IMG/VR virus record: IMGVR_UViG_3300029419_000188
Length of the DNA stretch: 64,000 nucleotides
Source: a virus
Reading direction: 5' to 3' (one strand)
The notes under the pieces: model-generated
What the model saw: only the letters and a program-made list of their open reading frames with translations
What the model was told of the DNA's origin: nothing
Database searches by the model: none
Made by a program: the position numbers and the translations under genes
In this document: positions 1-64,000 of the stretch, piece after piece
Numbering within the stretch: the stretch's first letter is position 1
How the letters are laid out: every line of letters begins with the position of its first letter

Positions 1-39
1 TATAATTGACTAGTTAAGAAAGTATTATGTCTTTACATA

Positions 40-252
40 ATGTGGACTTAGGTGGTTGGGATTGTCAGGTATGCTTATGGATAGGCTGTAAGTGATTTGA
101 CTAACAATAGGTGAGAAACAATTTTGTTTCAAGATACTTGAAGACAATGACGCTTGACAAAATGGATATCGTCCAAGATAATCAGACAGATGATTTCTTT
201 GGAACATGAATGCCATGATAGACTTACACTAGAAGTCTGTCTATTTTTTTTC
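40..252 (+). ncRNA. candidate small RNA / 3' structured element: GC-richer segment ending in a rho-independent terminator
   Basis: GC-enriched relative to surroundings; no credible ORF; terminal hairpin agacttacactagaagtct followed by a T-run at ~219-252. Confidence 0.2.
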
Positions 253-598
253 TTTTCATGTTGCAAGGGGATTATCTGCCAAGATATATGAAATGAGTAC
301 GGTGTTTTATATAAAAAATTTGTTTTGAGTAATTTCAATACATTGTATTAAATTTTTACATCTTGGCAGATATTTCTCCCTCGAAGACAAATGTGTATTG
401 TTTTTATATGAAATCAAAAATTGATATCTTGTCTGAGAGGTGAATGCGAAATATACCTATTTAAAATTTTAAATAAAATTATAAATAATAAAAAGCATTC
501 ATCTAATTATATCTGTATATTCTGAAGAATAAATGAAATTGGTTCACGTACTGTGAAAGGATTTGCATAACAACAGAGTGTTTGTTTTGAAGTAATGA

Positions 599-1006
599 TT
601 CCTATCAGAATATATAAAACAAATATGAAATAAATGTTATTCCTATTTTGATATTCATTAAAATCCAATTCTAAATCATAAATATCAAATAGTAATCTGA
701 TAGGATACAAAAAAAATGATTATTGAATTCTAAAACAAACACGAACTCAATAGTGTTTGGTTGTAAGATAGATACCTATCAGAATATTTAAATCTAATCT
801 TAAATGAATGTATTTCAAATATTGATATTCATTAAAATCTAATTGTAAATCGTAAATGACAAATGGTAATCTGATAGGATATCAATCAAATAGTAAATTC
901 ATACCAAACACTATAAAGCAGTGTTAGATTCAAATAGTAATTCCTATCAGGATATAAAACTTATACTCTTATCATAAAAAATACATGATAATCTGATAAG
1001 ATATAT
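599..1006. repeat. three tandem ~110-bp modules, each bounded by inverted repeats (TTCCTATCAGA ... TCTGATAGGA), within a ~1.7 kb non-coding region
   Basis: copy 1 ~599-708, copy 2 ~774-882 (~80% identical to copy 1), shorter copy 3 ~941-1006; additional IR pair tctgccaagat (281-291) / atcttggcaga (362-372). Confidence 0.6.
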
Positions 1007-1678
1007 TACTAAATATTGTAATAATAAACACTGCAAACCCAGTACTGTAGTTGCAAATCCATTCCCTTCTATAGTAACAAGAACAATAGACAAGCTATTG
1101 TTCTATTTTGCGTTTTATGATTTCATTCTTCTATTAAGTATGATAAATTTATATAAAATCAGAAAGTAATAATATATAAAATACATCATACGTTTCGGTA
1201 ATTTTGATTGATAAAAATTATAAATAGAAATTTGTAAAAAAAATGATAAACAATCAAAATACTCCAAAGAACAGATTTAAAACAAGTAATGATTATAGAT
1301 GTTTTGATAAATAAAATATAATTGAAAATATATAAAATAAAATAGTTAACAAAACAAATTAATATATTAAAAACTGTTCTTTGTGATAGATACATCATTT
1401 ATGATAAGTTCTGTGTTCTTTAATAATTTCTTACCGATAAAAAAGAAGAATGATAATAGATGTACTGTTATCTTTAGAAACGCTATAGTATATTGAAATT
1501 ATATTTATATTGTTATATGATAAAACATTTATATATTATATTATTCAGATGAAAACTAATCAAAAATGTTTTTGTGTAATTTACACAAATTAAAATTTAT
1601 CTAAAATTTAAAAATATCTAAACACAAAAAAGTTAATACAGTTTTTTTTGTATTAGATTTCATGTTTTATAAAGTTTT

Positions 1679-1690
1679 ATCTATAATAAA
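1679..1690 (+). promoter_or_regulatory. recurrent promoter motif (T-rich)-ATCTATAATA, representative copy
   Basis: the same extended -10-like motif occurs at ~2557, 3417, 9835, 10296, 10650, 17583, 19174, 21583, 22403, 25792, 30793, 34894 and 46486, each 20-60 bp upstream of a start codon. Confidence 0.55.
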
Positions 1691-1729
1691 AAAATGAAAT
1701 TAAAAAAGAATAAAAAAGGAGGAGTTTTT

Positions 1730-2497
1730 GTGAAAGTTGGATATGCAATTTTATATAAAGATGGTACTTTAACCATTTCTAAAAAACATACTATTTTACA
1801 AAAACCAATTTATAAAGATTATGGTGAGTTTGATGATAATAAGATTCCTTGGGCATGGGGAAAAGATGATAATTGTTTTATCATTGTACAAGTATGGATA
1901 TTGAATCAAGTAAAATCTAATTGTATGAAAGAATGGTTTGCTGATTGTTACAATTTAACTACATTAATAGATTTCCAAAATTTAGATGTATCTGATTGTG
2001 AAGATTTTTCATGTTTATTTTATGATTGTCAAACCTTAAAAGATATATCATCATTAAAGGAGTGGAATGTTTCGAGTGGTAAAAGTTTTTCTAATATGTT
2101 TAGAGATTGTTACTCATTAATAGATATTTCAGCATTAGAAAATTGGAATGTATCAAATGGAAAATATTTTTCTTTCATGTTTTATCGGTGTAAATTATTA
2201 ACAAATATATCATCATTAAAAGATTGGGATGTTTCTAATGGTAGAAAATTTGATAGTATGTTTATAGCTTGCAGTTCATTGACAGACATTTCTGCTTTAG
2301 GAAATTGGCAGATGTCTAATGGTAAAGATTTTAGAACTATGTTTGGAGATTGTATTAATTTGAGAAAAATTCACTTACCAAATACTTTAAATTTTTTAAC
2401 ATTTATCATGTTTGATGGTAGTAATGAAAATTTAAAAATCCATTGGAAAAATCATGTTTATACTTATGATGATTTACTTGAATACAAAAGATTTTAA
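1730..2497 (+). CDS. DUF285 / PARCEL-repeat protein (repeated WNVSNG..F..MF..C.SL.DIS units)
   Basis: tandem ~25-aa repeats with W(D/N)VSNG and MF motifs; start reassigned to GTG 1730, 7 nt after AGGAGG (the ATG at 1694 lies within a few nt of the TATAAT box); N-terminus aligns with the pseudogene copy at 59461. Confidence 0.7.
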   Translation: MKVGYAILYKDGTLTISKKHTILQKPIYKDYGEFDDNKIPWAWGKDDNCFIIVQVWILNQVKSNCMKEWFADCYNLTTLIDFQNLDVSDCEDFSCLFYDCQTLKDISSLKEWNVSSGKSFSNMFRDCYSLIDISALENWNVSNGKYFSFMFYRCKLLTNISSLKDWDVSNGRKFDSMFIACSSLTDISALGNWQMSNGKDFRTMFGDCINLRKIHLPNTLNFLTFIMFDGSNENLKIHWKNHVYTYDDLLEYKRF

Positions 2498-2605
2498 AGA
2501 AATGCAAAAGTTAGAACATTTATTGGTATTAGTTTTTATATCTTTTAAAGTTTTCTCTATAATAAAAAAATGAAATTAAAAAAGAATAAAAAAGGAGGAG
2601 TTTTT

Positions 2606-3361
2606 GTGAAAGTTGGATATGCAATTTTATATGAAGATGGTACTTTAACCATTTCTAAAAAACATACTATTTTACAAACACCAATATATATAGATTTTGG
2701 AGAGTTTGATGATAATAAGATTCCTTGGTATCATGAAATAGAGTTTATTAAAAATGTACAAATTATTGAACCTATGAAAGTTACATGTTTGGTTTATTGG
2801 TTTTATCATTGTACAAATTTAACTACATTAATTGATTTTCAAAATCTAGATGTATCTGATTGTGAAGAATTTTCTTATTTATTTTGTGGTTGTCAATCAT
2901 TAAAGAATATTTTATCATTAAAGAATTGGAATGTTTCTAATGGAAAAGAATTTTCATTTATGTTTGCAAATTGTACATCCTTACAAGATATTTCAGCATT
3001 ATCTAATTGGAATATGTCTAATGGAGAAGAACTTTCTAATATGTTTTGTGGTTGTAATTCTCTAACAGATATTTCAGAATTACAAAATTGGGATGTATCT
3101 AATGGGAAATTCTTTTCATTTATGTTTTGTAGTTGTAAATCTTTAATTAATGTTTCAGCATTACAAAATTGGAATATGTTTAATGGAGAAACTTTTTATT
3201 ATTTGTTTTGTGATTGTTTCAATTTAAAAGAAATTCATTTACCAAATAGGTTAAATTTTTTAACATTTACCATGTTTGATGGTTGTAATGAAAATTTAAA
3301 AATTCATTGGAAAAATAAAATTTATACTTATGAGGATGTAATTGAATATAAAAAATTTTAA
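2606..3361 (+). CDS. DUF285 / PARCEL-repeat protein, tandem paralog of 1730..2497
   Basis: same promoter, leader and N-terminus as upstream copy; same repeat architecture; GTG start after AGGAGG. Confidence 0.7.
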   Translation: MKVGYAILYEDGTLTISKKHTILQTPIYIDFGEFDDNKIPWYHEIEFIKNVQIIEPMKVTCLVYWFYHCTNLTTLIDFQNLDVSDCEEFSYLFCGCQSLKNILSLKNWNVSNGKEFSFMFANCTSLQDISALSNWNMSNGEELSNMFCGCNSLTDISELQNWDVSNGKFFSFMFCSCKSLINVSALQNWNMFNGETFYYLFCDCFNLKEIHLPNRLNFLTFTMFDGCNENLKIHWKNKIYTYEDVIEYKKF

Positions 3362-3447
3362 AACATGAAAAGCTAAGACATTTTTTGTATTAGATTTTAT
3401 ATTTTATAGAGTTTTATCTATAATAAAAAAAATAAAAATTTATTATT

Positions 3448-3562
3448 TGGAAAAGAATACTCCAACTGATTCATGAACAAAACAACGTTTTGTGAATGAC
3501 AGTATTTTCATGAACAACACAATGTTTTGTGAATAATCAGTCAGAGATGAATTTTCCAACTC
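3448..3562 (+). repeat. IS200/IS605 left-end-derived repeat, copy A (contains a ~65-bp internal duplication-bearing insert)
   Basis: shares ggaaaagaatactccaactgatt ... atcagtcagagatgaattttccaactcg with the IS end at 62084-62172; near-perfect inverted copy at 6478-6562. Confidence 0.6.
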
Positions 3563-4220
3563 GTAAGAGTACAAACAGAGAAAATCTTTCTCTGTTTGTT
3601 GTAATTTTAAACAAAAGTAAATAACTTAATGATAAAAATATTGTGTAATTTTCACAAAAAAAATAGATAATGCAATAAATGATTATACATTTATCATAAA
3701 TTGTAATATAATAGAAATTGATAATTCAGAAAAAGATATTATTTTTGAAAAATTTAAGAAATATTGTTTAAAAGAAGTTAGTGAACTACCACAAACCCTC
3801 TAACGAGGGAATGTGGCTTCTATTCAATAGTTCACTAGACCATGACATTAAGAAATTGAGATGATGCAGGGATAGATAGATTATAACACCTACGGTTGTC
3901 GCCTCAGACTGTTGTTCTGTCGTATATATTTAAGTAGAGTTAGCGTAAGCAAAGCTCGGTGATATATACATGTAAGTCTCTTTATCAAGGTCGAGAGGAA
4001 GTACAAATGATATATTGTGGTATAACTTCTTTATACATATGATATATCAGTAGTCATAACAAAATATAGAAAAGTTTTCTTTCCTATATTTTGAATTATC
4101 GTATTCAGTTACTTCATTTTTTATAATTGAACAGAAATTCCATCAGATGTTTAAGAATATTTTAAATTTTTCACAACATATTCTTATACTTCTTTTTCAT
4201 TAACTGAAAGGAAAAAATAA

Positions 4221-4610
4221 ATGAATACAGATATTGATATAATTATTGAAGATTTAGTTATGATTGCAAAAGAACAGATAAACATAAATTATCCAATTCA
4301 AATTGAAGAACTAAAGCCATATATTGTTTCATTTAATTCTGATTTTAAGGATTTATCTTTATTTGATATGTGTTTTGAATTAGGAAAATTTTTGATAGAG
4401 ATGTTAGATTATCATTCAGAAATATTTTCTGATGAACAACTTTATAATAAATTTGCAGCTAGATTTTTATTTCCACCAGAATTATTTGTTGACAATTGTA
4501 GAAAATTTATGAAAAATGGAAAAGTAAATTGTACAAAAGTTGCTGAGTATTATAAAGTACCTATCAAAGTCATTGTACTACGTGGAATGGAATTAAATTT
4601 ATGGACATAA
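4221..4610 (+). CDS. ImmA/IrrE-like (DUF955-type) domain protein with a degenerate metal site
   Basis: C-terminal E..YNKFAARFLFPPELF resembles the ImmA motif (AN.FA..LLMP); the expected HEXXH position reads FELGKFL, suggesting an inactive peptidase; RBS GAAAGGA. Confidence 0.4.
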   Translation: MNTDIDIIIEDLVMIAKEQININYPIQIEELKPYIVSFNSDFKDLSLFDMCFELGKFLIEMLDYHSEIFSDEQLYNKFAARFLFPPELFVDNCRKFMKNGKVNCTKVAEYYKVPIKVIVLRGMELNLWT

Positions 4611-4898
4611 GAAAATTTATAAAAGAGACATGTCTCAACTTGATTTTTTTAATACAGTTGATGAAGACTGAATTGATACAGATATTTTATATCTACACAA
4701 AAATCAATGGACAGATTTTTAAACAACAAAAGATTTAAATGAAGAAAAAAAAAAGAAGATATTCAAGAATATGGACCAAATTCCACTATTATAATTCATT
4801 AAAACAAACCAGTCATCACTGATGGCTGGTTTTAGTCTATTATAAATTATAAAAACAATTAATTAAATTGTATCTACAATTCTTTATTTTTTCTCAAA

Positions 4899-5246
4899 TT
4901 ATCTCATCTCAATTTTTTCTTCAATACCATCAACAACATAGTAGATCATACAATCTTCTGGTTTTACATAAATTTGTAATTCTGTTGCGTTTGGATGTTT
5001 TTCTCTAATTTCTTCTTCAACTTTTCTCAAATCAAATTGAGTATCACCAATTTCAAGATAAAGTTCATTTTTCTTTAATCTCTTCTTCCGTTTCTTCTTT
5101 GGAATTTCTTCTTTCATTTTTTCAACAACTTTTTCACTAGTTGTTTTTTCTTTCTTCTTTTCTACATCCTTTCCCTTTTTCTTAGGTTCTGTAATTTTTT
5201 CAACAGTAGTTTCTTCAACTACATCTGTATTTTCTAATTTTTTCAT
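4899..5246 (-). CDS. hypothetical lysine-rich basic protein
   Basis: ORF with good RBS (aaaggaag) on the minus strand; highly charged N-terminal half. Confidence 0.5.
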   Translation of the reverse strand: MKKLENTDVVEETTVEKITEPKKKGKDVEKKKEKTTSEKVVEKMKEEIPKKKRKKRLKKNELYLEIGDTQFDLRKVEEEIREKHPNATELQIYVKPEDCMIYYVVDGIEEKIEMR

Positions 5247-5556
5247 TTTTTTCTTCCTTTCAAATTTTGATGTTTATAAGTTAAATAATTAACTATAATA
5301 TTTATAGTAACATTGTAGTATAGTATAAATTAAAAAAAAATATTCAAGAAAAATGTATGAATTGGGAAAAGAAGAATAATTAATTGTGTTTAGACATTTT
5401 TAAAAACTAATCAAAAATGCGTTTATGTAATTTGCACAAAATTAAAAAAGATATATGATTTTACAGTGTTTTTTTTAATTTTTGAATAATTTTACATCTT
5501 TCATTTATAATACAAAAAATAAAATATTAAAATTTATAAAAAAAGGAGAGAAAATT

Positions 5557-6138
5557 ATGAATAAAATTTTTTGTATTATGGGTAAATCATCATCTGGAAA
5601 AGATACAATTTATAATCTTATTAAAAATCAATTTGAATTTGAGAATCTTTTGCCTGTGGTAATTTATAGCACTCGTCCAATGAGAGATGGAGAAATTCAA
5701 GATGAAACATATCATTTTATTTCTATGGACAAGATGAATGAACTTGAAAAGAATGGAGAATTAATTGAGAGAAGAAATTATGATACGGTAAATGGTATTT
5801 GGTCTTATGCAACTGGAATTAATTGTTTCAAACATAATAATAATTATCTTATTATTACAACACCAATTGCTTATAAAGAAATGCAGGATAAAATTAATGA
5901 TTTTGAACTTATACCAATCTATATTGAAGTAAATGATTATATTCGACTCACACGTGCATTAAATAGAGAAAAAATGAATGAAAACGAAAATTATGCAGAA
6001 GTGTGTAGAAGATTTTTATCTGATGCAGATGACTTTAGTGAAGAAATTCTTGAAAAATTAAAGATTACAAATAGATTTAATAATGATGAAAATTGTCTAA
6101 AAGAAGTTGAGTCATTTATAAAGCAAAATATAAATTAA
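5557..6138 (+). CDS. guanylate kinase-like nucleoside monophosphate kinase
   Basis: P-loop GKSSSGKDT and VIYSTRPMRDGEI..ETYHFIS match the Gmk pattern (G.SG.GK.T ... TTR.PR.GE..G.DYHF); start moved to the ATG with RBS AAAAAGGAGAGAAAATT. Confidence 0.65.
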   Translation: MNKIFCIMGKSSSGKDTIYNLIKNQFEFENLLPVVIYSTRPMRDGEIQDETYHFISMDKMNELEKNGELIERRNYDTVNGIWSYATGINCFKHNNNYLIITTPIAYKEMQDKINDFELIPIYIEVNDYIRLTRALNREKMNENENYAEVCRRFLSDADDFSEEILEKLKITNRFNNDENCLKEVESFIKQNIN

Positions 6139-6477
6139 AAAAGGAACTACTAACTGTTTGAACTAATTTACACAATTTATATAAAACTGAATATGTTTGA
6201 ATGGTTTTCAATAACAAATATAATTTAAGAGTACATTAAACATTGGTTGTAAAAAAAAGGAAGGAAAAATAAATGAAAAAATGATTGAATAAACAAATGA
6301 GTGCATTTGTTCTTGGATTTTTGGATACAGAAATGAATTATCGTTCTACAACAGATGAGGTTGTAGATGCCATCAAAATTGTAAAAGAACATATTATTAA
6401 AAAATTTTGGACAAGTTAGAAAGAAGTAATTATGAAACAGTAGAATGTGAATGATCTTATACAATTAATGTACATTC

Positions 6478-6562
6478 TTCATTGTGTTGTTCATGAAAAT
6501 ACTGTTATTCACAAAACGTTGTTTTGTTCATGAATCAGTTGGAGTGCTCTTTTGCCATTTTT
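6478..6562 (-). repeat. IS200/IS605 left-end-derived repeat, copy B (inverted relative to copy A)
   Basis: reverse complement matches copy A over ~70 bp with ~1 mismatch; its outer flank tctatc(a/g)aaaatggcaaaagagcactccaactgatt matches the IS end at 62084. Confidence 0.6.
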
Positions 6563-6615
6563 GATAGAAAAGAATTAATTATAAAAAAAATTAAATTTTA
6601 AAAGGAGAGAAAAAA

Positions 6616-7236
6616 ATGAAAGAAAATAAAGAATCTGTAGTTAGTAATGAAGATTTTACAAATATTTATAATAAAAATTCAGAAGAAATCAAAAATTTAA
6701 ATATAAAAAAGTCAGAAAGAAATTTTGAAAAAACAGTAACAAATATGAATGAAATAGATTATTTGAGACGAATATATACAAATCCAATACTTAGAATGAC
6801 AGAAATAGATTGTTCTAGTATTTCAACTGAAAACTGTGAAATGTGTTGTATGTTTATTGGAGATAATATATATTCTAGTGCATATGGTCAAATAAAAGGC
6901 TGTTTTAGATATAAAGATAATCGATTATTTGTATTTAATTGGAATATTCATCAACCAAATCAACCAGCAAAATTAGTAAATAGAATGACAAATATTAAAG
7001 AATTTGTAAAAAAATATGATGCAAGATTTAATTTGGAATATTTTTCATTTGAAGATACTTTATTTGGACTTAAATCATTTTTTATCTATACACCTTATGA
7101 TTCATTAACAACAAATGATGATAAAGATTTGAGAATATTAATGAAAAGTATAAGATCATTTGTAACAAAAGAAGAATTATATAAAAAAATAAAAAAAATG
7201 GATAAGAAATATTTAGAATTAAAAGGAATGGTTTAA
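6616..7236 (+). CDS. hypothetical protein, paralog family A (Cys-rich core CSSIS..NC.MCCMFIGDNIYS)
   Basis: consensus leader and RBS; ~75% identical over the core to 7947..8453. Confidence 0.6.
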   Translation: MKENKESVVSNEDFTNIYNKNSEEIKNLNIKKSERNFEKTVTNMNEIDYLRRIYTNPILRMTEIDCSSISTENCEMCCMFIGDNIYSSAYGQIKGCFRYKDNRLFVFNWNIHQPNQPAKLVNRMTNIKEFVKKYDARFNLEYFSFEDTLFGLKSFFIYTPYDSLTTNDDKDLRILMKSIRSFVTKEELYKKIKKMDKKYLELKGMV

Positions 7237-7237
7237 T

Positions 7238-7816
7238 ATGGAAACGTTGAAGAGTAATTGGAGAAAAATTGAAGAAAAAAAGAAAGAGTGGTTAAATTTT
7301 TATAAAAAAAATACAGAATATAAAAATGTAAATATGAAAGTTTTACAATTCATTAATGAAATTACATTTTTTCCAAATTTGGATTGTACTTCAGATGGAT
7401 GTATTGACAATCTTTTTTTTAATGGATATTGCTATTATTTTGCACAAATTTTAAATACTGCTTTTTCAGGTGGTACCGTTTGTTGGAGCGTAGATCGAGG
7501 TCATATTGTTTGGTTGGATGGTACTGACTTAGAAAATGATATTGCTTATGATATTACTGGTGTTTATGAAGATTATGAAGAACTTCGTCCAGTTTCATAT
7601 CTTGGAACAACAATTGTTGATTTTTTACATAATGGTGAAAAATGGAAATCAAATGATAAAGAATTTGAGAAATATTGTAAAGAAAAAAATGTGGAAGAAA
7701 TTTATGAAATTGAAACAATATGGATGAATATTCCAAAAGAAATATTAAAAAAATATGATAAGACAAATTTAACATTACCAGAAGTTGCATTAGATTATTG
7801 GCATAAAAACAAGTAA
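7238..7816 (+). CDS. hypothetical protein
   Basis: ORF coupled 2 nt after the upstream gene; terminator hairpin at ~7824-7862. Confidence 0.5.
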   Translation: METLKSNWRKIEEKKKEWLNFYKKNTEYKNVNMKVLQFINEITFFPNLDCTSDGCIDNLFFNGYCYYFAQILNTAFSGGTVCWSVDRGHIVWLDGTDLENDIAYDITGVYEDYEELRPVSYLGTTIVDFLHNGEKWKSNDKEFEKYCKEKNVEEIYEIETIWMNIPKEILKKYDKTNLTLPEVALDYWHKNK

Positions 7817-7946
7817 TCCTAACAAAAGAACTTGCAAATTATATTTTGTGAGTTCTTTTGTTTAAAGGTAATATTTTGTTTATAATTATTTATAATATAT
7901 ATATCATAACTATTAAAAATAGAAAGGAGAAAAAATATTAATTAAT

Positions 7947-8453
7947 ATGGATGAAATAAATTATTTAAGAAAAATGTATACAAATAAGATAATGCAAATG
8001 ACAGAAATGGATTGTTCAAGTATATCAACTAAAAATTGTAAAATGTGTTGTATGTTTATTGGTGATAATATATATTCTAATGCATATGGACAAATAAAAG
8101 GTTGTTTTAGATATAAAGATAATAGATTATTTGTATTTAATTGGAATGTTCACAGACCAAATGAACCTGCAAAATTAGCAAACCAAATGACACTTATTCA
8201 AGAATTTTCAAGAAAATATGATTCTGAATTTAATTGTGAATATTTTGCATTTGAGGATACATTGTTTGGTCAGAAAGCATTTTTCTTGTATACACCATAT
8301 ACTTCATTAACAACAGATGAAGAGAAAGATTTAAGATTATTAATGAAAAATGTAAAAAATTTTGTAGTAAAAAAAGAATTATGTAAAAAGTTACGAAAAA
8401 TGGATAAAAAATATTTGAGATTGAAAGAGACACAAGAGACTTATGAAGATTAG
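7947..8453 (+). CDS. hypothetical protein, paralog family A
   Basis: paralog of 6616..7236; RBS AAAGGAGA. Confidence 0.6.
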   Translation: MDEINYLRKMYTNKIMQMTEMDCSSISTKNCKMCCMFIGDNIYSNAYGQIKGCFRYKDNRLFVFNWNVHRPNEPAKLANQMTLIQEFSRKYDSEFNCEYFAFEDTLFGQKAFFLYTPYTSLTTDEEKDLRLLMKNVKNFVVKKELCKKLRKMDKKYLRLKETQETYED

Positions 8454-8784
8454 ATTAGATTTTGTTACAAATTCATCAAGTTCATCATTTATTATTACAA
8501 ATACAAATAATCAATCAATTAATGGATTAGGAATTGCTTTTTAGCTTAAATATGAATTTGAAAATGTTTGTGAAGAACTAGGAATTGATAATTATACATT
8601 TCAAGAATTTATAAATGATACATTTAGTCGTATTTCAAGGAATATTCAACCATGTGAAACTATTACGATTGAGTGTGAAGACAATGGATCTAATATTTTT
8701 GATACAGTTATTTATGAAACAATAAGAAACACATGGAAAGAATTTTCAACATTTTTAATTCAATTTGAAGAAAATCATCATTGA
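8443..8784 (+). pseudogene. ORF interrupted by a single in-frame TAG (8542-8544)
   Basis: ATG 8443 and TGA 8782-8784 share one frame (342 nt) with only one internal stop; no alternative start after the TAG. Confidence 0.3.
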
Positions 8785-8808
8785 TATTTTTAAAAAGGAG
8801 GAGTTTTA

Positions 8809-9495
8809 ATGAATAAAGAAATGATAGAAGCGTTAAATCATATTCAAAAAGATATAAATAATTTGGAAAAACAAAAAGAAACAATAAAAAATATCGATTT
8901 GAATAAATCTGTAACAGAAACAGAATGGCATAATATTTGTTTAACACCACTACGGAATACAACTATTATGAAAAAGCTTTTAAAAAACATATTTCCAAAT
9001 GCAACTGACATTAAAGTTAGAGCAAATGATGTATTATTTACATTATATGGATTTGAATGTTCCATTCCAACATGGATAGGTAAATGTATTAATTTAAATA
9101 TGTCTTGGAATTATGAATTAAAAGAACCAACAATTGAGAGTTTCATGAGTCGTAGTGAATACAGTATGAGATTATACTTTGAAACACTTGATAATCATGG
9201 TCAGTGGGAATTATTATTTAACTATAGATTACCAACTTATAAAAATAGTAAAAAAATAATAAAATTTTTCATGTGGTTTGGAAAATATAAATGGAAAGAT
9301 GTTCATCGAGAAAAATGGGAAGAACAATTCAAAAATACAGAAAACAAATTAAAAACAGAATTAGAAACATATAAACAAAAGAAAAAAAATATAGAAAAAA
9401 AGAGAAAACTACTACATGAAAAATTACTACCAGAACTTTATGATTTTACAAATGAAGTTTCACATATGAATGATCAATCAGTTATAATTTCTTAA
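8809..9495 (+). CDS. hypothetical protein, paralog family B
   Basis: RBS AAAAGGAGGAG; paralog of 19220..19903 (shared NATDIK, LYGF.C..PT, WFGKYKWK.VHREKWEEQFKNTE). Confidence 0.6.
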   Translation: MNKEMIEALNHIQKDINNLEKQKETIKNIDLNKSVTETEWHNICLTPLRNTTIMKKLLKNIFPNATDIKVRANDVLFTLYGFECSIPTWIGKCINLNMSWNYELKEPTIESFMSRSEYSMRLYFETLDNHGQWELLFNYRLPTYKNSKKIIKFFMWFGKYKWKDVHREKWEEQFKNTENKLKTELETYKQKKKNIEKKRKLLHEKLLPELYDFTNEVSHMNDQSVIIS

Positions 9496-9755
9496 AAAAA
9501 ATAAGAAAGGAATAAAATTTTATGAATGATAGATGTTTATATAATGTACAAAAATCAATTATTGAAGAAATTAAACAAGAATTGTTAAAGAAAGCAGAAA
9601 CAGAAAGACAAAAAAATGTAATTAAAGAAGTTTGTAATTCGGTTGCAAGAAAACACAGATTTGATGATTTAAAATAATTTAAGTGTTAAAAAAATGCATT
9701 ATAATTGATATTTTGGTTAACTTGATTCAAAAACTTAACTTCACTATAAAAAATT

Positions 9756-9795
9756 ACTCCACTTGATTTAAACAAGTGGAGTTTTATAACTTTAA
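9756..9795 (+). terminator. rho-independent terminator
   Basis: hairpin actccacttg-attt-aaacaagtggagt followed by TTTTAT. Confidence 0.6.
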
Positions 9796-9886
9796 TAAAA
9801 AATAAACTTTTAAGTTGTAATTATTTTTCTTGTATCTATAATAAAAAAGAACAAGTAATTAATAAGAATAAAAAGGAGAAAATTTT

Positions 9887-10117
9887 ATGAAATTTGAAAA
9901 ATATAATAAAGTATCATTTTTACATCAAAGATATATTCAACAAATACGGACGTATTTAAATTCAGTTGGAAATTTAAATGCAACAGATCTTGAATTAGAA
10001 AATGCTTGGATACAATTTTCAGAGTATTTTCTTAATCAAAATTGGATTGAAGTAACTAATATGCATCTAAAAGTCTTTGCAGAATGGTTACAAAAATATT
10101 GTGATGAAATTGAATAA
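9887..10117 (+). CDS. hypothetical small protein (NATDLELENAW family)
   Basis: promoter tctataat at 9835 and RBS; C-terminal motif shared with the C-terminus of 46978..47478; terminator hairpin at 10161-10196. Confidence 0.5.
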   Translation: MKFEKYNKVSFLHQRYIQQIRTYLNSVGNLNATDLELENAWIQFSEYFLNQNWIEVTNMHLKVFAEWLQKYCDEIE

Positions 10118-10695
10118 AAGATAAGTTTTAATGTTTTTTCTTAAAATGTTTAAAATAATTAAATTGTCTCTATTTTTATGGAGACAATTTAATTTTTGAG
10201 TCATAATGAAAAAAATAAATAGAAATTATGTTTAGATATTTTTTTTAAAAGTAGAAACTCAAACTATTTTTTTTTCATATTTTTCTTACATTTGTCTATA
10301 ATAAAGAAAAATTTCAGAAAGAATTAAAAAAGGAGAAGAAATTATAATTTATGGATGAAAAAGTATTGAGAAAATTTAAGACAAATAATTTGACAACTAT
10401 GAAAAAGATATTTCATAATTGTAGTGAATGCTACTCAAATAATAAAAGAAGAAAGTGTAAGTAAGAATGCTTCTGATTCATTAGATCTAACTTGGATTAT
10501 TAAATAAGATATTTACCATGCAAATTTGCATGGTATTTTTTTTGATAAAATTTGGAAAATGATTTAATTGTCTACACAATTTTATCTAATTTCAATTATT
10601 TCATAATATCTTAAATTTTCTTAAATTCATTATATTTGTCTCATAATTATCTATAATATAAAAAAGAATTTTAAGTTTTTAAAAGGAGAGAAATT

Positions 10696-11340
10696 ATGAA
10701 TATTAATGATTATCTTAAAATGTTTAATGAAACATTAATGAATGCAAAAATTAAAGATACAATAGATATTGATCATTTGAAATATGTTGCAATTCAAACA
10801 ATTGAAAAACAATATAAAGTAAATTATCTTACTTCTGATTCAATATCTGTTTCCTATCCATTTTCAAAATTTACAACAGATGGATATGAAATTAAATGTA
10901 AGTTAAATTTCATATTCAAAATTCAAGTAGGTAAAACAGATAAAAAGGAAATGATATCAGAAAAGAAATTTAAATATCTAAGACATTTGAACGGAATTAA
11001 ATTTGTTAAAAGTACTATTTCTTTAAAAGTTAATATATTTAAATTTGTATCTAATAAAACAATTGCTGCATCTGATTGGTCTGGAATTTCTCCAATTGAT
11101 ATTAAATTGAAAAAAAATCAAGAAATAAAAAATTTCATTGAAGAGTTAGATATTGATAAATTTAAGATTGATACAAAACAGATTGTGTGTTTTCCATTTA
11201 TATTGAAAGCTGAACATGAAAAAGATTTCGCAGATCAACATAATTATAATCAATTCATTATTGGACAGCATAAATATGATTTTGATAAAATGTATCAATA
11301 TATTTTTGATAAATTTGAAGTAAAAAAACAAATAAAATAA
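10696..11340 (+). CDS. hypothetical protein
   Basis: consensus leader TTTTAAAAGGAGAGAAATTATG; promoter tctataat at ~10650. Confidence 0.55.
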   Translation: MNINDYLKMFNETLMNAKIKDTIDIDHLKYVAIQTIEKQYKVNYLTSDSISVSYPFSKFTTDGYEIKCKLNFIFKIQVGKTDKKEMISEKKFKYLRHLNGIKFVKSTISLKVNIFKFVSNKTIAASDWSGISPIDIKLKKNQEIKNFIEELDIDKFKIDTKQIVCFPFILKAEHEKDFADQHNYNQFIIGQHKYDFDKMYQYIFDKFEVKKQIK

Positions 11341-11478
11341 TATAAGAAAAATTAATGGAAAACTTATAAAAACAGATATTGAACAACATGTAATGCAAGA
11401 AAAATATTATTTGAGAGAAGAACTTTCATATAAATTTATATAAATTTGATTAAGTTTTCAAAAGGAGAGAAATTACGA

Positions 11479-11664
11479 ATGAAAGAAATTGAAAAAAAAT
11501 TAAATAATCTTGAAGATGAGTTTGAAAAAATGAGAGAAAAAATTAAAACAAATAATTTATCAAATTGGAAGTGTTCCTGTAATTTAAATATTTCAGAAGA
11601 AGAATTAAAGAATTGGAATACAGATAATCCAGATAATATGTGGAAGATTAAATTTATGAAATAA
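11479..11664 (+). CDS. hypothetical small protein
   Basis: consensus leader AAAAGGAGAGAAATTACGAATG; start moved to the internal ATG with RBS. Confidence 0.45.
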   Translation: MKEIEKKLNNLEDEFEKMREKIKTNNLSNWKCSCNLNISEEELKNWNTDNPDNMWKIKFMK

Positions 11665-11676
11665 GGATAGAAAATT

Positions 11677-11718
11677 ATGGGAAAAGTAATATTTTGTTAT
11701 GGAGGTAGAAACAGTTAG
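11677..11718 (+). pseudogene. remnant of a thymidine kinase 5' end (MGKVIFCYGG..stop)
   Basis: matches the first ~10 codons of the TK gene at 19920 (MGKLIFCYGAMG), then an early stop. Confidence 0.4.
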
Positions 11719-11907
11719 AACATTATTACACAAATATGTACAATTTTTCTTGATTGTACATATTTTTAGTTACATATTTTAATTGGTTGTTATATAATAT
11801 AAAAAAATACAAGAAAAAAGAATCTTATATGTTCAGGTATTGAATATTTAAATAAATTAGATTTTAGAGAAATTAGAAATCATTTAGCAACTTACGAAAA
11901 AGATGAA

Positions 11908-12135
11908 ATGGAAAAATTTCATTTACCAGGTCGAACATGGAAAATGGAATTATCAGAAGTCATTTCAAATGTAAAAACAATGTGGGTAAATACTGCTGAT
12001 GAAATAAAACATTATATCCATGATAATGAGTATCTAACAAGTGAAGATCAACATTATTTATTTTATATATTAAAAAGTACGGATTTATGGACAGAAGCAT
12101 TACAATTTAAAAAAGTATCTGAAACTAAAAATTAA
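11908..12135 (+). CDS. hypothetical small protein
   Basis: ORF only. Confidence 0.35.
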   Translation: MEKFHLPGRTWKMELSEVISNVKTMWVNTADEIKHYIHDNEYLTSEDQHYLFYILKSTDLWTEALQFKKVSETKN

Positions 12136-12216
12136 GTACAATTCAAGTCTCAAAAGATAAATCTTATTTATGATGTTGGTTAAAAACTTCCTAGTAGAAA
12201 ATAATAAAAAAATTTG

Positions 12217-12236
12217 AAATATCTGTTGACAATTGT
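12217..12236. promoter_or_regulatory. 14-bp palindrome TTGACAATTGTCAA-like candidate operator overlapping a -35 element, representative copy
   Basis: further copies at ~36884, 40822, 46417 and 56326, each matching the palindrome at 12-13 of 14 positions. Confidence 0.5.
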
Positions 12237-12284
12237 CTTTAAAAATGGTATTATAAATTCATAAATAAGAAAGGAAAGAAGTTT

Positions 12285-13679
12285 ATGATTCAAATTATTA
12301 TTCCAATTATTGTAGCAATTATTTTAATCTTTTTTATGGGATATGTAAAAGCTCCACCAAATATTGCAATTATTATTTCTGGTTTAAAGAAAGAACCAAG
12401 GTATTTGATTGGACGAGCTGGAATTAAAATTCCATTTCTAGAAAGAAAAGATACTCTAATTGTAAAACAAATTTCAGTTGATATTAAAACAAATGGTGCA
12501 ATTCCAACTGCAGATTTTATTGGTGTTGATGTTGATGCTGTTGCAAAGATTAAAATTAAAACTGATCAAGATGGTATTAAAAAAGCAATGGGAAACTTTC
12601 TTAATATGTCTGAAGATCAAATTATTGAAGCACTCACTGATTCTCTTCAGGGCAACATGAGAGAGATTATTGGTACAATTCCATTAAAAGATATCTGTAA
12701 TGATAGAAAACGTTTTGGAGATGAAGTACAAGAAAAAGCACAAACAGATATGAATGCACTTGGTATTGAAATTATTTCTTGTAATATTCAAAGAGTAGAA
12801 GATGAAAATGATTTAATTAATGCTCTTGGTCAAGATAATATGGAACAAATCAAGAAAGATGCAAGTATTGCTAAAGCAAATGCCAAAAAAGAAGTTGCCA
12901 TTGCAGAAGCTGAAGCAAGAAAAATTGCAAATGAAGCAGATGTTGAAGCTGACAGAATTATTGCAGAAAGAAATAATGAGCTTGAAATTAAGAAATCTGA
13001 ACTTAAAAAACTTGCTGATATGAAGAAAGCAGAAGCTGATGCTGCATATTCAATTCAAGAACAAGAACAAAGAAAATCCATTGAAGTAACAACAGCAAAT
13101 GCAGATATTGCAAAAGAAGAACAATATATTATTCTAAAACAAAAAGAAGCAGATGTTAAAGAACAATCTCTTAATGCTGAAATTAAGAAAAAGGCAGAAG
13201 CAGACAAATTTGCAAAACAACAAGATGCTGAAGCTCAATTATTTGCAAGACAAAAAGCAGCAGAAGCTAAAAAATATGAATTAGAATTAGAATCTGCTGG
13301 TATTAGAGCAAAAGGTGAAGCTGAAGCCGATGCAATTAGAGCAAAAGCAATTGCAGAAGCTGAAGGTATTGAGAAAAAAGCAGAAGCAATGCAAAAATAT
13401 GGTGAAGCTGCTATTCTTGAAATGTTCTTTAATGCATTTCCAGAAGCAGTTAAAAATGCAGCAGAGCCTCTTGGTAATGTTGAATCTATTACCATGTACG
13501 GTAGTGGAAATAATGAAAAAATGATTGATTCAATTATGAATACTGTAACACAAGTATCAGATGGAATTAAAGGATCAACTGGATTAGATGTAAAAGCTAT
13601 TATTGAAGAAATGATTGAGAAAAAGAAAGAAACAAATCAAGATTTCAAAGAAGTTGATGTTGAAGAAACTGTTGAATAG
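12285..13679 (+). CDS. flotillin-like SPFH/Band-7 domain membrane protein
   Basis: N-terminal TM helix, SPFH core, then a long Ala/Glu/Lys-rich coiled coil (AEAEARKIA...) typical of FloT/YuaG-like flotillins; sigma-70-like promoter TTGACA-17-TATTAT upstream, overlapping the palindrome TTGACAATTGTC. Confidence 0.7.
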   Translation: MIQIIIPIIVAIILIFFMGYVKAPPNIAIIISGLKKEPRYLIGRAGIKIPFLERKDTLIVKQISVDIKTNGAIPTADFIGVDVDAVAKIKIKTDQDGIKKAMGNFLNMSEDQIIEALTDSLQGNMREIIGTIPLKDICNDRKRFGDEVQEKAQTDMNALGIEIISCNIQRVEDENDLINALGQDNMEQIKKDASIAKANAKKEVAIAEAEARKIANEADVEADRIIAERNNELEIKKSELKKLADMKKAEADAAYSIQEQEQRKSIEVTTANADIAKEEQYIILKQKEADVKEQSLNAEIKKKAEADKFAKQQDAEAQLFARQKAAEAKKYELELESAGIRAKGEAEADAIRAKAIAEAEGIEKKAEAMQKYGEAAILEMFFNAFPEAVKNAAEPLGNVESITMYGSGNNEKMIDSIMNTVTQVSDGIKGSTGLDVKAIIEEMIEKKKETNQDFKEVDVEETVE

Positions 13680-13681
13680 TT

Positions 13682-13712
13682 AAAGAGAGAGTTTTTAACT
13701 CTCTCTTTTTTA
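13682..13712 (+). terminator. rho-independent terminator
   Basis: hairpin aaagagagagttttt-aactctctcttt plus a T-run. Confidence 0.7.
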
Positions 13713-14162
13713 GTTTAAATTTTTCCCATATAATTTTTTGTTTATAAAGTTTTGATTACAATCCAATTGATATAAATCTGTATTATTATAAGGAATATAA
13801 ACCATATAATATGTTTGTCCAATACGAATTTGATTTAAATTTTCTCTTAAAGTAAAATCTTCCGTTAATTTCAAATTATCATAATTTGAAAAAAGCATTT
13901 TTTGATAAGAACGTTTATGTTTCCCACTAGTTTTATAATGTTGAATATCGATCAATTCAACTTTTTGAATATAAAAATTATTTTCTTTAATTTTTTTTAT
14001 AATTTTTTTTGTAAGAATTTAAAGCAAAATTATAAATTAACAGATATAAAATTGCAATTGTTGCTTCATGAAATGAAAATAAAAGATTATTTGTTATATT
14101 TTTTTTATAAAAATATATAATATAAAAATTAAACTTATAAGAATTTTAAAAGGAGTAAATTT

Positions 14163-14393
14163 ATGAAAAAACCAACTAAACAAGAATATGAAGAAGCTTG
14201 TAATAACATTAATTTTTGTAAAAATACAATTCGTTTAACAAGACAGAAGATTGATAAAAATTTAGATGAACTTTGTTCTTTAAAAAGTCAATTAAACACT
14301 TATCAAGAATTTTTAAATCAATCAATTAAAATCAAAGATAAATATGAAATTTATGAAGGATTAGAAAACGAGAAAAATGAAGAAAATTTGTAA
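14163..14393 (+). CDS. hypothetical small coiled-coil protein
   Basis: RBS AAAGGAGTAAATTT. Confidence 0.45.
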   Translation: MKKPTKQEYEEACNNINFCKNTIRLTRQKIDKNLDELCSLKSQLNTYQEFLNQSIKIKDKYEIYEGLENEKNEENL

Positions 14394-14448
14394 GACAAGT
14401 AGAATAAACAAATGAAAATATTTAAAATTTTCAAAAGGAGAGAAAATT

Positions 14449-15063
14449 ATGGAAAAATTTAAGTTAGAGAAAACTATTGAACTTGGGAAGAAAGTAATTA
14501 TTTCTGATCCTGGATATAATATGGATACTTGGTGTATTGGCATATTAAATGACGTACTACTTGGTACATATGAATGTTTTTATGAAATAATTGAAGATAA
14601 TTCTTGGGGAAGAAGAATTGCTTCAATTGAAGTAAAAAATAAAGATTATGAATTTTATGATTTTTCAGAAAACCTTGATGCAGAGATTGGAGTTGATTCT
14701 GGACAATGTGGAATCTATGATTATGATTATTTTAAGCAGAATAATCAGAAAGAAGATTGGTATGGTCAAATTTGTAATTTAACATATATTGAAGAAGAAA
14801 ATCCAAATTATAAAAATTTTTATGAATCAAAATATTATTTTGATCAAGATATAGATGATTTAAAATGGATTAAATATCAAAAATATGTAGATGATGAAGA
14901 AATTTCAAGAATGTTTTTTTCTAGATTTGCAGCAGATACATTCGAGGATAAATGTCTTGTATCTTCATCTGGATATGGTGATGGTTTATATGATGCATTT
15001 GTAGAAAGAAACAATGATGGAAAAATCATTGGAATAAAAATTTCATTTATTGAAGAAGAGTAA
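14449..15063 (+). CDS. hypothetical protein
   Basis: consensus leader; terminator hairpin at 15069-15100 (aaatacattctaga-ttt-tctagaatgtattt). Confidence 0.5.
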   Translation: MEKFKLEKTIELGKKVIISDPGYNMDTWCIGILNDVLLGTYECFYEIIEDNSWGRRIASIEVKNKDYEFYDFSENLDAEIGVDSGQCGIYDYDYFKQNNQKEDWYGQICNLTYIEEENPNYKNFYESKYYFDQDIDDLKWIKYQKYVDDEEISRMFFSRFAADTFEDKCLVSSSGYGDGLYDAFVERNNDGKIIGIKISFIEEE

Positions 15064-15171
15064 TTTAAAATACATTCTAGATTTTCTAGAATGTATTTTA
15101 CTTAAGATAGATTCCTTTTAATTTTGAATCATTCCACTGATTTTGATTCAAATTATTACTTTGATATCTTT

Positions 15172-15455
15172 ACTACTCAAAAAAGTGGTCACAGTCTCCA
15201 CAATGATAGATCTCAACATTTGGTTTATCAAAACTATCGTATTCAAATTCTTCATTTGTGTAATATTTTCTATCATTGACTGCAATGTAATCTACACCGC
15301 TTGTCCTGTCAAAATCCATTCGAAACTTAAAAATCTTCTTACTACCACAATATGGACATTGACATTATCTGTATTGGGCAAGTGTCTTTAAATGTGAAAG
15401 ATAGTGTTCAGTCAGATATTCAATGTCATCAATATCTTCATCAATCTTGTGAATT
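15172..15455 (-). pseudogene. disrupted paralog of the Zn-ribbon gene 61350..61772, with an in-frame TAA and its 5' part separated by an IS insertion
   Basis: minus-strand translation ...LAQYR*CQCPYCGSKKIFKF...EIYHCGDCDHFF aligns with ...KQYRKCKCPRCGSKKIFKF...EIFHCGECDYLFS; the likely N-terminal remainder lies beyond the IS at ~17257-17330. Confidence 0.5.
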
Positions 15456-17256
15456 ACTCATGACTAAAGTCACGAGTGTCTTTCAAGATACATGTTTATA
15501 ACTCATTAAAAATGAGTATAGGATTAAATGCACAATCCAGATATTTTCTTACCTCATATGCCTGATGCAAATTTTTTGGATTTGTCTTACTCTGGCTCGC
15601 ATAGTTATCCCTTGATAACCATGATCGTACTATATACGATATAAGCTTAAACTACCACCATTCCCAGCGGTACTAAATTTTTTATATAATAATTGATAAA
15701 ATCTATTGTTGATATTTCATTTACATCGTTATATATATATAATTAATTTTATAAAGTTTTTTTATTATAACCTAAAATTTTATATTACAAGAATATTATT
15801 AAGAGACAAAATACTAATACCTTCATCAAATAAATTATTTTTTGCATTTGCATCTCGATCATGATGTACTCCACAAATTGGACATGTCCATTCACGATTA
15901 TTTAATTTCAAATTTACATTCTTATAACCACAATGATTACATAACTTACTAGATGCAAAAAATCTATCTACTTGAAGAAAAATGCCACCTTTCTTTTCCA
16001 TTTTATATTTTACAAATGTTAAAAATTGTCCCCAACCAACTGATGCAATTGCTTTCGCTAACTTATGATTTTTTATCATACCTTTAATATTTAAATCTTC
16101 ACAAATAAAAACATCACATTTATTTACAATTTCTTTACTTAATTTATGATGAAAATCTTTTCTTTGATTTTTAATCTTTTGATGTTCTTTTGCTAATTTG
16201 TATTTTGCTTTTTGATAATTATTAGATCCTTTCTTTTTTCTACTAAGTGATTGACTTAATCTTCTTACTCTTTTTTCATGTACTTTAATAAATTTTGGAT
16301 TTTCAACTTTTTCAGTATAATCTTTATTTCCATAAATAGCAAAATCTTTAATTCCCATATCAGATGCAATAATATTTTTTACATGCACAGTCGTAATAGG
16401 AATTGGTTTATCAACAATTGCTTCCATTTGCAATGAAATAGTATAAGTATCTTTATTTCTTTTTATTGTTGCACTTGTAATATTTGTATTCTCTGGTTGA
16501 ATATCCTGTAAGGTTTTTCTTTTTGGTAAAACAAATCTTACTTTTCCAACTTTAGGAATTTTTACATATGGTAATTTATCAATCATTAATAATTCAATGT
16601 TGTTATTTGTATATTTTGTTGTATAGGAGTTTCCACTTTCTTTATATTTATCTACAAATTTAGGAAATCCTGCTTTTTTACCATTTTTAATATTTTCAAA
16701 AAAATGATTATATGCATCATCAACATGTTCAATTGCACTTTCTAATGCAAATTTATCAGATAATTTTAAGAATCCATTTTCTTTTTTTAATTTTGGTAAA
16801 AAATTCTTTTTATAGTCAGATACAAATAGAGTTTCTTTTGAAGTTTCATAAAGATTTTTACGTTCTGATAAATAATTATTTCTTACAAATCTTGCATTAC
16901 CAATTTGTTGATTAATATTGATTGTTTGCTTTTCATTTGGTAATAAAGACAAAATAATACCATAATTAAAAAGCATTTTTCCATATGGTTCAAGAAGTGT
17001 ATTCTTATCTTTTGTAATAGTGAAACTTCTGCCATGAAAAATATATTTATTATTAATGATTTCTAATGTTAGCATATTTTTTATTCCTTTCATATCTGAT
17101 AAATATCATTCTATTACATTTATTGACAAAAGTCAATAAAAAATTCGTTTTTTAGTATTTTTTTATATTTTTAATAATTTCTTTATACATTAAAAATATC
17201 CTACAATAATAGTATTATTGTAGAAAGAAACTTTACTCATGACTAAAGTCACGAGT
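15455..17256 (-). mobile_element. TnpB-only IS200/IS605-family element (IS1341-like) bracketed by a 23-bp direct repeat containing an imperfect hairpin
   Basis: tactcatgactaaagtcacgagt at 15455-15477 and 17234-17256; tnpB inside; GC-richer 3' region 15480-15780 where a right-end guide (omega) RNA would be encoded. Confidence 0.55.
15780..17075 (-). CDS. tnpB: TnpB (IS605 OrfB family RNA-guided nuclease-like transposon protein)
   Basis: GNARFVRNNYL N-terminal motif and a C-terminal zinc finger CNHCGY...CPICG followed by HDRDANAKNN (RuvC-III-like); start moved to the ATG with RBS GAAAGGA. Confidence 0.7.
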   Translation of the reverse strand: MLTLEIINNKYIFHGRSFTITKDKNTLLEPYGKMLFNYGIILSLLPNEKQTININQQIGNARFVRNNYLSERKNLYETSKETLFVSDYKKNFLPKLKKENGFLKLSDKFALESAIEHVDDAYNHFFENIKNGKKAGFPKFVDKYKESGNSYTTKYTNNNIELLMIDKLPYVKIPKVGKVRFVLPKRKTLQDIQPENTNITSATIKRNKDTYTISLQMEAIVDKPIPITTVHVKNIIASDMGIKDFAIYGNKDYTEKVENPKFIKVHEKRVRRLSQSLSRKKKGSNNYQKAKYKLAKEHQKIKNQRKDFHHKLSKEIVNKCDVFICEDLNIKGMIKNHKLAKAIASVGWGQFLTFVKYKMEKKGGIFLQVDRFFASSKLCNHCGYKNVNLKLNNREWTCPICGVHHDRDANAKNNLFDEGISILSLNNILVI

Positions 17257-17632
17257 ATGCAGTTTCTATTTTAATCAAATGCTGAGTTAATTTCCAATGA
17301 TGTATCAATTACAGCTGCAAATAAAACTGTAAAATTTGAAAAGGTAAATACTTCAACTGCAGACAAAGAAAACACAAATACAGTCAATAATACAACAACT
17401 GATAATCAAAATAAAGTAGATAAAACACAAACAAGCGATAATAATCTTGTTGTAATTATTCAATATTCATTAATATTTATTTTCTGTATTGAATTAGTTT
17501 GATATTTCATAAAGAAAAAAAATTAATCTTTTAAGAAGAATGCAAAAAATTGCATTCTTCTTTTATATTTTTTATATTTTTATCTATAATATAAAAAATA
17601 ATATTTTTGAATTTTAAAAGGAGAGAAAAATT

Positions 17633-18136
17633 ATGAAATATTTAAGCAAATTAACAGATGCAGAACTTACGGAAATTTACAAATCTTTTATGACTTCAAC
17701 TGATAAATTTGTAGATTTAATAATTACAAGAGATGAGAACAGTATTACACTAGAAGGACATATTCGTATTCCAGAAGAAGATAAAGAGTATGCAGATGAA
17801 GAAGGATATTGTCTAATTGATGAAGATTATGAGATTACAGATTACAATGTAACAGCATATCATCATTCTGGAAATATGGATTATAAATTAAGAGAATATT
17901 TATATGAAAAATTTGGAGTTGAATATGCAAAAGATTTCTTATTTATGAATAATAATTTTACTGGGCATTATGATGTAAATGGAAAACCAATCTTCCTCGG
18001 AGATACTATTATTGAAGGTTGTAATGGACTTATCAGTAGTGTTGAATTTAATAAAGAACGTGGTGCATATTGGTTAAAAGGACTTGGTGATGGTTATTCA
18101 ATTGAAAATTCATCTATTGAATGGGAAAAAATTTGA
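17633..18136 (+). CDS. hypothetical protein
   Basis: promoter tctataat at 17583; consensus leader. Confidence 0.5.
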   Translation: MKYLSKLTDAELTEIYKSFMTSTDKFVDLIITRDENSITLEGHIRIPEEDKEYADEEGYCLIDEDYEITDYNVTAYHHSGNMDYKLREYLYEKFGVEYAKDFLFMNNNFTGHYDVNGKPIFLGDTIIEGCNGLISSVEFNKERGAYWLKGLGDGYSIENSSIEWEKI

Positions 18137-18149
18137 AAGGAGTGAAAAT

Positions 18150-18464
18150 ATGTATTGTAAAAAACTGAAAGAAAAGAATTGTTTAAAAATAGGTGGAATC
18201 TATAGTATTGATGATAAATATTTGATTATTCCTATTACAAATGATTTACAAGCAGTACTTCAATTAGATGATATTCTTAAAAAATATAAAAAACAGATAC
18301 CAAGTAATGAATTGATTAATATATTTGTTGAAGATTTTTTTGAAGATACTGAGTTTAAACATTTTGATCAAATATATTATAATGGATATTTAGGTCAACT
18401 TGATAAAAGGAATTTGAATTTGATAGAACTTAATTATCAAACAATTCAAGAAAAAAAGAAATAA
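18150..18464 (+). CDS. hypothetical protein, KIGGIY paralog family
   Basis: N-terminal LKIGGIYSIDDKYLII shared with 34519, 42353 and 53419(-); RBS GAAAGGAGTG. Confidence 0.5.
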   Translation: MYCKKLKEKNCLKIGGIYSIDDKYLIIPITNDLQAVLQLDDILKKYKKQIPSNELINIFVEDFFEDTEFKHFDQIYYNGYLGQLDKRNLNLIELNYQTIQEKKK

Positions 18465-18499
18465 TATTGAAAAATTTAAGATTAAAAAGGAGAAAAATT

Positions 18500-19021
18500 A
18501 TGAAAATTAAATGTACAAAAAAAGTATCATATGAGATGAGTAGATATCCAATAAATTGTAAAGAGTGCCCTTACTTCTCAAAAACACCGTATAGATACAT
18601 GAACGAATGTGGCGAGGAAGGTCATTGTGAACTTGGATATTTTGAAGATGATATGAGAGATTTTTCTGGAATCATTAAATATCCAAAATGTAATATTCAA
18701 AATGATCCACGTGTATCATTGATGAAAAAAGATAGAGAAAAATTAAGAGAATTTCTTCTAGACCAAGATGTATGGGATAGAGAAGTTGATGAAATTCTTG
18801 ATGATTTTACGAATGATGTTACAGTAGATGATTTAAAAATTGTTGTAATATTTAATTCTTTATATGATTTGGCAGAAAATTATATTGACAGTGTAATTGG
18901 TTCATTGGATCATTATATTGACTCTGTTCTTGATTATGAGGAATTAGGTAAAAGAATAGCAGAAAATGGTGATGAATACATGATTCTTTCAACAGGAAGA
19001 ATTGTTGAATTTGAATTATAA
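18500..19021 (+). CDS. hypothetical Cys-rich protein
   Basis: RBS AAAAGGAGAAAAATT; CKECPYF...CGEEGHCELGYF. Confidence 0.45.
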   Translation: MKIKCTKKVSYEMSRYPINCKECPYFSKTPYRYMNECGEEGHCELGYFEDDMRDFSGIIKYPKCNIQNDPRVSLMKKDREKLREFLLDQDVWDREVDEILDDFTNDVTVDDLKIVVIFNSLYDLAENYIDSVIGSLDHYIDSVLDYEELGKRIAENGDEYMILSTGRIVEFEL

Positions 19022-19219
19022 ACTTAAAAGAACAACTGACAATTTGAATTAATTAAAAAAAATATGTACAAATAAAATAAATTTGTACATATTTTTTATT
19101 ATTTGGAAAAGAAATTGATATAAATATTTTTTTACTATTCTTTTAATTTATCTTCATATTTTTCTTTTTTTTATCTATAATATAAAAATTGAAAATCAAG
19201 TTTTTGATAGGAGAAAATT

Positions 19220-19903
19220 ATGAAAATAGAGATACAAGAAGTATTAGAAACTCTTCAATCAGATATTACTGAAAAAGAAAATCAAATTAATTTAATCAAA
19301 AATATTGATTGGACAAAATCTGTAACAGAAGAAGAATGGCATCAAATTTGTGAAACTTTATTACGAACTTCAGATTCATTATGTGATCTCTTAAAAAATA
19401 CTTTTCCAAATGCAACAGATATTAAACTTGGAATGAATTATGTAAATTTTAATTTATATGGATTTAAATGTTTACTTCCAACATCTATTTATGAAGAAAT
19501 ACTTGTTGATATGAGTTGGAATAAAAATCTAAAAAAACCAACACTTGAAAACACAATGAATCAATTTGAGAGAAATATGCGAGAATATTTCAAGTCAGTA
19601 GATTCTCATGAATCTTGGTTAAAATTATTTGATTTAAGATTTTTACAGTTTAAACATTATAAAAAATGGATTAAATTCATTTTATGGTTTGGGAAATATA
19701 AATGGAAAAATGTTCATCGAGAAAAATGGGAAGAACAATTCAAAAATACAGAAGAAAGAGTTACTGAAAAATTAAATTTGTATAAAAAAGAAAAAAGAGA
19801 AATTGAAGAAAAAAATAAAATACTTCATGAGAAATTGTTACCAGAATTATATCAATTTACAAAAAATGTTTATGATAAAGATTACAAAAAAGAAATTATT
19901 TAA
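19220..19903 (+). CDS. hypothetical protein, paralog family B
   Basis: promoter tctataat at 19174; paralog of 8809..9495. Confidence 0.6.
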   Translation: MKIEIQEVLETLQSDITEKENQINLIKNIDWTKSVTEEEWHQICETLLRTSDSLCDLLKNTFPNATDIKLGMNYVNFNLYGFKCLLPTSIYEEILVDMSWNKNLKKPTLENTMNQFERNMREYFKSVDSHESWLKLFDLRFLQFKHYKKWIKFILWFGKYKWKNVHREKWEEQFKNTEERVTEKLNLYKKEKREIEEKNKILHEKLLPELYQFTKNVYDKDYKKEII

Positions 19904-19919
19904 AAAAAGGAGAGAAAAT

Positions 19920-21161
19920 ATGGGAAAGTTAATTTTTTGTTATGGAGCAATGGGTGCATCTAAAAGTGCAGAATTACTTATGTGGCGGTATAACTATGAA
20001 CAATCTGGATACTCAGTATTATTGATGAAACCTAAGATTGATAATAGAGAAGAATTTTTGTCAAATAAAATGGGCGTGATTTCATCTAGAATTGGATTAA
20101 CTGCAGAATGTTTATTAATTGATAAAAAAATTGAAGAATGGGAAAATGAAATACAATGTCATGATATTATTATGGTTGATGAGTCTCAATTTTTAACAGA
20201 ATTACAAGTAGATGAATTATATCAAATTTCTATGAATAAAACTGTTATTTGTTTTGGTCTTAGGACTGATTTTACACAACACTTTTTCTCTGGTAGTAAA
20301 AGACTTATGGAATTGGCAACAGATATCAGAGAATTAAAGACAGTTTGTACTTGTGGGAAAAAAGCAACTATTAATGCTAGATTAAATGGAGATAAATTAG
20401 TAACAGAAGGTGAACAAATACAAATTGGTGCAAATGAATCATATAAAGCAATGTGTAAAGATTGTTTTGAAAAACTAAAAAAAGAAAGTGAAGAAAATCA
20501 TGAAATAACAAAAGAAGAAATTACTAAAATTATTAAAAATGACAATTTGGATTTACAAATTCTTGATGAAGGTATTGATATATCATTTAAAGAATACGCA
20601 GAAAAACATTCATTGGAAGAGTCAATAAATATATTATGGAATATATTTAAAAACGAAAAATCTGCAATAAAAAATGGATATTCAAAAGAACATTATCAAG
20701 ATTATCTATCATTATTTAAAAAAGAAATGCAAAAAGACATTAATAAAACATATAATGCATTAGAAATATCAAAATATATAATAAATAAATGTTTAGAGGA
20801 TAAAAAACCTATCTCGCATATACAACTTCAGAAAATATTATATTCTATTCAATTAGAATTTTTAGAAATCAATAAAGTTTTGTTTTCTGATAATTTTTAT
20901 GCAATTCAAATTGGCCCAGTAATTTTAAGTGTATATAATTATTTTTGTGGATCTGGAGCACAAAAAATCATGACATCTTTTAAAACAGATATTCAGTGGA
21001 ATGAATTAGATAAAATAATCATTGATCAAATTATAAAGGAAAAAAGAGAATTATTGCCATGGGAATTTAATGAAGAGATTATGTATAAAAATTCTCCATA
21101 TGATATTACATGGCAAAATGGAAAAGGAAATTGGAAAATAATTAAATTGACAAAAGGATAA
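19920..21161 (+). CDS. tdk: thymidine kinase with a C-terminal Panacea (DUF4065)-like domain
   Basis: N-terminus has P-loop GAMGASKSAEL, MVDESQFL and a C-terminal CxCG Zn site typical of type II TK; the final ~200 aa contain ISHIQLQKILYSIQLEF...FYAIQIGPVILSVYNYF, matching the Panacea-domain pattern (LQKLLY...AW.yGPV...vY); start at the ATG after AAAAAGGAGAGAAAAT. Confidence 0.6.
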   Translation: MGKLIFCYGAMGASKSAELLMWRYNYEQSGYSVLLMKPKIDNREEFLSNKMGVISSRIGLTAECLLIDKKIEEWENEIQCHDIIMVDESQFLTELQVDELYQISMNKTVICFGLRTDFTQHFFSGSKRLMELATDIRELKTVCTCGKKATINARLNGDKLVTEGEQIQIGANESYKAMCKDCFEKLKKESEENHEITKEEITKIIKNDNLDLQILDEGIDISFKEYAEKHSLEESINILWNIFKNEKSAIKNGYSKEHYQDYLSLFKKEMQKDINKTYNALEISKYIINKCLEDKKPISHIQLQKILYSIQLEFLEINKVLFSDNFYAIQIGPVILSVYNYFCGSGAQKIMTSFKTDIQWNELDKIIIDQIIKEKRELLPWEFNEEIMYKNSPYDITWQNGKGNWKIIKLTKG

Positions 21162-21173
21162 AAAGGTGAAATT

Positions 21174-21347
21174 ATGACAATTTATACAATCTCATATTAT
21201 GAAGAAGATGAACAATTTGGTGGAACACTTACATTAAAAGATTATGTTTATAGTAAAACAGAAGAAAAAGCTCTTGAAAAATTTGATAAAAAACATCCAA
21301 ATACAAAAGTAAGATTTGTTTCAAATTGGATAACTGCTGATTATTAA
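21174..21347 (+). CDS. hypothetical 57-aa protein tightly coupled downstream of TK-Panacea
   Basis: RBS AAAAGGTGAAATT 12 nt after the upstream stop; not in the ORF track (<60 aa); coordinates approximate. Confidence 0.35.
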   Translation: MTIYTISYYEEDEQFGGTLTLKDYVYSKTEEKALEKFDKKHPNTKVRFVSNWITADY

Positions 21348-21617
21348 GTATAATTATTAACTAAATATATACTTATAATAAGATTACTTGGCAAATGCTA
21401 AGTAATCTTATATTTTGTCTAAAAAGAATTTAGTTTCATTTGTCAAAATATCACAATTTTCATATCATTATTGTATCTGATTGTTTCATTGAACTACAAA
21501 TTTGAATTACATTTGTCTAATATTTTAGACTTTATTTTTTTTTAATAAATACATTTTTTTATTATATTTTTTATTTATTTATCTATAATAATAAAAATAA
21601 AATTGAGAGGTGACACT

Positions 21618-22367
21618 ATGTTCAATCAAAGACGAAAACATAGTGCTTATTTGGAATATGATGATGGTAAAATTAAATCAACAGAACCAAATAGCACAAA
21701 AGAAAAAGTACAAAATATTATAAACTCTCATAAAAAGGAAGATTCTTTTACAAGTAAAGATTTTATATCATTATTATTGTTTTTAATTATTACAATTACT
21801 TTTATTTTATTAACATCATTTTTTATAAAATATATTTCAATTAGTATGAATTCAAAAACATCAAATTATAAAGTAAGTAATACTATCTCCAAAACAACAA
21901 GTAACATTAATTTAACAGAAAGAAAGAATAAAGAAAATGTTTATGAAAATATGTCATTATTATTAACATCTGTAAATAATTATAATACAGAAATAACATC
22001 TATCTATTCAACTTTAAAAGGATATATTAGTATTTATTATAATGGGAAGGAAGGTCGAATCATGACACAACGATCTTTAACAGCAATGGAAGATAGAATA
22101 GATTTAGATATTTCAATTATAAAAAATGATGAAATTTTTAAAAATCAAGAAAAACTAAAAAATTTATATATAAATCGATTTGAAAATATCAGAAATTATT
22201 TACAAATTGAAATAAATGATAAAGAAAAAGCCTTAAATGATTTAAATAAAATAATTTTAAAAGAGAATGATTTATATAAAAAATGTGATAATGAAATTTC
22301 AAATATTTTAGAAAACAATCAAACAACTTATGTAATAATGAATAATAAATATCAAATACAAAAATAA
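21618..22367 (+). CDS. hypothetical membrane-anchored protein (single central TM)
   Basis: promoter tctataat at 21583; RBS GAGAGGTG; hydrophobic segment FISLLLFLIITITFILLTSFFI. Confidence 0.5.
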   Translation: MFNQRRKHSAYLEYDDGKIKSTEPNSTKEKVQNIINSHKKEDSFTSKDFISLLLFLIITITFILLTSFFIKYISISMNSKTSNYKVSNTISKTTSNINLTERKNKENVYENMSLLLTSVNNYNTEITSIYSTLKGYISIYYNGKEGRIMTQRSLTAMEDRIDLDISIIKNDEIFKNQEKLKNLYINRFENIRNYLQIEINDKEKALNDLNKIILKENDLYKKCDNEISNILENNQTTYVIMNNKYQIQK

Positions 22368-22435
22368 TTATGCAAATCTAAGTAATAATAAATTTATAAA
22401 AATCTATAATAAAAAAAAAGAAAAGGAGAAAAAAC

Positions 22436-24034
22436 ATGTATGGAAAAAAGAAAAAGATAATAATTGCTGTTATAATTGGTATTGTTTTGTTATCAATTAT
22501 AGGAATTGCAATTCATCTCCTTTCAAATAAAGAGGAGAGATTAGGTATTAAATATATTGGAGGAGATAAATATGTAGATGCTAGATTAACTGCTGAAGAT
22601 TTTGAAGTTACTGATTTAAAATCAGGAAATAAAATTTCTTCTAAAAAATTAAAAATTTCTGCTGAACCATTGAATATGGATGGAACAATTGTAACCATTT
22701 CAACTACATTGGATGGGAATGAATATTCTGGACAAATTACTGTTTATCCAACACTTGTTATTACATCAATAAAAGCAGAATTAATACCTACAAATAAACA
22801 TATTGGTAGTAAAATTTCCCAAAAAGATTTTAAGGTAATTGGGAAAAACAATAATAATAAAGAAGTAAGATTAAAAGATTTTACACTGGATCATTCCACA
22901 TTAAAACAAGCAGAAAATGATGTAAAAATAGAATATAAAACATCTGTTGGAACAGTTAGTACAACATTACATATTAGTGTAACTGAAAATTTTGTAAAAG
23001 GTGTAAAAGCAAAATATAATGGTAAAGCAGCTTTTATAGGACAAGATGTAGACGAAGATGCATTTGATGTTTATGCAATTTGGGATGATGATGAAGAAAC
23101 AAAAATGGAAGAATATAATATAGAAGATCCTACATTAACAAGTAGTACAACAGTTGTTACTGTTTCAATTACAGATGATTTAGGTAAAACATTTTATACA
23201 GATGTAAAAGTAAAAGCAGTTAATTATGTGGTAGATATTGATCATGTTTCCTATGTAGGACAAGAACAAACAATTGGAAATACAGTTGAAAAAAGTGATT
23301 TTGAAGTATATGGAATTTATTATGATGGTTCAATAAAAAAAGTTGATAATTTTAAATTCAAAAGTAGTGCAGTATTAAAAGCAACAGAAAACACAATTAC
23401 AATTGGTTTAACAAATGAAATTGGTTCTTCCATTGAATACCAAGTAGGTGTTAATGCTGAACAAAATATTATATATGTTGGAGATTCAAGAATAAAAGAA
23501 CTACAAGTATATAATAAATCAGAAGAAGCAAAAGAAGCAAATGGATATAATGAAAAAGAAGAAAAATGTTATTATATTTATTCAGATAGAGCAGACTATA
23601 ATTGGTTTGAATCAACAGCAAAAGGACAAATTCAAAGTATTTTAGATAAAAATCCATATACAACATTTAGAATTGTCATTTCAATTGGAACATTTGATTT
23701 TAATAATATTAATAAATATTTGACAAGTTATGAAAAATTAGCTAGAACAACATGGAAAAATCAAAGAATGTATATTGATTCATTAAATCCAGTTGATGAA
23801 ACACAAATGGAAAAATCAGGGGTATATTCTAGAAAAGATATTAATACAACAAAAATTAATGATTTTAATAAACAATTAAATCAATCTATTGCAAATTATA
23901 ATTTAACTAATTTAAAATATATTAATACATATGGATCATTAACAAATAATGCATTTAAAACAAAAGATGGATTTAATTATACAAATGAAACTTATCAAGT
24001 TTTACATGATAGTGTAAAAGAATTATCAATATAA
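22436..24034 (+). CDS. membrane-anchored protein with Ig-like repeats and a C-terminal SGNH/GDSL-like hydrolase domain
   Basis: N-terminal TM; repeated beta-rich ~90-aa segments; C-terminus has IIYVGDSRI (GDS block I) and later ISIGTFD and DGFNY...HD blocks; terminator hairpin at 24041-24071. Confidence 0.45.
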   Translation: MYGKKKKIIIAVIIGIVLLSIIGIAIHLLSNKEERLGIKYIGGDKYVDARLTAEDFEVTDLKSGNKISSKKLKISAEPLNMDGTIVTISTTLDGNEYSGQITVYPTLVITSIKAELIPTNKHIGSKISQKDFKVIGKNNNNKEVRLKDFTLDHSTLKQAENDVKIEYKTSVGTVSTTLHISVTENFVKGVKAKYNGKAAFIGQDVDEDAFDVYAIWDDDEETKMEEYNIEDPTLTSSTTVVTVSITDDLGKTFYTDVKVKAVNYVVDIDHVSYVGQEQTIGNTVEKSDFEVYGIYYDGSIKKVDNFKFKSSAVLKATENTITIGLTNEIGSSIEYQVGVNAEQNIIYVGDSRIKELQVYNKSEEAKEANGYNEKEEKCYYIYSDRADYNWFESTAKGQIQSILDKNPYTTFRIVISIGTFDFNNINKYLTSYEKLARTTWKNQRMYIDSLNPVDETQMEKSGVYSRKDINTTKINDFNKQLNQSIANYNLTNLKYINTYGSLTNNAFKTKDGFNYTNETYQVLHDSVKELSI

Positions 24035-24141
24035 AAAAATAGTCTCAGAATTTTCTGAGACTATTTTTTTTATATTAAACACATTTTCTCTTTAAAAATG
24101 AAACCAAAAAGAATATAATATAAAAAAAGAAAGGGGATTTT

Positions 24142-25119
24142 ATGAAATTTTTAAAATATTTAATGATATGTTTTGTTTTTTATTGTTTATCAATAAATGC
24201 CTCTGCTGCAACTTTAAATGATTTAACAACACAGTTAAATAATGAAACAAAGGAAATTGAAAATTTAAATAATAAGATTACAATAAAAACTGAAGAATTA
24301 TTAGGATTAGAAGCAAATATTAAATCATCAGAACTTAATTTAAAAAAACAATATGCAGATATGAAATTAAGAATTCAATATATGTATGAAAATGGAAATC
24401 CATCTTATTTAGAAAGTTTTTTAACAAATAATAATTTTTCAGAACTTGTCAATGATATTTCATATAAATCAGAAATTGTGAAATATGATAGAGATAAATT
24501 AGAAAAAATACAAGAAACTTTAAATGATATAAAAGAAAAACAAGATAAAATAAATGAAGAAAAGAAATCATTAGAAAAATTAAAAACAGAAAATGAAAAT
24601 AAAAAAACAGAATTAGAAAAAATAATTAAAGAAAAAAAAGAAGAAATAACAAAAGCAGAAGAAAATAAAAAACAAAAGAATGTAATACAATCTAGTGTTA
24701 AACACGCAAATGATGTAATTAATTCAAATACAGAAATTACATATCAAACAGCAAATAATTATGGTTATTCTGATCAACAAATTGATTTAATTTGTGCAAT
24801 TGTTGCACAAGAATCTTGTAGTGATTATAATGGTTCTTTAGCAGTTATAACATGTGCAATGAATAGATGTGATTCACCAAAATGGAAGTATAATGGTACT
24901 GATCCATTATCACAATTATGTGCTAGAGGACAATTTTGTTATTCAATTGATGGGTATCATAGAAAAAGATTGAATGGAAATTATCCATCCTTTGTAAAAG
25001 ATGCAGTTATGGATTGCTTAAACGGTAAAAGAAATCACAAGTTTTTATGTTTTAGAGGATATCCAGGTAATGGTAGTACAACTTGTATTGGTGGAAATTG
25101 GTACTTTTCTTCATTGTAA
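24142..25119 (+). CDS. secreted cell-wall hydrolase, SleB/CwlJ (Hydrolase_2)-like C-terminal domain, with an N-terminal coiled coil
   Basis: signal peptide MKFLKYLMICFVFYCLSINASAA; C-terminus ICAIVAQES...SLAVITCAMNRCDSPKW...ARGQFCYS resembles LiyAEARGE...VAVaaVvlNRv...pgQFs; terminator at 25123-25153. Confidence 0.5.
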   Translation: MKFLKYLMICFVFYCLSINASAATLNDLTTQLNNETKEIENLNNKITIKTEELLGLEANIKSSELNLKKQYADMKLRIQYMYENGNPSYLESFLTNNNFSELVNDISYKSEIVKYDRDKLEKIQETLNDIKEKQDKINEEKKSLEKLKTENENKKTELEKIIKEKKEEITKAEENKKQKNVIQSSVKHANDVINSNTEITYQTANNYGYSDQQIDLICAIVAQESCSDYNGSLAVITCAMNRCDSPKWKYNGTDPLSQLCARGQFCYSIDGYHRKRLNGNYPSFVKDAVMDCLNGKRNHKFLCFRGYPGNGSTTCIGGNWYFSSL

Positions 25120-25154
25120 AATGGACCTCAGTTTTGACTGAGATCCATTTTTGT

Positions 25155-25358
25155 TTAATTATTGTATTGACGATTTACAAATTTTTTAATATTTTCTACA
25201 TTTAAAAAACCATTACTTTTATTTCCAAATTCAACTCCTGCATCTGGAAATTCACGTTCACATAATAGAATTAATTTGACACAGACATCTCTTCCACAAA
25301 ATTTGATTCTACCAGATTTATCAAATACTTCATCATATTGTTTTATTAATTCCTCCAT
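25155..25358 (-). CDS. hypothetical small protein
   Basis: strong minus-strand RBS AAAAAGGAGGAAGAACT. Confidence 0.5.
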   Translation of the reverse strand: MEELIKQYDEVFDKSGRIKFCGRDVCVKLILLCEREFPDAGVEFGNKSNGFLNVENIKKFVNRQYNN

Positions 25359-25841
25359 AGTTCTTCCTCCTTTTTTCTTAAATTAAGAAATTATAAAAAT
25401 TTCATAATATATTTTATAATTTATTAAAAAAAATATTCAAAAAAAATGTATAATTTTTAAAAAAAATGGAATATTTTTTTTAGAATATTATATTATAATA
25501 TAAATAAATAAAAAGGTGATTTTTTTTGAAGAATTCTTAATGGAATTCTTGTGGTAGTGTGAGCCGTTATCACACATAACTGTTTAATTTGTATGGTACA
25601 ATACTTTTTAAACTTTATATAATTTAAATAAATGGGTAAATCATTCATGTCCCACTTAACTAAACTTTGTACCAAGTATAGTAAGAAAGAATGTTAATCC
25701 TTATAGATTAAGAAAATGGGAATCTCATATAATTTTGAGATTCTCTTTTTTTGAAATAATTTCTTTTAAAGTTATATTTTTTATCATTACATCTATAATA
25801 AAATAATTAGAAAAATATAAAAATGTGAAAAGGAGAAAATT

Positions 25842-26888
25842 ATGTATAATTGGAAAGATTTTAAAAAGATAACAACTTATTATAATAATGTTATTTTGGG
25901 AGATAAAGAACAATTTGATATTCGATTTTCTAAAGGGAAAGATGGTATTTTAAAATCTGTTTTAAATTATAGACACATGACATTTTCTATTGAATTTTAT
26001 CCAACAGAAGAAGATGAATGTGTGGATTTTAAAAATATTACAGTTTCCTATATAGAATTTTGTAAAGCATTAGGAACTATCAAAAAAAATAAACTAATTG
26101 ATTTAAAAGTTATAGATAATCAATTGGCTTTACAACCAGATAAAGGATCTACTGTATTTATTCCTTGTAATAAAATTATGACAAGAGATTTTAATGGAAC
26201 AAAAATTGCAAGTATTAATATTGAAAATTTTAATACAGCTTTTTCATTAAATGATATATCATCAAGAGCAGGCATTGCAGATTTTGATAAGAATCTTATT
26301 TTGACATTTGAAAATAACTATACATATTTAAATAGTTATAATGATGGTATTTATGTTGGAAATAAAATTAAATGTAAAACTCAATCAACTTTTTCATGTA
26401 AATTAGTATATGATTATACAAGTACAATAAAAAAATGGTTAAAGTATGCAATCAAACCAACGAATAATATCTTAGATGATGAATTGGAATTATCTGTATT
26501 TCAATCATTTTTAATGATGAAAATTTCACATATATCAACAATTATTCCTATTAATTTAATTCAAGCTGATATTATTGGTGAAAAATTTAAAGAATTAACA
26601 GAATTTCAATATCCAACAAAAGAATTCATTTCAAAGAAAGTAATTGATGAATATTATAGTAATAATTTAAAAGAAAAATCACAAAAAGTTTCTGCTATGA
26701 ATTTGTTTCATGAAGAAAGTACATTATATCGTCCAATGTTTATGAGTCTAATAAAACAATTTTATGATTCAGATTCTGAGTTTCAAACAAAAATTGTAGA
26801 TTCAAAAGATTTAGTTCTTGAATTTGATGCATGTGAAGATGATATGACTTCAAAAATTTTACTATTTGGAATGAAACCTAAAAATTAA
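25842..26888 (+). CDS. hypothetical protein
   Basis: promoter tctataat at 25792; RBS AAAAGGAGAAAATT. Confidence 0.5.
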   Translation: MYNWKDFKKITTYYNNVILGDKEQFDIRFSKGKDGILKSVLNYRHMTFSIEFYPTEEDECVDFKNITVSYIEFCKALGTIKKNKLIDLKVIDNQLALQPDKGSTVFIPCNKIMTRDFNGTKIASINIENFNTAFSLNDISSRAGIADFDKNLILTFENNYTYLNSYNDGIYVGNKIKCKTQSTFSCKLVYDYTSTIKKWLKYAIKPTNNILDDELELSVFQSFLMMKISHISTIIPINLIQADIIGEKFKELTEFQYPTKEFISKKVIDEYYSNNLKEKSQKVSAMNLFHEESTLYRPMFMSLIKQFYDSDSEFQTKIVDSKDLVLEFDACEDDMTSKILLFGMKPKN

Positions 26889-27185
26889 TATGAAGATATT
26901 TCTATTTTAACACCTTGTATATTACAAGGTGTATTTTTATGAATATTATAATTCATTTAATGAAAAATGTTCATAAAATTATCAAAAAATATCGAGAAAA
27001 CATTTTTAATTATATTAAAAATGTTCAAATCATCGCAAACATTTAAATTATATTTTGTATAAAGTTATATTTTAGAAAAATTAAACTATAATAAATTATC
27101 AAAAATAAAAAGAAAAGATATCAAGTAAACTTATTATTTATAAGTTTTGTATTACAAATGAATATTTTGGAAGGAGGAATTTTAG

Positions 27186-27575
27186 ATGAAAAAAGAAGAA
27201 TTTGAAAAATTAGAATTAACTAAAGTAATTACTGCATCTGATTTAATTAATAAGAAAGATAGAACACTATTATATGGATATACATGTACAAGAGAAACAT
27301 TTCATGTATATCTGAAAAACATGAAAATACATGTAGTAATTTATCAAAATTATTATGGATGTGAAATTGTAAAACTTAAAAATATGAGAGAAATTATAGT
27401 AAAATCTAATATTGATTATATTCCAGATAAAAGACTGTATCCTGAAGCTTGTGATTTTGAATTTTGTAAATTATTGGAAGAAAAAAAACTTCATTTACCA
27501 TTTACAAATTTCAATAATAATCGAAAAGTTTCTGATTTTTATGGATTTACACTTGAAGATAGAAAGGATAATTAA
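27186..27575 (+). CDS. hypothetical protein
   Basis: RBS GGAAGGAGGAATTTTAG. Confidence 0.45.
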   Translation: MKKEEFEKLELTKVITASDLINKKDRTLLYGYTCTRETFHVYLKNMKIHVVIYQNYYGCEIVKLKNMREIIVKSNIDYIPDKRLYPEACDFEFCKLLEEKKLHLPFTNFNNNRKVSDFYGFTLEDRKDN

Positions 27576-27667
27576 ATGGCTAAAGGATATCCTATTGATG
27601 TTGAATTTAGAGATATTTTTGGTGAATTTTTGAGTATTTAATGAGATATGAAAAGGAGTATATTTTT

Positions 27668-28123
27668 ATGACAAATAAAAGAAGAATTTCAAAAGATGAA
27701 TATTATTTAAATATTGCAAAAGTAGTAGCAGCTAGAAGTACTTGTCTGAAAAGACAATATGGTGTAGTAATTGTAAATAATGATGAAATTGTTGCAACTG
27801 GTTATAATGGCTCTGCTAGAGGTGAAATAAACTGTTGTGACATTTACACACATTGTCCACGTTATAATGAACCACATAATCAAGGTAATTATACTGATTG
27901 TCCAGCTGTTCATGCAGAACAAAATGCATTGTTATCAGCTTCTAGACATGAAATTGTAGGTGGTACACTGTATTTAAGTGGATATTCTATTGAATATGGG
28001 GAAAACAATGAAATTATTAAAAATGAAATGAAAGAAACAACACCATGTCTTATATGTTCTAGATTAATTAAGAATTCAGGTATTACTAGAATTGTAGGGC
28101 CACAAGGTGATATCAAATTATAA
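27668..28123 (+). CDS. dCMP deaminase (cytidine/deoxycytidylate deaminase zinc-binding family)
   Basis: RSTCLKRQ.G..IV.....V.TGYNG, HAEQNAL (zinc-binding H.E) and PCLICSRLI (PC..C) motifs; start at the ATG with RBS GAAAAGGAG. Confidence 0.7.
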   Translation: MTNKRRISKDEYYLNIAKVVAARSTCLKRQYGVVIVNNDEIVATGYNGSARGEINCCDIYTHCPRYNEPHNQGNYTDCPAVHAEQNALLSASRHEIVGGTLYLSGYSIEYGENNEIIKNEMKETTPCLICSRLIKNSGITRIVGPQGDIKL

Positions 28124-28146
28124 TTTTTTTAAGGAGGAAATTTAAA

Positions 28147-28374
28147 ATGGCAAAAATTAATATGGAAAAACATATTTGGGAAGGTTGGACAGTTAAAGAT
28201 TTCATTGAAGCTTTAGAGTTACAAGTAAAAATGATTATGAATAATGAATCTTGGCAAAAACCGTTTAAAACAAAAGCAGAATTAAAAGATTGGTGTATTC
28301 AAAATCAACCTTATTATAAAAAATACATTCCAGATGTTGTAAATTATTTTGCAAAAACATATGGACTTAAGTAA
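28147..28374 (+). CDS. hypothetical small protein
   Basis: RBS AAGGAGGAAATTT; terminator hairpin at 28381-28420. Confidence 0.45.
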   Translation: MAKINMEKHIWEGWTVKDFIEALELQVKMIMNNESWQKPFKTKAELKDWCIQNQPYYKKYIPDVVNYFAKTYGLK

Positions 28375-28517
28375 TTTTTTACACATACAAAATCATTGAT
28401 TTTGTATGTGTTTTATTTTTTTGTAATAGTTCATAAAAAATATTGTATATTGTCCATATTTTAAGTATAATTTATTTATAATATTATATAATTAAACATA
28501 AATGAAAGGAGTTATTA

Positions 28518-29267
28518 ATGAATTCAAAACATATTTTACCAATTAAAAATAAAAATTGTACTTGTATGAATTGTTTAAAAGAATTTAATGAAAATGAATT
28601 ACATATAATTAAAATAAATGAATTAGGATATGGATCTGCATTTGATGGGTTAAACACACGAATTATTCTTTGTAATAATTGTTTTGAAAAAAGTAATCAA
28701 AATTATTCAGATATTTGGACTTTAAATGTGAAAAAACAATGGGCTTCAGAATGTACAAATTATAAAGATGTTAAAAAAGATTTTATAATAAATGAAGAAT
28801 ATGAACATGAATCTGAAATACTTATTTATATCAATTCATTACCTATTCAATCACAAGAATTAATCTGGAATACTTTTGCAACTGGCTGTTTAGCTGATTA
28901 TAAAATGGAATCTCAAGATTGGATTGATTATGAATTAAATGAATTACCATTTGAAAAATGTCAAGAATATTGTTTGATTTCACCAGAAGAGATTAAAGCA
29001 TATAATGAAAAATTTTCAACTTGTGAATGGGTTGTAAATGTAGAATATAGTGATGGATCGAATATGAGTACTTGTCCATATCATGCATATGGTGATAAAG
29101 ATCAAATCCCTATTAAAAGATATTGTCCAGAGTGTTATATTTGTGAAAATTATAAAAAACGTGAAAATGAAATAAAAACTATTCCATATGAAAATAGAAG
29201 AAATTTTGAAGAAGAAATTTGGATTGAAATGTTGAAAGGAAAAATAAATGAAAAAAATATTAAATAA
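28518..29267 (+). CDS. hypothetical Cys-rich protein
   Basis: RBS AAAGGAG; multiple CxxC pairs; its 3' end overlaps the start of the next gene. Confidence 0.45.
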   Translation: MNSKHILPIKNKNCTCMNCLKEFNENELHIIKINELGYGSAFDGLNTRIILCNNCFEKSNQNYSDIWTLNVKKQWASECTNYKDVKKDFIINEEYEHESEILIYINSLPIQSQELIWNTFATGCLADYKMESQDWIDYELNELPFEKCQEYCLISPEEIKAYNEKFSTCEWVVNVEYSDGSNMSTCPYHAYGDKDQIPIKRYCPECYICENYKKRENEIKTIPYENRRNFEEEIWIEMLKGKINEKNIK

Positions 29268-30720
29268 TAAATACATACATATACCATTATTTGTAATGTT
29301 ATTTACATTCATTGCATATATGGTTTCTGATATTTATTTTGATAATGATGGATATTGGATTATAGCATCTGGAAAGTACATTGTAAATCATGGAATTCCA
29401 ACTAAAAATCCATTTACATTCATAAAAGATTTAAATATTATTATTCAACAATGGCCATGGGCAATTTTTTGTTATAAAGTATATTCACAATTTGGTAATT
29501 TAGGACTTTATATTTGTACATTATTAATTTTTCTTGCAGATGTTATAATGTTTTCTAAATTAGCTAAGTTGAAAAATGCAAATGTAAGCATCAGTACATT
29601 ATTTACACTCTTAATATTTTGTTTCTCATATATATTTATTTCAATACGTCCAACAATGTTAACGGTATTTTTATTAATATCAGAAATCTATGTATTAGAG
29701 TATTATAAACAGACAGAAAAAAAAGGTGTATTGGGATTTTTAATACTGATTTCTTTTTTTGAAATTAATTTACACTCAGCAATTTGGTTTTTCCATTTTG
29801 TTTTTATGCTACCATATATTGTTCCTCCAATTAAAAATCCATTTGTGAAATTTAAAGAAGATAATATGAAAAGAAAACCTTTATTTTTCACAATGATTCC
29901 AATGTTTCTTGTTGGATTTTTAAATCCTTATGGAATAAAAGGAATGTTATATATTGTATATTCTTTTGGTAATCAACTAAAGAATGCAGGAATTAGTGAA
30001 TTAGAATGCTGGACATTAAAGAGTTTTTATGGATTAATAATGATTATTACGATATTAATTGTTACATACATATTAAAGAAGAAAAAAATTGATTCAGCAA
30101 CCTTTTATTTATTTTGTGGAACAACAATTATGGGATTTATGTATAAACGCAATTTAATTTACTTTATCTTTGGTTTAATTATTCTATTTATAGAATTAAT
30201 TAAAGATATAGATTTTGCTAAAATAAATACGTGGTTTGAAAAACAAATAAAATATACTTGTTGTTATGTTTGGTTGGTTATTGTTATATTTTGTATATTA
30301 TTTGGAAAATCAATGATACATACTGTTTTAATAAATCCAGAGGAAATGAATGTACATCCTGTAAAATGTGTACAATATTTAGACAACAAAAATGTTGACA
30401 AACAAACAACTAAAATTTATACTGAATTTAATTCTGGTGGATATTTTGAATTTAAAGACTATCATTGTTTTATTGATGCAAGACCTGAATTATATTTTAA
30501 AAAATTAAATAAAAAACAAGAAGTGTTTAAAGATTATGACACATTACAAATCACTTCAAATATTTCAAAACTTGAAAAAATATTACAAAAATATCAATTT
30601 GATTATTTATGTGTATCTGTTAATACAAATTTAGATACTTATTTAAAATTAAAAAATAATTATAAGATTGTGCAAAAAGATAAAAAAACAGGATTCAATC
30701 TTTATCAAAAAATTAATTAA
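29248..30720 (+). CDS. polytopic membrane protein, possible GT-C-fold (ArnT/PMT-like) glycosyltransferase
   Basis: ~11 predicted TM helices in the first 340 aa; first loop DNDGYWIIASGKYIVNHGIP resembles the DE..Y....ASG.WivP loop of ArnT/PMT; soluble C-terminal ~150 aa; terminator at 30727-30775. Confidence 0.35.
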   Translation: MKKILNNKYIHIPLFVMLFTFIAYMVSDIYFDNDGYWIIASGKYIVNHGIPTKNPFTFIKDLNIIIQQWPWAIFCYKVYSQFGNLGLYICTLLIFLADVIMFSKLAKLKNANVSISTLFTLLIFCFSYIFISIRPTMLTVFLLISEIYVLEYYKQTEKKGVLGFLILISFFEINLHSAIWFFHFVFMLPYIVPPIKNPFVKFKEDNMKRKPLFFTMIPMFLVGFLNPYGIKGMLYIVYSFGNQLKNAGISELECWTLKSFYGLIMIITILIVTYILKKKKIDSATFYLFCGTTIMGFMYKRNLIYFIFGLIILFIELIKDIDFAKINTWFEKQIKYTCCYVWLVIVIFCILFGKSMIHTVLINPEEMNVHPVKCVQYLDNKNVDKQTTKIYTEFNSGGYFEFKDYHCFIDARPELYFKKLNKKQEVFKDYDTLQITSNISKLEKILQKYQFDYLCVSVNTNLDTYLKLKNNYKIVQKDKKTGFNLYQKIN

Positions 30721-30845
30721 TATAAATAACTTCTAGATTTTCAATTTCTAGAAGTTATTTTTTTTATTTTTGTTATTTTTTTTTTAATATAATCTATAAT
30801 TTATAAATGATATTTAATAAAATATTTTTTAGGAGGAATTTTTAT

Positions 30846-31436
30846 ATGAAATTATTAGAAATGTTTAAAAATGATTTAAAACAAAGTGGAGAAGAAACAA
30901 TTGACACAATTATGCATGCATTAAAAATTGTTGAGAATTTTGTGCAAAATTCTTCAAATGAAGATATTATTGAATTTGGTTCTTATTTTTTAGATCATTA
31001 TGATGATTTAACAAAAGAAAGACGGTTATCAGATTATAATGGAATGGAACCAATTTCTATTGGTACATTTAAATTTATAGAATCAAATAGAATGGATTTA
31101 GAATTCTTTGATATATATCAAAGGGATTTTACAAAAAATGAACAATTTGAATTAATTTCATTCAAAAAAGAATTAAATGAGTTATTTATCAGATATAAAG
31201 AACTTATTATATCAAAAGAAATTAAATTAGGAGAATCATTTTTGTCAAATTATTTTATTGTAGCTCCAATAAAAGATTTTAATCTTATGGATAATGCATT
31301 AGTTGATGTATTCGTTAAAAACGCAATTTTATCAGATACAGCAGAAGTTACCATTCTTCTTCCATATACAAATCATAAATTAAATTATTCATTTGTGAAT
31401 GGACATTGGATTAGTGAAAATGGAAGAAAATGTTAA
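30846..31436 (+). CDS. hypothetical protein
   Basis: promoter tctataat at 30793; RBS AGGAGGAATTTTTAT. Confidence 0.45.
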   Translation: MKLLEMFKNDLKQSGEETIDTIMHALKIVENFVQNSSNEDIIEFGSYFLDHYDDLTKERRLSDYNGMEPISIGTFKFIESNRMDLEFFDIYQRDFTKNEQFELISFKKELNELFIRYKELIISKEIKLGESFLSNYFIVAPIKDFNLMDNALVDVFVKNAILSDTAEVTILLPYTNHKLNYSFVNGHWISENGRKC

Positions 31437-31449
31437 GAGATGCTATATT

Positions 31450-31665
31450 TTTAATATTGACAACCTCCCACGGATAAATCCGTGGGATTCCTTAGATTCG
31501 ACAATCGCACTAGCATTCCTAAGAACACTAGATATAAATTGTCTCTTTCAGGATTTCGTGCATTTCGTTCAAGGCAAAGCCTTTTACTAGATATCTTGTT
31601 TTCACAAGAACAACGCGGTTGATGTCTGAACCGTTTTTTATTTATTTATATGTTAATTAATTAAA
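31450..31665 (-). ncRNA. putative TnpB guide (omega/right-end) RNA scaffold region
   Basis: GC-rich structured non-coding DNA immediately 3' of tnpB with several hairpins, where IS605-family TnpB omega RNAs are encoded. Confidence 0.4.
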
Positions 31666-33235
31666 ATCCAAAACAATTTTTATAACTAATTTTTTTTGCT
31701 TTCATATCTGCAATCAATTCATTTTGCAACTTTATAAAATTATCAAATTCTGCAATACACTTATCTCTATCAACATGTTTAAAACTTATATCTGCATTAT
31801 GGTATAAAAATGCACTATATAAATCTCGTTGTACTTTTTGTCCATCAATTATTTTTTCTCTTTGGTTTAATGGTATTTTTACATAAGTATCTGTATCATG
31901 ATTATATTGACTACCTTTATATGTGATAGGATTCACATAAACAATTTTTCCCTCCATTTGTTTTACTTTTTCTTCTAACAATTTTAAAAATCTAGCTGGT
32001 GATCTATCATTAATTGTTTTTCCAAAACGTTTACATCTATTTTTATTATTATTTGATTTTATTTGTTTATCATTATTTTCAAATGTTGTATTTGTTTCTT
32101 TTTTATTATTGACATTTTGTTCATTTGAACAATCTTTTGTTTCTACAAGTTTCTTTTTTTCCTTCTTTTTTAATGCATTAAAATTCATATCTTCAATAAT
32201 AAAAAATAATGAGTCTTTTACTATTTCATTTACTTGAGTTCTGTGTGAATGTGTTGTATATTCAGATTTTTGTCGATACAAATTTTTTAATTTATTTCTT
32301 AACATACAATATCTTTTTGAATATACCCATTTATCTTTACTTCTCTTTTTTATTGTTCCATCTTCATTATATTTCTTTGGATTTGTTATACGCTTTGAAT
32401 ATTCCATCTTTTTTTGAATTTTTGCAATTTTTCTATTATAATTTTTACATTTTGGTGCTAATTCATTTAAAACAGTTTTTGTCTCTGAATATCCAGCAAC
32501 AGTTGAAATACTTGGATCCATTCCCATTGTGGAACCTTTTGATGTTATATTTCGTTTTGGTGGTTCTCCTTTGACATAAATTAGCGCATAATAGTGCCAA
32601 CCATTATTAAACATTCTACGTTTAATTTCACAATAAGAAATTTTATTTTCTAAAGATTCAAACAAATACACATCTTCAAGATTATATTTGGATATTTTGC
32701 ATTTTAAGTTAAGACCTAAATATTCAATTGTATAAGTATTTTTGTCAAATTTAATTCCATTTTTTAGACTTTTACTTGGAAGTGTATTAAAATCACGGAC
32801 TTTTTTATAATGAATTGTTTTTCCAGTTGAAAACAAAACCTTTTGAACACCATTCCAAACATTATCTACCTCTTTTTGAACTTGTGAGGATGCCAACATT
32901 TTAGAAAATTGACTACCACAAACTTTCATATAAGACTCTAATCCAGTTTTTGTGAGTCCGATTTCATACTTTATTTGATTCATGATATCTGATAATTCTT
33001 TTTTCCGTTTTTGTTTTTTTTCTTTATCAGATTTTGTATTTGGTTTTGATTCATTTAATTTAATATATTCTGTCAAAGCATTTTGATATTTTTTATTTGT
33101 TTTTAATGAGTTGATAAGTTTTTTTGTATGAGATACACATACATTATGAACATGTTCTAATGCAAAAAATCGATTTGCTAACTCTCTATGATCATATTTT
33201 GTTGTATCAATTAATAATTCTACAGTATACATCAT
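31661..33235 (-). CDS. tnpB: TnpB (IS605 OrfB family)
   Basis: 524-aa protein in the canonical position downstream of tnpA within paired IS ends. Confidence 0.65.
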   Translation of the reverse strand: MMYTVELLIDTTKYDHRELANRFFALEHVHNVCVSHTKKLINSLKTNKKYQNALTEYIKLNESKPNTKSDKEKKQKRKKELSDIMNQIKYEIGLTKTGLESYMKVCGSQFSKMLASSQVQKEVDNVWNGVQKVLFSTGKTIHYKKVRDFNTLPSKSLKNGIKFDKNTYTIEYLGLNLKCKISKYNLEDVYLFESLENKISYCEIKRRMFNNGWHYYALIYVKGEPPKRNITSKGSTMGMDPSISTVAGYSETKTVLNELAPKCKNYNRKIAKIQKKMEYSKRITNPKKYNEDGTIKKRSKDKWVYSKRYCMLRNKLKNLYRQKSEYTTHSHRTQVNEIVKDSLFFIIEDMNFNALKKKEKKKLVETKDCSNEQNVNNKKETNTTFENNDKQIKSNNNKNRCKRFGKTINDRSPARFLKLLEEKVKQMEGKIVYVNPITYKGSQYNHDTDTYVKIPLNQREKIIDGQKVQRDLYSAFLYHNADISFKHVDRDKCIAEFDNFIKLQNELIADMKAKKISYKNCFGF

Positions 33236-33247
33236 TTCATCTCTTTC

Positions 33248-33649
33248 TTAAGGTCTTGTTTTTTGTGTATTAATATAATTTTTAATTGTTAAACTACTAA
33301 CATTTTCAGCAGTTGAAACAAAATAACTTCTAGTCCATAAACTTGGCATTTTACTAAGTTGTGGAAATGTATCTCTTAATATTTTAGATGATGAACCTTT
33401 AATCCATTTCATAACATCTTGTGGTGATTGAGTTGGCAAACATTTCACAAATAAATGGACATGATCTTTATGACATTCCATAGTTAATATTTGAATGTTT
33501 CGTCTTTTGTATTCATTTATTGTTAATTGTTTAAACATATCTTCTACACCTTTAATTAAAAATATTTTTCTTCTATATCTTGGACAAAATACGAAATGAT
33601 AATGAATCATTGAAACTGTTGTTTTGGTTGAAATATAATCATTTTGCAT
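33248..33649 (-). CDS. tnpA: IS200-type Y1 (HUH) transposase TnpA
   Basis: HYHFVFCPRYRR, HxH motif HKDHVHLFV and catalytic-Tyr region RSYFVSTAENVS. Confidence 0.75.
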   Translation of the reverse strand: MQNDYISTKTTVSMIHYHFVFCPRYRRKIFLIKGVEDMFKQLTINEYKRRNIQILTMECHKDHVHLFVKCLPTQSPQDVMKWIKGSSSKILRDTFPQLSKMPSLWTRSYFVSTAENVSSLTIKNYINTQKTRP

Positions 33650-33946
33650 AATATTTATTTTAAAATAGATGTCTTTGTTTGATACATCTATTTGTTCCTT
33701 TCATTTGTTAATAATATTAACATGTTTATTGACATTTATCAACGAGTTTTTCGAAAAATATTTCATTTGCAACAATTCATCCCACGATTAAAATTGTGGG
33801 CATTCTTGTTGAATCATAGTAAAGAATTTAACCTATGCAAAATTTGTATAGGTTAAAGATTTATTTATAAAAATTGATTATATTTTCAATTAAATCATTT
33901 ATAATGAAAAAAGAATATTAAAAAATATTTAAAAGGAGACAAATTT

Positions 33947-34522
33947 ATGTATAAAAATATGAGTAAATTATTAAAAGATGGAAAAGTTGGTGATTTTAAA
34001 TTAGAGCATTTTGAAATCAAAAATAATGATTTATATGCCTTATTACATGGTATACAACCTGGAACTTATGTTAAATTAACACAAAATAATGAAGTTGTAA
34101 TGTCTAATACACAAATGGAACAACATACAAATATTGATTTTGTTGAAAATGCTCATGGAAATGTTTTAATTGGTGGATTAGGAATTGGAATGATTATTCT
34201 TGCAATTCAAGAAAAGGAAACTGTAAAATCAATTACAGTTATTGAAAAAAATAAAGAGGTAATTGAATTGATTCAACAACAATTGCCATTAAATGAAAAA
34301 GTAAAAGTTATAAATGATGATGTATTCAATTATAAACCAGCTCAAAAATTCAATACTATTTATATGGATATTTGGAATTATATAAATGAAGATGTTTATG
34401 AAAATGAAATGAAACCATTAATGAAATATTATAGAAAATATTTAATTTCAAAGACTGAAGATAAAAATAGATATATTGATTGTTGGTGTAAAAAACAAGC
34501 AAAAAATGGTGAAAGAATATGA
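33947..34522 (+). CDS. putative class I SAM-dependent methyltransferase (spermidine-synthase-like fold)
   Basis: Gly-rich motif I VLIGGLGIGMI, acidic INDDVF, and IYMDIW resembling the proximal motifs of PABS-like methyltransferases. Confidence 0.35.
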   Translation: MYKNMSKLLKDGKVGDFKLEHFEIKNNDLYALLHGIQPGTYVKLTQNNEVVMSNTQMEQHTNIDFVENAHGNVLIGGLGIGMIILAIQEKETVKSITVIEKNKEVIELIQQQLPLNEKVKVINDDVFNYKPAQKFNTIYMDIWNYINEDVYENEMKPLMKYYRKYLISKTEDKNRYIDCWCKKQAKNGERI

Positions 34523-34842
34523 TTAAAATTGGTGGTATTTATAAAAGTAAAGAAGATAATGATGTATATTTTTTAATTCTTGATGTTGATAAAAGATATC
34601 TTTATGATTATATCTTAATTGAACCATTTGAAACAATTTCAAATTTGGATATTAATAATCAATTAGATGCTGTTGAAAACTTCACAGATTTTTTTGACAT
34701 AAATAATTTTTCATTTCTGACTAAGAAATCTTTAATGAAAATTATTGATGGATATTTAGGTGAATTAACAGAAGAAAATTTAACATTTATAAAAGATACT
34801 TTTAAAACAACAGAAATATATGAAAAAATTTATAACAGATAA
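34519..34842 (+). CDS. hypothetical protein, KIGGIY paralog family
   Basis: MIKIGGIYKSK... and IIDGYLGELTEENL shared with 42353; start overlaps the upstream stop. Confidence 0.5.
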   Translation: MIKIGGIYKSKEDNDVYFLILDVDKRYLYDYILIEPFETISNLDINNQLDAVENFTDFFDINNFSFLTKKSLMKIIDGYLGELTEENLTFIKDTFKTTEIYEKIYNR

Positions 34843-34958
34843 ACAATTATATCATGAAATTCATTAATATTTTTTAAATTTTTTTATATTTTTCAGATAC
34901 TCATCTATAATAAATTATCAAGTAAAATTATAAAAAATTTAAAAAGGAGGATTTTTGG

Positions 34959-35306
34959 ATGTTAAATAGGAGTGATGTACATTATATTGAAATGATGTAT
35001 GGAAAGAAAAGCACAGAATATTCAATTGCAGAACAATTAAACATTATTAATGAAAGATTAAATGAAACAAATACTGTTTCTTTAATTAAAGATTGCAAGA
35101 TGGAAACAATTTCTTATATTGCAACAATTGTTGATAAAAATGATGAAAGTTATTTTATATTAAAAAAACTGTATAAAAATAAAAATTCTGGAAAAGTAAA
35201 AGAAAAAGTAACGGAAGAAAAAAATGCTAAAAAATATCAAGTTTTAGATCATTTCATAAACTTTACAGCTTATGATTTGTTACTAAAAGGTTACAAATTA
35301 GTGTAA
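34959..35306 (+). CDS. hypothetical protein
   Basis: promoter tctataat at 34894; RBS AAAAAGGAGGATTTTTGG. Confidence 0.45.
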   Translation: MLNRSDVHYIEMMYGKKSTEYSIAEQLNIINERLNETNTVSLIKDCKMETISYIATIVDKNDESYFILKKLYKNKNSGKVKEKVTEEKNAKKYQVLDHFINFTAYDLLLKGYKLV

Positions 35307-35334
35307 GAAATATTTCATTTAAGGAGAAATTATT

Positions 35335-35493
35335 ATGAAAAATTATGGAATTGAAGTTGATAAAAACGGTAATCAAACTGATTTTTTTGGATACTATACT
35401 GAAGACAATAGTACAAAAAGAACATATATTTGCCAAGCTTATACTGAAGAAGCTTGTAAAGAAATGTTAAATAAGATCCAAAAAAAGAAATAA
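35335..35493 (+). CDS. hypothetical 52-aa protein
   Basis: RBS TAAGGAGAAATTATT; bidirectional terminator at 35498-35540; not in the ORF track (<60 aa); coordinates approximate. Confidence 0.35.
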   Translation: MKNYGIEVDKNGNQTDFFGYYTEDNSTKRTYICQAYTEEACKEMLNKIQKKK

Positions 35494-35554
35494 TAAAAAG
35501 AACTATTACCTTATATATTTAGGTAGTAGTTCTTTTTTTTTCAAGTTAGTTCTA

Positions 35555-36796
35555 TTATTTTTTTTTAATTTTTTTCCAATATTCTTCATACATTTTTTCC
35601 ATTTGACTTGTTCCAAAATGATAATATTGTTTATTCTTTAATTTTTCTGGCATATATTCTTGTTCTACATAATGATTTGGATAATCATGTGGATATAAAT
35701 ATCCATTTCCATGATTTATATTTTTTGCATTAGAATAATGACTATCTTTCAAATGATGAGGAACTTCTTCTACATTTACATCTTTCATAGCTTCTTCAAT
35801 CGCTAAATAGCATTTGTTACTCTTAGGTTGAAGTGTTAAATATACAACAGCTTCTGATAGTGGAAGTCTACATTCTGGATATCCTAGTTGTATTGCAGTA
35901 TCTACTAATGATTTAACAACTACAATGGCATTGAAATTTGCTGATCCAACATCTTCACATGCAGAACAAAGTAATCTACGTATAATTACTGGTAGGGCAT
36001 TATTTCCACCTTGCAAAAGTAAAGATAAATAATGTAGTGCTGCATCTGTTGCTGATCCACGTAAAGACTTCATAAATGCACTAGCTAGATCATAATATCT
36101 ATCATTTTGTGAATCAAGACTTAAATTAATAGCTAGTTCATTTAAATCTTCAGTATGTAAAAATACATCATTAGAAAATGGATTTTTATTTTTAAAAAAA
36201 CATGTTTCAAATTTGTTCAAACAATTTCTTAAATCTCCATTTGTTCTCATAATTAATTCTTCAATGAAATTATCATCCATTTTAATTTTACAATTGAAGT
36301 CTTTCTCAATTTTCTCTACAATTAAATTTAATCTTTTACTAATATCTTCTTGATTTAATTCTTTAAATTCAAAAATAATACAACGTGAAAGAATTGCTTT
36401 GTTAATTGTGAAATATGGATTTTCTGCAGTGCTACCAATGAGTATTACATTTCCATTTTCTACAGATTCTAATAGTACTTGCTGAGTTCGTTTTGAGATT
36501 AAATGTAATTCATCAATATATACAATTTTTTCTTCATCATTTTCATTTATTATATCTTTTAAATCTTTTACAGATAAATCAACAGCATTTAATTGAATAA
36601 AATGTTTATTCAATTCCTTTGCTAATATTCTTGCTAATGTTGTTTTTCCTGTACCTGGTGGTCCATATAAAATAATAGATTGAATATACTGATTTGTAAT
36701 AAATCCTTGAATGATACTATTTTTGTGTAAAAGATGCTTCTGTCCAACCATTTCTTCAATTTTTTTTGGTCTATATTTTGTTGCAAATGGTTCCAT
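35555..36796 (-). CDS. rarA: RarA/MgsA-family AAA+ ATPase (replication-associated recombination protein A homolog)
   Basis: N-terminal KYRPKKIEEMVGQKHLL, Walker A GPPGTGKTTLA, Walker B IVYIDELH, and the MgsA C-terminal helical domain (DRYYDLASAFMKSLRGS.TDAALHYLSLLL.GG ... LAIEEA); start at MEPF with RBS GAAAGGGGA. Confidence 0.75.
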   Translation of the reverse strand: MEPFATKYRPKKIEEMVGQKHLLHKNSIIQGFITNQYIQSIILYGPPGTGKTTLARILAKELNKHFIQLNAVDLSVKDLKDIINENDEEKIVYIDELHLISKRTQQVLLESVENGNVILIGSTAENPYFTINKAILSRCIIFEFKELNQEDISKRLNLIVEKIEKDFNCKIKMDDNFIEELIMRTNGDLRNCLNKFETCFFKNKNPFSNDVFLHTEDLNELAINLSLDSQNDRYYDLASAFMKSLRGSATDAALHYLSLLLQGGNNALPVIIRRLLCSACEDVGSANFNAIVVVKSLVDTAIQLGYPECRLPLSEAVVYLTLQPKSNKCYLAIEEAMKDVNVEEVPHHLKDSHYSNAKNINHGNGYLYPHDYPNHYVEQEYMPEKLKNKQYYHFGTSQMEKMYEEYWKKIKKK

Positions 36797-36926
36797 AAAA
36801 TTTCCCCTTTCTATTATCAATTATTATCTAAGTATAATATGTTCAACTTGAAAAATATTTCAATTTATGATAAAATCATAAATGAAATAAAGACAATTGT
36901 CAATAAAAAATAGAAAGGATTAAAAA

Positions 36927-38558
36927 ATGATTACAGATTTTATAGTTGGGTTTGTCCAATTTTTAAATAAAAATGAATATACCATTTCACAAGAACAAAT
37001 TTCTAGATTTTTTTCATTAATCTATTCTTTAAGAATTTCATTTATAAATGAACAAGATATTATTGATTTAATGAAAACAGTTTTTTGTTCAACTAAACTA
37101 CAATCAGAGTATATTCAAAAATATTTTAAGGAATATACAGATATTTATTTAAAAGAAAATTTAAATAAAAAAAATAAAAAAGATTTAGAACAAAAAAAAG
37201 AAACAGAATATCAAAAATTTCATAAAAACATACAAAACAAAGAAATTTTCTTAAAAGAACTTGACAATGAAATTAATAAAAAAATCCTTGAAGTAAAAAA
37301 TGAAGCTGTTGATTATCAAAAAATAATGACAAATAAAGATAAAAAATTTGTAAAACAAAATTTAGAAAAATTGAAAGAAATTAATCATGATAATAAAAAT
37401 ATGATAAAATTTTTAGATGAATTTGAAAAAGATTCAGATTGTTTTGCAATTAGTTCAATATTTGAAAAAGAAAGTGAAAATTTAATAGAAAAGGCTGAAA
37501 AATTATTATTTGATGGTAAAATTAAAGAATTTGAATTAGAAGAAGAGTTTTATCAAATATCTAAACGTTTAAAAAATAAAATTGAAAAAACTGATATTGA
37601 GTCAAGAATTCAAAAAGAAACAAGAAGTTTAAAAACACAACAGAAAAAAATTCAAAAAGAAATAGAACAAGAAAAAGAAGAACATACAAAAATTATGAAT
37701 CAAATTGAACAGATTCTTCAAAATCAAAGATTAGAAACAGAATCAAAAATTATAAAAAAGGAAGAATCCATTAATCATAGAGAAATATTTATTGGTGGTA
37801 ATAGTTTTGTACAAACAGATAAAAATACAAAAGAACTGTTTACAAAAAATATTGGAAGTTTAAATAAAGACGAAAGAAATCAAATTATTAGATATATTAA
37901 ACGAAACATTCTAAAATTTAAAACAAAAATGAACAGAAGTATTCATACAAACCAAAGACTTGATTTTAATATAAAAGATACCATTCAAAATGCATGTAAA
38001 ACAAGTGGTTTACCAATGCAATTAATTTTTGATAAACCAATGAATAATAAATCAAATCTTGTATTGATGTTAGATGTCTCAGGGTCTTGTTCAACTGCAT
38101 CAAAAATGATGTTAACATTTATGTATCTTTTAAAAGATGTTTTCCCAAGAGGCTGTGATACTTTTGCATTTGTAAATTCATTATATGATATTTCAGATAT
38201 CATGAAAACATCAAATATTGAAACAGCAATTGATTCTGTGTTAAATGCAATTCCAAGAAAAGGTGTTTATTCTAATTATTATAAACCTTTGGAAACATTA
38301 TGGACTGAATATAAAAAGACAATCACGAAAGATAGTATTGTTATTTTTATGGGAGATGCCCGTAATAATAAAAATAATACTGCTGAAGAATTTATGAAAA
38401 ATATTGGACATCGTGCAAAAAAATGCTATTGGTTAAATACAGAAAAATATGATAAATGGAACAAAGCAGATTCTCTTGCATCATTATATGGAAAATATGC
38501 AACTATGTATGAAGTAGTTAATATTGGAGAATTAATTAATTTTATTGAGAATATATAG
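36927..38558 (+). CDS. coiled-coil protein with a C-terminal von Willebrand factor A (VWA) domain
   Basis: MIDAS-type DVSGSCS (DxSxS) followed by a conserved T and GDARNN; ~330-aa K/E-rich coiled-coil N-terminus; NorD/CbbO-like architecture; palindrome AGACAATTGTCAA ~40 bp upstream. Confidence 0.6.
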   Translation: MITDFIVGFVQFLNKNEYTISQEQISRFFSLIYSLRISFINEQDIIDLMKTVFCSTKLQSEYIQKYFKEYTDIYLKENLNKKNKKDLEQKKETEYQKFHKNIQNKEIFLKELDNEINKKILEVKNEAVDYQKIMTNKDKKFVKQNLEKLKEINHDNKNMIKFLDEFEKDSDCFAISSIFEKESENLIEKAEKLLFDGKIKEFELEEEFYQISKRLKNKIEKTDIESRIQKETRSLKTQQKKIQKEIEQEKEEHTKIMNQIEQILQNQRLETESKIIKKEESINHREIFIGGNSFVQTDKNTKELFTKNIGSLNKDERNQIIRYIKRNILKFKTKMNRSIHTNQRLDFNIKDTIQNACKTSGLPMQLIFDKPMNNKSNLVLMLDVSGSCSTASKMMLTFMYLLKDVFPRGCDTFAFVNSLYDISDIMKTSNIETAIDSVLNAIPRKGVYSNYYKPLETLWTEYKKTITKDSIVIFMGDARNNKNNTAEEFMKNIGHRAKKCYWLNTEKYDKWNKADSLASLYGKYATMYEVVNIGELINFIENI

Positions 38559-38568
38559 AGGTGAAATT

Positions 38569-40767
38569 ATGGGAAAAAGTAAAGGTGGAACAACTTTATT
38601 TCAAAAATTTATAAAAAATAATATAAATGAATTAAACAATGAAATTAATCTTTTAATCAAAGATTATCCACAAATTAACTCATTAGAATCTATTACTTTA
38701 ACATCAAAGACAGAAGCAGAAGCTATTTTTAAATTAAAAACAGGATTTTATGTGAAAACTGAAATTAGAAAATGCAAAATAAATAGATGTATCAGTGAAC
38801 TAAAGAAATTTTTGGATAAGTATTTTTCAATAGAAACGCCATTCCAAAAATACTTAAAAAATAATTTAGATGAATTAAAATGTGATATTAATAATTTATT
38901 AATTATCTATCCAGATATAGATTCATTAGAAACTATTATATTAACATCTAATAAGACTGCAAATGTTAAATTCAATCTAAAAAGTGGAAAACATATTGAA
39001 ATAGAAATAAAAAGATGTAGTACTGATAAGTGTATCAAAGAATTAAAAAATTCATTAATAAAAACCATTGAAAACAAAGAAATATTTGAAATTTATATAG
39101 AAAACAATTTAGAATCATTAAAAAATGAAATAAATACTTTGATTGTAGATTATCCATATATTGATTCTTTAGTAAATATCACATTGATATCAAAAAAGGC
39201 TGCAAATGTGAAATTTAAATTAAAAACAGGAAAAATAATTGAAACTGAAATTAGAAAATGTACAGTAAATAACTGTATAAAAGATATCAATAATTATTTA
39301 ACTTATTATTTTATGAATAATCAGAAACTCATTGAAAAGGACTTAGTTCAAGACATTTTAACAAATAATGATTATAATGAAATTGAAAATAGAATAAACA
39401 ATATACTTGATGATAAAAGAATACATATAAAAATTTCAAAAAATGTTCAAGTCTATTATGATACAAAAAAAGTATATACAAAATCATTTTTTGATTTAAT
39501 CAATTTAATGGACTATTTTGAATTAAAGTTTTCAGAAAACAAAAAAGAGACTATTCTCAAAAAACCAAAAGAAAAGATGTATACAAGTATTTCTAAAAAA
39601 TTAAAAACAAAATTAAAGAATGTAAATATTGATGTACCAAAAGAAAATAAAATTGTAAAAGAAGCTGAAAAAATTTACAATGATTATAAATTAAAAAATA
39701 ATACAATGTTAAATACAAAACAATATAAAACAAAAACTATGAATTGTAGTCATTCATTATTAGATTTGTCAGAGCTTAAAATAGACACAAAAGAATTCAA
39801 AATTATAGATAGTAAAAATGAACTACACATAAATTATAAGCCTAGTTTTAAAAATTATAATGATATTGTAAATTCAGATTTATTTCAAAGAGCTAATACA
39901 ATGTTAAAAAATTACATTAAAAACTCAGAATACAATTTTACAGAATTTAAAGGTCTTGGATTTTGGTTTGGTTCAACAACATTTTTGGTTAGTAATTCTA
40001 AATGGGAACAATCTTATTTAATTAAAATTGATTCTCCATATTCTGAAAAAATGAATGTAGAAGATTGGATGACGGATGTTACAAATAAAACAACATCAAA
40101 GATTGTTGATATTGAAAGAAAAATTGAAGAAAAAAGGCAGAAAATTTATAAACAAACTACAAAATATCGAAACAGTTTTTTAGCAAGAGATATTGTATCA
40201 TTTATAAAAAAGAATGAAGAATATATTACAGAAAATGCAGTTATTCAATATATGAAGGGAAATACTGTTCAATTAAATACAGTTATTCATGATTTACCAG
40301 ATTTCATACCATATAAAAATTATACAAAAGATGAAATTTCTAAAATCATAAAATCATTGGTAAATAATAATATTATAGAAGAATGGGCATATAAAGGTAC
40401 GTATGGAACATTTTATACTTTACATTTAACAAATAATAATTATAAACAAATTCTTTTAACTGTAAAGGAAACTGGTATTACTCTTGATCCATTTTCCAAA
40501 ACTGTATTCACAGATTTTGAAGCTGAAAAAATATTTTTTGATTATGAAAATAAGATTCATTTAGCAATAAGAGATTATATAATGTTATTTAATTTAAGTT
40601 CTTCAAAAGGATTCTTGATTAGATATTATGATGAATATATTTCTATTTTACAAAATGCACCAAAAGAAGTAAAAAAACTTTGGAAAATGAAAATAGATAT
40701 GGAGCAAAATAAATTTATAAAAAAATTTTTAAAAGAAATTATAAAAACTCCAAAAGTTCATAATTAA
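38569..40767 (+). CDS. large hypothetical protein with three N-terminal tandem ~83-aa repeats and a C-terminal winged-helix-like segment
   Basis: repeats FQK(F/Y)(I/L)KNN..EL...IN.L...YP.I.SLE.I.LTS...A...F.LK.G......EI(R/K)(R/K)C....CI.ELK occur three times; the start overlaps the VWA gene end, suggesting translational coupling; terminator at 40784-40812. Confidence 0.5.
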   Translation: MGKSKGGTTLFQKFIKNNINELNNEINLLIKDYPQINSLESITLTSKTEAEAIFKLKTGFYVKTEIRKCKINRCISELKKFLDKYFSIETPFQKYLKNNLDELKCDINNLLIIYPDIDSLETIILTSNKTANVKFNLKSGKHIEIEIKRCSTDKCIKELKNSLIKTIENKEIFEIYIENNLESLKNEINTLIVDYPYIDSLVNITLISKKAANVKFKLKTGKIIETEIRKCTVNNCIKDINNYLTYYFMNNQKLIEKDLVQDILTNNDYNEIENRINNILDDKRIHIKISKNVQVYYDTKKVYTKSFFDLINLMDYFELKFSENKKETILKKPKEKMYTSISKKLKTKLKNVNIDVPKENKIVKEAEKIYNDYKLKNNTMLNTKQYKTKTMNCSHSLLDLSELKIDTKEFKIIDSKNELHINYKPSFKNYNDIVNSDLFQRANTMLKNYIKNSEYNFTEFKGLGFWFGSTTFLVSNSKWEQSYLIKIDSPYSEKMNVEDWMTDVTNKTTSKIVDIERKIEEKRQKIYKQTTKYRNSFLARDIVSFIKKNEEYITENAVIQYMKGNTVQLNTVIHDLPDFIPYKNYTKDEISKIIKSLVNNNIIEEWAYKGTYGTFYTLHLTNNNYKQILLTVKETGITLDPFSKTVFTDFEAEKIFFDYENKIHLAIRDYIMLFNLSSSKGFLIRYYDEYISILQNAPKEVKKLWKMKIDMEQNKFIKKFLKEIIKTPKVHN

Positions 40768-41131
40768 TGTATGTTTTGAATTTGAAACCATTGAAATTTC
40801 AATGGTTTCATTTCATTAAACATTTGACTATTGTCAATAATCATGATAAAATAAAAAAATATAAAAAGATTAATTTTTATAAAAAACAATAAATATAACT
40901 TCAGCAATCATTAAAGTGAATTAAAGAATACTGAGAGAAATTGTGAAAATGACAAAAGAAGAAAAAGACAATATAAGAAAAGAATTAAATCAATATACTA
41001 AAGAAGAGTTAATTGAAAAAATAATTATTGAAAGAGAAGAAAATCAGAATCAATTACTTTTTCTTGAAATGAAAATTGATGAAATAGGAACTTTATTAAA
41101 ACTTTGAAATAATTAGAAAGGTGAAAAATTA

Positions 41132-42037
41132 ATGAATATAATTGAGATTAAAAAAGGATTAAAAAATGTCAATTATATGGCATCTAATGATATTATTTTT
41201 GCAGCAGCAGGTACAATTAATGAACAAATCCCATTATTAATAGAAGGTGCACCAGGCGCAGGGAAGACTGCATTAGCAAAAGCTGTTTCAGAAATGTTAG
41301 GATATAAATTGATAAGAGTACAATTTTATGAAGGTTTAACAGCTGATAAAATTTTATATGATTATGATTATCAAAGACAATTACTTACTATTGAATCTAT
41401 AAAAAGTGTTTTAGCAAAAGAATTAAATGATAAAAATATTGAAGAAGCAATTGATGCAACAAAAGATATTAATTTTTATGGGAAATCATTTTTAATTCAA
41501 AGACCAATTTTAGAGTCTATTATGAGTGATGAACGATGTGTATTACTTTTGGATGAAATTGATAAAGCTTCTGAAGAAATTGAATATACATTATTACAAT
41601 TTCTAGATGAATTTTCATTGTCAATCCCACAATATGGAACAATTACTGCAGATGAAAATAAAAAACCAATTGTATTTTTAACATCTAATAATTATAGAGA
41701 TTTATCTGATGCATTAAAGAGAAGATGTAATTATCTTTATATAAATAATAAAACAAAAGAAGAAATGATGGAAATTTTAAAAATGAAAGCAAATATATCT
41801 GATCAACTTGTAAATGGTGTAGCATCTTGTTTAGTTGATATTCAGAAATTAAATTTAAAACAAATGCCATCCATTGATGAAGGTATTAAATGGGCAACTT
41901 ATCTTCAAAAGAATTTTAGTGAAATTAATGAAGATAATATTGATTATACCATTTGTATGCTTGCAAAAAATAATGATGATGTAAAGGAAATTTTAAAAGC
42001 AAATGTAGTGAAAAAAAACATTGGAAAACAATTCTGA
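41132..42037 (+). CDS. MoxR-family AAA+ ATPase (CbbQ/NorQ/GvpN-like subgroup)
   Basis: Walker A GAPGAGKTALAK, ...LIRVQFYEGL...LYDYDYQRQLL resembling CbbQ/NorQ, Walker B VLLLDEIDKAS; palindrome TTGACTATTGTCAA in its promoter region at ~40822. Confidence 0.65.
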   Translation: MNIIEIKKGLKNVNYMASNDIIFAAAGTINEQIPLLIEGAPGAGKTALAKAVSEMLGYKLIRVQFYEGLTADKILYDYDYQRQLLTIESIKSVLAKELNDKNIEEAIDATKDINFYGKSFLIQRPILESIMSDERCVLLLDEIDKASEEIEYTLLQFLDEFSLSIPQYGTITADENKKPIVFLTSNNYRDLSDALKRRCNYLYINNKTKEEMMEILKMKANISDQLVNGVASCLVDIQKLNLKQMPSIDEGIKWATYLQKNFSEINEDNIDYTICMLAKNNDDVKEILKANVVKKNIGKQF

Positions 42038-42352
42038 AAAAGAAGGGAAATATTATGAGAATTTCGTATAGAAAGTGAATTAAACAGCTTAAAGGTCAGA
42101 GTTTTAACTGAACAATTTTCAGATGGTCGACCTAAAATAATACACTTAAAGTTTAATATAGATGATATTTTGAAATTGGAATGTTAACTCTGTGTAGAAG
42201 AACAGAATTGATATCTATAATTAATTATTGAAATTTTGTTTTGTAATTTATACACTCCTTTTATTTTTTTCTTAAATTTTTTTTATATTTTTCTCAAAAT
42301 TATATATAATTCATTAAAAAAATTAAAAAATATAAAAAAGGAGAAAATTTTT

Positions 42353-42655
42353 ATGACATTAAAAATAGGTGGAATTTATAAATCTAAGACTATATACAAT
42401 TTATATTATATTGTACTGACAGCTGATAACAAATACATATATGTTTATGAATTTAAAACAAATCAATATTCAAATATGGAAATTAATAATCAAATTAAAG
42501 TTTCAGATTCATCTAATTTTTCATATTACACAAAATCAATATTTCCCAATATTATTGATGGATATTTAGGTGAATTAACAGAAGAGAATTTAAATCAATT
42601 ATCAATAATTTTCAAAAAAACATTATATTATAAATGTATGTATGATAAGAATTAA
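42353..42655 (+). CDS. hypothetical protein, KIGGIY paralog family
   Basis: MTLKIGGIYKSK...IIDGYLGELTEENLNQL; RBS AAAAAGGAGAAAATTTTT. Confidence 0.5.
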   Translation: MTLKIGGIYKSKTIYNLYYIVLTADNKYIYVYEFKTNQYSNMEINNQIKVSDSSNFSYYTKSIFPNIIDGYLGELTEENLNQLSIIFKKTLYYKCMYDKN

Positions 42656-42668
42656 AAAGGAGCAAATT

Positions 42669-43262
42669 ATGAAAAAAATTATTTTTGATGTAGATGATAC
42701 ATTATGGTCCTTAAATAAGAAAGTTTGTACGAATCTTAATATTCCATATGAAAAAATTATTACATTTTCTGTGTATGAAAATCCATTATTAACAAAAAAT
42801 GAAAAGAAAAAAATGGTAAATGCATATGGTAATCCTGAACTATTTAAGGATATTTTGTGGTTTGATGGAATTAAAAGAATTAATCAATTAAATGATGTTG
42901 ATATTTATATTAATTCAAACAGTGTCAATGAAGAATGTACAAAATGTAAATATAAACAATTGACTTCAATTCTAAAGATACCAAGTAATCATATTTTAAT
43001 TAATACAATTGGTATTAAAAATGAAAATGTAACAAAAAAGGATATTGATAAAGATACGTATATTTTTGTAGATGATTCAGTACACAATGTTTCATTATCC
43101 AATGCAAAGTACAACATTATGATAAAAACACCATGGAATCAATCTGCATCAGCAAAACAATTAATCAAAAATAAAAATGTTATTTTTTGTGAAAATTTAA
43201 ATGAAGTAATTGATGTCATTGAACATTTAATTTCTGAAGAAAATGTGAAATCTATTAGTTAA
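42669..43262 (+). CDS. HAD-superfamily 5'(3')-deoxyribonucleotidase-like protein (NT5C/YorS-type)
   Basis: N-terminal KKIIFDVDDTLW (DxDxT motif I) and later IFVDDS (motif IV-like); ~197 aa, as in phage YorS-type deoxyribonucleotidases; terminator at 43267-43300. Confidence 0.55.
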   Translation: MKKIIFDVDDTLWSLNKKVCTNLNIPYEKIITFSVYENPLLTKNEKKKMVNAYGNPELFKDILWFDGIKRINQLNDVDIYINSNSVNEECTKCKYKQLTSILKIPSNHILINTIGIKNENVTKKDIDKDTYIFVDDSVHNVSLSNAKYNIMIKTPWNQSASAKQLIKNKNVIFCENLNEVIDVIEHLISEENVKSIS

Positions 43263-43392
43263 GAGTATCCGCCATTTATAAATAAAGTGGCGGATTTTTT
43301 ATTATTTTATAAAATTTAAAGTTATATTTTTTATATATTTATTTATAATGTATTATTGAAAATAATTTAAGTTTTTAAAAGGAGGAAATTTC

Positions 43393-43974
43393 ATGAAAGA
43401 GAAAAATCTCTATAGATTATTAAACAATTTTTGTGAAGAATTTGGTCATAAAGGGAGATACATTATTAATGATGTTGATAACAATGCAATATACGTTAAA
43501 ATTCAATTTGATGATTTACTGACAAATAAAGATGAAATTAAAAAAGATCAAGTATGGGCAATGGGATATTGTTTTGTTGAGAAAAATAGTTGTATGTGTA
43601 AAATATTTGTAGATCAAAAAACAACTAATACTAGACCAACTTTTAGATTTTCAAGTCATCCAATAATCAGTAATGATAATAGTTTATATATAAACTATTA
43701 TCTGATGCCAGATTATAATATTGCAAAACAATGGAGTACAGCATTAAAAACTTATTCTAAAAATTCAATTTATGAAACAAATGTATACATTTCAAATAAG
43801 ATGTTACATACATTTATTCAAAATTGTGAACAAACTATTAAAAAATACAAAAATATGATAACATTGGAAAATTTAGATGACATTGAAACATATGCAAAAC
43901 ATTTGACTGAAACTATTAAAATGTATCGGTTGTTAAAACTTGAAGAACAGTATCGTATGAATTCAAAAAATTAA
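43393..43974 (+). CDS. hypothetical protein
   Basis: consensus leader TTTTAAAAGGAGGAAATTTCATG. Confidence 0.5.
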   Translation: MKEKNLYRLLNNFCEEFGHKGRYIINDVDNNAIYVKIQFDDLLTNKDEIKKDQVWAMGYCFVEKNSCMCKIFVDQKTTNTRPTFRFSSHPIISNDNSLYINYYLMPDYNIAKQWSTALKTYSKNSIYETNVYISNKMLHTFIQNCEQTIKKYKNMITLENLDDIETYAKHLTETIKMYRLLKLEEQYRMNSKN

Positions 43975-43984
43975 CATATAAAAT

Positions 43985-44220
43985 AGTTGGAGAGCTTCAT
44001 TAGATACTTTATATTTAGGTGATTGGGACTTTTCTAATGGAGAAAGTTTTGATTACATTTTTTCTAATTGTAAAAATTTAAAAGATATATATTTATCAGA
44101 TACCTTTCCACAATTAACAGAAGATATGTTTTTTAATTGCAATCCAAATTTAAAAATTCATTGGAAAGATAAGATTTATACATACCAAGATTTAATTGAA
44201 TATTCAATATTTGAAAATTA
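43985..44220 (+). pseudogene. C-terminal remnant of a DUF285/PARCEL family gene
   Basis: translates to ...LGDWDFSNGESFDYIFSNCKNLKDIYLSDTF...NLKIHWKDKIYTYQDLIEYSIFEN*, matching the C-termini of 1730..2497 and 2606..3361; no start or N-terminus. Confidence 0.55.
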
Positions 44221-44233
44221 AGGGGAAATAATT

Positions 44234-44962
44234 ATGAATAATTTTAAACAACAATTAAAATCAACAGAATATGATTTTCTTAGAACAAATCCATTATTCG
44301 GAAAACAGTTACAAATGTTGTGTTTATCAGGCAGTAATTCATATGGAACAGCTATTAATAATTCTGATTTGGATATTAGAGGTATAGCATTAGAATTGCC
44401 AAAGGATTTATTATTATTGAAACAATCAAGAAATATTGCAGATAATAATACAGATACCACTATTTATCAATTTAACTCATTTTTAGATTTGTTAATAAAG
44501 GGACAACCAAATGCAATTGAATTATTGGGACTTCGTGAACAAGATTATTTGTTTAAAACTTATATTTTTGAAGAAATATTGAAAAACAAAGACATGTTTT
44601 TATCTCAACATATTCTTCACAGAATAAAAGGATATGCAGAAGATGAATATAAGAATAATCCCAAAATAAGTAATGATAAGAAAAGAAATAAATCTTTAAT
44701 GCATATTATTCGGTTATATACATTTGGAATTGAAATTGCAAATGGAAATATTGTAACCTACAGAGATAAAGAACAATCATTACTCTTAGATATTCGAAAT
44801 GGTAAATTTACTGATATTGAATTTGAAAATATTTTAAGAAAATATAAAGAAAGATTTGAAATTGCAACAAATAAGTCAATAATTCCAGAAGATGCAAATT
44901 TGGAAGAAATTGAAAAAATAAGAATAAAGATTAATAAAAGAAATATTTGTGAATGTATTTGA
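44234..44962 (+). CDS. polymerase-beta-superfamily nucleotidyltransferase (PF10127 Nuc-transf-like)
   Basis: CLSGSNSYGTAINNSDLDIRGI matches the GS-x(9-13)-DxD nucleotidyltransferase motif, in the form typical of ~250-aa predicted nucleotidyltransferases. Confidence 0.5.
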   Translation: MNNFKQQLKSTEYDFLRTNPLFGKQLQMLCLSGSNSYGTAINNSDLDIRGIALELPKDLLLLKQSRNIADNNTDTTIYQFNSFLDLLIKGQPNAIELLGLREQDYLFKTYIFEEILKNKDMFLSQHILHRIKGYAEDEYKNNPKISNDKKRNKSLMHIIRLYTFGIEIANGNIVTYRDKEQSLLLDIRNGKFTDIEFENILRKYKERFEIATNKSIIPEDANLEEIEKIRIKINKRNICECI

Positions 44963-44977
44963 AAAGGAGAGAAAATT

Positions 44978-45163
44978 ATGACAGTTCAAGAATTATTAAG
45001 TCATTTTGATAATGAAAACTTATATGTAGATATGTGTATGCCATCAATAAGGATGTGCGGATCAATTAAAGAGATAATGAATCCAACAAATTCATTATTT
45101 TTCAATTTATCAGTTTCAAAATGGAAATTGACAGATAAAAATATATTAAAAATTGATATTTAA
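44978..45163 (+). CDS. hypothetical small protein
   Basis: RBS GAAAAGGAGAGAAAATT; bidirectional terminator at 45169-45202. Confidence 0.4.
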   Translation: MTVQELLSHFDNENLYVDMCMPSIRMCGSIKEIMNPTNSLFFNLSVSKWKLTDKNILKIDI

Positions 45164-45201
45164 ACAAAAATACTATCTGCAAAATGCAGATAGTATTTTT
45201 C

Positions 45202-46377
45202 TTATATTTTTTCAATCAATAATTCTTTAATTTTTTCAACATTACTATTTCCACAATGAAGCAATTTTGTATTTGTTTGTTTACAAATTTCTTTAACATG
45301 ATAATAAGTTGTATGATTTACATAATTTGTAAAAACAACTACATAATCAGATTTTGGAATACTATTTTCATAATTTTTAAATGCAATTTTTGCAGTAGGA
45401 AATGCATTTTGTAATTCATTTAAAAATGTACATCTGTCTGAAATGATAAATAATAATTGATAATCATTAATATTTTTATCAAAAGTTGTAATCATTTCTT
45501 CTTCTTTTTCTTCTTCTGTAATGGTTATTTCTTGTGAAGTTTGTTTCTTTAATTTTTCTCTCAATTCTTCATTATTTTTTAATAATTCATAATTTTCTTT
45601 TCTCAATTCTTCTGTATTTCTTTTTATCAATAATCTAGTTTCTTCATTTTTTTTCTGCAAATCATTTTTTAATTTTTCAATTATTATTTCTCGTTCTGTA
45701 AGTTTTTCTTCTAATTTTTCATTTTCATGCATTGTGTCAAACATCTGCTTTGTAACATCTAATAATTCTTCACCATTGTCTCCTTTATAATCCTCATTAA
45801 TTAAAATTAAATGTTCAAATGATACGATTATTTTATAAAAAGCTTCATTTAATATCTTTAATTGATCTGGATCAGATAGAGGTAACAATTCTCGAATATA
45901 ATTAACTTCATTGATTGTTGGATTTTTTGCTGATAAATATGCAATATATTCTTGATATACATTTTCTAATTCATGATGTATCATTTTATAAATTACTGGT
46001 CCTTGTGTAAATACATCTTTTACTTCTTCTAAATCCTTTTTTGCAATTAAAATAGATGGAATTTCTGGTAAATGAAAGAGATGTAATAGTACTTTCATTT
46101 TTTTATAATCTTCATTCAAACTATGTACATATATTACCATATTTGCTAAAAGATAATCATCAATATTTGTTATTTTAAATGGTCCATTATGATAAATTTT
46201 ATCAAATGAAGGTGTATTATCTTTCACATATTTAAATAAATCCAATTTTGCCTTTGTTACAAATCTCGAAAATCTTTTACCTTTGAAATCTTCATCCATT
46301 GCAAAAGAATGAAGATAATTTTCATCCATATTATTCATAGTATCTAAAGCTTTTTCTAATATTTTTTCTAAATCCAT
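45202..46377 (-). CDS. hypothetical coiled-coil protein with a C-terminal domain resembling DUF2325
   Basis: RBS AAAGGAGTG; long coiled coil; C-terminus DYVVVFTNYVNHTTYYHVKEICKQTNTKLLHCG; palindrome AGACAATTGTCAA ~40 bp upstream of the start. Confidence 0.45.
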   Translation of the reverse strand: MDLEKILEKALDTMNNMDENYLHSFAMDEDFKGKRFSRFVTKAKLDLFKYVKDNTPSFDKIYHNGPFKITNIDDYLLANMVIYVHSLNEDYKKMKVLLHLFHLPEIPSILIAKKDLEEVKDVFTQGPVIYKMIHHELENVYQEYIAYLSAKNPTINEVNYIRELLPLSDPDQLKILNEAFYKIIVSFEHLILINEDYKGDNGEELLDVTKQMFDTMHENEKLEEKLTEREIIIEKLKNDLQKKNEETRLLIKRNTEELRKENYELLKNNEELREKLKKQTSQEITITEEEKEEEMITTFDKNINDYQLLFIISDRCTFLNELQNAFPTAKIAFKNYENSIPKSDYVVVFTNYVNHTTYYHVKEICKQTNTKLLHCGNSNVEKIKELLIEKI

Positions 46378-46532
46378 ACTATCACTCCTTTATTATATTT
46401 ATATTGTATCATATTTACAGACAATTGTCAAAAATATTGTAAAATTTAAAACAATATAAAAAAATAAGAATATTTTTTATTTAAGAATCTATAATAAAGA
46501 AAAAAAATGTAAGTTTTGAAAAGGAGAGAATT

Positions 46533-46823
46533 ATGAAAAAAATGAATTTTATAAATGGAGTTTTAATTGCACTAATTATTTTTGTTTCAGTTATTGGAAT
46601 TGGTGGAGTTATCTATCAACGAGTTGTATTGGATCAAAAAGAAACAGCTACAATAAGTAATACTGAAGTTGATACTACAAATATTAATTCCAATACGTCA
46701 AATGTTATTGACAATGGAAATGGTACACATACACATACTTATATAGATGAAAATGGTGAAACAGTAAAAGAAACACATAATGATACAGATCATTTAACAT
46801 CAGAACAGAATGAAACTGAATAA
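46533..46823 (+). CDS. small membrane-anchored protein (N-terminal TM, Thr/Asn-rich tail)
   Basis: promoter tctataat at 46486; consensus leader. Confidence 0.45.
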   Translation: MKKMNFINGVLIALIIFVSVIGIGGVIYQRVVLDQKETATISNTEVDTTNINSNTSNVIDNGNGTHTHTYIDENGETVKETHNDTDHLTSEQNETE

Positions 46824-46977
46824 AAAATAAATCTAAAATATTCCTTGAAAAAATGTAAATTACTAGAAAGACAAAAACATTTTCGTTTTTTGGAATAAAT
46901 TAAAACTTACTATTTATAATAACTATAGAATTTATACAAAAACAAATTTATTCAAGTTTTTAAAAGGAGAAAAAATT

Positions 46978-47478
46978 ATGAAAAAACGAGAGATTTATAC
47001 AATTAATAATAATCATGGTATTATTATTATTATAAATGAAAAACAATATCTTTATATGTCTAGTTTTATTAGATCTGTTAGATCTGAATCATATTCATTA
47101 ACAGAAACAGATATAAATATGTTGTTTTCATCATTAAAACGGTATATATCTTATATGCCATTGAAAAAGCTATCAAGATTAACTGTTGAAGATTACAAAT
47201 ATATTGGAATGATTGATGAAAAATTATTTTTATCAGTATTTCCAGAATCAAAATATCAAAAATGTGAAACTTCAAATATTATAATACATAATGCAAATTA
47301 TTTAGAATTACAAAGATTACGAAATTTTTTGGAAGAGAATGGAATATTAAATGCTACAGATGAAGATCTTGAAAATGCATGGATCAAATTTTCAAATGAA
47401 AAAATCTTTACAAATTGGGCGGATATGGATGGGTATAATTTGAAAAGATTTTTACAGTGTAGCCACAGATATTTATAA
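46978..47478 (+). CDS. hypothetical protein (C-terminus shares the NATDEDLENAW motif with 9887..10117)
   Basis: consensus leader; terminator at 47488-47521 with the same hairpin arms as the one at 35498. Confidence 0.5.
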   Translation: MKKREIYTINNNHGIIIIINEKQYLYMSSFIRSVRSESYSLTETDINMLFSSLKRYISYMPLKKLSRLTVEDYKYIGMIDEKLFLSVFPESKYQKCETSNIIIHNANYLELQRLRNFLEENGILNATDEDLENAWIKFSNEKIFTNWADMDGYNLKRFLQCSHRYL

Positions 47479-47733
47479 AAAACATCAAAGAACTATTACT
47501 TTAAAAGTAGTAGTTCTTTTTAAAGAGTAATTTTAAAAATCATGAAATAATGATAGAGAAAAATTTAAGAAATGTTCGTGAAAGTATCAAAAAATATCGA
47601 TGTTAGAATTTTAAGAGTAAGAAAAAGGTTCGTAAAGAAACGAATATTCAAAAAACAGAATAATTAAATTCAAAAAATGGAATAAATAAAAAAAATTCAT
47701 ATATAATATTAAAAATTGAAAGGAAAGATAAAC

Positions 47734-48414
47734 ATGAAAAAATGTATTAAAAAATTAGTAAACATCTTATTTGTTATTTCATTTCTTTTGACATTATGTG
47801 TTCCAATTCATGTAAATGCTATTTCAACAGATGATTTAGCTAAAAGTGGTGACATTGGATACATGAGAATGAAATTATTTATAAAAGAAAATCCAAATGA
47901 AATTATTGTACATTTGTTAAAAAATGATAGTGGAGAAATTATTGATTTATATACCTATCCACAAGATGATTATATTATTGATGCTACATTACCAGTTGGT
48001 CAATATACAGTACAAGATATCTCATCTAAAGAAAAAATTTCTTTTGATATTGGTCAAACTTTTACAATTGAAAAAAATGGTATATCAACTGTAAAGATAC
48101 CACAAAGCAAAATGACTTTTGAAGATTTTGATGAGCCACTTTCTTCTGATGGAATAGGTGAAGATATTTCTCTTATTTCTGAAAACTCAAATAAAGTAGT
48201 TGATACTGAAGAAATTGAAGATAATGAGATTAAACCAAGAGATGTGGAAACTAATGAAATTGCACTTTATGCAGAAGATACTGGAATAAGTAAATCAACA
48301 CAAAGTGAAAATGTAAATAAAATTATTATAATTGGTGTTTGTGTAATTGTTGGAATTATGGGAATATCTTTTATATTTAAGAAAAAAAAGAAAGAAGAAA
48401 AGACAGAAAATTAA
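47734..48414 (+). CDS. cell-surface protein with an N-terminal signal peptide and a C-terminal TM anchor
   Basis: signal-like KKLVNILFVISFLLTLCVPIHVNA; C-terminal IIIIGVCVIVGIMGISFIF followed by a KKKKKEEK tail; terminator at 48421-48458. Confidence 0.5.
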   Translation: MKKCIKKLVNILFVISFLLTLCVPIHVNAISTDDLAKSGDIGYMRMKLFIKENPNEIIVHLLKNDSGEIIDLYTYPQDDYIIDATLPVGQYTVQDISSKEKISFDIGQTFTIEKNGISTVKIPQSKMTFEDFDEPLSSDGIGEDISLISENSNKVVDTEEIEDNEIKPRDVETNEIALYAEDTGISKSTQSENVNKIIIIGVCVIVGIMGISFIFKKKKKEEKTEN

Positions 48415-48518
48415 GTTTTAAAACTCTCAATATTATTGAGAGTTTTTTATTTTTTTATAAAAAATTCCACACAAAAATTCCAACTAAAAACAAGAGGCTG
48501 TACCTCTTGTTTTTAGTT

Positions 48519-50321
48519 CTATATATTTTTTTCCATTTTGGAATATATGATATAAATCAAGAAACATAAAGAACCAGCAATAATAAACCCAATTGCTTTT
48601 TGTATTGTATTTTGTAGTGAAAGATCACATAATATTAATTTAAAACAACTAAAAAATGTTAATCCAAGAGAGTATATTCTAAACATTTTTAGTTTAAATT
48701 TAAATCCAATACAAACAAAAATAATTGCTAAGAAAATTAATGTTAGCGTAATTATCAAGTTTAAAGTATTTATCAAATCTAATACATACCATATATATGC
48801 TGTATATTTTAATCCAATCCAAACAATTCCATAATTTTTATTTAAACATTCTTTCACAGAAACTGTTAATAAAGCAAAACCTATCAATATATAATACAGT
48901 AATTTTATAGTTGATGGATGATAAGCACTCAATGAAATTGAGACAATAATTAATAAATACACATTGAAAATTCTTCTTAAAATTATCAAATATTTTTCTT
49001 CTTTATCAGTAAACAAAAATACATATACTTGAATACCTAATCCCATCAAAAGAGGAATCGCAAAATAAGAATTTAAATTCATATAGAATATCCATAATAT
49101 AAGTAATATGTATGTTGTTAACAAATCTTTCTTTTGATTTACATATGTAATAATCAATATTGATATTGGAACAATTGAAAAATAAATTGGATAATAACTC
49201 ATTATAAAAGTGAACATTCCAATTATTATAAACTTAGTCCATTTATAAACATTTTCATTTGTTAAATGTTCTCTAACTGCAAAGAAAATATAAATGATAG
49301 ATATAATAATAAAAGTTATAAATGGATAGAGTGTTTTTTCATTCAAAAGTAATAGAGAAGATATATTCGCGAATAAAGAATAACAGAGAAAAATATATGG
49401 AATGTTTTGTGTAAATTTCTTTTCTCTTATTCTTATAAACAGTATTAATGATATTGCTGTAATTATAATCTCTATTAAATTTGAAATATCATTTATTTCT
49501 TTTGTTGTTAATCCATGAGTAAAAATATAAGGTATTGTTAGATTAATAATTGTTAGAGATTGACAAAATGCAGCAATAATGTTTACTGAATCTTCTTCAT
49601 TTTTAAAAGAAAATGAATAAATAATAAAAGGAATAATAATTAAAACAGTTAATTTACTATTAATAGAAAGATATAAAATTGTTGCAATAATCAGCATAAA
49701 ACTATTCACATATTTTTTCCATTTTGTATCAATTCTAAAAATATTTGAAAGAAGAATGAAAGAGAAACAACTCAATAATTCTTTTTTTATATAAATTCCG
49801 AATATAGACACAATAGTTAAACCTAATATACCTGTAAGAGAAAATGTCTCATCTTTTTTTTGTTCGTAAAACAGTGCAAATAGCCACAACAAAATTAATA
49901 TATAAAAAACGATCTCAGGAATTAATTTAAAATATCCATATGTGGTAAAAAATGATAAATAAATTGACATATAACCACAGTGTTGAATTACTTGATAATT
50001 TTTCTTTTTACCCAAAAGTAATAATCCAATACTGATAAGATACATAATTACTACTTTTATAACAACTGAATCCATTGCAATCACAAGAAAAGATATTCCA
50101 CACAAAATCAAACAAGCAGCAATAATTCCAATAATTTTTCCAATATTTTTTTCAATATTTTCAAAAGTAAATGATTTTTTCTTTTGTTTTTTCAGTAGTT
50201 GTGTCTCATATGTTGAATGTTTAAATTCTTTTACGGTTTTAGACTGTTCTTTTTCTTCCAACATTTTTTCTAATTTTAGAACTCTTTGTTCTAATTCTTC
50301 AATTCTTTTTTCTGTATCCAT
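48519..50321 (-). CDS. large polytopic integral membrane protein with an N-terminal cytoplasmic coiled coil
   Basis: RBS GAAGGGGATTT; MDTEKRIEELEQRVLKLEKMLEEKEQ followed by >12 hydrophobic helices; terminator hairpin at 48487-48522. Confidence 0.5.
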   Translation of the reverse strand: MDTEKRIEELEQRVLKLEKMLEEKEQSKTVKEFKHSTYETQLLKKQKKKSFTFENIEKNIGKIIGIIAACLILCGISFLVIAMDSVVIKVVIMYLISIGLLLLGKKKNYQVIQHCGYMSIYLSFFTTYGYFKLIPEIVFYILILLWLFALFYEQKKDETFSLTGILGLTIVSIFGIYIKKELLSCFSFILLSNIFRIDTKWKKYVNSFMLIIATILYLSINSKLTVLIIIPFIIYSFSFKNEEDSVNIIAAFCQSLTIINLTIPYIFTHGLTTKEINDISNLIEIIITAISLILFIRIREKKFTQNIPYIFLCYSLFANISSLLLLNEKTLYPFITFIIISIIYIFFAVREHLTNENVYKWTKFIIIGMFTFIMSYYPIYFSIVPISILIITYVNQKKDLLTTYILLILWIFYMNLNSYFAIPLLMGLGIQVYVFLFTDKEEKYLIILRRIFNVYLLIIVSISLSAYHPSTIKLLYYILIGFALLTVSVKECLNKNYGIVWIGLKYTAYIWYVLDLINTLNLIITLTLIFLAIIFVCIGFKFKLKMFRIYSLGLTFFSCFKLILCDLSLQNTIQKAIGFIIAGSLCFLIYIIYSKMEKNI

Positions 50322-50496
50322 AAATCCCCTTCTTTCTTTTCTTTTATTATAGATAAAAGGAGAAGATTTATAAGAAAAAAATGATTCATTTTTTCTTATA
50401 AAAAATTTATTTTTTTAATTATGAATAATTTTTTAAAAAATATTTATAATGATGATAACTAAAAATAAAAATAAGTTTTGAAAAGGAGAGAAAAAC

Positions 50497-51063
50497 ATGA
50501 AATATTTAGCAGATGATGGAAAAGTTTTTGAAAAAGAAAATGATTGTAGAGAATATGAGGAATCCTTAAAAAAGAAAAAGAATGAAGAAATTCTAGAAGA
50601 AATGAAAGAATTAGATTTAAGAATTTGGAGAACATTTCATCCAGAAGATATAAGTACTAATGAACCATCTTTAGTACTTGCTCCAATTTGGTTAAAAACA
50701 GACATTTGTTCCATTTTTATTGATTTTGAAAATAGTAAAGAAACTATTCTTGAAATGATTCATGATTCAAAATATGGAAGAGAAATTCTTGATAAATATT
50801 TAAAATGGTCAGATATTGAAAAAAATGTTGAAGTAAGAAAAGATTTTACTACTGCATTTAAAAATGTAAAATATGGAACTGATCTATCTAAGATTCTAGA
50901 TTATGCTTTTAACAAACGTGATTTAAAAAATCTTGCAAGTTTACATAAGAAAAACAAATATAGAAGAAAAATTGAAGAATTATTATCAGATTGTAATTTT
51001 CATCATGTAATTGCAGATTTTCATGATAAAAATTATGATAAATATTTGAAAGAAGAAAGATAA
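50497..51063 (+). CDS. hypothetical protein (a decayed paralog fragment lies at 60415-60525)
   Basis: consensus leader TTTTGAAAAGGAGAGAAAAACATG. Confidence 0.5.
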   Translation: MKYLADDGKVFEKENDCREYEESLKKKKNEEILEEMKELDLRIWRTFHPEDISTNEPSLVLAPIWLKTDICSIFIDFENSKETILEMIHDSKYGREILDKYLKWSDIEKNVEVRKDFTTAFKNVKYGTDLSKILDYAFNKRDLKNLASLHKKNKYRRKIEELLSDCNFHHVIADFHDKNYDKYLKEER

Positions 51064-51099
51064 TATAATTTGTTTAAGTTTTTAAAAGGAGAAAAAAAT

Positions 51100-52143
51100 A
51101 TGCTAAAAAATTATGAAGATGGAAAAATGGTGAAAGAAAGTGTAGTATCAAATATGAATACATTTGAGATGGTCAAGTTCTTTTTTAAGAATGCAATTCC
51201 ACATACAAATTATGATATTCCAATTATCGTAGATGAAGAGAAAATGAAAAAATATTCTTATCCAACAAATAATCAATTTTCTGTTGGATATGAATTACCA
51301 TTGATTTCAAAATCTATTTTTGATTTTCATGAATTCATTGATAAAAATAAAATAGATTTAAAACATGATCAAATTGATTGTTACCTGCAAGCTTATAGTA
51401 AAAATGATCGAATGATTTGGAATTGGTCATCAAAAGAAACTTTATCACCTATGGGATTGGATATTATGAAAAAAATCATGACATCAAAACAAGGTATGAT
51501 TTCTTTATATCCATGTAAAAATAGTTTTAAGGCAGAGTTTGGTATATCTTATGACAATGATAAAGTTCGGTTTTCATTTTATTTACCTGTATATATTTAC
51601 ACGAATGAAAATGATTCACCTAAACTTGCATTTGATGAACTTCCAAATTATATAAAATGCTGGTCTGCAATAAAAGAATATTTCCCAACTGAGAATCGAG
51701 ATGTTGTCATTGAACCAATTCATACAAATTTAGAAAATAATTTTTGTATCAAGCAAGATTGGGATTGGGATGGTTCTCATGATATTTTACCATTTGTACC
51801 ATTTGCTCAAAATATAATGTGGCCAAAGAATGAAGATTTACAAACTGTTCTTCAAAAATCTTATCCTCATTTACTTCCATATTTTGATAGTATCAAGGAA
51901 ATAATTTTTCATCGACCATATTCATTTTGCTGCAACATTGAACGATACAACGAGTATAATAAAAACATTGTTGATCCAATTGAAGAAACAAAATATTCAA
52001 ATCTTATCCCAAAGTTTCTTCAAGCAAAAAAATTATATGCAACACTAACACAAAGAGAAGATGCAATTCAAGTAGCATATAAATTTTCAGCATTTGGATT
52101 TCAATTATCTTTTCCTGTATATATTTATATGGATGAAAAATAA
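51100..52143 (+). CDS. hypothetical protein
   Basis: consensus leader; terminator at 52152-52185. Confidence 0.5.
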   Translation: MLKNYEDGKMVKESVVSNMNTFEMVKFFFKNAIPHTNYDIPIIVDEEKMKKYSYPTNNQFSVGYELPLISKSIFDFHEFIDKNKIDLKHDQIDCYLQAYSKNDRMIWNWSSKETLSPMGLDIMKKIMTSKQGMISLYPCKNSFKAEFGISYDNDKVRFSFYLPVYIYTNENDSPKLAFDELPNYIKCWSAIKEYFPTENRDVVIEPIHTNLENNFCIKQDWDWDGSHDILPFVPFAQNIMWPKNEDLQTVLQKSYPHLLPYFDSIKEIIFHRPYSFCCNIERYNEYNKNIVDPIEETKYSNLIPKFLQAKKLYATLTQREDAIQVAYKFSAFGFQLSFPVYIYMDEK

Positions 52144-52299
52144 TATTTAAAATAGACATGGTGTAATTGCCATGTCTATTTTATGTGTATCATATTTTAC
52201 TTTATTTTTTTCAAATATTTTTTCTTAACTCATTCTTGATATTGTAATATTTCTCAAACAATTATTTATAATTTAGAAAAAAATGAATGAGGTGTAAAC

Positions 52300-52500
52300 A
52301 TGAAATTTGGAATGAGAAAACCAAGTTTTAAAAAATCAATTGCAGCTAGAACAACTGGAAAAATCAAAAAATCAATTAAAAAGACATTAATTCCTGGATA
52401 TGGTAAAAAAGGAATGGGATTAATAAAAAATCCAAAGAAATCAATGTACAACAAGATATACAAAAAAACAACTTTTTCAATTTTTGATTTGTTTAAATAA
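52300..52500 (+). CDS. small, very basic protein (possible nucleic-acid-binding)
   Basis: 66 aa with >30% Lys/Arg; RBS TGAGGTG; preferred over the antisense ORF 52266..52628. Confidence 0.4.
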   Translation: MKFGMRKPSFKKSIAARTTGKIKKSIKKTLIPGYGKKGMGLIKNPKKSMYNKIYKKTTFSIFDLFK

Positions 52501-52599
52501 TTTATAAAATTAAGAACTGAAAAAATGAAGTATATAATTAAATGATGTGGAAAAATTCTTGAACAAAATAATACATATTTAAAGAAGAAAGGAAACAAT

Positions 52600-53280
52600 A
52601 TGAAAATTACTATTAATACAACTGGCACAGCAAATCAAATGCCAACAATAATACACTTAACTTTTAAATTCAATGCAACTAATAAAGAAAAAGAACGTGT
52701 TATTAATTTTGGTTCAAAACAAATTTTAAAATTTAAAGAAATATTGAAAAAATTAAATATTTCAGAAGAAACAATGGAAACAATATCTTATGATTTAAAA
52801 GAAAAAACAAAAAGAGTTGAAAATACAAAAGGATTTGTAAATAAAGAATTAACTACTGAATATGTTTTTGATCATTATGAGTTAATACAAACAATTTCTA
52901 TTGATATTCCTTATGATTTAGAATTATTTTCTCAATTAATTGCAGAAAAAGAAAAATCAAATGATAAAATTACTTGTAATTTTTCATTTACATTAACAAA
53001 AGAAGAATTTGAAATTCTAGAAGCTGAAGCTATTTCAAATGCAATTACAAATGCAACAAAAAAAGCAGAAATAATTAAAGATAATTTAAAGAAAGAAAAT
53101 CTAGAATGTATTTCAATGAATTATCAAGAATATCAAAATTATGGATATGCAAGAACTGCTGTTAATTTTGAACAGGCAATTGAACAACAAGATATTAATA
53201 CAAAAGACTTAGAAAGTAGTTTATATCCACAAAAAATTAAGAAAAATGTAAATTTGACTGTAAATTTTAAACTAAATTAA
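52600..53280 (+). CDS. hypothetical protein, possibly SIMPL (DUF541)-like
   Basis: RBS GAAAGGAAAC; two-lobed pattern loosely resembling SIMPL/BP26 proteins. Confidence 0.3.
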   Translation: MKITINTTGTANQMPTIIHLTFKFNATNKEKERVINFGSKQILKFKEILKKLNISEETMETISYDLKEKTKRVENTKGFVNKELTTEYVFDHYELIQTISIDIPYDLELFSQLIAEKEKSNDKITCNFSFTLTKEEFEILEAEAISNAITNATKKAEIIKDNLKKENLECISMNYQEYQNYGYARTAVNFEQAIEQQDINTKDLESSLYPQKIKKNVNLTVNFKLN

Positions 53281-53418
53281 AAATAGTTTGAAAATATTTT
53301 TAAGTAAAAGTAATTGTTTTACAATTTAATATTTTTTCTTTTTATATATACAATTATTATTATTGAATCAAAAATGAAAACAATTTAAAATAATTAAAGA
53401 GATGTTATTAACATCTCT

Positions 53419-53913
53419 TTAATCTCTTGTTTCAAAGTTTTTACAATTAGAAACTTTCATATCATCAATATATCCATTTATTGTATCATCTTTATTGCAA
53501 AAATAATAAAGTTCTGTTCCTGTATAATCAAAAGTTTGTGTTAGATGTTTGCAATTCATACAAGTATATTGTTTAAAACAATAATCATAAGTATATTCAA
53601 ACTTAGTAACATCTACAATATCAAATATCTTATTACCTATTTGTAAAATTTCTTCATCAATTTGTCCAATATATCCAGATATATTAGATTTCAAAATGTC
53701 TTCTGGTCCATAACACCATTGAACGTAATTTTTATATGAATCATATTCTAGAGAATATTCTTTTAATTGATTTTTAATGCTTTTTTGCAATTTTTCATTA
53801 TTTTGAAAACTTGAAAAAAAACAAAATCCATAATAATCTTCTGCAAATCCTTTATCAAAAATTACAATATATAAATTATTACTCAAACTATAGATTCCAC
53901 CTATTTTTAACAT
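53419..53913 (-). CDS. hypothetical protein, KIGGIY paralog family with a Cys-rich C-terminal extension
   Basis: MLKIGGIYSLSNNLYIVIFD; SGYIGQIDEEILQ; RBS AAAGGACAAG. Confidence 0.5.
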   Translation of the reverse strand: MLKIGGIYSLSNNLYIVIFDKGFAEDYYGFCFFSSFQNNEKLQKSIKNQLKEYSLEYDSYKNYVQWCYGPEDILKSNISGYIGQIDEEILQIGNKIFDIVDVTKFEYTYDYCFKQYTCMNCKHLTQTFDYTGTELYYFCNKDDTINGYIDDMKVSNCKNFETRD

Positions 53914-53965
53914 TTCTTGTCCTTTCTAATTTTTCTCAATTGTTTTCTTTATTATAGATTTTTTT

Positions 53966-54418
53966 TTGTGTATTATTCAGTTTTTGTCTATTATTTTTAC
54001 ATATTCACTTGTGGAAAAGATAGATTTAAAAACAACAAAAAGGAAAAGTACCTATCAAAATAAGAAATTAAATAAAATCACACATACAATTCCATACGCA
54101 AGATATTTAGAAATGGTAAATTATCTTGGTTATAAATTTGAATTTTTGATTATTAAAGTTCATCTTGCCTATACTAGTCAAATTGGAAAAATAAAATATC
54201 AAGACAAAATGAAAATTCCATCTCATATTGCTGCTAGTTATGTAATTGCAAGACGTGGAATGAAATATAGTCATAATGAACATATTCCAAAAGAATATAA
54301 ACATTTCATTCAAGATATAAAAGAAAAACATTATTGGAGTAAATTTAATAAAATTTACAAGGAACTAGAAAACAAAAAAAGGCAACTAAAAAACATAAAA
54401 CTAAACAACAAACCATAA
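53966..54418 (+). pseudogene. truncated, degenerate TnpB-like C-terminal fragment
   Basis: LAYTSQ (RuvC-II ..YTSQ-like) followed directly by HIAASYVIARRG (RuvC-III D.D.NAA.NI.RRG-like, with D replaced by H); no zinc finger or N-terminal domains. Confidence 0.4.
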
Positions 54419-54780
54419 ATAATAAATAAACTTATATATAGGAAGTACTCAGTTCTTTGAAGGACTTGTTAATGAATTGCTATGTATCAACCTGTAAATC
54501 TGATAGGAAGTTGTTTTTTGTGCCGACTTGATTTTCTCTCCATGGGATTAGAAAATAGTGAAAAAAACACATTTCTATCAGAATACAAAAAGTCTACCGC
54601 GATGTAGATAGTAAGATTGTAAGACTCAAATTCTTAAACTGTACTCATGTGTGGGTATAAGTAAGAATCTTCCCACTTCAGCACAATAAACAACTGGTCA
54701 CAGTTGATTATTGTGTAAGTGGGAGTAGTTCAATCTAGGAAAATCTAAAAATCAAACTAAAGTATAAAATTAAACATATA
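54419..54780 (+). ncRNA. GC-rich structured non-coding region, candidate IS right-end/omega-RNA remnant
   Basis: long hairpin tcttcccacttcagcacaataa-[caactggtcacagttg]-ttattgtgtaagtgggag with a nested hairpin; lies immediately 3' of the TnpB-like fragment. Confidence 0.35.
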
Positions 54781-55020
54781 AAAAAATACATAACAAACAG
54801 AGATATTCAAAATGGATATCTCTATTTTATATGTTTTTTTTAACATTTAAATACAAAACTATTTATTATATGTATGCTTTTTACAATAGCAATTGGTATT
54901 ATAAATTTATTACAAGACAATGCAAATGAAATTAATTTTAGAAAATCTGCATTAACAGAATATTACATAAGGAAAAACAAGAAATAAGGAGTGAATCCAG
55001 CGTTCCTTATTTTTCACCTT

Positions 55021-55731
55021 CTAACATTCCAAAATTTGAATACTATCATATGTTTCCAAATTCAATGTACCATAACTACCATTCATTCTTCCAAATAGAA
55101 TGATATTATATTCCTTTTCTTCATTAATTCTTCCTTCAAATTTCGTGAGATAAATATTACATAAAAACCTATTGCCTTGATATACAGACAAAAAGTAATA
55201 GTTTCCAAATTTTTTTCCCTCTTTTTTTCTTAATTTTAATCTCACTTTTCTACCATAGTATAAGTAGAGAGAATCATCTGTTTTGTCCAAGAATCTTAAA
55301 GATTTTCTGCGTATAGTTTTCTTTGATGTCTGTCCCTTCTCACTTCTCTTTTCATTTTCTTCTATCAAAAATGGGTTTACAGTTTCTATGTTGTCTTCAG
55401 TCTTTATTTTCTCTTCAAACAAGCTTCTGTAAAAAACAGATAATTTCTCTTGTATGTTTCCATTTTTCTTCAATTTATCCACATACTTCATCATTGTACG
55501 ATTGCTAACTTGGTTGTAATTATTAATACAATTCTCTTCATGATGATTATCTATCAATTGTCCATTTGTGGAAAGATATCCCTCTTTTCCATGATAATAG
55601 ACCAATTTTGCTTTTTTACAAACAGGACAGAGAATATGTCCTTTCTGTATTTTTTTAAAATTTTCATCTTCTAATTCTTCAATCATATGATATTGTCCAT
55701 CCAAATTACTGTAAAATTGTTCATATTTCAT
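55021..55731 (-). CDS. hypothetical Zn-ribbon (CPVCKK) protein
   Basis: RBS AATAGGAGAGATAAAG on the minus strand. Confidence 0.5.
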   Translation of the reverse strand: MKYEQFYSNLDGQYHMIEELEDENFKKIQKGHILCPVCKKAKLVYYHGKEGYLSTNGQLIDNHHEENCINNYNQVSNRTMMKYVDKLKKNGNIQEKLSVFYRSLFEEKIKTEDNIETVNPFLIEENEKRSEKGQTSKKTIRRKSLRFLDKTDDSLYLYYGRKVRLKLRKKEGKKFGNYYFLSVYQGNRFLCNIYLTKFEGRINEEKEYNIILFGRMNGSYGTLNLETYDSIQILEC

Positions 55732-56461
55732 CTTTATCTCTCCTATTTTTTTCTTTCATTATAGATGAAATTGTTTTTTTTATTCCTATTTTTTCATTCC
55801 TCCTCGGTTTCTCTTTCCCATAGAGGTCCTTCTACACAAACATTGGGAATGGTTTCAACCATTCCCTATGTCCTCACTTCTCCCTTTCAACAAAAGCGAC
55901 TATCTGTTAGAAGTCCTTTCCCCATTTTTTCAAACATCTTTTCTCGAATCTATCCAATTCTTCTCCTTTCTTCCATTTTTCAAAAATTCTTTCCTTCTCT
56001 TTCTTATTTTCTTCTTCAATCTCTCTAATTCTTTTCCCTAGTAAATCAATAAGATTATCAGTCCATTCTGCCACTTCTTCTTCTGTAGTATCTAGTTCAA
56101 TTGGATTATCAAGATCAAGAACACTTGCAGACAAGTGGTTATGAACAATTCTTCTCGGCACTAAAGTACCGAGGATGCTTGTTCAATAATCCTTAAAGTG
56201 TATAAATACCTTCATTTCAAATAGACATTCCTATTTCATAAATTCTTTCTATTTCATGGGACTGTTTTGTTTTGCATCAACAAAGTGTACAAAAATTTCT
56301 GTCAAAATGAAAGAAAATTTGTGACAATTGTCAATAGACAAGTGAAACCACAAATGATATGATGTGTAAATACATTAAGTGAAAGGAGAAAATTTGCTGA
56401 TGAAAACAAAAAAATTGGATGATGTAAGAAAAATGAATGAAAAATTTTGGAGGGAAAATAG

Positions 56462-56815
56462 ATGGATATAGAAAAATTAATCATTATCGTTTTGTTTTAT
56501 CTTGTACTTTTTGCAGTGTTTTTCATTATTGTTCTAAGTAAAATTGGAAACCCCACTATTTATGCACTTTGTCCATTTGCAGACGGAAGATATATCCACT
56601 ACAACAAAGACAAAAATACATTAACAATGTTGCAATATATTGACAAAGAAAATACTACATATAAGTATATTTCTTATAGTCTTAATGACGATGTAATCTT
56701 TAAGATTGCAGAAACAGCAAGTATCATCAAAACAACAGCATTGGATAGTCCCATTATTTGTCTTCCAAATTTGGATGAAGAACAAGTATTCATTGCAGAA
56801 AAAGAAAATAGCTAA
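56462..56815 (+). CDS. small membrane protein
   Basis: N-terminal TM IIVLFYLVLFAVFFIIVL; palindrome GTGACAATTGTCAA ~130 bp upstream. Confidence 0.4.
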   Translation: MDIEKLIIIVLFYLVLFAVFFIIVLSKIGNPTIYALCPFADGRYIHYNKDKNTLTMLQYIDKENTTYKYISYSLNDDVIFKIAETASIIKTTALDSPIICLPNLDEEQVFIAEKENS

Positions 56816-56848
56816 AACTTAAATTTGAAAAAGAAAGGTGGTTTTGAG

Positions 56849-57049
56849 TATGGCAAAGACATATCATCACATTCAAGGGAAGGATACTTATGATCAATAG
56901 GCAGAACTGACAATTTACACTGAGCATGGCAATGTTAATATCCTTTCTAGTGAGGAAGGTAACTCAGTTGTGCTCTCCAAAAAACAAACAAAAGAACTGA
57001 TTGAGATTTTGAAAAAATGTTTGAAAGAAGATTGCAAGTTTTTCCCATG
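56849..57049 (+). pseudogene. 66-codon ORF with a good RBS, interrupted by one in-frame TAG (56897-56899)
   Basis: AAAGGTGG RBS then ATG; translation MAKTYHHIQGKDTYDQ-TAG-AELTIYTEHGNVNILSSEEGNSVVLSKKQTKELIEILKKCLKEDCKFFP-TGA, all in one frame. Confidence 0.3.
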
Positions 57050-57110
57050 AATAAAAAAATAAAAAAACTCCAATTATATATAATACAAAAAATATAAAAG
57101 GAGTTTTTTT

Positions 57111-57578
57111 ATGGATTTTATTACATTTTTAAAAACATATTTCAATCAAATTAGTACTATTTGTGATACAAGACAACAATCAAAAGTCATTTATCATATA
57201 AGTAATATTTTAATTTTAATTATCATTGCTATGATGTGTGATTATAAAAATATTTTGACAATTCAACAATTTGTTGAACAAAATAAATCAATTTTATACA
57301 AACATCATTTATTGGAAAATGAAAAACAAATACCTAGTAAAAATACATTTTATAGAATACTAGATATTGTAAATTGGAAACAATTAAAATCAATATCTAG
57401 AATTATTATGTATGAATTACCATCTGAAATTCAAAATTTATTAAAAACAAATCAAATTTCAAAAATAATGGATGGTAAGTTCATAAAAGGAAATAAAAGA
57501 AATTCTATAAGAGCTGTAAATATAGTATCTTTATTTGATACTGCATTAGGGAGAAATATACCATTCACTACATCGTAG
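57111..57578 (+). pseudogene. ISAs1-family (H-repeat-associated) transposase, N-terminal fragment
   Basis: N-terminal region resembles the DDE_Tnp_1-associated N-terminal domain; ends at ~155 aa, whereas full-length ISAs1 transposases are ~370 aa. Confidence 0.5.
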
Positions 57579-58131
57579 AAGGATGTCTACTCTACTTTGT
57601 AACTGTACCAAGAGAGAAAAAAATTCAACAATCACTTTTTCTAGATGTACTGTCTTTGGTAAAAGAAGAAAAACAGAGAAAAAAGATTGAAGAATATGTG
57701 AAAGATAAATATACACCATTGAAAACAGAAGAGAACTCCTAACAGCTAGGAGTTCTCTATTTATTCCATTTCTTTCAAAAAAAGAACCCCCATTTCTAGG
57801 AGTTCTCTTTGATTTTACATCTATGACTCTATGTCTACAGTCATAGGTATAATGAGTGGCTGTTTTAGCATCTCTACAACATATCCTAATGCGTCGCAGT
57901 ACATGCTGATTATTTCATCTTTGGAAAAGGTCAGCCCATCCATTTCTGTTGTTGCGTTTTTAAACATTTCTTCCATTTTCTTCTCCTTCTCCTGACTTTC
58001 ACAGGCACAACTGATTGGCACAATCAGTTGTGGTATTATTCCTACCTTTTTGTTTCAACTGCTGTATTATAGATATGTATACAAAATATATTCCATTTTT
58101 TTTAATTTTTTCATTTTTTTCACAATTTCTC

Positions 58132-59250
58132 CTACTTCACTTCATACAACATTTCTGTAATTTTTTCTCCAGCTTCTCGATCCATTTCTTTTAATGTATG
58201 AGCGTAGATGTTAAGAGTAGTTGTAATATTACTGTGTCCAAGTCTGTCAGATACAATCTTAGAATTCACATTCTTCTGAATTAACAAAGTTGCATGTGCA
58301 TGTCTTAAATCATGAAAACGAATTTGTTTTAATTCTTTTTTTATTAAAAATCTTCTAAAACGTTGTGAAATACAATCTTCTCCAATTGGATTTCCTTTTT
58401 TATCAAAGAAAATTAATTCATCATTTATTCTTTCACCTTTTAATCTTTTTTGAATTTGTTTCTTACGTTCTTTCTTTAACATTTCAAAAATTTCTTGTGG
58501 TCCTGATAAATCACGGATAGAACTTTCTGTCTTTGGTTCTTTTAATATTACTTCACCATTTACTCTTGCAGTAATTTGTCTAACATGTATCACTTTATTT
58601 TCAAAATCAATATCTTGCCATCGAAGACCAAGTATTTCACTAATTCTTAAACCAAATCCAACTGCTAGATGTATTGGTAATTCAATATTTTTATCTTTCA
58701 CTTTTTCAAATAATATTTTCAAATCTTCTTCTGTATAAATTTCATTCTTAAATTTATTATTCTTTGGTATCATAATCCTATCAACAATTTTATCATCAAT
58801 TATTTGAAGTTTATATGCATAAGTAAGTGCAATACTTAATATATTTAAATGAATTTTTACTGTTTGTGGCTTTAATTCTAATATTTTTAAATCTACATAT
58901 TTTTGTAAATGAATGGGCTGCAACTCAGATAGCTTCAATTTACCAAGTATTGGATAAATATGTTTGATTAATATTTTTATATATTGTTCATATGTTGTAA
59001 TACTTATATTTCGTTTATATGAATTCATAAATTCATTCATATAATTTTCTAATGTTTGTTCATTTGGTAATTGCAATTTATTTATATCTTTTAAATATGA
59101 TAATTCTCGTTTTCGTTTTTCTGCATCTTTCTTATTCGTATAAGTTCCCATATTCTTCTGACTTCTTTTCTTAAACTCATCTTCAGATGTAAGATATACA
59201 TAATATTTACTGTTTCGTTCTCGTATAAATATACTCACTATTCTTTCCAT
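58132..59250 (-). CDS. tyrosine recombinase / phage-type integrase
   Basis: C-terminal catalytic region HDLRHAHATLLIQ...GHSNITTTLNIYAH (R..H..R..Y signature); N-terminal SAM-like core-binding region; RBS GAAAGGAGTATATT. Confidence 0.8.
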   Translation of the reverse strand: MERIVSIFIRERNSKYYVYLTSEDEFKKRSQKNMGTYTNKKDAEKRKRELSYLKDINKLQLPNEQTLENYMNEFMNSYKRNISITTYEQYIKILIKHIYPILGKLKLSELQPIHLQKYVDLKILELKPQTVKIHLNILSIALTYAYKLQIIDDKIVDRIMIPKNNKFKNEIYTEEDLKILFEKVKDKNIELPIHLAVGFGLRISEILGLRWQDIDFENKVIHVRQITARVNGEVILKEPKTESSIRDLSGPQEIFEMLKKERKKQIQKRLKGERINDELIFFDKKGNPIGEDCISQRFRRFLIKKELKQIRFHDLRHAHATLLIQKNVNSKIVSDRLGHSNITTTLNIYAHTLKEMDREAGEKITEMLYEVK

Positions 59251-59460
59251 AATATACTCCTTTCTATAAACAATTCTTTAAATTGTATATACTTATAATA
59301 CAATTATATCATATACTCTGAAAATTAACATCTCTAGCCATAAGTACTAGTTAGTGCATGAATATATAATAAATGACATAAAAAACTACTATAATGAGAT
59401 ATAAAATTTATATCAAAACATATAATTAAAGAAAAAAAGGAGCTATTAAAGAAAAAAATT

Positions 59461-60069
59461 ATGATTGTTGGATATGCAGTACTTTATAAAGATGGAACTC
59501 TTGTAATTTCAAAAAAACATAGTATTTTATCAAAAAAAGTGAGAAAAGATTATGGTCAATTTGAAGATACAAATGTGTCATGGAAAAATGAAATAAAAAA
59601 AATAGAAAAGGTTCATATTTTAGATTAAATAAAATCAAATTATCTAAAAAAATGGTTTGAAGATTGTATCAATTTAACTACATTGATTGATTTTCAAAAT
59701 TTAGATACTTCTGATTGTACCAATTTTTCAAGAATGTTTACTTATTGTAAATCCTTACAAAATATAAATGAATTACAAAATTGGAATGTTTCCAATGGTA
59801 CTAATTTTTCATGTATGTTTTCATTTTGTGAATCATTACAAAACATACAATCTCTTAAATTATTTAATGTGTCCAATGGTATGAATTTTATAAGTATGTT
59901 TGAGGGCTGTAAAAACATTATAACACTTGAATATCTAAAAGATTGGGATGTATCAAACGGAACATTGTTTGGAGAAATGTTTAAAGATTGTATAAATTTA
60001 ATAGATATATCTGCTGTAGATCAGTGGAATATTTCTAAAGGAAAAGATATTGAAGATATGTTTGATTGA
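59461..60069 (+). pseudogene. DUF285/PARCEL family gene with an in-frame TAA (59626-59628)
   Basis: MIVGYAVLYKDGTLVISKKH...VHILD-TAA-IKSNYLKKWFEDCINLTTLIDFQNLDTSDC... aligns with the 1730..2497 protein; the stop falls where the paralog has Gln/Asn. Confidence 0.6.
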
Positions 60070-60414
60070 TGGTGAAAAAAAGAGAAAAATATTTGAAAAA
60101 AAACACTTGAACAATGTTCAAGTGTTTTTATTTATAATGAAAAAATCTTTGTATTATCCATAAAATATAGGAAAAAAGACAATATCAGAAAAGAGAAGAA
60201 ATAGTATAAGCAATATTGATAAAATGAAAAATATTTTCATATTCAACCTTCTTTCTTTTTTTATAATACACAAATATCAAAAAAATTATAAAAAAAATGA
60301 AGAACCTGAATCAGATTATCTTGTAAAAAAATTTGATTTTTTTTGGAAATTATGAATAATTTTATAAAAAATTTTTATAATCATAAAAAGTGAAAATTAA
60401 GTTTTCAAAAGGAG

Positions 60415-60525
60415 AGAAGATTATACAATATTTAGCAGATGATGAAAAAATTTTTAAAAAAGAAAATGATTGTAGAGAATATGAGGAATCTTTAAAAAAA
60501 ATAAGAAGCGAATGGATGATATGAT
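60415..60525 (+). pseudogene. 5' fragment of a paralog of 50497..51063 with the start codon mutated (ATA)
   Basis: leader and first ~30 codons (IQYLADDEKIFKKENDCREYEESLKK) match those of 50497, but ATG is replaced by ATA and a stop follows. Confidence 0.45.
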
Positions 60526-60695
60526 TAAAATACTTATTAAATCCAAAGGTGCCATTGTGGAATGTATTATTATCAATCAAAAACATTTCCACGGATTTAA
60601 GAAAATCTTTTGTTTTGGAGATGAACAATTTGAATTGGTAAATACAGAAAACTTTTAAGAAATGCTAGAAAAGAGTGGAAAAAAGGAGAGAAATT

Positions 60696-61202
60696 ATGAA
60701 GAAATTATTGAAGAAAAGTATGTTAATGTTAAGTGGATTAAGTCTTTTGAATTTCACTACATCAAACATTGTAAAAGGAGAAGAAGTAATGAAAATAAAT
60801 GAGACAGATGTTTCAAAATTAAATGTCAATAAAGTTTCCAATAAACAGTGGAGTAAAATGTTTAATGAAAATATATATTTGAATGAAAAAGAAACAGTAG
60901 AAGAAGTAATTGAAAAAATTAATGAAAATATTAAGAATGTTGATAACATTACTTCATTATTAGTAATTGCAGGGAAAAATGATTACACAAGAAAGAATCA
61001 AATATTTCCATTGAAAGAGATTTCATTAAAATATAATGATTCTAATGAGATTATTGATATTGAATTTCTTTCACCAGAGATGGATACCTTAAATATCAAT
61101 GAGAAAGAATTAGATTACTTACTTGTGAATTATAAGAATGACAAAATAGATACTGTTCATTTTATCTTCAAAAATTACACAAATTACACAATATTTTTTT
61201 AA
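60696..61202 (+). CDS. secreted hypothetical protein (signal peptide)
   Basis: consensus leader; MKKLLKKSMLMLSGLSLLNFTTS; terminator at 61206-61237. Confidence 0.5.
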   Translation: MKKLLKKSMLMLSGLSLLNFTTSNIVKGEEVMKINETDVSKLNVNKVSNKQWSKMFNENIYLNEKETVEEVIEKINENIKNVDNITSLLVIAGKNDYTRKNQIFPLKEISLKYNDSNEIIDIEFLSPEMDTLNINEKELDYLLVNYKNDKIDTVHFIFKNYTNYTIFF

Positions 61203-61349
61203 CAAATTAACTGGCTGTATTGCAGCCAGTTAATTTTCATAAGTATTTCAAATTGTCTATGCAATTTCCTATATTTTTTTTAATTGTTTGAATAATTGAA
61301 GAAATAAAAATGGAATCATTGGTGTTAAATTAAAACAACATCCTTTTTC

Positions 61350-61772
61350 TTGCCTATCTCATATTTTCCATTTTCAAACACAAAAGGAATTTCAGTCATC
61401 AATCTGGCATCTGATGAACTTACGTACTATGTTAGTGAAGATGTTCCTGCAAAAGAATACACATTAACACAAATAGTACAACTATGCTTTGATACAATTG
61501 ATGAGGCTATTGATGAGAGCGAAAAAAATATTGTAAAACAATTATCAAGTTTAGATAAATTGAAACAATATCGTAAATGTAAGTGTCCACGTTGTGGAAG
61601 TAAAAAAATCTTTAAATTTTGTTTGGATTCAGATTTGACATCAAGGGCTGGTGATTATTGTCCAGTAAATGAAGAAACATACTATACAAAAGAAGAATAC
61701 CATGTTGATGCATTTGATAGACCAGATATTGAGATTTTTCATTGTGGAGAATGTGATTATTTATTTTCGTAG
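61350..61772 (+). CDS. hypothetical Zn-ribbon protein (CKCPRCG...HCGECDY)
   Basis: intact paralog of the disrupted gene at 15172-15455; weak RBS. Confidence 0.45.
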   Translation: MPISYFPFSNTKGISVINLASDELTYYVSEDVPAKEYTLTQIVQLCFDTIDEAIDESEKNIVKQLSSLDKLKQYRKCKCPRCGSKKIFKFCLDSDLTSRAGDYCPVNEETYYTKEEYHVDAFDRPDIEIFHCGECDYLFS

Positions 61773-62172
61773 TAATTATAAAGAGTGGACATATTTTTGT
61801 TCACTTTTTTTCTTATATTTTTTTCAAATAATTATCATTATCAAACTGAATACAAATACTATATTGTAAAAATTTTGACTCTCTAAAATCAATTCTAAAC
61901 CCTTTTCAAGATTGTCTTAATGTATTTATATCATGACTGAGATTATAATTGTCTTAATTGTTTCTAGTATGTTTTCCGAAATTTAATAAAAATAGGTTTA
62001 CATAATTACATTATAGTTAACTTATTTGGTACTTGTGAATATTGTATCTTGATTTTTATCAATTGATTATCATTTCTATCGAAAATGGCAAAAGAGCACT
62101 CCAACTGATTTTTTAAATCAGTCGGAGATGAATTTTGCTCAACTTGAAAAGTTGGTTGAATAAATAGTTTAT

Positions 62173-62592
62173 TTATTCAACTTTTTGATTTTTGATATAT
62201 TCTTCCACTATTTTTGTGTTTCTTTCACTAACAGTACAAATAAAATAAGAATGACTCCAAAAATATGGTTTCCAATAATATTTATTTAATTGTTGTTGAA
62301 AGTTTTTTCTTATGTTCCTTGATGAAGCACTTTTAAATGCATTTATAAACTGAGATAAATTTACATTTGTACCACATTCAAATAATATATGAATATGATC
62401 AATATTTGTATTTATTTCAAGTAAATGAAAATCTCTTTCACTAAAATATGTATTTGTATAGTTTATTAAAAATTTTTCTAAATCATTATTAATTATAGGT
62501 TTTCTGTATTTTGTAACTAACACTAAATGGTATTGTAATAAAAAGCAACTATGTCGATTTAAATAATATGTATTGTTGTTATTTTTTTTCAT
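62173..62592 (-). CDS. tnpA: IS200-type Y1 (HUH) transposase TnpA
   Basis: HxH motif IDHIHILFE and Tyr region HSYFICTVSE; start at MKKNNNN with RBS AGGAAGGAG. Confidence 0.7.
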   Translation of the reverse strand: MKKNNNNTYYLNRHSCFLLQYHLVLVTKYRKPIINNDLEKFLINYTNTYFSERDFHLLEINTNIDHIHILFECGTNVNLSQFINAFKSASSRNIRKNFQQQLNKYYWKPYFWSHSYFICTVSERNTKIVEEYIKNQKVE

Positions 62593-62783
62593 TTTTTTAT
62601 ACTCCTTCCTATTTCTTGAATATTTTTTATGATACAATATATAATACAAATGTAACAACTGATAAATTTATTATATATATAATAACATATAAGTATTGAA
62701 AATTCAACACTTTTATATTGACAAATTGTATAACAACTGATATAATATAATTACAAAATATTAAATAGAAAGGAAGTGAGAAA

Positions 62784-64000
62784 ATGTATTACCAACAAGA
62801 TGAAAATAAAATGTATCAAGCTCAAACAATTGTAGTAAACAAACTAAAAGAACAAAAATTATTTCATTATTGTGAAGAACAATGTCATGCTGCAAAATTA
62901 TTAAGGAATGCAACTGTATTTCGTGGACGGCAATTACTTTTTGCATATAATAATGATTATAAAAATTTAAAAAATCATCAAATAGAAGTCATTGATGAAT
63001 TTAATACCTATATATCTGATAAGTATGGAAAGATTTCAAAAAATCACTATTTACCATATTCTCAAGAGTTTGAATATTTATATAAACAGAGTAATAATCC
63101 TGATTATTTTAATCCAATTTTAACATCTCAAACAAGAACTAGAGTTGTAAAACAAGCAATGGAAGATTTTAGTTCCTTTTTTAAGAATACAAAAAAATAT
63201 TATTCAGATTCTAAAAATTATACAGGCAAACCAAACTATCCAAAATATACAAAAGTTGAAACAATTACAGTCGATTATTCTAATCAAGATTGTACTATTT
63301 ATGAAATAGATGGTATTACTTATTTAAAATTACCACATATGCAAAAAAATAAAAATGCAAAATTGAAACCTAAAAAATGTGGTTATATTAATCTTGGTAA
63401 ATTAAAAATTAGAAAATTAATGAATTTAAAAATTTCACCTTATTATGACACTTATAAAATCAGTCTTGTTTATGAAATTGAAAAATTCACTACTTCATTA
63501 GATAATACAAGAATTTTAGGTCTTGATCCAGGACTAAATAACTTTTTAACTTCAAGTAATAACTGTGGATTACATCCATTTATTATTAATGGAAGAGATA
63601 TGAAGTCTTACAATCAACACTATAATGAAAAACTTGCTTATTTAAGAAGTAGATTACCAAAGAAACAATACACTTCTAAACAAATACAAAGATTATCAAA
63701 AAAACGAGACTGTTATTTTAACAATAAATTTCATAAAATAATAAATTATATCATCCAATATTGTATAAAAAATAACATTGGTACAATTGTTATTGGACAC
63801 AATAAATTACAAAAACAAAATTATAATAACGGTAAAATTCAAAATCAACATTTTTGTTTTATGCCAAATTATAAATTTCTTAAAATGTTTAAATTAAAAT
63901 GTGCAGTTTATAACTTAAACATAATAGAAACAGAAGAAAGTTATACCTCTCAAGCAAGTTTTTTAGATATAGATAAAATTCCAACTTATAAAAAGGGAAA
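62784..64000 (+). CDS. tnpB: TnpB (IS605 OrfB family), partial; continues beyond the window
   Basis: LGLDPGLNNF (RuvC-I D) and ESYTSQ (RuvC-II E) motifs; no stop before position 64000. Confidence 0.7.
   Translation, partial: MYYQQDENKMYQAQTIVVNKLKEQKLFHYCEEQCHAAKLLRNATVFRGRQLLFAYNNDYKNLKNHQIEVIDEFNTYISDKYGKISKNHYLPYSQEFEYLYKQSNNPDYFNPILTSQTRTRVVKQAMEDFSSFFKNTKKYYSDSKNYTGKPNYPKYTKVETITVDYSNQDCTIYEIDGITYLKLPHMQKNKNAKLKPKKCGYINLGKLKIRKLMNLKISPYYDTYKISLVYEIEKFTTSLDNTRILGLDPGLNNFLTSSNNCGLHPFIINGRDMKSYNQHYNEKLAYLRSRLPKKQYTSKQIQRLSKKRDCYFNNKFHKIINYIIQYCIKNNIGTIVIGHNKLQKQNYNNGKIQNQHFCFMPNYKFLKMFKLKCAVYNLNIIETEESYTSQASFLDIDKIPTYKKG

Follow-up and report, generated by a model that had tools for sequence, protein, structure and literature searches.

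A tandem array of nested inverted repeats in the gene-free backbone of a human-gut mobile element, perhaps a replication control site

A gene-free stretch of a large gut element carries, at 577-1034, a tandem triplication with a period of 174 bp of one ~170-bp unit, and each unit is a nested inverted repeat with the arms AGTGTTTG/CAAACAC on the outside and CCTATCAGA/TCTGATAGG on the inside. All positions refer to the window, that is the whole 64-kb stretch of DNA that was analysed (positions 1-64,000), and the second strain used for comparison, L028, stems from the JGI metagenomes. The array has the appearance of a conserved control site, perhaps for replication. Our tentative reading is that of a hairpin-forming, replication-associated cis-acting DNA site of the element backbone.

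Results

The host element is mobile, exceeds 97 kb, has a GC content of 23% and recurs among human-gut metagenomes of several studies; SAMN05971624, SAMN05971625, ERZ27242617 and JGI 3300029373 are examples of samples with it. It is an uncharted element of Firmicute type. BLAST of window positions 1-1700 and of the L028 left extension against PLSDB and INPHARED gave nothing meaningful, and exact-protein look-ups with neighbouring genes delivered contigs that end inside the region (L014 at 566; L015 and a 97-kb scaffold at 1447). Of the window's ORFs with 120 aa or more, most lie on the + strand, and this bias persists to ~98 kb on the 97-kb scaffold, which continues past the right end of the window and comprises, among others, another TnpB gene and, near ~98 kb, the element's own DnaE gene, with no closure back onto the array region. 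GC skew is positive, and its cumulative curve, calculated for the window, climbs from the left end. No sign change was seen in the 733 bp left of the window in L028. Gene bias and rising skew thus fit an origin at or left of the array region, and the position of the array at the upstream end of at least 98 kb of mostly rightward genes with positive skew favours a maintenance site. The orientation of IS200/IS605 copies was uninformative as a marker of replication direction, since it is mixed.

The sequence-only reading stated that no known replication or partition gene is adjacent, which holds for all 64 kb: profile scans (Pfam, PHROGs, NCBIfam) recognised no rep, par or relaxase gene in the scanned ORFs of the window, ParA, ParB, ParM, ParR and TubZ-type genes were not found there, and neither were type IV secretion or conjugation genes or an oriT. 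Genes for replication, partition, transfer or virions could not be recognised across ~98 kb of the element. The suggested look at what lies just left of the window extended over the 733 bp available from L028, which are gene-free. A phage-type tyrosine recombinase is encoded at 58132-59250, 57 kb from the array.

No ORF >70 aa occurs within 1-1693, in agreement with the gene-free region described before, and in L028 this region reaches at least 733 bp further left. For a spurious-looking 63-aa ORF at 25-216, a search of 1.84 billion representative proteins gave no homologue, and exact look-up was empty as well; a 129-aa neighbour protein is an orphan by homologue search. A coding reading of the array itself (- strand, Y-P-I-R-L... 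per unit) was rejected, because there is no codon periodicity between the units (units 1 and 2 differ at 30 positions, which split 11/9/10 by codon phase) and no ribosome-binding site; inspection upstream of the - strand ORFs of the array found no Shine-Dalgarno sequence.

Up to position 1545 the non-coding block shares 95.4% identity with L028 and, judged by this conservation, is backbone of the element. At the 1545/1546 junction L028 switches to a different gene cassette, and the cargo differs beyond. The variable cassettes, which start at 1546 and thus ~500 bp downstream of the array, are of the DUF285/PARCEL type and carry their own promoters; the DUF285 genes possess conserved leaders of ~70-100 bp which resemble those of phase-variable surface-protein families. 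DUF285 homologues led to two plasmid-like contigs (L022 and L023) that share cassettes and leaders and lack the array. One of them, L023, carries a Rep_3 gene and has only the DUF285 cassettes in common with the host element; likewise, VirB4/TraG-like and primase genes were found on loosely related contigs that share nothing but these cassettes.

The sequence-only reading had described three modules bounded by inverted repeats, and re-reading of the sequence together with a repeat search confirmed them with small corrections. Module 1 starts with TTCCTATCAGA at 599-609 and ends with TCTGATAGGA at 696-705; module 2 ends with TCTGATAGGA at 870-879 and starts with TACCTATCAGA (773-783), not with TTCC; module 3 is present with one mismatch in each arm (CCTATCAGG, 943-951; TCTGATAAG, 992-1000), whereas both of its inner arms are perfect in L028. 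What had been missed is that the repeated unit is 174 bp long and includes the supposed spacers (597-734 vs 771-908, 78% identity), and that an outer repeat exists, with AGTGTTTG at 577, 752 and 920 and CAAACAC(T) at 736, 905 and 1027.

In the structural model, with CCTATCAGAATAT/TCTGATAGGATA as the inner arm pair, unit 1 (577-743) comprises an outer stem of 11 Watson-Crick pairs and one G.T pair (578-589/731-742) and an inner stem of 10 bp (600-609/696-705) around a central block TTGATATTCATTAAAATC at 648-665. Unit 2 (750-914) has an outer stem of 12 bp (750-761/903-914), an inner stem of 9 bp (775-783/870-878) extended by GATA/TATC past a bulge, and the same invariant 18-bp central block at 822-839. 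Unit 3 (918-1034) is the same unit minus ~50 bp of its interior, a short form without the central block, with an outer stem of 8 bp (918-925/1027-1034) and inner arms at 943-951 and 992-1000 that bear one change each in the window. The spacing of inner-arm centres is irregular (95, 79, 95, 73 and 49 bp), and a 2-bp deletion at 709-710 alters it in L028. Folds with DNA parameters consist of two short stems round a large, poorly paired interior, in which no pairing is conserved between units 1 and 2. All six unit copies of window and L028 contain a - strand promoter-like motif just inside the right arm (TTAC[C/T]A or TTATCA, followed after 16-17 nt by TAGAAT, TACAAT or TATGAT). The GC content of the array, 22-23%, is not distinct from that of the genome, as one would expect of a DNA site more than of a stable RNA; the left part of the region is GC-richer (30-35%).

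This left part contains a sigma-70-like candidate promoter, P1, on the + strand at 154-182 (TTGACA, 17-nt spacer, GATAAT), which is identical in L028. It is only a consensus match (11/12 positions), since promoter-like matches overall are not enriched over shuffles (20 found vs 17.2 expected). It is followed by T1, a terminator-like + strand hairpin at 217-251 with a 9-bp stem and a run of eight T, whose T.G wobble exists on the + strand alone. P1 and T1 would together yield an RNA of ~60 nt. Terminator-like sites exceed expectation (2 found vs 0.1). The pair tctgccaagat / atcttggcaga noticed before is indeed present at 275-285 / 360-370, as part of the 13-16 bp stem of HP1, a 113-nt hairpin at 267-379 with the arms TATCTGCCAAGAT (273-285) and ATCTTGGCAGATA (360-372). 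The folding z-score of HP1 lies between -5 and -6 on either strand, whether DNA or RNA parameters are used, and an A.C mismatch on its + strand equals a G.T wobble on the - strand. Its arms resemble those of the modules (ATCTGCCAAGAT vs ATCTGATAGGAT, as a direct repeat), with both arms changed in concert, which we count in favour of a hairpin cis site. A further hairpin, HP2, lies at 377-441 (arms CCCTCGAAGACAA and TTGTCTGAGAGG; z -2.6). Together with the L028 extension the left part is rich in hairpins and folds better as + strand RNA (-215 vs -172 kcal/mol), while the fold z of the left part is ~ -3.6 on both strands. Between T1 and unit 1 no convincing + strand promoter was found by reading, just a 9/12 match at 460-489.

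Downstream of the array, the hairpin gaacaatagacaagctattgttc at 1081-1103 was likewise correctly described; it belongs to T2, a terminator-like + strand structure at 1080-1116 with a 10-bp stem, a 5-nt loop and a T-rich tail (z -4.4). The T2 stem is identical in L028, and there is no gene upstream of it to terminate. Behind T2, ~580-600 bp without ORF precede a DUF285 gene, of which 1117-1545 form a conserved AT-rich tract (GC 15-20%) that ends where L028 diverges.

Inverted repeats clearly exceed chance in this region: between 260 and 1120 there are 24 perfect 9-mer inverted-repeat seeds at most 200 nt apart, compared to 3.6 +/- 2.6 in 500 dinucleotide shuffles (shuffle maximum 14), a ~7-fold excess. 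Folded with DNA parameters, the units reach z-scores between -3.4 and -4.9 on either strand. If one mismatch is allowed, the window contains 17 sites of CCTATCAGA where 7.5 are expected, and 6 of these 17 sites lie inside the array. A search for the motif elsewhere, as had been suggested, gave one exact copy in the rest of the window, and exact copies of AGTGTTTG are found in the array alone. Units 1 and 2 have diverged to ~79% identity (78.5%), yet core arms and central block are unchanged between units and strains, and none of the 17 differences between window and L028 in units 1 and 2 falls into an arm core. If each unit had drifted from its ancestor by ~11% without constraint, the estimated probability that all four perfect repeats of units 1 and 2 survive would be <1e-3. 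The repeats appear to be under selection. As a whole, however, the array differs by ~8% between the two strains compared to ~2.7% in its flanks, which counts against a cis site; no other part of the non-coding block diverges as much. We found no evidence for gene conversion between units, as the pattern of strain differences is that expected of simple new mutations.

The outer stem shows three compensatory double changes between units by which pairing is kept, although the partners are 107-165 nt apart: T585-A735 in unit 1 corresponds to G760-C904 in unit 2, and A750-T914 and T751-A913 in unit 2 correspond to G918-C1034 and C919-G1033 in unit 3. This covariation stems from three paralogous units and two diverged sequences in all. 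It points to intrastrand hairpins rather than to plain double-stranded dyad binding sites; alternative short palindromes at the unit junctions reach 6-7 bp of pairing only. The core stem pairs are all Watson-Crick and invariant in sequence, while G.T wobbles in the unit stems are somewhat commoner on the + strand.

The array was found at a single locus. Self-BLAST gave no second copy within the window, nhmmer no further copy in 374 kb of related loci, and pattern scans of IMG/VR either none or chance matches in GC-rich contigs. Among GTDB representatives one chance match lies inside a Holdemanella carA gene, and in the JGI metagenomes the only match is the orthologous locus of L028, a ~95% identical strain. 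The MITE family considered by the sequence-only reading as an alternative would need dispersed copies, and none turned up anywhere we searched; occurrence at one locus speaks against a MITE. The array has terminal inverted repeats of 10-13 bp and, by inspection, no visible flanking target-site duplication. The three assemblies compared (window, L014 and L028) are all collinear without inversion.

Apart from low-complexity AT repeats, Tandem Repeats Finder and a repeat search delivered the 174-bp unit alone, so that the proposed analogy to iterons, which would require three or more tandem direct repeats of ~17-22 bp, fails. The analogy to parS does not hold either: the 16-bp palindrome TGTTNCACGTGAAACA has no match with up to three mismatches in 1-1700, and the window lacks par genes. 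Nevertheless, repeats, backbone location and AT-rich context do support the broader idea of a cis-acting maintenance site. DnaA boxes (TTATCCACA, at most one mismatch) number 24 in the window against 26.6 expected and are absent from 1-1700. Rfam gave no match at gathering score in the window and mere noise at E<10 for 1-1750 and L028, and 6S, GOLLD, ROOL and OLE RNAs were dismissed for want of an Rfam match. We also rejected an integron attC array, since, as judged by eye, GTTRRRY is matched at just one of the three junctions and RYYYAAC at none (boxes RYYYAAC ... GTTRRRY), and since the sole integrase is the phage-type enzyme 57 kb away. A type III toxin-antitoxin RNA array is at odds with the 174-bp units and with the ORF-free gap and DUF285 gene that follow T2. 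The central block contains TTGATATT, which we take to resemble the phiX174/pC194 nick motif; a rolling-circle nick site was rejected, as the 'loop' spans 87 nt and double-strand origins in tandem would not be stable. Stem promoters of the Frpo/ssi type were not recognised, the promoter-like matches being 9/12, outside paired segments and unenriched over shuffles.

Discussion

How might such a site work? Whenever this AT-rich DNA becomes unwound or single-stranded, self-pairing would turn each unit into a hairpin or cruciform of 117-168 nt, whose arms a sequence-specific protein could then recognise. We infer the formation of such hairpins in vivo, their binding by a protein and replication as the process served. 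Most likely the site would take part in replication of the element, either by loading an initiator or by signalling single-strand initiation (priming); the tract of 15-20% GC at 1117-1545 might be the easily melted region from which forks would leave rightwards. Against a cis site we count that no initiator, partition or relaxase gene, DnaA boxes, iterons or parS were recognised with it and that the 733 bp on its left show no change in the sign of GC skew. The hairpins would consist of two stems round a large open loop, whereas known single-strand promoters possess long, continuous stems. The + strand promoter and terminators that bracket the region and the somewhat commoner + strand wobbles likewise count against it, as they favour an RNA.

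The main rival, which we regard as somewhat unlikely, holds the units to be tandem hairpin domains of a non-coding + strand RNA that starts at P1, is read through or regulated at T1 and ends at T2. Such a transcript might be processed into an array of small RNAs, control replication or act as a preprimer, or serve as a decoy. This rival draws on the near-consensus promoter (11/12), on two terminator-like hairpins that bracket HP1, HP2 and all three units, and on the strength of T2 (z -4.4) where no upstream gene needs terminating; the T1 wobble that works on the + strand only, the surplus of + strand G.T wobbles in the unit stems and the GC-richer, hairpin-full left part that folds better as + strand RNA point the same way. 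The compensatory changes fit RNA and single-stranded DNA equally. Yet no Rfam family is reached at gathering score, the units are as low as 22-23% GC with interiors whose structure is not conserved between units 1 and 2, reading found no convincing + strand promoter between T1 and unit 1, and the A.C mismatch of HP1 on the + strand is a pairable G.T on the - strand. In addition, invariant Watson-Crick core stems look more like site recognition than like pure structure. It is unlikely, though conceivable, that the three units and HP1 represent a new class of long-hairpin modules; they are devoid of sequence or Rfam relatives. Such modules might be single-strand-specific signals (priming sites or promoters) forming a low-GC Gram-positive counterpart of Frpo/ssi, or an array of ~170-nt hairpin RNAs expressed from P1 and ended at T2.

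Could the array be without function, either a palindrome or the relic of a MITE-like insertion, which slippage or unequal recombination duplicated in tandem and which now drifts? AT-rich DNA readily produces tandem repeats, the array is the most divergent stretch between strains, and unit 3 with its 50-bp deletion and two arm mutations in the window fits decay; moreover, Correia elements and other MITE families typically comprise long forms and short, internally deleted ones, and the units match this pattern. We consider this improbable, as the repeat cores are kept in three units at ~79% identity along with three compensatory double changes, no arm-core difference separates the strains, the lack of dispersed copies anywhere we searched argues against an active or recently active MITE family, and no target-site duplication is visible by inspection. 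Decidedly improbable appears a centromere-like partition site, at which a small DNA-binding protein would coat the arms and pair or segregate copies. Here, 12 conserved half-sites of two kinds and both orientations within ~460 bp of backbone, essentially confined to the array within the 64-kb window, would suit, and the known centromeres P1 parS and the pSM19035 heptad arrays mix orientations as well; but no par-type gene was found in the window and no canonical parS in 1-1700, arm spacing is irregular and varies between strains (the 709-710 deletion), and covariation of partners ~160 nt apart is unexpected for plain double-stranded sites. Barely plausible, finally, are recombinase sites, with modules acting as invertible switches or as a platform that exchanges DUF285/PARCEL cassettes. 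Inverted repeats of 9-13 bp do flank a ~87-bp segment with a - strand promoter-like motif, variable cassettes begin at 1546 with DUF285 leaders like those of phase-variable surface-protein families, and the element encodes a tyrosine recombinase (58132-59250). However, this enzyme gene is 57 kb away, the three assemblies show no inversion, T2 and ~600 bp precede the first cassette gene while the cassettes have their own promoters, promoter-like matches are unenriched over shuffles, and the attC boxes did not fit by inspection.

The non-coding block with the array is the largest conserved one of the element and offers the best handle on its maintenance. If the array is an origin or priming signal, as in the reading we prefer, it would define the replication module of an uncharted class of gut elements and serve as a tool for cloning and host linking; if it is an RNA, it would represent a new family of tandem hairpin RNAs. 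On present evidence the array is a well-documented feature of moderate importance.

Comparison with known systems

Like P1 parS and chromosomal parS, the array presents short motifs in inverted orientation in backbone DNA, though without the 16-bp palindrome or par genes and with an arm spacing of 41-87 bp. Correia elements and the pneumococcal BOX and RUP elements are dispersed in tens to hundreds of copies. Their resemblance lies in the ~105-bp modules with terminal inverted repeats of 10-13 bp, in long and short forms that differ by a ~50-bp deletion and in promoter-like motifs near the ends; the array differs by its single locus, by tandem repetition that includes the spacers and by the lack of a visible target-site duplication. 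With fimS and cwpV-type switches of C. difficile it shares inverted repeats round a promoter-like segment near variable surface-type genes, while no inverted variant was seen among the three strains compared, no recombinase is adjacent, and a terminator plus ~600 bp separate it from the gene. Iterons of Rep_3 / RepA plasmid origins are direct repeats of 17-22 bp in tight tandem beside a rep gene. Repeated motifs (here putative protein-binding sites), a non-coding backbone and an adjoining AT-rich tract are common to both, whereas the repeat of the array is 174 bp, its motif pairs are inverted and 41-161 bp apart, and no rep gene lies within 64 kb.

Rolling-circle plasmids possess sso, single-strand initiation signals. 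TAGCGT, which we take to be the CS-6 motif of ssoA, was seen by eye once at ~1484-1489, on the - strand and outside the hairpins. In conjugative plasmids, Frpo/ssi signals occupy the leading region beside oriT and a relaxase gene. Frpo/ssi hairpins are ~100-330 nt long, non-coding, repeated within one element, located upstream of co-oriented genes and active only when single-stranded. Frpo requires a long, nearly continuous stem that carries the -35 and -10 hexamers at promoter spacing (PMC11541004). The array resembles Frpo/ssi and sso in its long, repeated hairpins in non-coding DNA, and selection for intrastrand pairing fits such signals. In contrast to Frpo, its interior pairing is not conserved and its stems contain no good promoter, and unlike for Frpo/ssi no relaxase, oriT or conjugation gene accompanies it in the window. 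The ori/crr system of phage P4 comprises two direct repeats of ~120 bp with several initiator-binding octamers each, in both orientations. It is not known to resemble the array in sequence, the window contains no P4-alpha-type primase-helicase, and crr is not known to possess complementary, covarying nested arms. By analogy of large units with short motifs in both directions, however, P4 crr would be the nearest known architecture.

Results

The repeats form a tandem array at 577-1034 with a period of 174 bp, in which 597-734 and 771-908 share 78% identity without gaps in a repeat search. Alignment of the copies revealed unit 3 to be a shorter third copy, missing about 50 bp of the unit interior compared to units 1 and 2. 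The three tandem modules described in the sequence-only reading are real, as is the inner inverted repeat of each, CCTATCAGA ... TCTGATAGG. However, the supposed spacers belong to the repeat unit, and an outer inverted repeat had been overlooked, with left arm AGTGTTTG at 577, 752 and 920 and right arm CAAACAC(T) at 736, 905 and 1027. Since each unit carries both inner and outer inverted repeats, it is a nested inverted repeat that can fold into a hairpin of 117-168 nt. Comparison of the predicted folds gave no conserved pairing in the unit interiors. A partial extra inner-arm copy (ATATTCTGA, 517-529), complementary to TCAGAATAT at 606-614, precedes unit 1 by about 80 nt and may be the vestige of a fourth unit.

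The array exceeds chance expectation. Perfect 9-mer inverted-repeat seeds at most 200 nt apart numbered 24 in 260-1120, against 3.6 +/- 2.6 (maximum 14) in 500 dinucleotide shuffles. The units gave folding z-scores between -3.4 and -4.9, whichever strand was folded and whether DNA or RNA parameters were applied. A search for the motif elsewhere, as proposed from the sequence alone, gave four exact copies of CCTATCAGA within the array and a single one in the rest of the 64-kb window, in which exact AGTGTTTG is confined to the array.

The assessment of constraint covered the three paralogous units as they occur in two strains. Overall identity between units 1 and 2 is 78.5%; the three longest invariant runs in their alignment are each inner arm together with its flanks (13 and 16 columns) and the central block TTGATATTCATTAAAATC (18 columns). 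The cores of the outer arms, 8 and 7 columns long, do not vary either. Units 1 and 2 show 17 differences between the window and L028, the orthologous contig of a second strain, none of them in an arm core, and the unit 3 arms, both perfect in L028, have one change apiece in the window. The outer stems reach past the common core by extensions that are unit-specific yet complementary. Between units, three double-sided changes preserve pairing of partners 107-165 nt apart: T585-A735 (unit 1) versus G760-C904 (unit 2), A750-T914 (unit 2) versus G918-C1034 (unit 3), and T751-A913 (unit 2) versus C919-G1033 (unit 3). The short palindromes that could form instead where units meet have just 6-7 bp of pairing. 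Consequently, the sequence comparison favors intrastrand pairing, be it as cruciform, single-stranded DNA or RNA, rather than simple double-stranded dyad sites. The strains differ by about 8% in the array versus about 2.7% in its flanks; the most divergent segment is 440-560 (about 10%).

As the sequence-only reading had it, the surrounding 1.7 kb are gene-free: 1-1693 holds no credible gene, the longest ORFs comprising at most 70 aa without ribosome-binding sites, and the first real gene, starting at 1694 or 1730, encodes a DUF285/PARCEL-repeat protein. Upstream of the array lie a near-consensus sigma-70-type promoter (P1, 154-182, + strand), an intrinsic-terminator-like hairpin (T1, 217-251, + strand), a strong 113-nt hairpin with arms similar to the module arms (HP1, 267-379, folding z-score -5 to -6) and a smaller hairpin (HP2, 377-441). 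Downstream, a second terminator-like hairpin (T2, 1080-1116, + strand) precedes a tract with a GC content of 15-20%. On the - strand, an ORF of 63 aa at 25-216 (60 aa if translation starts at the second ATG, position 207) has a -10-like TATCAT just upstream and no Shine-Dalgarno sequence; its three substitutions between window and L028 (73, 100, 124) are all synonymous and in third position. It is probably spurious, since it has no homologue in 1.84 billion representative proteins and no record as a called gene.

L028 (OLQI01008159.1) is 95.4% identical over 1-1545 and prolongs the gene-free region leftward by 733 bp without ORF or GC-skew sign change; no contig reaching further left was found. 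Exactly at 1545/1546 it departs into a different cassette, and the non-coding block is therefore conserved backbone beside variable cargo. This cassette (L028 1-520) contains a promoter of consensus type (TTGACA-17-TATAAT), a gene of 71 aa and, after it, a leucine-rich-repeat gene. Both VCHO16 assemblies (L015 and a 97-kb scaffold) break at 1447, about 100 bp before the junction, probably because of this strain-level branch point.

The window is part of an uncultured human-gut element of 23% GC, near-identical contigs of which are known from several metagenome studies. The element exceeds 97 kb: a 97,460-bp scaffold starts at 1447 and reaches about 98.9 kb in window-equivalent coordinates. Some 25 kb past the right end of the window, contig L039 encodes a 1321-aa DnaE-type DNA polymerase III alpha subunit (2283-6248) with about 38-44% identity to its best phage-collection and Firmicute plasmid-record matches. 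Virion, conjugation, rep or par genes were not recognizable in the part of the element seen, and neither PLSDB nor INPHARED contains a relative of a 740-aa element protein. A fusion of thymidine kinase with a SocA/Panacea antitoxin-type domain (19803-21161, + strand) and a nearby dCMP deaminase (27641-28123), presumably the ORF matching the NCBIfam 'anti-phage dCTP deaminase' model, suggest a putative nucleotide-pool or defense-related module. Other recognizable genes encode a nucleotide-kinase-like protein, RarA/MgsA, flotillin, a VWA and AAA pair, and an integrase. Three IS200/IS605-family insertions comprise a lone TnpB (15780-17093, - strand), a Y1 transposase (33248-33649) adjoining a 524-aa ORF (together 31661-33649, - strand), and a divergent tnpA (62173-62592, - strand; shared by at least 24 contigs of public assemblies) and tnpB (from 62783, + strand, to beyond 64000).

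The DUF285/PARCEL-repeat genes (1694-2497, 2570-3361; fragments at 59461-60069) are a cassette-like, possibly variable, surface-protein family. Each has the same leader of about 70-100 bp and the same N-terminal peptide; leader-type sequence occurs at 1604-1700, 2506-2576 and 3345-3431, and on the plasmid-like contigs L022 and L023, where as many as six tandem paralogues have this leader in front of them. Elsewhere, 54440-54740 is an ORF-free, GC-richer segment with several stems that looks like a non-coding RNA, with no Rfam match at gathering score. One stem, TCTGATAGGAA (54500) ... TTCTATCAGAA (54574), carries the CTGATAG core of the modules in flipped order.

Discussion

Several explanations of the array were rejected. 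Unit differences by codon phase (11/9/10) speak against coding. The array is neither tRNA nor tmRNA, and no known RNA matched window or L028 at Rfam gathering score, with noise alone at E<10. A match to a MITE family had been named as a refutation of the origin reading; instead, the array is no MITE but a single locus without dispersed copies in the window, 374 kb of related loci or IMG/VR. The one match among 185,579 GTDB species representatives is a chance match within a carA gene, and the sole true match in JGI metagenomes is the orthologous locus. That the array is the relic of a MITE, or a tandem palindrome undergoing drift, strikes us as unlikely. On testable grounds a classical origin and a classical centromere were rejected as well: 1-1700 lacks DnaA boxes, and neither short tandem iterons nor parS are present, so the iteron and parS analogies fail. 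The scanned window ORFs include no rep, par, relaxase or conjugation gene (Pfam, PHROGs, NCBIfam), which agrees with the earlier remark that no known replication or partition gene is nearby. A partition site is improbable to us, while the origin or partition reading as a whole is plausible, yet unproven.

Our tentative preference is that the array might be a cis-acting DNA element that forms hairpins and is linked to replication, through initiator loading or single-strand priming. The adjacent AT-rich tract would then be the melting region, and replication forks would leave rightward. ORFs of at least 120 aa lie mostly on the + strand, GC skew is positive and cumulative skew climbs from the left edge, as expected right of an origin; a skew or strand switch is not visible in the window. 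The main rival, which we consider possible but doubtful, would be a non-coding RNA transcribed from the + strand, beginning at P1, passing T1 and ending at T2. In its favor are two + strand terminators where 0.1 are expected, strand-specific wobbles and a GC-richer left part dense in hairpins. An inversion or recombination switch serving the neighboring DUF285 cassettes is very improbable, the inverted variant appearing in none of three assemblies.

Known systems offer partial parallels. The crr of P4 consists of large direct repeats, each with short initiator sites in both orientations, and may be the nearest architecture. The nearest functional analogy for the long hairpins is given by Frpo/ssi and sso elements. 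However, the hallmark of Frpo/ssi is a continuous stem carrying the -35 and -10 hexamers (PMC11541004), and the array differs in lacking such a stem. We place it with the cis-acting control regions of mobile elements that are structured by repeats. It is without sequence relatives, and its architecture, a tandem array of nested hairpin units whose arm cores are invariant, is unusual.

Follow-up and report, generated by a model that had tools for sequence, protein, structure and literature searches.

A shared promoter-plus-leader module precedes many small genes in an AT-rich human-gut DNA element

Introduction

About 27 copies of one stereotyped promoter plus ribosome-binding leader, each of about 90 bases, lie 5' of small, mostly unknown genes in the window, that is, the whole 64,000-nt stretch analysed here. 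The question is whether they are only expression signals or whether, as the first-pass annotation held, their common boundaries also allow genes to be swapped as cassettes. The DNA comes from an uncultured human-gut element of 23% G+C known only from metagenomes, and the replicon has no match among GTDB representative genomes or in IMG/VR. The window encodes large membrane proteins, many IS200/IS605 elements, an IscB omega-RNA-like element and a tyrosine recombinase (58132-59250) located inside an IS-rich patch, and no phage structural or replication hallmark genes were found in it. The replicon is most likely a large phage or other mobile element, and the module region has the appearance of a hyperplastic accessory region in which most unit genes are probably lineage-specific ORFans.

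Results

Anatomy and specificity of the module

Read 5' to 3', the composite module (Table 1) consists of xxxATATTTTT, a 17-bp spacer, AT(C)TATAAT(A), an A-rich stretch and TTTTnAAAAGGAGAGAAATT-ATG, preceded in some copies by a hairpin. TATAAT is invariant and directly preceded by AT(C), the '-35' (xxxATA, at 17-bp spacing) is weak, the spacer is T-rich, and the Shine-Dalgarno sequence is near-perfect (AAAGGAGA, 7-9 nt before ATG). The distance from the -10 box to ATG is constrained (37–47 nt in 16 of 26 modules, 24–28 nt in 5), and in 11 of the 26 an intrinsic-terminator-like hairpin precedes the -35 position by no more than 60 nt.

The exact promoter sequence ATCTATAATA occurs 14 times in the window, against 1.07 ± 0.99 expected from dinucleotide shuffles, and all 14 copies are intergenic although intergenic DNA makes up only 28% of the window. 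Twelve of them sit no more than 90 nt 5' of a start codon on their own strand. The full 16-nt leader AAGTTTTNRAWAGGAG, AAGTTTT(T/G/C)(A/G)A(A/T)AGGAG, was found 9 times versus 0.01 expected; its copies, like those of ATCTATAATA, are intergenic and point at the downstream gene. A near-full leader had been attributed to more than 20 genes; a 19-nt leader core with up to 3 mismatches has 13 sites, and the sole version to reach that count is the 9-nt core AAAAGGAGA (n=23).

A sequence-only model of the module (R1) gave 27 window matches at E<0.005, 8 of them absent from the seed alignment, as well as many matches in related contigs (L064, L047/L048, L057), whereas control loci from Clostridia, about 145 kb in all, had essentially none (a single marginal match, E=0.028). 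An unbiased repeat finder independently retrieved the promoter and leader as dispersed families (D4, D6–D9, D11, D13, D16). A positionally constrained, predicted promoter-plus-leader module common to many small genes is supported. The likeness ends at the gene: comparing modules pairwise gives a median identity of 0.69 across 80 upstream nt (0.525 in shuffles), but 0.52, the random level, across the first 90 coding nt. Invariant columns are limited to the -10 box, the ATA at the -35 position, the Shine-Dalgarno sequence and ATG; since these are mostly positions that any strong promoter and ribosome-binding site require at 23% G+C, the similarity could reflect ordinary signals.

Table 1. Modules, leader-only sites and contrasting promoters in the window. 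Bits and E refer to model R1; non-seed, absent from its seed alignment; TK, thymidine kinase.
Feature	Positions	Strand	Evidence
Module before DUF285 gene at 1730	1641..1727	+	R1 32.9 bits; exact ATCTATAATA at 1679
Module before DUF285 paralog at 2606	2517..2603	+	R1 29.6 bits, non-seed; 93% identical to 1730 module
Orphan module, promoter without gene, runs into IS end ~3460	3379..3455	+	R1 25.1 bits, non-seed; ATCTATAATA at 3416; IS-end sequence
Module, ATTTATAATA variant, before guanylate-kinase-like gene at 5557	5468..5559	+	R1 29.7 bits
Module before 168-aa gene at 7947, directly after hairpin 7826-7857	7853..7938	+	R1 19.0 bits, non-seed; hairpin -13.3 kcal/mol
Module before 76-aa gene at 9887; single-gene unit, terminator 10158-10193	9795..9888	+	R1 match; hairpin scan; ATCTATAATA count
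Module before 37-aa ORF at 10351 (59 aa in L064); terminator 10514-10535	10265..10345	+	R1 27.6 bits, non-seed
Module with full AAGTTTTTAAAAGGAGAGAAATTATG leader before 214-aa gene at 10696	10612..10698	+	R1 44.6 bits; promoter and leader motif matches
Leader only (AAGTTTTCAAAAGGAG...ATG) before 61-aa gene at 11479	11452..11481	+	Leader match; L064 junction at 11462
Leader and 13-codon TK remnant, then IS-flank remnant 11701-12170	11661..11718	+	Leader match; TK comparison
Module, ATATATAATA variant, before 76-aa gene at 14163	14075..14165	+	R1 33.1 bits
Leader-only site, DUF4241 gene at 14449	14401-14451	+	R1 12.0 bits
Terminator hairpin (17533-17562) abutting module before 167-aa gene at 17633 (composite)	17533..17635	+	R1 44.9 bits; hairpin
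Module before 227-aa gene at 19220	19134..19222	+	R1 45.8 bits; in L064 equivalent module drives TK directly
Second leader copy (AAAAAGGAGAGAAAATATG) before TK; right bound of inserted 227-aa gene	19895..19922	+	Leader match; L064 comparison
Promoter part of module before 249-aa gene at 21618, short-leader class	21548..21604	+	R1 match; ATCTATAATA
Module, short-leader class, before 532-aa gene at 22436; terminator 24034-24069	22368..22432	+	R1 match; hairpin; ATCTATAATA
Module before 348-aa gene at 25842	25752..25844	+	R1 38.7 bits; ATCTATAATA
Terminator hairpin (30724-30760) abutting module before 196-aa gene at 30846	30724..30842	+	R1 match; hairpin
Module before methyltransferase-like gene at 33947	33859..33949	+	R1 29.9 bits
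Module before 115-aa gene at 34959; lost in L201, L202	34865..34956	+	R1 match; ATCTATAATA
Module before IGGIY-family gene at 42353	42263..42351	+	R1 32.4 bits
Terminator hairpin (43260-43301) abutting full-leader module before 193-aa gene at 43393	43260..43391	+	R1; hairpin; leader
Full-leader module before 96-aa gene at 46533	46457..46535	+	R1; ATCTATAATA; leader
Weak full-leader module before 166-aa gene at 46978; terminator 47490-47516	46874..46980	+	R1 E=0.014; leader
Module, short-leader class, before 600-aa membrane-protein gene, start 50321	50319..50386	-	R1 33.7 bits; ATCTATAATA
Full-leader module before 188-aa gene at 50497	50403..50499	+	R1 match; leader
Leader-only site, gene after 188-aa gene of 50497	51076-51102	+	Leader match
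Promoter part of module before 66-aa gene at 52300	52239..52284	+	R1 21.9 bits, non-seed
Module before IGGIY-family gene, start 53913	53920..53998	-	R1 match; ATCTATAATA
Module, short-leader class, before 236-aa gene, start 55731	55736..55797	-	R1 match
Promoter before 51-aa ORF (start 57976), 89-nt leader containing hairpin	58039..58112	-	R1 match; ATCTATAATA
Module and pseudogenised paralog of 50497 gene, ATG to ATA	60335..60564	+	R1; leader; repeat families D14, D18
Contrast class: canonical TTGACAATTGTC-17-TATTAT promoter before flotillin	12226..12258	+	
Further TTGACAATTGTC boxes	36892, 46420, 56323	-	

Terminators and transcription units

Of 70 genes, 32 have a hairpin and T-run downstream, a combination present in 7.5% of random 120-nt windows; this is about half and not "most" as had been stated. 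The claim that each small gene is an autonomous cassette proved too broad, since 27 modules and 32 terminators serve about 70 genes; single-gene promoter-to-terminator cassettes number about 10. The predicted promoters and terminators, whose activity we infer from their consensus, would delimit transcription units of 1–3 genes. The initial observation was real and is partly confirmed, with parts of it overstated.

Mosaic junctions in related contigs

The modules are also present in a relative about 90% identical (L064), and gene content near them is highly mosaic between related contigs. Alignment of relatives placed 11 of 44 junction ends at the leader or start (-30..+12 of the start codon; 4.8% expected at random), and several further junctions coincide with module 5' edges, among them 5463, 5471 and 5479, from three lineages, which mark that of the module at 5468..5559. 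Stop codons show an equally strong excess (8 of 44 junction ends, null 2.5%), a pattern that selection against disrupted genes would also give; with intergenic positions alone as the null, the enrichment at leaders is a modest one, about 31% versus about 16%.

At 17633, identity to the L064 locus at 16795 is 89% upstream and 19% downstream, an orthologous module before a different gene; at 19220, the 227-aa gene compared with the L064 TK gives 94% over 80 nt upstream and 42% downstream. Copies of GGAGA(G)AAAAT(T)ATG border this inserted gene left and right, and the 61-aa gene in L064 lies between direct repeats of about 30 nt that combine the 3' end of that gene with the leader. Orthologous modules are 85-94% identical versus a paralogous median of 69%, so they are mostly inherited in place and not actively homogenised. 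For the IGGIY cassette family, the only homologs come from this lineage.

Recent events and gene remnants

Among strains at least 98% identical, recent changes comprise a 3.1-kb deletion with 4-bp microhomology and its right end within a gene, a 10.4-kb deletion via crossover inside two paralogous coding sequences, a 158-bp deletion at ATTAAT microhomology that destroys the module before 34959 (L201, L202), and IS200/IS605 insertions. The left end of one deletion falls exactly at an ATG, leaving a 21-codon remnant. No module-to-module exchange was seen among the recent, cleanly resolvable events in these strains.

The remnants previously cited in favour of swapping do exist, but their origins lie elsewhere. 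The TK start at 11677 reads MGKVIFCYGGRNS*, and the sequence from 11701 on matches DNA flanking a TnpB element in L200 at 94–96% identity; this remnant is IS-associated. The copy of the 50497 gene start at 60399–60564 carries ATA in place of ATG; this remnant, cited at 60415, is a point-mutated pseudogene. DUF285 fragments lie at 59459–60069 and 44014–44217. With other causes for the TK remnant, the 60415 pseudogene and the orphan promoter at 3416, which runs into an IS end, these features lend no support to cassette exchange.

Discussion

We regard it as fairly probable that these are stereotyped expression modules heading units of 1-3 genes, with a weaker second role as homology patches or landing pads. 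Each would join a promoter of the sigma-70/sigma-A type to a U-rich, unstructured leader bearing a near-perfect Shine-Dalgarno sequence, and its first job, judging by the consensus, would be strong, insulated transcription and translation of the unit. In the less well supported role, as short patches of homology, modules could allow gene replacement, insertion or loss, the resulting junctions falling at the leader or start codon. A causal part in recombination is plausible, and the initial interpretation is partly supported: junction clustering and the two orthologous modules with different genes speak for boundaries that permit swapping, whereas the recent events have other causes.

It is possible, at rather lower probability, that nothing beyond selection for strong sigma-A promoters and ribosome-binding sites at extreme AT content, plus local duplications, is involved, with mosaic junctions at gene boundaries since recombinants of any other kind are lost. 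The confinement of the invariant columns, the matching enrichment at stop codons, paralogous modules only about 69% alike and recent events that are illegitimate, paralog-mediated or IS-mediated all agree with such a history. It accounts less well for the AAGTTTTNRAWAGGAG leader and the conserved spacer AGAAAATT, which exceed what ribosome binding needs, for unrelated genes after the ATG of two modules conserved at 89-94%, for leader copies bounding inserted segments on both sides, and for the deletion ending exactly at ATG despite its truncated product. An unlikely reading makes the modules a promoter class of their own, temporal or regulatory, under coordinated control separate from that of TTGACAATTGTC-type promoters; an element-encoded factor would read the promoter (sigma appropriation or an activator on the ATATTTTT box), and a post-transcriptional regulator or RNase would recognise the AAGUUUU-Shine-Dalgarno leader. 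Two promoter types are indeed interspersed: the modules lack TTGACA, and flotillin, MgsA/VWA and DUF2325 carry TTGACAATTGTC-17-(TGn)TAnnAT. Moreover, the ATC before TATAAT and the ATATTTTT box are kept at fixed spacing, and AAGTTTT keeps constant spacing to the Shine-Dalgarno sequence but not to the -10 box, and is also present at internal cistrons (e.g. 11452 and 51076). Host sigma-A might nevertheless be enough by itself, given that TATC looks like the Gram-positive TRTG '-16' element; the module '-35' hexamers (TTTATA, TTCATA, GTTATA) also agree with TTGACA at 3-4 of their 6 positions, and the analysis turned up no candidate for the regulator.

A site-specific cassette system, integron-like or served by the tyrosine recombinase, or a MITE-like transposable promoter element, is disfavoured as highly improbable. 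The recombinase and the many IS-related elements would suit it, and the array of small, variable, mostly co-oriented genes recalls integron arrays. Unlike those arrays, this one lacks IntI/attI and attC sites, with no attC-like imperfect palindrome with a conserved core, and its cassettes come with promoters of their own; at their 3' ends stand plain terminator hairpins with T-runs that differ from one another, and most modules are about 50 kb away from the recombinase and its IS-rich patch. Nor do the modules have the terminal inverted repeats or target duplications of a MITE, and IS insertions here carry their own distinct ends.

The expression modules favoured here, with their possible patch role, have several counterparts. 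The single-gene units resemble morons (Juhala/Hendrix), accessory genes of lambdoid and other phages that reportedly sit singly, each with a promoter and terminator of its own, between two genes that are neighbours in relatives. Morons are not known to have one repeated promoter-leader sequence in common, and several of the genes inserted here (the 227-aa gene at 19220, for example) differ in using a resident module in place of a promoter and terminator of their own. A host-takeover module of Bacillus phage SPO1 is said to have been described by Stewart et al. in Virology in 1998, comparable to the terminal-repeat early genes of Twort-like phages. Such regions hold many short genes in small operons, with very strong early sigma-A promoters, unusually strong Shine-Dalgarno sequences and then terminators. 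Those genes lie beside a genome end, and here all assemblies stop at window positions 1-1450, with genes reading inward, a terminus suggested by contig ends only; the window genes, however, have no homology to SPO1 genes.

The closest known system is the PeSL (promoter-early stem-loop) cassettes of T4-type phages, whose proposed role the patch function would parallel. A PeSL comprises a stop codon, an AT-rich region, a sigma-70 promoter, a stem-loop and a Shine-Dalgarno sequence with start codon (Arbiol et al. 2010, PMC2839356), and PeSLs are enriched beside ORFans in hyperplastic regions (PMC2839356; Comeau et al. 2014, PMC4122927). Both are composite intergenic motifs of about 100 nt with a stem-loop able to terminate, occur in dozens of copies concentrated by ORFans in hyperplastic regions, and have differences between related genomes mapping beside motif copies. 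However, the replicon here is only putatively a phage, T4-like or otherwise, its recent indels are not module-mediated, the '-35' is weak (xxxATA) and not consensus, the hairpin, in 11 of 26 modules only, lies upstream of the promoter and not within, and the translation leader is far more stereotyped (AAGTTTTnAAAAGGAGAGAAATT).

A repeat family of composite promoter-leader modules

Many small genes of the window are preceded by modules that form a real and statistically solid regulatory repeat family. Indeed, the promoter word ATCTATAATA, which the first-pass annotation had proposed as shared by at least 14 genes, was found 14 times in the window against 1.07 ± 0.99 times in shuffled sequence; none of the 14 falls inside a gene, and for 12 of them a start on the same strand follows within 90 nt. 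The near-invariant leader that had been attributed to more than 20 genes stood only in part. AAGTTTTNRAWAGGAG occurs 9 times, on the plus strand only, where 0.01 would be expected, and the 19-nt leader core has 13 sites at up to three mismatches, but AAAAGGAGA is the sole version reaching 23 copies, so that the figure applies to the Shine-Dalgarno core alone.

Promoter and leader together constitute one positionally constrained motif, as had been anticipated. R1, a sequence-only model of 94 positions built from 27 aligned upstream regions of the window and of L064 (a related contig), detected with filters off 27 window sites at E<0.005, 23 on the plus and 4 on the minus strand. The model terminates at the ATG, and 25 of its 27 sites adjoin a gene start, the other two being remnants. 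Seed members match R1 by construction; the non-circular evidence comes from the sites outside the seed (8 of 27), from controls and from a separate repeat finder, which recovered the module as families D4, D6-D9, D11, D13 and D16. The control, about 145 kb of Clostridia loci, gave only one marginal match, compared with many in related contigs, among them those of the more distantly related L047/L048 lineage. Motif counts and this custom model were used because a generic promoter scanner does not discriminate at 23% G+C (186 sites versus 180 in shuffles).

From its 5' end, the module consists of an optional hairpin with a T-run, the stretch xxxATATTTTT, whose ATA occupies the -35 position, and a 17-bp spacer; AT(C)TATAAT(A) follows, then an initial transcribed region rich in A and (AAG)TTTTnAAAAGGAGAGAAA(A)TT-ATG. 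The -10 TATAAT is invariant among modules and the upstream DNA is T/A-rich, whereas the -35 position reads xxxATA (TTTATA, GTTATA, TGAATA), agreeing with TTGACA at 3-4 of 6 positions. Between the end of the -10 box and the ATG, 16 of 26 modules have 37-47 nt and five have 24-28 nt. A hairpin of -8 kcal/mol or lower, ending no more than 60 nt upstream of the -35, accompanies 11 of the 26 modules and is absent from the other 15. A conserved hairpin within the leader was considered and rejected, the AT-only pairings around AAGTTTT differing between copies.

Transcription units and further promoters

A terminator-like hairpin lies behind 32 of 70 genes, compared with 7.5% of random 120-nt windows, indicating transcription units of one to three genes. 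The proposal that every small gene is an autonomous cassette is thus not sustained, although approximately 10 single-gene promoter-to-terminator cassettes were identified. Judged from sequence, the modules are best read as a family of predicted strong promoters and ribosome-binding sites, often with an upstream terminator, that would both drive and insulate small units, made up of genes specific to the lineage, within a hyperplastic region. Even if the modules are expression signals alone, the 94-position model is useful: in a lineage with almost no database matches it marks where genes start, how they group into transcription units and which cassettes have decayed. The modules would also offer compact, strong promoter and ribosome-site parts.

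The flotillin gene, the divergent MgsA/VWA pair and the DUF2325 gene have another type of promoter before them, TTGACAATTGTC-17-(TGn)TAnnAT. TTGACAATTGTC, a piece of a TTGACAATTGTCAA palindrome, serves as the -35 region of these promoters; at up to one mismatch it has 8 sites in the window versus 1.1 expected, it is present too in L064, L047 and L039, and the -35 box may thus overlap with an operator. Two promoters of module form (GTTATATT-N14-TATCTATAATATAAAAA...AAGGAGGA) were also observed in a viral contig of 27-31% G+C unrelated to the window (IMG/VR UViG 2690315891_000001). One of them scores 30.7 bits with R1, small extra evidence given that both loci were found via the 17-mer itself; it hints at wider use of this promoter shape.

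Gene replacement at module boundaries

Relatives were collected by look-up of window proteins and their 90%-identity cluster variants, which yielded many contigs. L064 and the window have a backbone in common (85-93% nucleotide identity) that comprises the guanylate-kinase-like, 206-aa, YunG-like, DUF4241, 104-aa and 173-aa genes and thymidine kinase (TK). The small genes between these are different or shuffled, L064 having the same modules with other genes behind them. Two orthologous modules illustrate this: the one before the 227-aa gene at 19220 and that before L064 TK are 94% identical upstream versus 42% downstream, and the one before the gene at 17633 and that before L064 16795 are 89% identical upstream versus 19% downstream. 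The 227-aa gene has GGAGAAAATTATG on its left side and GGAGAGAAAATATG on its right; at this site L064 has one leader, with TK directly after. The leader downstream of a 61-aa gene stands before an 86-aa gene in L064 and before the TK remnant in the window, and the 61-aa gene of L064 is flanked on both sides by a direct repeat of about 30 nt made up of its own 3' end and the leader.

A census of window versus relatives gave 44 unique junction ends. Eleven fall between -30 and +12 of a start codon (random expectation 4.8%), 8 at a stop codon (2.5%), 17 elsewhere in intergenic DNA (23%) and 8 within coding sequence (70%), and approximately five of the intergenic ones mark 5' edges of promoters or modules. 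Leader plus start codon is a favoured, tolerated boundary for gene replacement, and stop codons are as strongly enriched for junctions. Short leader homology may cause the exchanges; equally, selection may merely preserve those exchanges that happen to end at a leader or start, the homology having no causal part. Orthologous modules are 85-94% identical, compared with a median of 69% for paralogous ones, indicating that modules are mostly inherited in place.

The swapping of cassettes by recombination that the first-pass annotation envisaged is partly supported, by the junctions at leader and start and by the two cases of one module before different genes, but not by recent history: among strains of at least 98% identity, each recent event that could be resolved traces to a cause other than module-to-module exchange. 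L002 lacks 42246-45376, with a 4-bp microhomology at the junction and the right end within the DUF2325 gene; in L037 a crossover within the paralogous coding sequences 8809-9495 and 19220-19903 removed about 10.4 kb; and L201 and L202 lack 34878-35035, an ATTAAT-microhomology deletion that removed one module. At 27579 the window itself has lost three genes, leaving a 21-codon remnant. The remaining events are insertions: the IS200/IS605-family TnpA and TnpB copy at 31457, absent from L201 and L202; a TnpB element of that family in L200; IscB, 11 codons into the L206 homolog of the 10696 gene; and a 905-bp IS200/IS605-family insertion in L059. Most fresh structural change in the lineage is thus due to IS200/IS605 (TnpB/IscB) elements and microhomology deletions. 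Gene remnants, which had been taken as traces of swapping, likewise have other explanations. The TK remnant is followed, from 11701 on, by sequence that is 94-96% identical to DNA flanking the TnpB element of L200, and the L047 lineage retains an intact TK upstream of flotillin; an orphan promoter runs into an IS end.

Resemblance to known cassette systems

The promoter-early stem-loop (PeSL) cassettes of T4-type phages were the basis of comparison (PMC2839356; PMC4122927), and the module agrees with their architecture nearly element for element. As in PeSLs, the 3' end is an intergenic Shine-Dalgarno sequence plus start codon, abutting a gene at nearly all R1 sites, and the copies, 27 in 64 kb, are dispersed beside ORFans in variable regions; the downstream genes are mostly without Pfam or PHROG match, and gene content varies between contigs. 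The sigma-70-like promoter is matched at the -10 but weakly at the -35, the stem-loop is found in less than half of the modules, and the junctions at leader, start and 5' edges are accompanied by equal enrichment at stop codons. Moreover, PeSLs reside in T4-like myovirus genomes, whereas no T4 core or phage structural gene was detected by Pfam or PHROG in the 64 kb of the window. PeSL membership is not established, since the replicon is not demonstrated to be T4-like, the -35 is weak and the hairpin is lacking from most copies; the modules are a repeat family in an uncharacterised gut replicon that is like known regulatory cassettes. If they do guide gene exchange, mobile regulatory cassettes, a mechanism for which T4-type phages infecting Gram-negative hosts are so far the only described case, would also work in an unrelated, very AT-rich element of the human gut.

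An integron (IntI, attI, Pc and promoterless attC-ended cassettes) does not describe this array: the tyrosine recombinase gene lies far from it, the 3' hairpins are dissimilar simple terminators and the cassettes have promoters. A transposable promoter was also rejected. Morons, single genes with their own promoter and terminator that relatives lack at the corresponding site, may be compared with the approximately 10 single-gene units, but the clearest presence/absence cases (the 227-aa gene, and the three genes at 27579 in L201) lack a promoter or terminator of their own.

Nature of the replicon

G+C is 22-26% along the entire window, and the approximately 70 genes called cover 72% of it. From 1.6 to 52 kb almost every gene is on the plus strand, reading inward. 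The standard code applies (56 TAA, 9 TAG and 5 TGA stops); code 4, with TGA as tryptophan, hardly lengthened the ORFs and was rejected. No tRNA was found, and an Rfam search gave no family above threshold. Pfam and PHROG matches are few: three DUF285/BspA-like proteins, a DUF6465 protein, the guanylate-kinase-like gene, TK fused to a Panacea domain, dCMP deaminase, YunG-like and DUF4241 proteins, flotillin, MgsA/RarA, an RlaP nucleotidyltransferase, a SIMPL protein, a VWA(CoxE) protein with a MoxR-type AAA ATPase, one tyrosine recombinase and several IS200/IS605 genes (TnpA, TnpB). No cellular housekeeping operon is present in the window.

Metagenome assemblies, from JGI 3300029373, ENA and Logan, are the sole source of exact copies of window proteins, the contigs being up to 97 kb long. 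A metagenome scan with the composite pattern returned only 10 short contigs at about 2x coverage, titled "human gut metagenome", which add LigA, HPF, an HD hydrolase, NlpC/P60 and an AIM24-like protein and are not decisive between phage and cell. In a set of one genome per GTDB species, the best MgsA match is 44% identical. Megablast of phage and plasmid collections gave no match to the window, IMG/VR scans with MgsA and TK gave no relative, and tblastn of ten concatenated window proteins against cultured phages gave no record sharing more than one protein. Scanning IMG/VR for the 17-mer brought up 119 loci, each having one or two matches and at most one composite module; L115, a viral contig of the same JGI sample, is unrelated to the window. 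The window is part of a very AT-rich replicon that has not been binned and is most likely a large phage or other mobile element. All assemblies found stop between positions 351 and 1450, beside a non-coding repeat region, possibly the terminus of the genome, an origin of replication or a long repeat.

A bolder scenario would make it a widespread, never binned 23% G+C gut replicon (giant phage or episome) with an accessory genome organised by mobile promoter-leader cassettes. Its invariant AAGUUUU-Shine-Dalgarno leader would be read by an element-encoded RNA-level regulator or nuclease, so that the genes come under coordinated control, and cassettes would be exchanged by recombination at the module itself. 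Such a system would be the counterpart of PeSL shuffling, of Gram-positive type and centred on the leader. We consider this scenario improbable.

Other elements and genes

Coordinates of features in the window and its relatives (plus strand unless marked)
Feature	Position	Remark
Non-coding region	1-1500	
GC-richer, structured-looking stretch	~1-245	terminator at its end
Repeat array (family D12)	~540-1010	inverted pairs cctatcagaat/taatctgatagga
Orphan promoter	3416	
Inverted repeats	3460-3545; 6475-6555	~85 nt; resemble IS200/IS605 ends (ctccaactgattcatgaac...)
HEARO match	3781-4006 (+)	80.7 bits, E=1e-14; gathering score 83
Junctions at promoter/module 5' edges	5463, 5471, 5479; 6569; 12212	
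IS200/IS605-family elements	15400-17260; 31457-33815; 62173-64000; 11701-12170	11701-12170: solo IS-flank remnant after TK start
TTGACAATTGTC sites	12226; 36892 (-); 46420 (-); 56323 (-)	near matches 40824, 4489
Hairpins upstream of modules (examples)	17533-17562; 30724-30760; 43260-43301	
IGGIY family, window	18150-18464; 34519-34842; 42353-42655; 53419-53913 (-)	
IGGIY family, relatives	L039 4067-4348; L064 5279, 16795; L196	
TK with SocA/Panacea domain	19920-21161	413 aa
62-nt intergenic repeat (family D19)	26965-27026; 47570-47631	AAATGTTC.TAAA.TATCAAAAAATATCGA...; copies 76% identical
Tandem repeats (families D5, D17)	38597-39312	three of ~243 nt (81 aa)
Second conserved leader	57976-58060 (-)	before 51-aa ORF 57821-57976
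Tyrosine recombinase	58132-59250	
905-bp insertion	60564	L059 784-1688; carried by L059 and L060
Promoters in unrelated viral contig	L075 8943-9023; L095 ~2020-2100	R1 score given for L075

The HEARO (IscB-associated omega RNA) match lies inside a segment of about 3 kb with the inverted repeats at its edges. No IscB gene adjoins it in the window; candidate IscB genes with an RRXRR Pfam match occur in relatives (432 aa in L047, also with HNH; 506 aa in L206). Both ends of one TnpB copy carry ctcatgactaaagtcacgagt. A second conserved leader, C(C/T)GTGAAAGTC(A/G)GGAGAAGGAG, is also found before a 162-aa gene in the GC-richer 905-bp insertion, and the genes behind it may be a different mobile gene family.

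The IGGIY paralog family is the cassette type met most often. Its proteins, about 100 aa long, begin with M(x)LKIGGIY and finish with ...IDGYLGELTEENL; they have no Pfam domain, and homologs were found only in this lineage. The antitoxin-like SocA/Panacea domain of the window TK is C-terminal; in relatives TK stands alone (274-292 aa). The 62-nt intergenic repeat is unrelated to the promoter module. The tandem repeats are part of a gene beside the VWA/MoxR pair whose 732-aa product has no Pfam or PHROG family match; in strain L200 this gene is split into ORFs of 454 and 260 aa.

What the first reader, a model, noticed from the sequence alone, without database searches (positions are those of the whole stretch)
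1730..60069. DUF285/PARCEL repeat protein family with active turnover: two intact tandem copies and three decayed copies
The W(D/N)VSNG...MF repeat proteins match the DUF285/PARCEL family, best known from Mollicutes and reported as horizontally spread. Here there are two intact tandem paralogs (1730..2497, 2606..3361), a C-terminal remnant (43985-44220) and a nonsense-interrupted copy (59461-60069). The family is expanding and decaying in this genome and is a candidate host-range or surface-interaction determinant in a non-Mollicute (TGG=Trp) background.
Basis: partly seen in the sequence, partly recalled or inferred. Interest (0 to 1): 0.5.

Follow-up and report, generated by a model that had tools for sequence, protein, structure and literature searches.

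The report
Signal-less DUF285 repeat gene family turnover
A very AT-rich, unclassified mobile-looking DNA segment from metagenomes carries a small family of leucine-rich-repeat-like (DUF285/PARCEL) proteins that gain, lose and reshuffle repeats and whole genes between strains. This is a real but fairly ordinary example of a known kind of variable gene family, and nothing in the sequence shows that the proteins sit on the cell surface.

Summary
A (1730-2497) and B (2606-3361) are intact tandem paralogs. D (59461-60069) has one in-frame TAA. C (43985-44221) is a 3' remnant. A, B and D pass Pfam DUF285. Only two decayed loci exist, not three; the nearest thing to a third is a promoter stub at 3381-3436.

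Turnover is directly visible:
- A near-identical strain carries D intact, with 11 repeats instead of 5.
- Related contigs carry arrays of 5-9 paralogs with 3-11 repeats, mosaic genes and pseudogenes.
- The ends of A and B are homogenised (dS about 0.1) while their repeats are not (dS about 0.65).
- Scaffold positions are under purifying selection (dN/dS 0.10-0.18); variable positions run at about 1-1.9.

The genetic code is standard, and the nearest named relatives of the MgsA gene are Peptostreptococcaceae. Untargeted PARCEL genes in tandem on mobile islands were already described in 2010. The surface or host-range role is unsupported. I read these as translated, probably intracellular, variable binding modules. 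Verdict: a new member of a known kind, modest interest.

The parts
1644..1699 (+). Upstream/promoter-5'UTR motif of tandem unit 1. The unit period is 876 nt.
   Evidence: Three direct copies at 1644, 2520 and 3381 (D3; alignment). 1643-1852 is 93% identical to 2519-2728.
1730..2497 (+). Copy A, intact, 255 aa: N-cap (aa 1-84), five 27-aa repeats (nt 1982-2386), C-cap (aa 220-255). GTG start after GGAGGA.
   Evidence: PF03382 at 77 bits. Repeat parsing. AF2 pLDDT 95.9, pTM 0.91. Orthologs of 97% and 84% identity in metagenomes.
2520..2575 (+). Upstream motif of tandem unit 2.
   Evidence: TTTATA-17-TATAAT at 2535-2563; this is a consensus match only.
2606..3361 (+). Copy B, intact, 251 aa, 66% identical to A. 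Five 27-aa repeats (nt 2846-3250).
   Evidence: PF03382 at 66 bits and LRR_5 at 28.2 bits.. The exact protein is found on 4 contigs.
3381..3436 (+). Solitary third copy of the upstream motif: the stub of a third tandem unit, with no gene behind it.
   Evidence: 91% identical to 1644-1699. Similarity ends where the RBS and start would be. The related contig L002 has further family genes downstream of the A ortholog: g3-g5, plus a fragment at the contig end.
43985..44221 (+). Copy C: a promoterless 3' remnant holding the last repeat and the C-cap. It begins 11 nt after the stop of an unrelated 193-aa ORF.
   Evidence: 50% identical to the A and B C-termini. Family HMM E 3e-26, positions 158-223. 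Translation. Gene calls show the same layout on every longer contig that carries the identical neighbouring gene.
59461..60069 (+). Copy D: pseudogene in this strain. It has TAA at 59626-59628 where the L006 strain has Gln. It has four full repeats plus a truncated fifth (nt 59701-60066), no C-cap, and a TGA stop.
   Evidence: L006 (97.8% nt identity) has an uninterrupted 364-aa ORF with 11 repeats and the same C-end. The TAA is present in all 100%-identical contigs that reach it.
60096..60132 (+). Terminator-like hairpin 27 nt after the stop of D.
   Evidence: 18-nt arms, 94% complementary, 1-nt loop, followed by a T-rich tail (I25).
58132..59250 (-). Tyrosine integrase, divergent neighbour of D. 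Listed as context, not shown to act on the family.
   Evidence: PF00589 and PF14659. No convincing inverted repeats link it to the family copies.

Best explanation
A, B, C and D belong to one subfamily of small, untargeted LRR-type solenoid proteins. Each has a conserved N-cap (MKVGYAxLYxDGxLxISK...), 3-11 copies of a 27-residue DUF285/PARCEL-type repeat (W-N-V-S-N-G-x-D-F-S-x-M-F-x-x-C-x-S-L-x-x-I-x-x-L-x-N) and a conserved C-cap (...KIHWKNxIYTYEDLLEY).

Shown:
- The genes sit in same-strand tandem arrays on an uncultured, 22-25% GC, mobile-looking element.
- The family evolves in four ways: in-register recombination between 81-bp units, which changes repeat number; duplication and deletion of an 876-bp gene-plus-promoter unit; exchange between paralogs, which homogenises the 5' and 3' ends and makes mosaic genes; and decay by nonsense mutation and truncation.
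- Fold-determining positions are under purifying selection, while exposed repeat positions (above all 11, 14, 15 and 17) change freely.

Inferred: the proteins are translated. They act as a diversified set of binding modules, each presenting a different surface on one scaffold. Because no member has an export signal, they most likely work inside the cell that carries the element, binding variable host or competitor proteins in the manner of host-takeover, anti-defence or immunity factors, rather than as classical surface adhesins. The binding partner is unknown.
For: Family identity and fold:
- PF03382 hits.
- AF2 pLDDT 95.9 with the N-terminus folded as strands.

No targeting signal:
- 113 of 120 homologs start M-x-VGY. 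None has a lipobox. Hydropathy of the first 40 residues is low.

Repeat anatomy:
- Exact 27-aa period.
- Homolog lengths cluster at about 198, 225, 252 and 278 aa, with one at 305.
- Per-position entropy is below 0.6 bits at W1, G6, F9, M12, F13, C16 and L19, and above 3 bits at positions 11, 14, 15 and 17.

Turnover:
- D versus L006: 5 versus 11 repeats, and TAA versus CAA.
- L033 versus L034: 223 versus 277 aa at one locus.
- Arrays of 7 genes (L001), at least 6 (L002) and 9 (L035), including pseudogene fragments.
- L002_g4 is a mosaic of A-like ends and a B-like middle.
- A versus B: dS 0.09 and 0.13 at the ends, against 0.64-0.68 in the repeats. The nucleotide identity profile runs 92-100%, then 58-75%, then 85-93%.

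Selection:
- Scaffold dN/dS 0.10-0.18, variable positions 0.98-1.86, in five pairs.

Mobile context:
- Integrase, IS200/605 TnpA and TnpB.
- VirB4/TraG-like protein and primase next to the array in L002.
Against: - No expression data exist.
- Absence of a Sec or lipoprotein signal does not exclude release by lysis, incorporation into a particle, or type IV/VII secretion.
- dN/dS of about 1 at positions chosen after the fact as variable is what neutral drift of exposed residues would also give, and recombination between paralogs distorts pairwise estimates.
- No PADLOC hit for A, and no toxin, defence or anti-defence gene is consistently adjacent in the few contexts read.
- The element itself is unclassified. 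No plasmid or phage hallmark was recognised among the window ORFs I scanned or in the precomputed gene annotations of the rest of the 73-kb contig. The biological setting is therefore uncertain.
Confidence: 0.5

Rival explanations
1. This is the first reader's view: surface or host-range determinants. The proteins would reach the outside by a non-classical route, such as being a component or decoration of a virus-like or conjugative particle, a type IV or type VII secretion substrate, or release on lysis. Their variable face would bind receptors and so set host or niche range.
For: - Most characterised DUF285/BspA-type proteins are exported. [quoted passage not shown]
- The distant relative in a Clostridioides MAG is a 908-aa protein with an N-terminal hydrophobic segment.
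- Phage and giant-virus proteins share the fold.
- Two DUF285 proteins are packaged in AaV virions (PMC7507832).
- Structural proteins of particles need no signal peptide.
- Conjugation-type genes neighbour the array in L002.
Against: - No signal peptide, lipobox, transmembrane segment or anchor in 120 homologs.
- No capsid, portal, terminase or tail gene was recognised among the window ORFs scanned or in the precomputed annotations of the contigs read.
- The contig is not in IMG/VR.
- No attachment domain lies beside the solenoid.
Confidence: 0.25
2. Silent reservoir or decaying selfish repeats. The copies would not be functional proteins in their own right. They would be stores of variant repeat cassettes for recombination into some expressed gene, or neutral remnants of a repeat that propagates itself. 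This is the idea offered for 'untargeted' PARCEL ORFs in PMC2996958.
For: - Mosaic genes and homogenised ends show frequent exchange between paralogs.
- Pseudogenes and fragments are common: C and D here, plus fragments in L001 and L002.
- The 2010 paper proposes exactly this for tandem untargeted ORFs on the Tra islands.
Against: - Scaffold positions show dN/dS 0.10-0.18.
- Well over a hundred homologs keep full-length open frames with both caps.
- Each window copy has a strong GGAGGA ribosome-binding site and its own upstream motif.
- No signal-bearing 'expression site' member appears among the 120 closest homologs.
- A crude test found no dyad-symmetry excess that might drive self-propagation.
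Confidence: 0.1

Closest known systems
[quoted passage not shown] 2010, PMC2996958)
   Same: - DUF285-type repeats in variable number.
- No membrane-targeting signal.
- Same-orientation tandem paralogs.
- A shared family-specific motif outside the repeat tract.
- Residence on a large mobile element.
- High diversity between repeats.
- Duplication and decay.
   Different: - Here the repeat is 27 rather than 25 residues, with Cys16 and Leu19 where the canonical motif has Ala and Phe.
- Standard genetic code in a Firmicute-like background.
- Defined N- and C-caps and a confident LRR model.
- No targeted family members were seen alongside.
- No dyad-symmetry excess in my test.
BspA-type LRR (LRR_5) proteins with solved structures: BACOVA_04585 (4fs7), T. 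pallidum TpLRR (6mlx), FAEPRAA2165_01021 (4gt6), EUBVEN_01088 (4h09)
   Same: - Detectable by sequence profile.
- The same 'DGTLxI' type of N-cap is visible in the LRR_5 protein of L010.
   Different: - 18-20% identity.
- Those are annotated cell-surface proteins with shorter repeats, as the L010 example shows.
- The window proteins lack any export signal and are much smaller.
DUF285 gene expansions in viruses: 38 DUF285 proteins in Aureococcus anophagefferens virus; BspA/DUF285 genes in Aeromonas, Vibrio and Klebsiella jumbo phages and in Listeria phages
   Same: - A multi-copy family on a mobile or viral genome, with duplication discussed as a 'genomic accordion' (PMC10720644).
- Small members of about 220-250 aa exist, for example in AaV and in gut Myoviridae sp. 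ctIty1.
- tblastn identity of about 30%.
   Different: - No viral hallmark gene was recognised here.
- No near DNA match to any phage record.
- The repeat subtype and the caps are specific to this metagenomic subfamily.
Mycoplasma PARCEL surface lipoproteins (LppQ, LppC, Mbov_0838 family)
   Same: Shared repeat family. D's fragment matches TIGR02167 at 38 bits (cutoff 30) and gives a weak partial match to NF045896.
   Different: - Those carry a lipoprotein signal and are shown to be surface-expressed; none is present here.
- NF045896 scores 22.5 bits against a cutoff of 500.

Membership tests
Pfam DUF285 (PF03382) | Whole-protein score at or above the gathering score (25 bits) | tested here: met
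   A 77.0, B 66.3, D fragment 70.6 bits. Remnant C has no PF03382 hit, but it matches the subfamily HMM at E 3e-26.
PARCEL (Roske et al. 2010) | Canonical 25-residue motif in tandem | tested here: not met
   The period is exactly 27 residues in A, B, D and the homologs. Relative to W-D-x-S-x-V-x-x-M-x-x-M-F-x-x-A-x-x-F-N-x-D-I-S-x, there are two extra residues before the next Trp. This is a length variant.
PARCEL (Roske et al. 2010) | Variable number of repeats; conserved periodic hydrophobic residues with variable hydrophilic positions between them | tested here: met
   3-11 repeats across homologs. Entropy profile.
PARCEL (Roske et al. 2010) | Dyad symmetry of the repeat-coding DNA | tested here: inconclusive
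   I counted reverse-complement 8-mers (1 mismatch allowed) against codon shuffles: z = -1.3 for A, -0.1 for B, +1.4 for D, within the range of control genes. The method differs from the MEME palindrome search of the paper.
PARCEL (Roske et al. 2010) | Recognition by TIGR02167 (26-residue surface-protein repeat) | tested here: inconclusive
   D fragment 38.1 bits (cutoff 30); A 22 bits; B no hit.
PARCEL (Roske et al. 2010) | Association with mobile elements; duplication and decay | tested here: met
   Integrase and IS200/605 in the window. VirB4/TraG-like protein and primase beside the array in L002. Pseudogenes.
BspA-family LRR surface protein (LRR_5, PF13306; PGAP name) | LRR_5 score at or above the gathering score (27.7 bits) | tested here: inconclusive
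   B 28.2 bits (just above); A 21.4 and C 24.7 bits (below).
BspA-family LRR surface protein (LRR_5, PF13306; PGAP name) | LRR solenoid fold | tested here: met
   [not shown]
BspA-family LRR surface protein (LRR_5, PF13306; PGAP name) | Export signal and/or surface anchor, as the name 'surface protein' implies | tested here: not met
   No hydrophobic N-terminus and no lipobox in 120 homologs. Residues 2-17 are modelled as strands of the cap. No dedicated signal-peptide predictor was available.
Mycoplasma PARCEL lipoproteins (Mbov_0838 family, NF045896) | Score at or above the curated cutoff (500 bits) and a lipoprotein signal | tested here: not met
   22.5 bits, partial match. No lipobox.

The most novel reading that the evidence does not exclude
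The arrays would be the diversified binder repertoire of a so-far unclassified class of large, 22-25% GC, almost entirely dark-matter elements. These could be giant phage-like, plasmid-like, or neither. The signal-less LRR modules would act inside the host cell as a rapidly evolving set of inhibitors or decoys against variable host proteins such as defence systems or toxins. That would be a bacterial mobile-element analogue of LRR-based recognition repertoires.
Probability: 0.12. Interest if true: 0.65.

Novelty: new member of a known kind. Interest (0 to 1): 0.3.

Why it matters
The DUF285/PARCEL family is huge: about 160,000 cluster representatives match the profile at E<=1e-3. No molecular function has been established for the repeat module itself.

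This subfamily is a clean minimal version, consisting of caps and repeats only, with a confident model. Natural strain-to-strain series of repeat number and mosaic exchange are available for it. That makes it a convenient system for asking what such modules bind and how fast they diversify.

For annotation, it is a warning that the automatic name 'surface protein' should not be carried over to signal-less members on mobile elements.

Tried and rejected
1. A third decayed copy. tblastn and a family-HMM scan of all six frames found none. Only a promoter stub exists.
2. Mollicute code 4. Rejected: TGG encodes Trp 142 times, TGA ends 9 ORFs, and most of those extend only 5-66 codons under code 4.
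3. Identity of the element.
   - No megablast match of window 1-25000 to phages or plasmids.
   - Two further window proteins have no tblastn match in phages.
   - A 45-nt exact probe from gene A is absent from IMG/VR.
   - PHROGs hits are weak or absent for nine further window proteins; A itself matches three PHROGs families of unknown function.
   - GTDB species representatives hold only distant relatives, 25-33% identical. The one I read (L014) is a large protein with an N-terminal hydrophobic segment.
4. Circularity. The window starts 350 nt before the start of the 73,037-bp JGI contig. A 42-nt probe from window 110-151 is absent from the JGI metagenome contigs, so no simple 73-kb circle is shown.
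5. An integrase-driven shufflon or inversion switch for D. All family copies are on the + strand, and only AT-rich chance-level inverted repeats were found.
6. A defence-system component. No PADLOC hit for A.
7. Dyad symmetry of the repeat DNA. No excess.
8. Cysteine content as a marker of cytoplasmic location. Dropped, because the signal-bearing Clostridioides relative also has Cys in the corresponding motifs of its repeats.


Full report
**What is in the sequence**

The window is 21-28% GC throughout. It has no tRNA and no Rfam match.

Two adjacent + strand ORFs lie at 1694/1730-2497 (A) and 2570/2606-3361 (B). A split ORF lies at 59461-59628 plus 59683-60069 (D), and a short open stretch at 43985-44221 (C).

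- Pfam gives DUF285 (PF03382) for A at 77 bits, B at 66 bits and the large D fragment at 71 bits, against a gathering score of 25. LRR_5 is a weaker second hit.
- C reaches no Pfam threshold. It is 50% identical to the last 70-78 residues of A and B.
- A and B are 66% identical. D is about 54% identical to A in one continuous frame.
- A subfamily HMM searched against all six frames finds these loci and nothing else below E 0.29. The title's 'three decayed copies' is therefore two decayed loci, or three ORF fragments.
- The real starts are the GTG codons at 1730 and 2606, each 6 nt after GGAGGA. The L002 ortholog starts there with ATG.

**Anatomy**

Each protein has three parts:

- an N-cap of about 80 residues (MKVGYAILYKDGTLTISKKH...);
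- repeats of exactly 27 residues, five in A, B and D;
- a 36-residue C-cap (...NLKIHWKNxIYTYEDLLEY).

Across 352 repeats from 120 homologs the consensus is W-N-V-S-N-G-x-D-F-S-x-M-F-x-x-C-x-S-L-x-x-I-x-x-L-x-N. W1, G6, F9, M12, F13, C16 and L19 are nearly invariant. Positions 11, 14, 15 and 17 exceed 3 bits of entropy.

None of the 120 homologs has a hydrophobic N-terminus or a lipobox, and 113 start M-x-VGY.

**Where it comes from**

The window is 100% identical to parts of a 73,037-bp JGI contig and a 71,840-bp ENA contig. The same genes recur in several metagenome assemblies.

It has no near match among 50,697 phage or 72,556 plasmid records for window 1-25000. A 45-nt probe from gene A is absent from IMG/VR.

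Recognisable genes in the window:

- thymidine kinase fused to a Panacea domain;
- guanylate kinase;
- flotillin;
- MgsA/RarA;
- a MoxR-type AAA ATPase and a VWA protein;
- a tyrosine integrase;
- IS200/605 TnpA and TnpB.

None of the window ORFs I scanned, and none of the precomputed gene annotations for the rest of the 73-kb contig, shows a plasmid replication or phage structural gene.

The nearest named relatives of the MgsA protein are Peptostreptococcaceae, at 43-45% identity. A related element (MgsA 69% identical) carries gyrB and a 5'-3' exonuclease.

The genetic code is standard. I can say 'low-GC Firmicute-associated, mobile-looking, unclassified', and no more.

**Evidence for turnover**

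1. The tandem unit is 876 nt. Its upstream motif occurs three times, and the third copy (3381-3436) has no gene behind it. In the related contig L002 the array continues beyond the A ortholog with further genes.
2. The identity of A to B runs 92-100% over the promoter and first codons, 58-75% over the repeats, and 85-93% at the 3' end. Synonymous divergence is 0.09 and 0.13 at the ends against 0.64-0.68 in the repeats. This indicates exchange between paralogs. L002_g4 is a clear mosaic of A-like ends and a B-like middle.
3. In L006 (97.8% nt identity) the D ortholog is an uninterrupted 364-aa ORF. It has CAA where the window has TAA, and 11 repeats instead of 5, a difference of 486 nt or 6 x 81. 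It has the same cap-less C-end, which is followed in the window by a terminator-like hairpin. The nonsense codon is present in every 100%-identical contig that reaches it, so it is not a read error.
4. L033 and L034 differ by two repeats at one locus.
5. Related contigs carry 7, at least 6, and 9 tandem paralogs with 3-11 repeats, plus fragments.
6. Gene calls show the same layout around C on every longer contig that holds the identical neighbouring gene.

**Selection**

Nei-Gojobori estimates in five pairs give dN/dS of 0.10-0.18 at the 14 scaffold positions per repeat and 0.98-1.86 at the 13 variable positions. The whole-gene value for A against its 84% ortholog is 0.48.

The scaffold result argues that the proteins are translated and folded. 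The variable-position result cannot separate neutral drift from diversifying selection, for two reasons: the classes were chosen after seeing the alignment, and paralog exchange violates the model.

**Comparison with what is known**

The PARCEL paper (PMC2996958) defines a 25-residue repeat recognised by DUF285 and TIGR02167. It describes variable repeat number, dyad symmetry of the DNA, frequent membrane targeting, association with mobile elements, and duplication and decay. It also explicitly describes tandem, same-orientation, 'untargeted' copies with a shared extra motif on the Tra islands of M. capricolum.

That is the closest precedent. It means the central features here are already known in kind.

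The differences here are:

- a 27-residue repeat;
- defined caps;
- the standard genetic code;
- no targeted members seen in the subfamily;
- no dyad-symmetry excess in my crude test.

DUF285 expansions are also known in a giant virus and in jumbo phages. The superfamily is very large: 159,772 cluster representatives match at E<=1e-3, and the best scorers are giant proteins of 1,000-7,400 aa.

**Mechanism**

Shown:

- an LRR-type scaffold with hypervariable positions;
- repeat-number change;
- gene gain and loss;
- paralog exchange;
- pseudogenisation.

Inferred: these are translated binding modules. Lacking any export signal, they most likely act inside the carrying cell on variable protein partners. 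My confidence in this is 0.5.

Two rivals remain open. The first is an exported or particle-borne adhesin or host-range factor (0.25). The second is a silent cassette reservoir (0.1). No test available here separates them.

**Verdict**

The turnover claim is right and is now documented by strain comparisons. The surface or host-range reading is unsupported.

This is a new member of a known kind, of modest interest. It is somewhat more interesting if the dark-matter element and an intracellular binder role were confirmed.

Noticed in passing
window 3451-3524 and 6480-6553: A 74-nt inverted repeat, 96% complementary, flanks a 2.96-kb segment immediately downstream of the A/B array. The segment holds a 129-aa ORF with weak RmrA-like matches, a DUF6465 ORF and guanylate kinase. 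The left arm contains two tandem copies of a 28-nt unit (3470-3497 and 3507-3534). Region 3436-3612, which includes the left arm, folds as a long hairpin (MFE -53.8 kcal/mol, z -7.3), followed by a terminator-like hairpin at 3571-3599. There is no Rfam family. It could be a MITE pair, an invertible segment or IS ends.
   Followed up: partly
window 8809-9495 and 19220-19903; locus L008: Two paralogous ORFs of 228 and 227 aa lie 10 kb apart. The 99.6%-identical contig L008 lacks everything between them, which looks like a strain-level deletion by recombination between the paralogs. The deleted stretch includes flotillin and a TnpB.
   Followed up: partly
window 62075-64000; also 15780-17093(-) and 31661-33235(-): An IS200/605 unit (TnpA of 139 aa plus TnpB of 468 aa) at the window end recurs at 96.6-98% identity in quite different gene contexts in four contigs (L020-L022, L024), and at 99.5% in L023. 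It therefore appears recently mobile. Two further TnpB-like ORFs lie in the window.
   Followed up: partly
window 19803-21161: Thymidine kinase is fused to a C-terminal SocA/Panacea antitoxin-like domain (452 aa). A stand-alone Panacea gene sits next to an Endonuclease_NS_2 gene in related contigs L033 and L034.
   Followed up: no
window 36927-42037; loci L036 and L037: The module of VWA_CoxE protein, a 740-aa unknown protein and a MoxR-type AAA ATPase, with MgsA/RarA next to it, is conserved in a related element. That element also carries gyrB and a 5'-3' exonuclease. The parent replicon may therefore be much larger than 73 kb.
   Followed up: no
window 60390-60524 versus 50497-51063: A 44-aa ORF just downstream of D repeats the N-terminus of the 188-aa ORF at 50497 (YLADDxKxFxKENDCREYEESLKK). 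This is a second decayed paralog fragment, of an unrelated family, in the same neighbourhood (read directly from the translations).
   Followed up: no
window 6616-7236 and 7947-8453: Another paralog pair of unknown function (206 and 168 aa, highly similar over about 160 residues) is separated by a YunG-like ORF. The segment is rich in small duplicated families.
   Followed up: no
window 54001-58000: GC rises to 27.6-28.3% (background about 23%) with negative GC skew, next to the integrase at 58132-59250 and a DDE_Tnp_1_assoc ORF at 57111-57578. This may be an inserted segment bordering copy D.
   Followed up: no

What the first reader, a model, noticed from the sequence alone, without database searches (positions are those of the whole stretch)
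3448..6562. Inverted copies of an IS-left-end-derived repeat bracket a 3-kb module (ImmA-like, basic protein, guanylate kinase)
Copies A (3448-3562, + strand) and B (6478-6562, - strand) are ~70-85 bp inverted repeats with about one mismatch. Both match the end sequence of the IS605 element at 62084-62172, except that a ~65-bp insert (itself containing a direct repeat catgaacaa..gttttgtgaat) expands the loop of the end hairpin. These may be miniature (PATE/MITE-like) derivatives of the IS end. Their inverted arrangement could mediate inversion or mobilisation of the enclosed 3-kb segment.
Basis: seen in the sequence. Interest (0 to 1): 0.55.

Follow-up and report, generated by a model that had tools for sequence, protein, structure and literature searches.

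The report
Decayed IS605-family left-end relics
The two inverted repeats are real, but they are leftover end-pieces of small IS200/IS605-type jumping genes that landed twice, in opposite directions, in a variable gene array; they are not the ends of a mobile or invertible 3-kb module.

Summary
Observation confirmed. Arms 3451-3524 and 6480-6553 are 74 nt and 96% complementary. Both carry the CTCCAACTGATT hairpin arm of the left end (LE) of the IS605-family element at 62080 (tnpA 62173-62592 minus; tnpB from 62784).

Interpretation only partly holds. The "65-bp insert" is not foreign. It is a 26-nt stem-loop found once in the LE of a sister element ("ISx": LE, promoter, 584-aa TnpB-like gene, RE; complete in metagenome locus L018). 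The same stem-loop sits in the right end of the IS605 element itself. Here it is tandemly duplicated (period 37).

Copy A is not miniature. It is the ISx LE plus about 180 nt of 5' leader, cut off at the start codon. An orphan IscB guide RNA follows (HEARO, 3781-4006, 80.7 bits, E 6e-16) with no iscB gene. Copy B is the outer half of an inverted LE. Other contigs carry long, compact or further-deleted alleles at the same site.

Related human-gut contigs hold the module genes without A or B. The genes are reshuffled independently of the repeats, and none shows the segment inverted. Both copies are LEs on opposite strands with no partner right end, so TnpA cannot move the segment. Ordinary IS debris in a rearrangement hot spot.

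The parts
3439..3443 (+). TTTAT immediately outside copy A; putative target/TAM pentanucleotide
   Evidence: All LE junctions catalogued (C-type, A-type and the B site) are preceded by T[C/T]TAT. Homology to the insertion-free contig L025 ends exactly at 3443. The target role is inferred.
3444..3562 (+). Copy A: complete left-end hairpin of the sister element ISx. Outer stem GGAAAA 3449-3454 / TTTTCC 3552-3557; inner stem 3460-3471 / 3535-3546; loop module duplicated at 3472-3534.
3563..3745 (+). 5' leader of ISx: small hairpin, terminator-like hairpin 3571-3599, promoter-like site 3684-3712. Homology stops at the position of the TnpB-like start codon.
   Evidence: 87% identity to L011 and 77% to L018; alignment; consensus scan.
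3781..4006 (+). Orphan HEARO RNA (IscB omega RNA scaffold). Its 3' end carries the SD and an ATG at 4007, but the ORF is only 11 codons.
   Evidence: RF02033, 80.7 bits (gathering 83), E 6e-16, model positions 1-211 of 211. 76% identical over 135 nt to a canonical HEARO+IscB locus, L122. No IscB remnant found by tblastn.
4221..4610 (+).
   Evidence: No Pfam hit. Weak sub-threshold hit to the C-terminal part of the spr1629 repressor/antitoxin family, E 6e-5.
4899..5246 (-).
   Evidence: PF20069, E 1e-11.
5557..6138 (+). Guanylate-kinase-like P-loop kinase, 193 aa
   Evidence: PF00625, E 1e-9. TIGR03263, far below cutoff.
6273..6419 (+). 48-aa ORF, intact in other contigs; broken here by TGG>TGA at 6282-6284
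   Evidence: Genetic code 11 checked.
6480..6563 (-). Copy B: outer arm of an LE (identical to the L010/L017-type IS605 LE) plus the duplicated loop module. The inner arm is deleted. TCTAT lies at 6564-6568 just outside.
62075..62172 (+). Copy C: TCTAT (62075-62079) plus the left end of the resident IS605-family element; two-tier hairpin at 62085-62140
   Evidence: Boundary from three independent insertion sites; fold z -5.3.
62173..62592 (-). tnpA, Y1 HUH transposase, 139 aa
   Evidence: PF01797, E 3.5e-36.
62784..64000 (+). tnpB (468 aa in full), runs off the window end. The RE and omega-RNA region lie beyond the window.
   Evidence: tblastn 98% over residues 1-405; loci L001-L010.
43984..44000 (+). 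Last ~17 nt of an ISx-type right end (TAGTTGGAGAGCTTCAT), abutting a truncated DUF285 gene. Another scar of the same family.
   Evidence: Compare the ISx RE in L018.

Best explanation
A and B are relics of two separate insertions, in opposite orientation, of members of one IS200/IS605 family. That family comprises the resident tnpA-tnpB element at 62080 and a non-autonomous sister, ISx, which carries a 584-aa TnpB-like gene.

Each element inserted 3' of a T[C/T]TAT motif in an intergenic region of a variable accessory-gene array. A landed in the 5' leader of a third DUF285 paralogue. B landed between a 48-aa ORF and the 206-aa ORF. Deletions then removed the body and right end of each element.

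What remains at A is the LE hairpin plus the IS leader (terminator-like hairpin and promoter). This is now fused to a relic of a third element type, an IscB-type omega RNA (HEARO) whose iscB gene is gone. What remains at B is only the outer arm and loop of an LE.

The LE is a two-tier imperfect palindrome of the kind that Y1 TnpA binds as single-stranded DNA. In the ISx lineage its loop carries a 26-nt stem-loop that also occurs in the RE/omega-RNA end of the tnpA-tnpB element. In this genome lineage that module is duplicated in tandem (37 nt). Other strains have collapsed it back to either unit.

Shown: the homologies, boundaries, alleles and hairpin conservation. Inferred: T[C/T]TAT as the target, the order of events, and that B's IS605-type outer arm arose by recombination or conversion within the shared 13-nt core. 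The relics have no transposition function of their own. Their main effect is local instability.
For: (1) IS identity. TnpA is PF01797. A divergent 468-aa TnpB sits alongside it. LE and RE boundaries come from three to four independent insertion sites.

(2) The loop module. CATGAACAAAACAAYGTTTTGTGAAT is in the RE of the same IS. It is present once in A-type LEs of L011, L013, L018, L032, L034 and L035, and in B-site alleles L022/L023.

(3) ISx. In L018 the A-type LE is followed by a leader, a 584-aa ORF with sub-threshold TnpB/Cas12f matches, and an RE hairpin ending AGCTTCAT. The window is homologous to that leader up to the start codon.

(4) Insertion-free comparison. L025 reads ...TTTAT|DUF285 leader, and homology to the window ends exactly at 3443.

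(5) B-site alleles:
- L029: long inverted LE plus about 190 nt of leader.
- L022/23/24/28: compact complete hairpin.
- Window: truncated.
- L026: a further 151-bp deletion with 7-nt microhomology.

(6) Hairpin conservation. 93.9% of cells are paired, against 46% or less in slid controls. Compensatory changes occur at two informative pairs, CG/GC/GU and UA/AU.

(7) No right-end motif lies on the appropriate strand near A or B. The only hit in the window is a 17-nt scar at 43984.

(8) More debris of the same family is in the window: a TnpB-like C-terminal fragment with an omega-RNA-like region and RE at 53966-54746.
Against: No empty site was recovered for the B site or for the IS at 62080, so T[C/T]TAT as target and the exact LE start remain inferred.

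At the B site, different contigs carry different outer-arm types: ISx-like in L022, IS605-like in the window. This needs an extra event (conversion, or a second insertion at the same target) that I cannot document.

A and B share the same derived duplication at 96% identity, although their leaders are only about 76% alike in L029. That fits sequence exchange between the copies, so they may not be fully independent.

The host genome is unknown, and only short-read assemblies that break at these repeats were available.
Confidence: 0.75

Rival explanations
1. A and B are PATE/MITE-like miniature non-autonomous elements that TnpA mobilises in trans.
For: A compact hairpin-only allele of about 95 nt exists at the B site in L022/L023/L024/L028. 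Truncated A-type copies occur at several unrelated places (L010, L014, L016). PATEs are documented for this IS family (Meers et al.).
Against: None of the copies has a right end. A continues into the ISx leader. The compact allele sits at the same site as the long allele (L029), and its inner junction looks like a microhomology deletion (GTGAA/GGAAAA) rather than a transposon boundary. A single LE hairpin is not a known TnpA substrate. The exact-pattern scan found only 9 contigs in JGI metagenomes and none in the GTDB or IMG/VR sets, so there is no sign of amplification.
Confidence: 0.1
2. The inverted pair makes the 3-kb segment invertible by homologous recombination, or mobile as a composite unit.
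For: 74 bp at 96% identity in inverted orientation is enough for occasional RecA-dependent inversion (general knowledge). The arms bracket a discrete set of genes.
Against: Every contig that spans DUF285-to-129aa or GK-to-206aa has the window's orientation. No chimeric junction occurs among the catalogued copies: A's outer arm is never joined to B's inner flank, nor the reverse. The genes occur without the repeats (L025) and in other orders (L023-L029). Two LEs on opposite strands cannot be processed by TnpA.
Confidence: 0.03
3. The retained hairpins are functional in the host, for example as RNA structures, insulators or terminators, or (for A with its promoter) as a driver of the downstream HEARO RNA.
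For: A lies directly downstream of a DUF285-type promoter. The ISx leader supplies a terminator-like hairpin (3571-3599) and a promoter-like site (3684-3712) about 70 nt upstream of a full-length HEARO scaffold. Hairpin pairing is conserved.
Against: Hairpin conservation is explained by TnpA recognition in the active elements. Other strains delete two thirds of the HEARO RNA (3850-4161) or parts of B without compensation. B does not fold better than shuffled sequence. No terminator-like site lies at B.
Confidence: 0.07

Closest known systems
IS200/IS605 family, IS605 group (IS605/IS606-like elements with divergent tnpA and tnpB); solo or truncated left ends
   Same: Y1 HUH TnpA (PF01797) with a divergent TnpB. 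Subterminal imperfect-palindrome hairpins at both ends, no terminal inverted repeats, and a conserved pentanucleotide just outside the LE. The RE hairpin is embedded in the region downstream of tnpB where omega RNAs are encoded.
   Different: A and B are not elements, only LE fragments. The hairpin sequence (CTCCAACTGATT...) was not found in any of the 80 TnpA-relative loci kept from GTDB species representatives. The LE loop carries a stem-loop shared with the RE, which I have not seen described.
PATEs (palindrome-associated transposable elements), the gene-less derivatives of IS200/IS605
   Same: Short, hairpin-containing, IS-end-derived and protein-less. They co-occur with autonomous relatives (Meers et al. 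2023).
   Different: PATEs keep both an LE and an RE. A and B have only LE material and show no evidence of transposition.
HEARO RNA (RF02033), the omega RNA of IscB
   Same: Full-length match to the covariance model, including the SD and start codon at its 3' end. 76% identity to a canonical HEARO upstream of a 423-aa IscB in L122.
   Different: No iscB follows. The score is 2.3 bits below Rfam's gathering threshold. It sits behind the promoter of an unrelated IS leader.
IS200 left-end architecture (a terminator hairpin that blocks read-in, then the element's own promoter and leader)
   Same: The ISx leader has the LE hairpin, a terminator-like hairpin with a T-run, then a -35/-10-like site and an RBS. 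The IS200 comparison rests on my own knowledge.
   Different: The downstream gene in ISx is a TnpB-like nuclease gene, not tnpA. No expression was tested.

Membership tests
IS200/IS605 family transposon end (LE) | Subterminal imperfect palindrome able to form a hairpin in ssDNA | tested here: met
   A and C fold with z -3.3 to -5.8. 93.9% of cells paired across 14 copies, with compensatory changes. B retains only one arm.
IS200/IS605 family transposon end (LE) | Sequence homology to the end of an element that encodes a Y1 TnpA | tested here: met
   B vs C: 41 nt at 95%. A vs C: both arms align. TnpA is PF01797.
IS200/IS605 family transposon end (LE) | Conserved tetra/pentanucleotide target immediately 5' of the LE, no target duplication | tested here: inconclusive
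   T[C/T]TAT precedes every LE junction catalogued, and L025 gives one insertion-free comparison. No true empty site was recovered for C or B.
Functional non-autonomous IS200/IS605 element / PATE | An LE and an RE on the same strand flanking the unit | tested here: not met
   No RE motif near A or B. The only hit in the window is a hairpin-less 17-nt scar at 43984-44000. A and B are both LEs on opposite strands.
Functional non-autonomous IS200/IS605 element / PATE | Multiple dispersed copies with identical boundaries, and empty sites | tested here: not met
   9 metagenome contigs, and 0 in the GTDB-representative and IMG/VR sets. Copies differ in their inner boundaries.
Invertible segment / composite transposon | Both orientations, or presence/absence of the whole bracketed segment, among related genomes | tested here: not met
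   Only one orientation is seen in the contigs that span the junctions. Module genes occur without the repeats. Long-read data are not available here.
HEARO / IscB omega RNA (RF02033) | Match to the covariance model at or above the gathering score | tested here: inconclusive
   80.7 bits against a gathering score of 83; E 6e-16; full-length model with most helices supported.
HEARO / IscB omega RNA (RF02033) | Located directly upstream of an IscB (RuvC+HNH) ORF | tested here: not met
   Only an 11-codon ORF follows. tblastn with the L122 IscB finds nothing in the window.

The most novel reading that the evidence does not exclude
The orphan but structurally complete HEARO omega RNA, now placed about 70 nt behind the captured promoter of the ISx leader, is still expressed. 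It would act in trans with an IscB encoded elsewhere in the host, using a fixed internal 'guide' (3765-3780). That would be a naturally uncoupled or domesticated guide RNA. A related reading: the stem-loop shared between LE loops and the RE/omega-RNA end means that LE copies are bound by the TnpB-omega machinery as well as by TnpA.
Probability: 0.06. Interest if true: 0.55.

Novelty: new member of a known kind. Interest (0 to 1): 0.25.

Why it matters
This mainly prevents a wrong annotation. The 3-kb block is not a mobile or invertible cassette, and the repeats are IS200/IS605 debris.

There are modest positive points. It documents an undescribed IS605-family lineage from an uncultured human-gut replicon, with defined LE and RE, a probable T[C/T]TAT target, and a stem-loop module shared between LE and RE hairpins. 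It also shows how such hairpin relics coincide with frequent microhomology deletions and allele turnover. Finally, it adds an example of an omega RNA that has outlived its IscB nuclease.

Tried and rejected
- Exact-pattern scans for the expanded hairpin found nothing in GTDB species representatives or in IMG/VR. A C-type LE pattern also found nothing in IMG/VR.
- Megablast of window 6600-26000 against the phage and plasmid collections gave no match, so the host or replicon could not be named.
- TnpA relatives in GTDB representatives are at most 64% identical over the full-length protein (68% for two C-terminal fragments). None of the 80 kept loci carries this hairpin.
- I looked for empty sites through the neighbouring 140-aa and 206-aa proteins. 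Every contig carries the IS or the repeat, or breaks inside it.
- I tested whether TGA is a sense codon, prompted by TGG>TGA in the 48-aa ORF. Rejected: code 11 fits.
- I searched the window for a target of the HEARO 5'-adjacent 16-mer. Matches are at chance level.
- I searched for IscB remnants by tblastn and found none.
- I considered that the plus-strand DUF6465 gene upstream of the 129-aa gene in L023-L029 reflects an inversion. Rejected: L025 has both genes, and they are 68%-identical paralogues.
- The 584-aa ISx protein has no PDB relative by sequence.
Full report
**1. Observation**

The repeat is there. The repeat finder reports arms 3451-3524 and 6480-6553, 74 nt and 96% complementary. 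A second pair, 6533-6573 and 62070-62110, is 41 nt at 95%.

The dodecamer CTCCAACTGATT occurs exactly at 3460 (+), 6533 (-) and 62099 (+). Partner arms lie at 3535-3546 and 62116-62127, but there is none for B. The internal repeat CATGAACAAAACAACGTTTTGTGAAT occurs at 3472 and 3509 (two mismatches), and on the minus strand at 6507, with zero expected by chance. TRF describes it as a period-37 tandem array.

A three-way alignment shows that A matches the IS end on both sides of the loop. B matches only on the outer side and diverges after CACAATG.

As ssDNA, C and A fold far better than shuffles (z -5.3/-5.8 and -3.3/-3.6). B does not.

**2. What the reference copy is**

The ORF at 62173-62592 (minus) is a Y1 transposase (PF01797, E 3.5e-36). 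An exact-protein look-up found it on 24 metagenome contigs. It always lies next to a divergent 468-aa OrfB_IS605/TnpB gene. That gene starts at window 62784 and runs off the window end.

Comparing three independent insertion sites puts the LE boundary at TCTAT|CGAAAATGG, window 62079|62080. Comparing four sites puts the RE boundary at ...GTCAGTCGGAGTAATTCAT|. From the L001 coordinates the element is about 2.36 kb.

**3. The "insert" is a native module**

The RE of this same IS reads ACTCCAACTCATT-CATGAACAAAACAATGTTTTGTGAATGACA...GTCAGTCGGAG.

A scan of JGI metagenomes with CTCCAACTGATTCATGAACAA returned nine human-gut contigs. Together with the look-up loci they fall into two classes:
- Right ends of a sister tnpA-tnpB IS (L012, L015, L017, L019).
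- "A-type" left ends, of the form T(T/C)TAT-..TTGGAAAAGAAT-ACTCCAACTGATT-[one stem-loop]-AATCAGTCGGAG-ATGAATTTTYCC-..., in L011, L013 and L018. Truncated copies occur in L010, L014 and L016.

In L018 the A-type LE is followed by:
- a leader;
- a 584-aa ORF with sub-threshold TnpB/Cas12f2 matches (NF040570 at 6e-8, TIGR01766 at 5e-7);
- about 400 nt further on, a right-end hairpin CTCCAACTGAATAACATTCGTTATTCAGTCGGAG+AGCTTCAT.

I call this element ISx.

Window A carries the stem-loop twice. Alleles of the same locus carry both units (L033), unit 1 only (L035) or unit 2 only (L032, L034, L037). This is what slippage within a 37-nt tandem duplication would produce.

**4. Anatomy of A**

Homology between the window and L011/L018 runs from the LE through the leader and stops at the TnpB-like start codon, about 3745. 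The leader holds a small hairpin, a terminator-like hairpin at 3571-3599 and a promoter-like site at 3684-3712.

Thirty-five nucleotides later, at 3781-4006, Rfam's HEARO model (RF02033, the IscB omega RNA) matches over its full length. The score is 80.7 bits against a gathering score of 83, with E 6e-16. The model's 3' end is the SD and start codon, but here the ORF is only 11 codons.

An IMG/VR contig (L122) that shares a 23-mer has a canonical HEARO (101.9 bits) followed by a 423-aa IscB. tblastn with that IscB finds nothing in the window.

According to Meers et al. [quoted passage not shown] So 3781 marks the end of a third, IscB-type element whose nuclease gene is lost.

**5. Anatomy of B**

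The outer arm, TCTAT|CAAAAATGGCAAAAGAGCACTCCAACTGATT, is identical to the LE of the L010/L017 IS copies. The loop carries the same duplication as A. The inner arm is gone.

At the same site, between the 48-aa ORF and the 206-aa ORF, other contigs show different alleles:
- L029: a long inverted LE plus about 190 nt of ISx leader.
- L022, L023, L024, L028: a compact complete hairpin with an ISx-type outer arm.
- L026: a further 151-bp deletion with 7-nt microhomology.

The inner junction of the compact allele lies at a short GTGAA/GGAAAA homology. That points to deletion rather than to a transposon boundary.

**6. The 3-kb segment is not a unit**

Exact look-ups of the 193-aa kinase-like protein, the 129-aa protein and the 206-aa protein gave about 20 distinct places.
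- L025 has the 129-aa, DUF6465 and kinase genes with neither A nor B. Its homology to the window breaks at 3443|4186 and at 6414.
- At the left break, L025 reads ...TTTAT|AAAAATAAAAAAAGGATATATG, the leader and start of a DUF285 paralogue. A therefore sits 3' of a TTTAT in that leader.
- L023/24/26/29 lack 4617-5470 and have another DUF6465 paralogue upstream.
- Six contigs lack 3850-4161, which is two thirds of the HEARO RNA.
- Every contig that spans a junction has the window's orientation. No catalogued copy joins A's outer arm to B's inner flank, or the reverse.

**7. Mechanistic reading**

TnpA of this family binds subterminal hairpins on one ("top") strand. It needs an LE and an RE on that same strand, and it inserts 3' of a short target read by base pairing (PMC3201880, PMC5027513).

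A is a top-strand LE on the plus strand, and B is one on the minus strand. No RE lies on the appropriate strand. The only RE-like hit in the window is a hairpin-less 17-nt scar at 43984-44000, which abuts a truncated DUF285 gene. So neither copy, nor the pair, is a transposition substrate.

The two-tier hairpin is conserved across 14 distinct copies: 93.9% of cells paired against 46% or less in slid controls. Compensatory changes occur at pair 17-88 (CG/GC/GU) and pair 37-68 (UA/AU). This is expected from TnpA recognition in the active relatives.

**8. Unsettled**

- The target motif and exact LE start are inferred, because no empty site was found for B or C.
- I cannot document how B acquired an IS605-type outer arm while L022 has an ISx-type arm at the same site.
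- The 96% identity of the A and B loops, against about 76% identity of their leaders in L029, suggests sequence exchange between the copies.
- The host is unknown. There is no match in the phage or plasmid collections, and TnpA relatives in GTDB representatives reach at most 64% identity over the full-length protein.

**9. Verdict**

This is a real repeat with an ordinary cause. It consists of nested, decaying IS200/IS605-family ends in a rearrangement-prone accessory region. The orphan IscB guide RNA is the most interesting by-product.

Noticed in passing
window 3781-4006 (+): Full-length HEARO (IscB omega RNA) scaffold at 80.7 bits with no iscB gene. It sits about 70 nt downstream of the promoter-like site of an unrelated IS leader.
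   Followed up: yes
window 3850-4161; loci L032-L035, L037, L038: Six related contigs lack this 312-bp stretch (two thirds of the HEARO RNA plus downstream sequence). The junction has a 7-nt overlap.
   Followed up: partly
window 6273-6419: A 48-aa ORF that is intact in other contigs is broken here by TGG>TGA at codon 4. An extra A lies in the upstream poly-A run. Code 4 was tested and rejected.
   Followed up: yes
window 43984-44220: TAGTTGGAGAGCTTCAT resembles the last 17 nt of the ISx right end. It directly abuts the C-terminal ~70 codons of a DUF285 gene, so it looks like another IS scar with an adjacent deletion.
   Followed up: partly
window 53966-54746 (+): A 150-aa ORF is 35% identical to the C-terminus of the 584-aa ISx TnpB-like protein. 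It is followed by a GC-richer structured region and an RE-like hairpin (CTTCCCACTT...AAGTGGGAG TAGTTCAAT). This is probably a relic of a third relative.
   Followed up: partly
window 15440-17093 (-), 15165-15303 and 61642-61780: A separate intact TnpB (437 aa, NF038281 at 2e-99) has an RE-like hairpin ending TAATTCAC. Next to it is a fragment paralogous to the Zn-ribbon ORF that also flanks the IS at 62080 (139-nt inverted repeat, 71%).
   Followed up: no
window 1644-1699, 2520-2575, 3381-3436: Tandem DUF285/BspA-like LRR genes each have the same promoter/leader block. The third block is followed by copy A instead of a gene.
   Followed up: partly
window, e.g. 10269-10337, 17537-17632, 19128-19216, 21536-21606, 43296-43391: Many genes share an upstream block TATTTTTTAT-N-TTATCTATAAT followed by AAAAGGAG. 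This is a recurrent promoter-like architecture across the replicon.
   Followed up: no
whole window; loci L001, L002, L021, L119: The same sequence recurs as 72-73-kb contigs in several human-gut metagenomes. It carries an integrase (58132-59250), a thymidine kinase-Panacea fusion and YunG-like genes, at 23.4% GC. It may be an extrachromosomal or integrative element of an uncultured host.
   Followed up: partly
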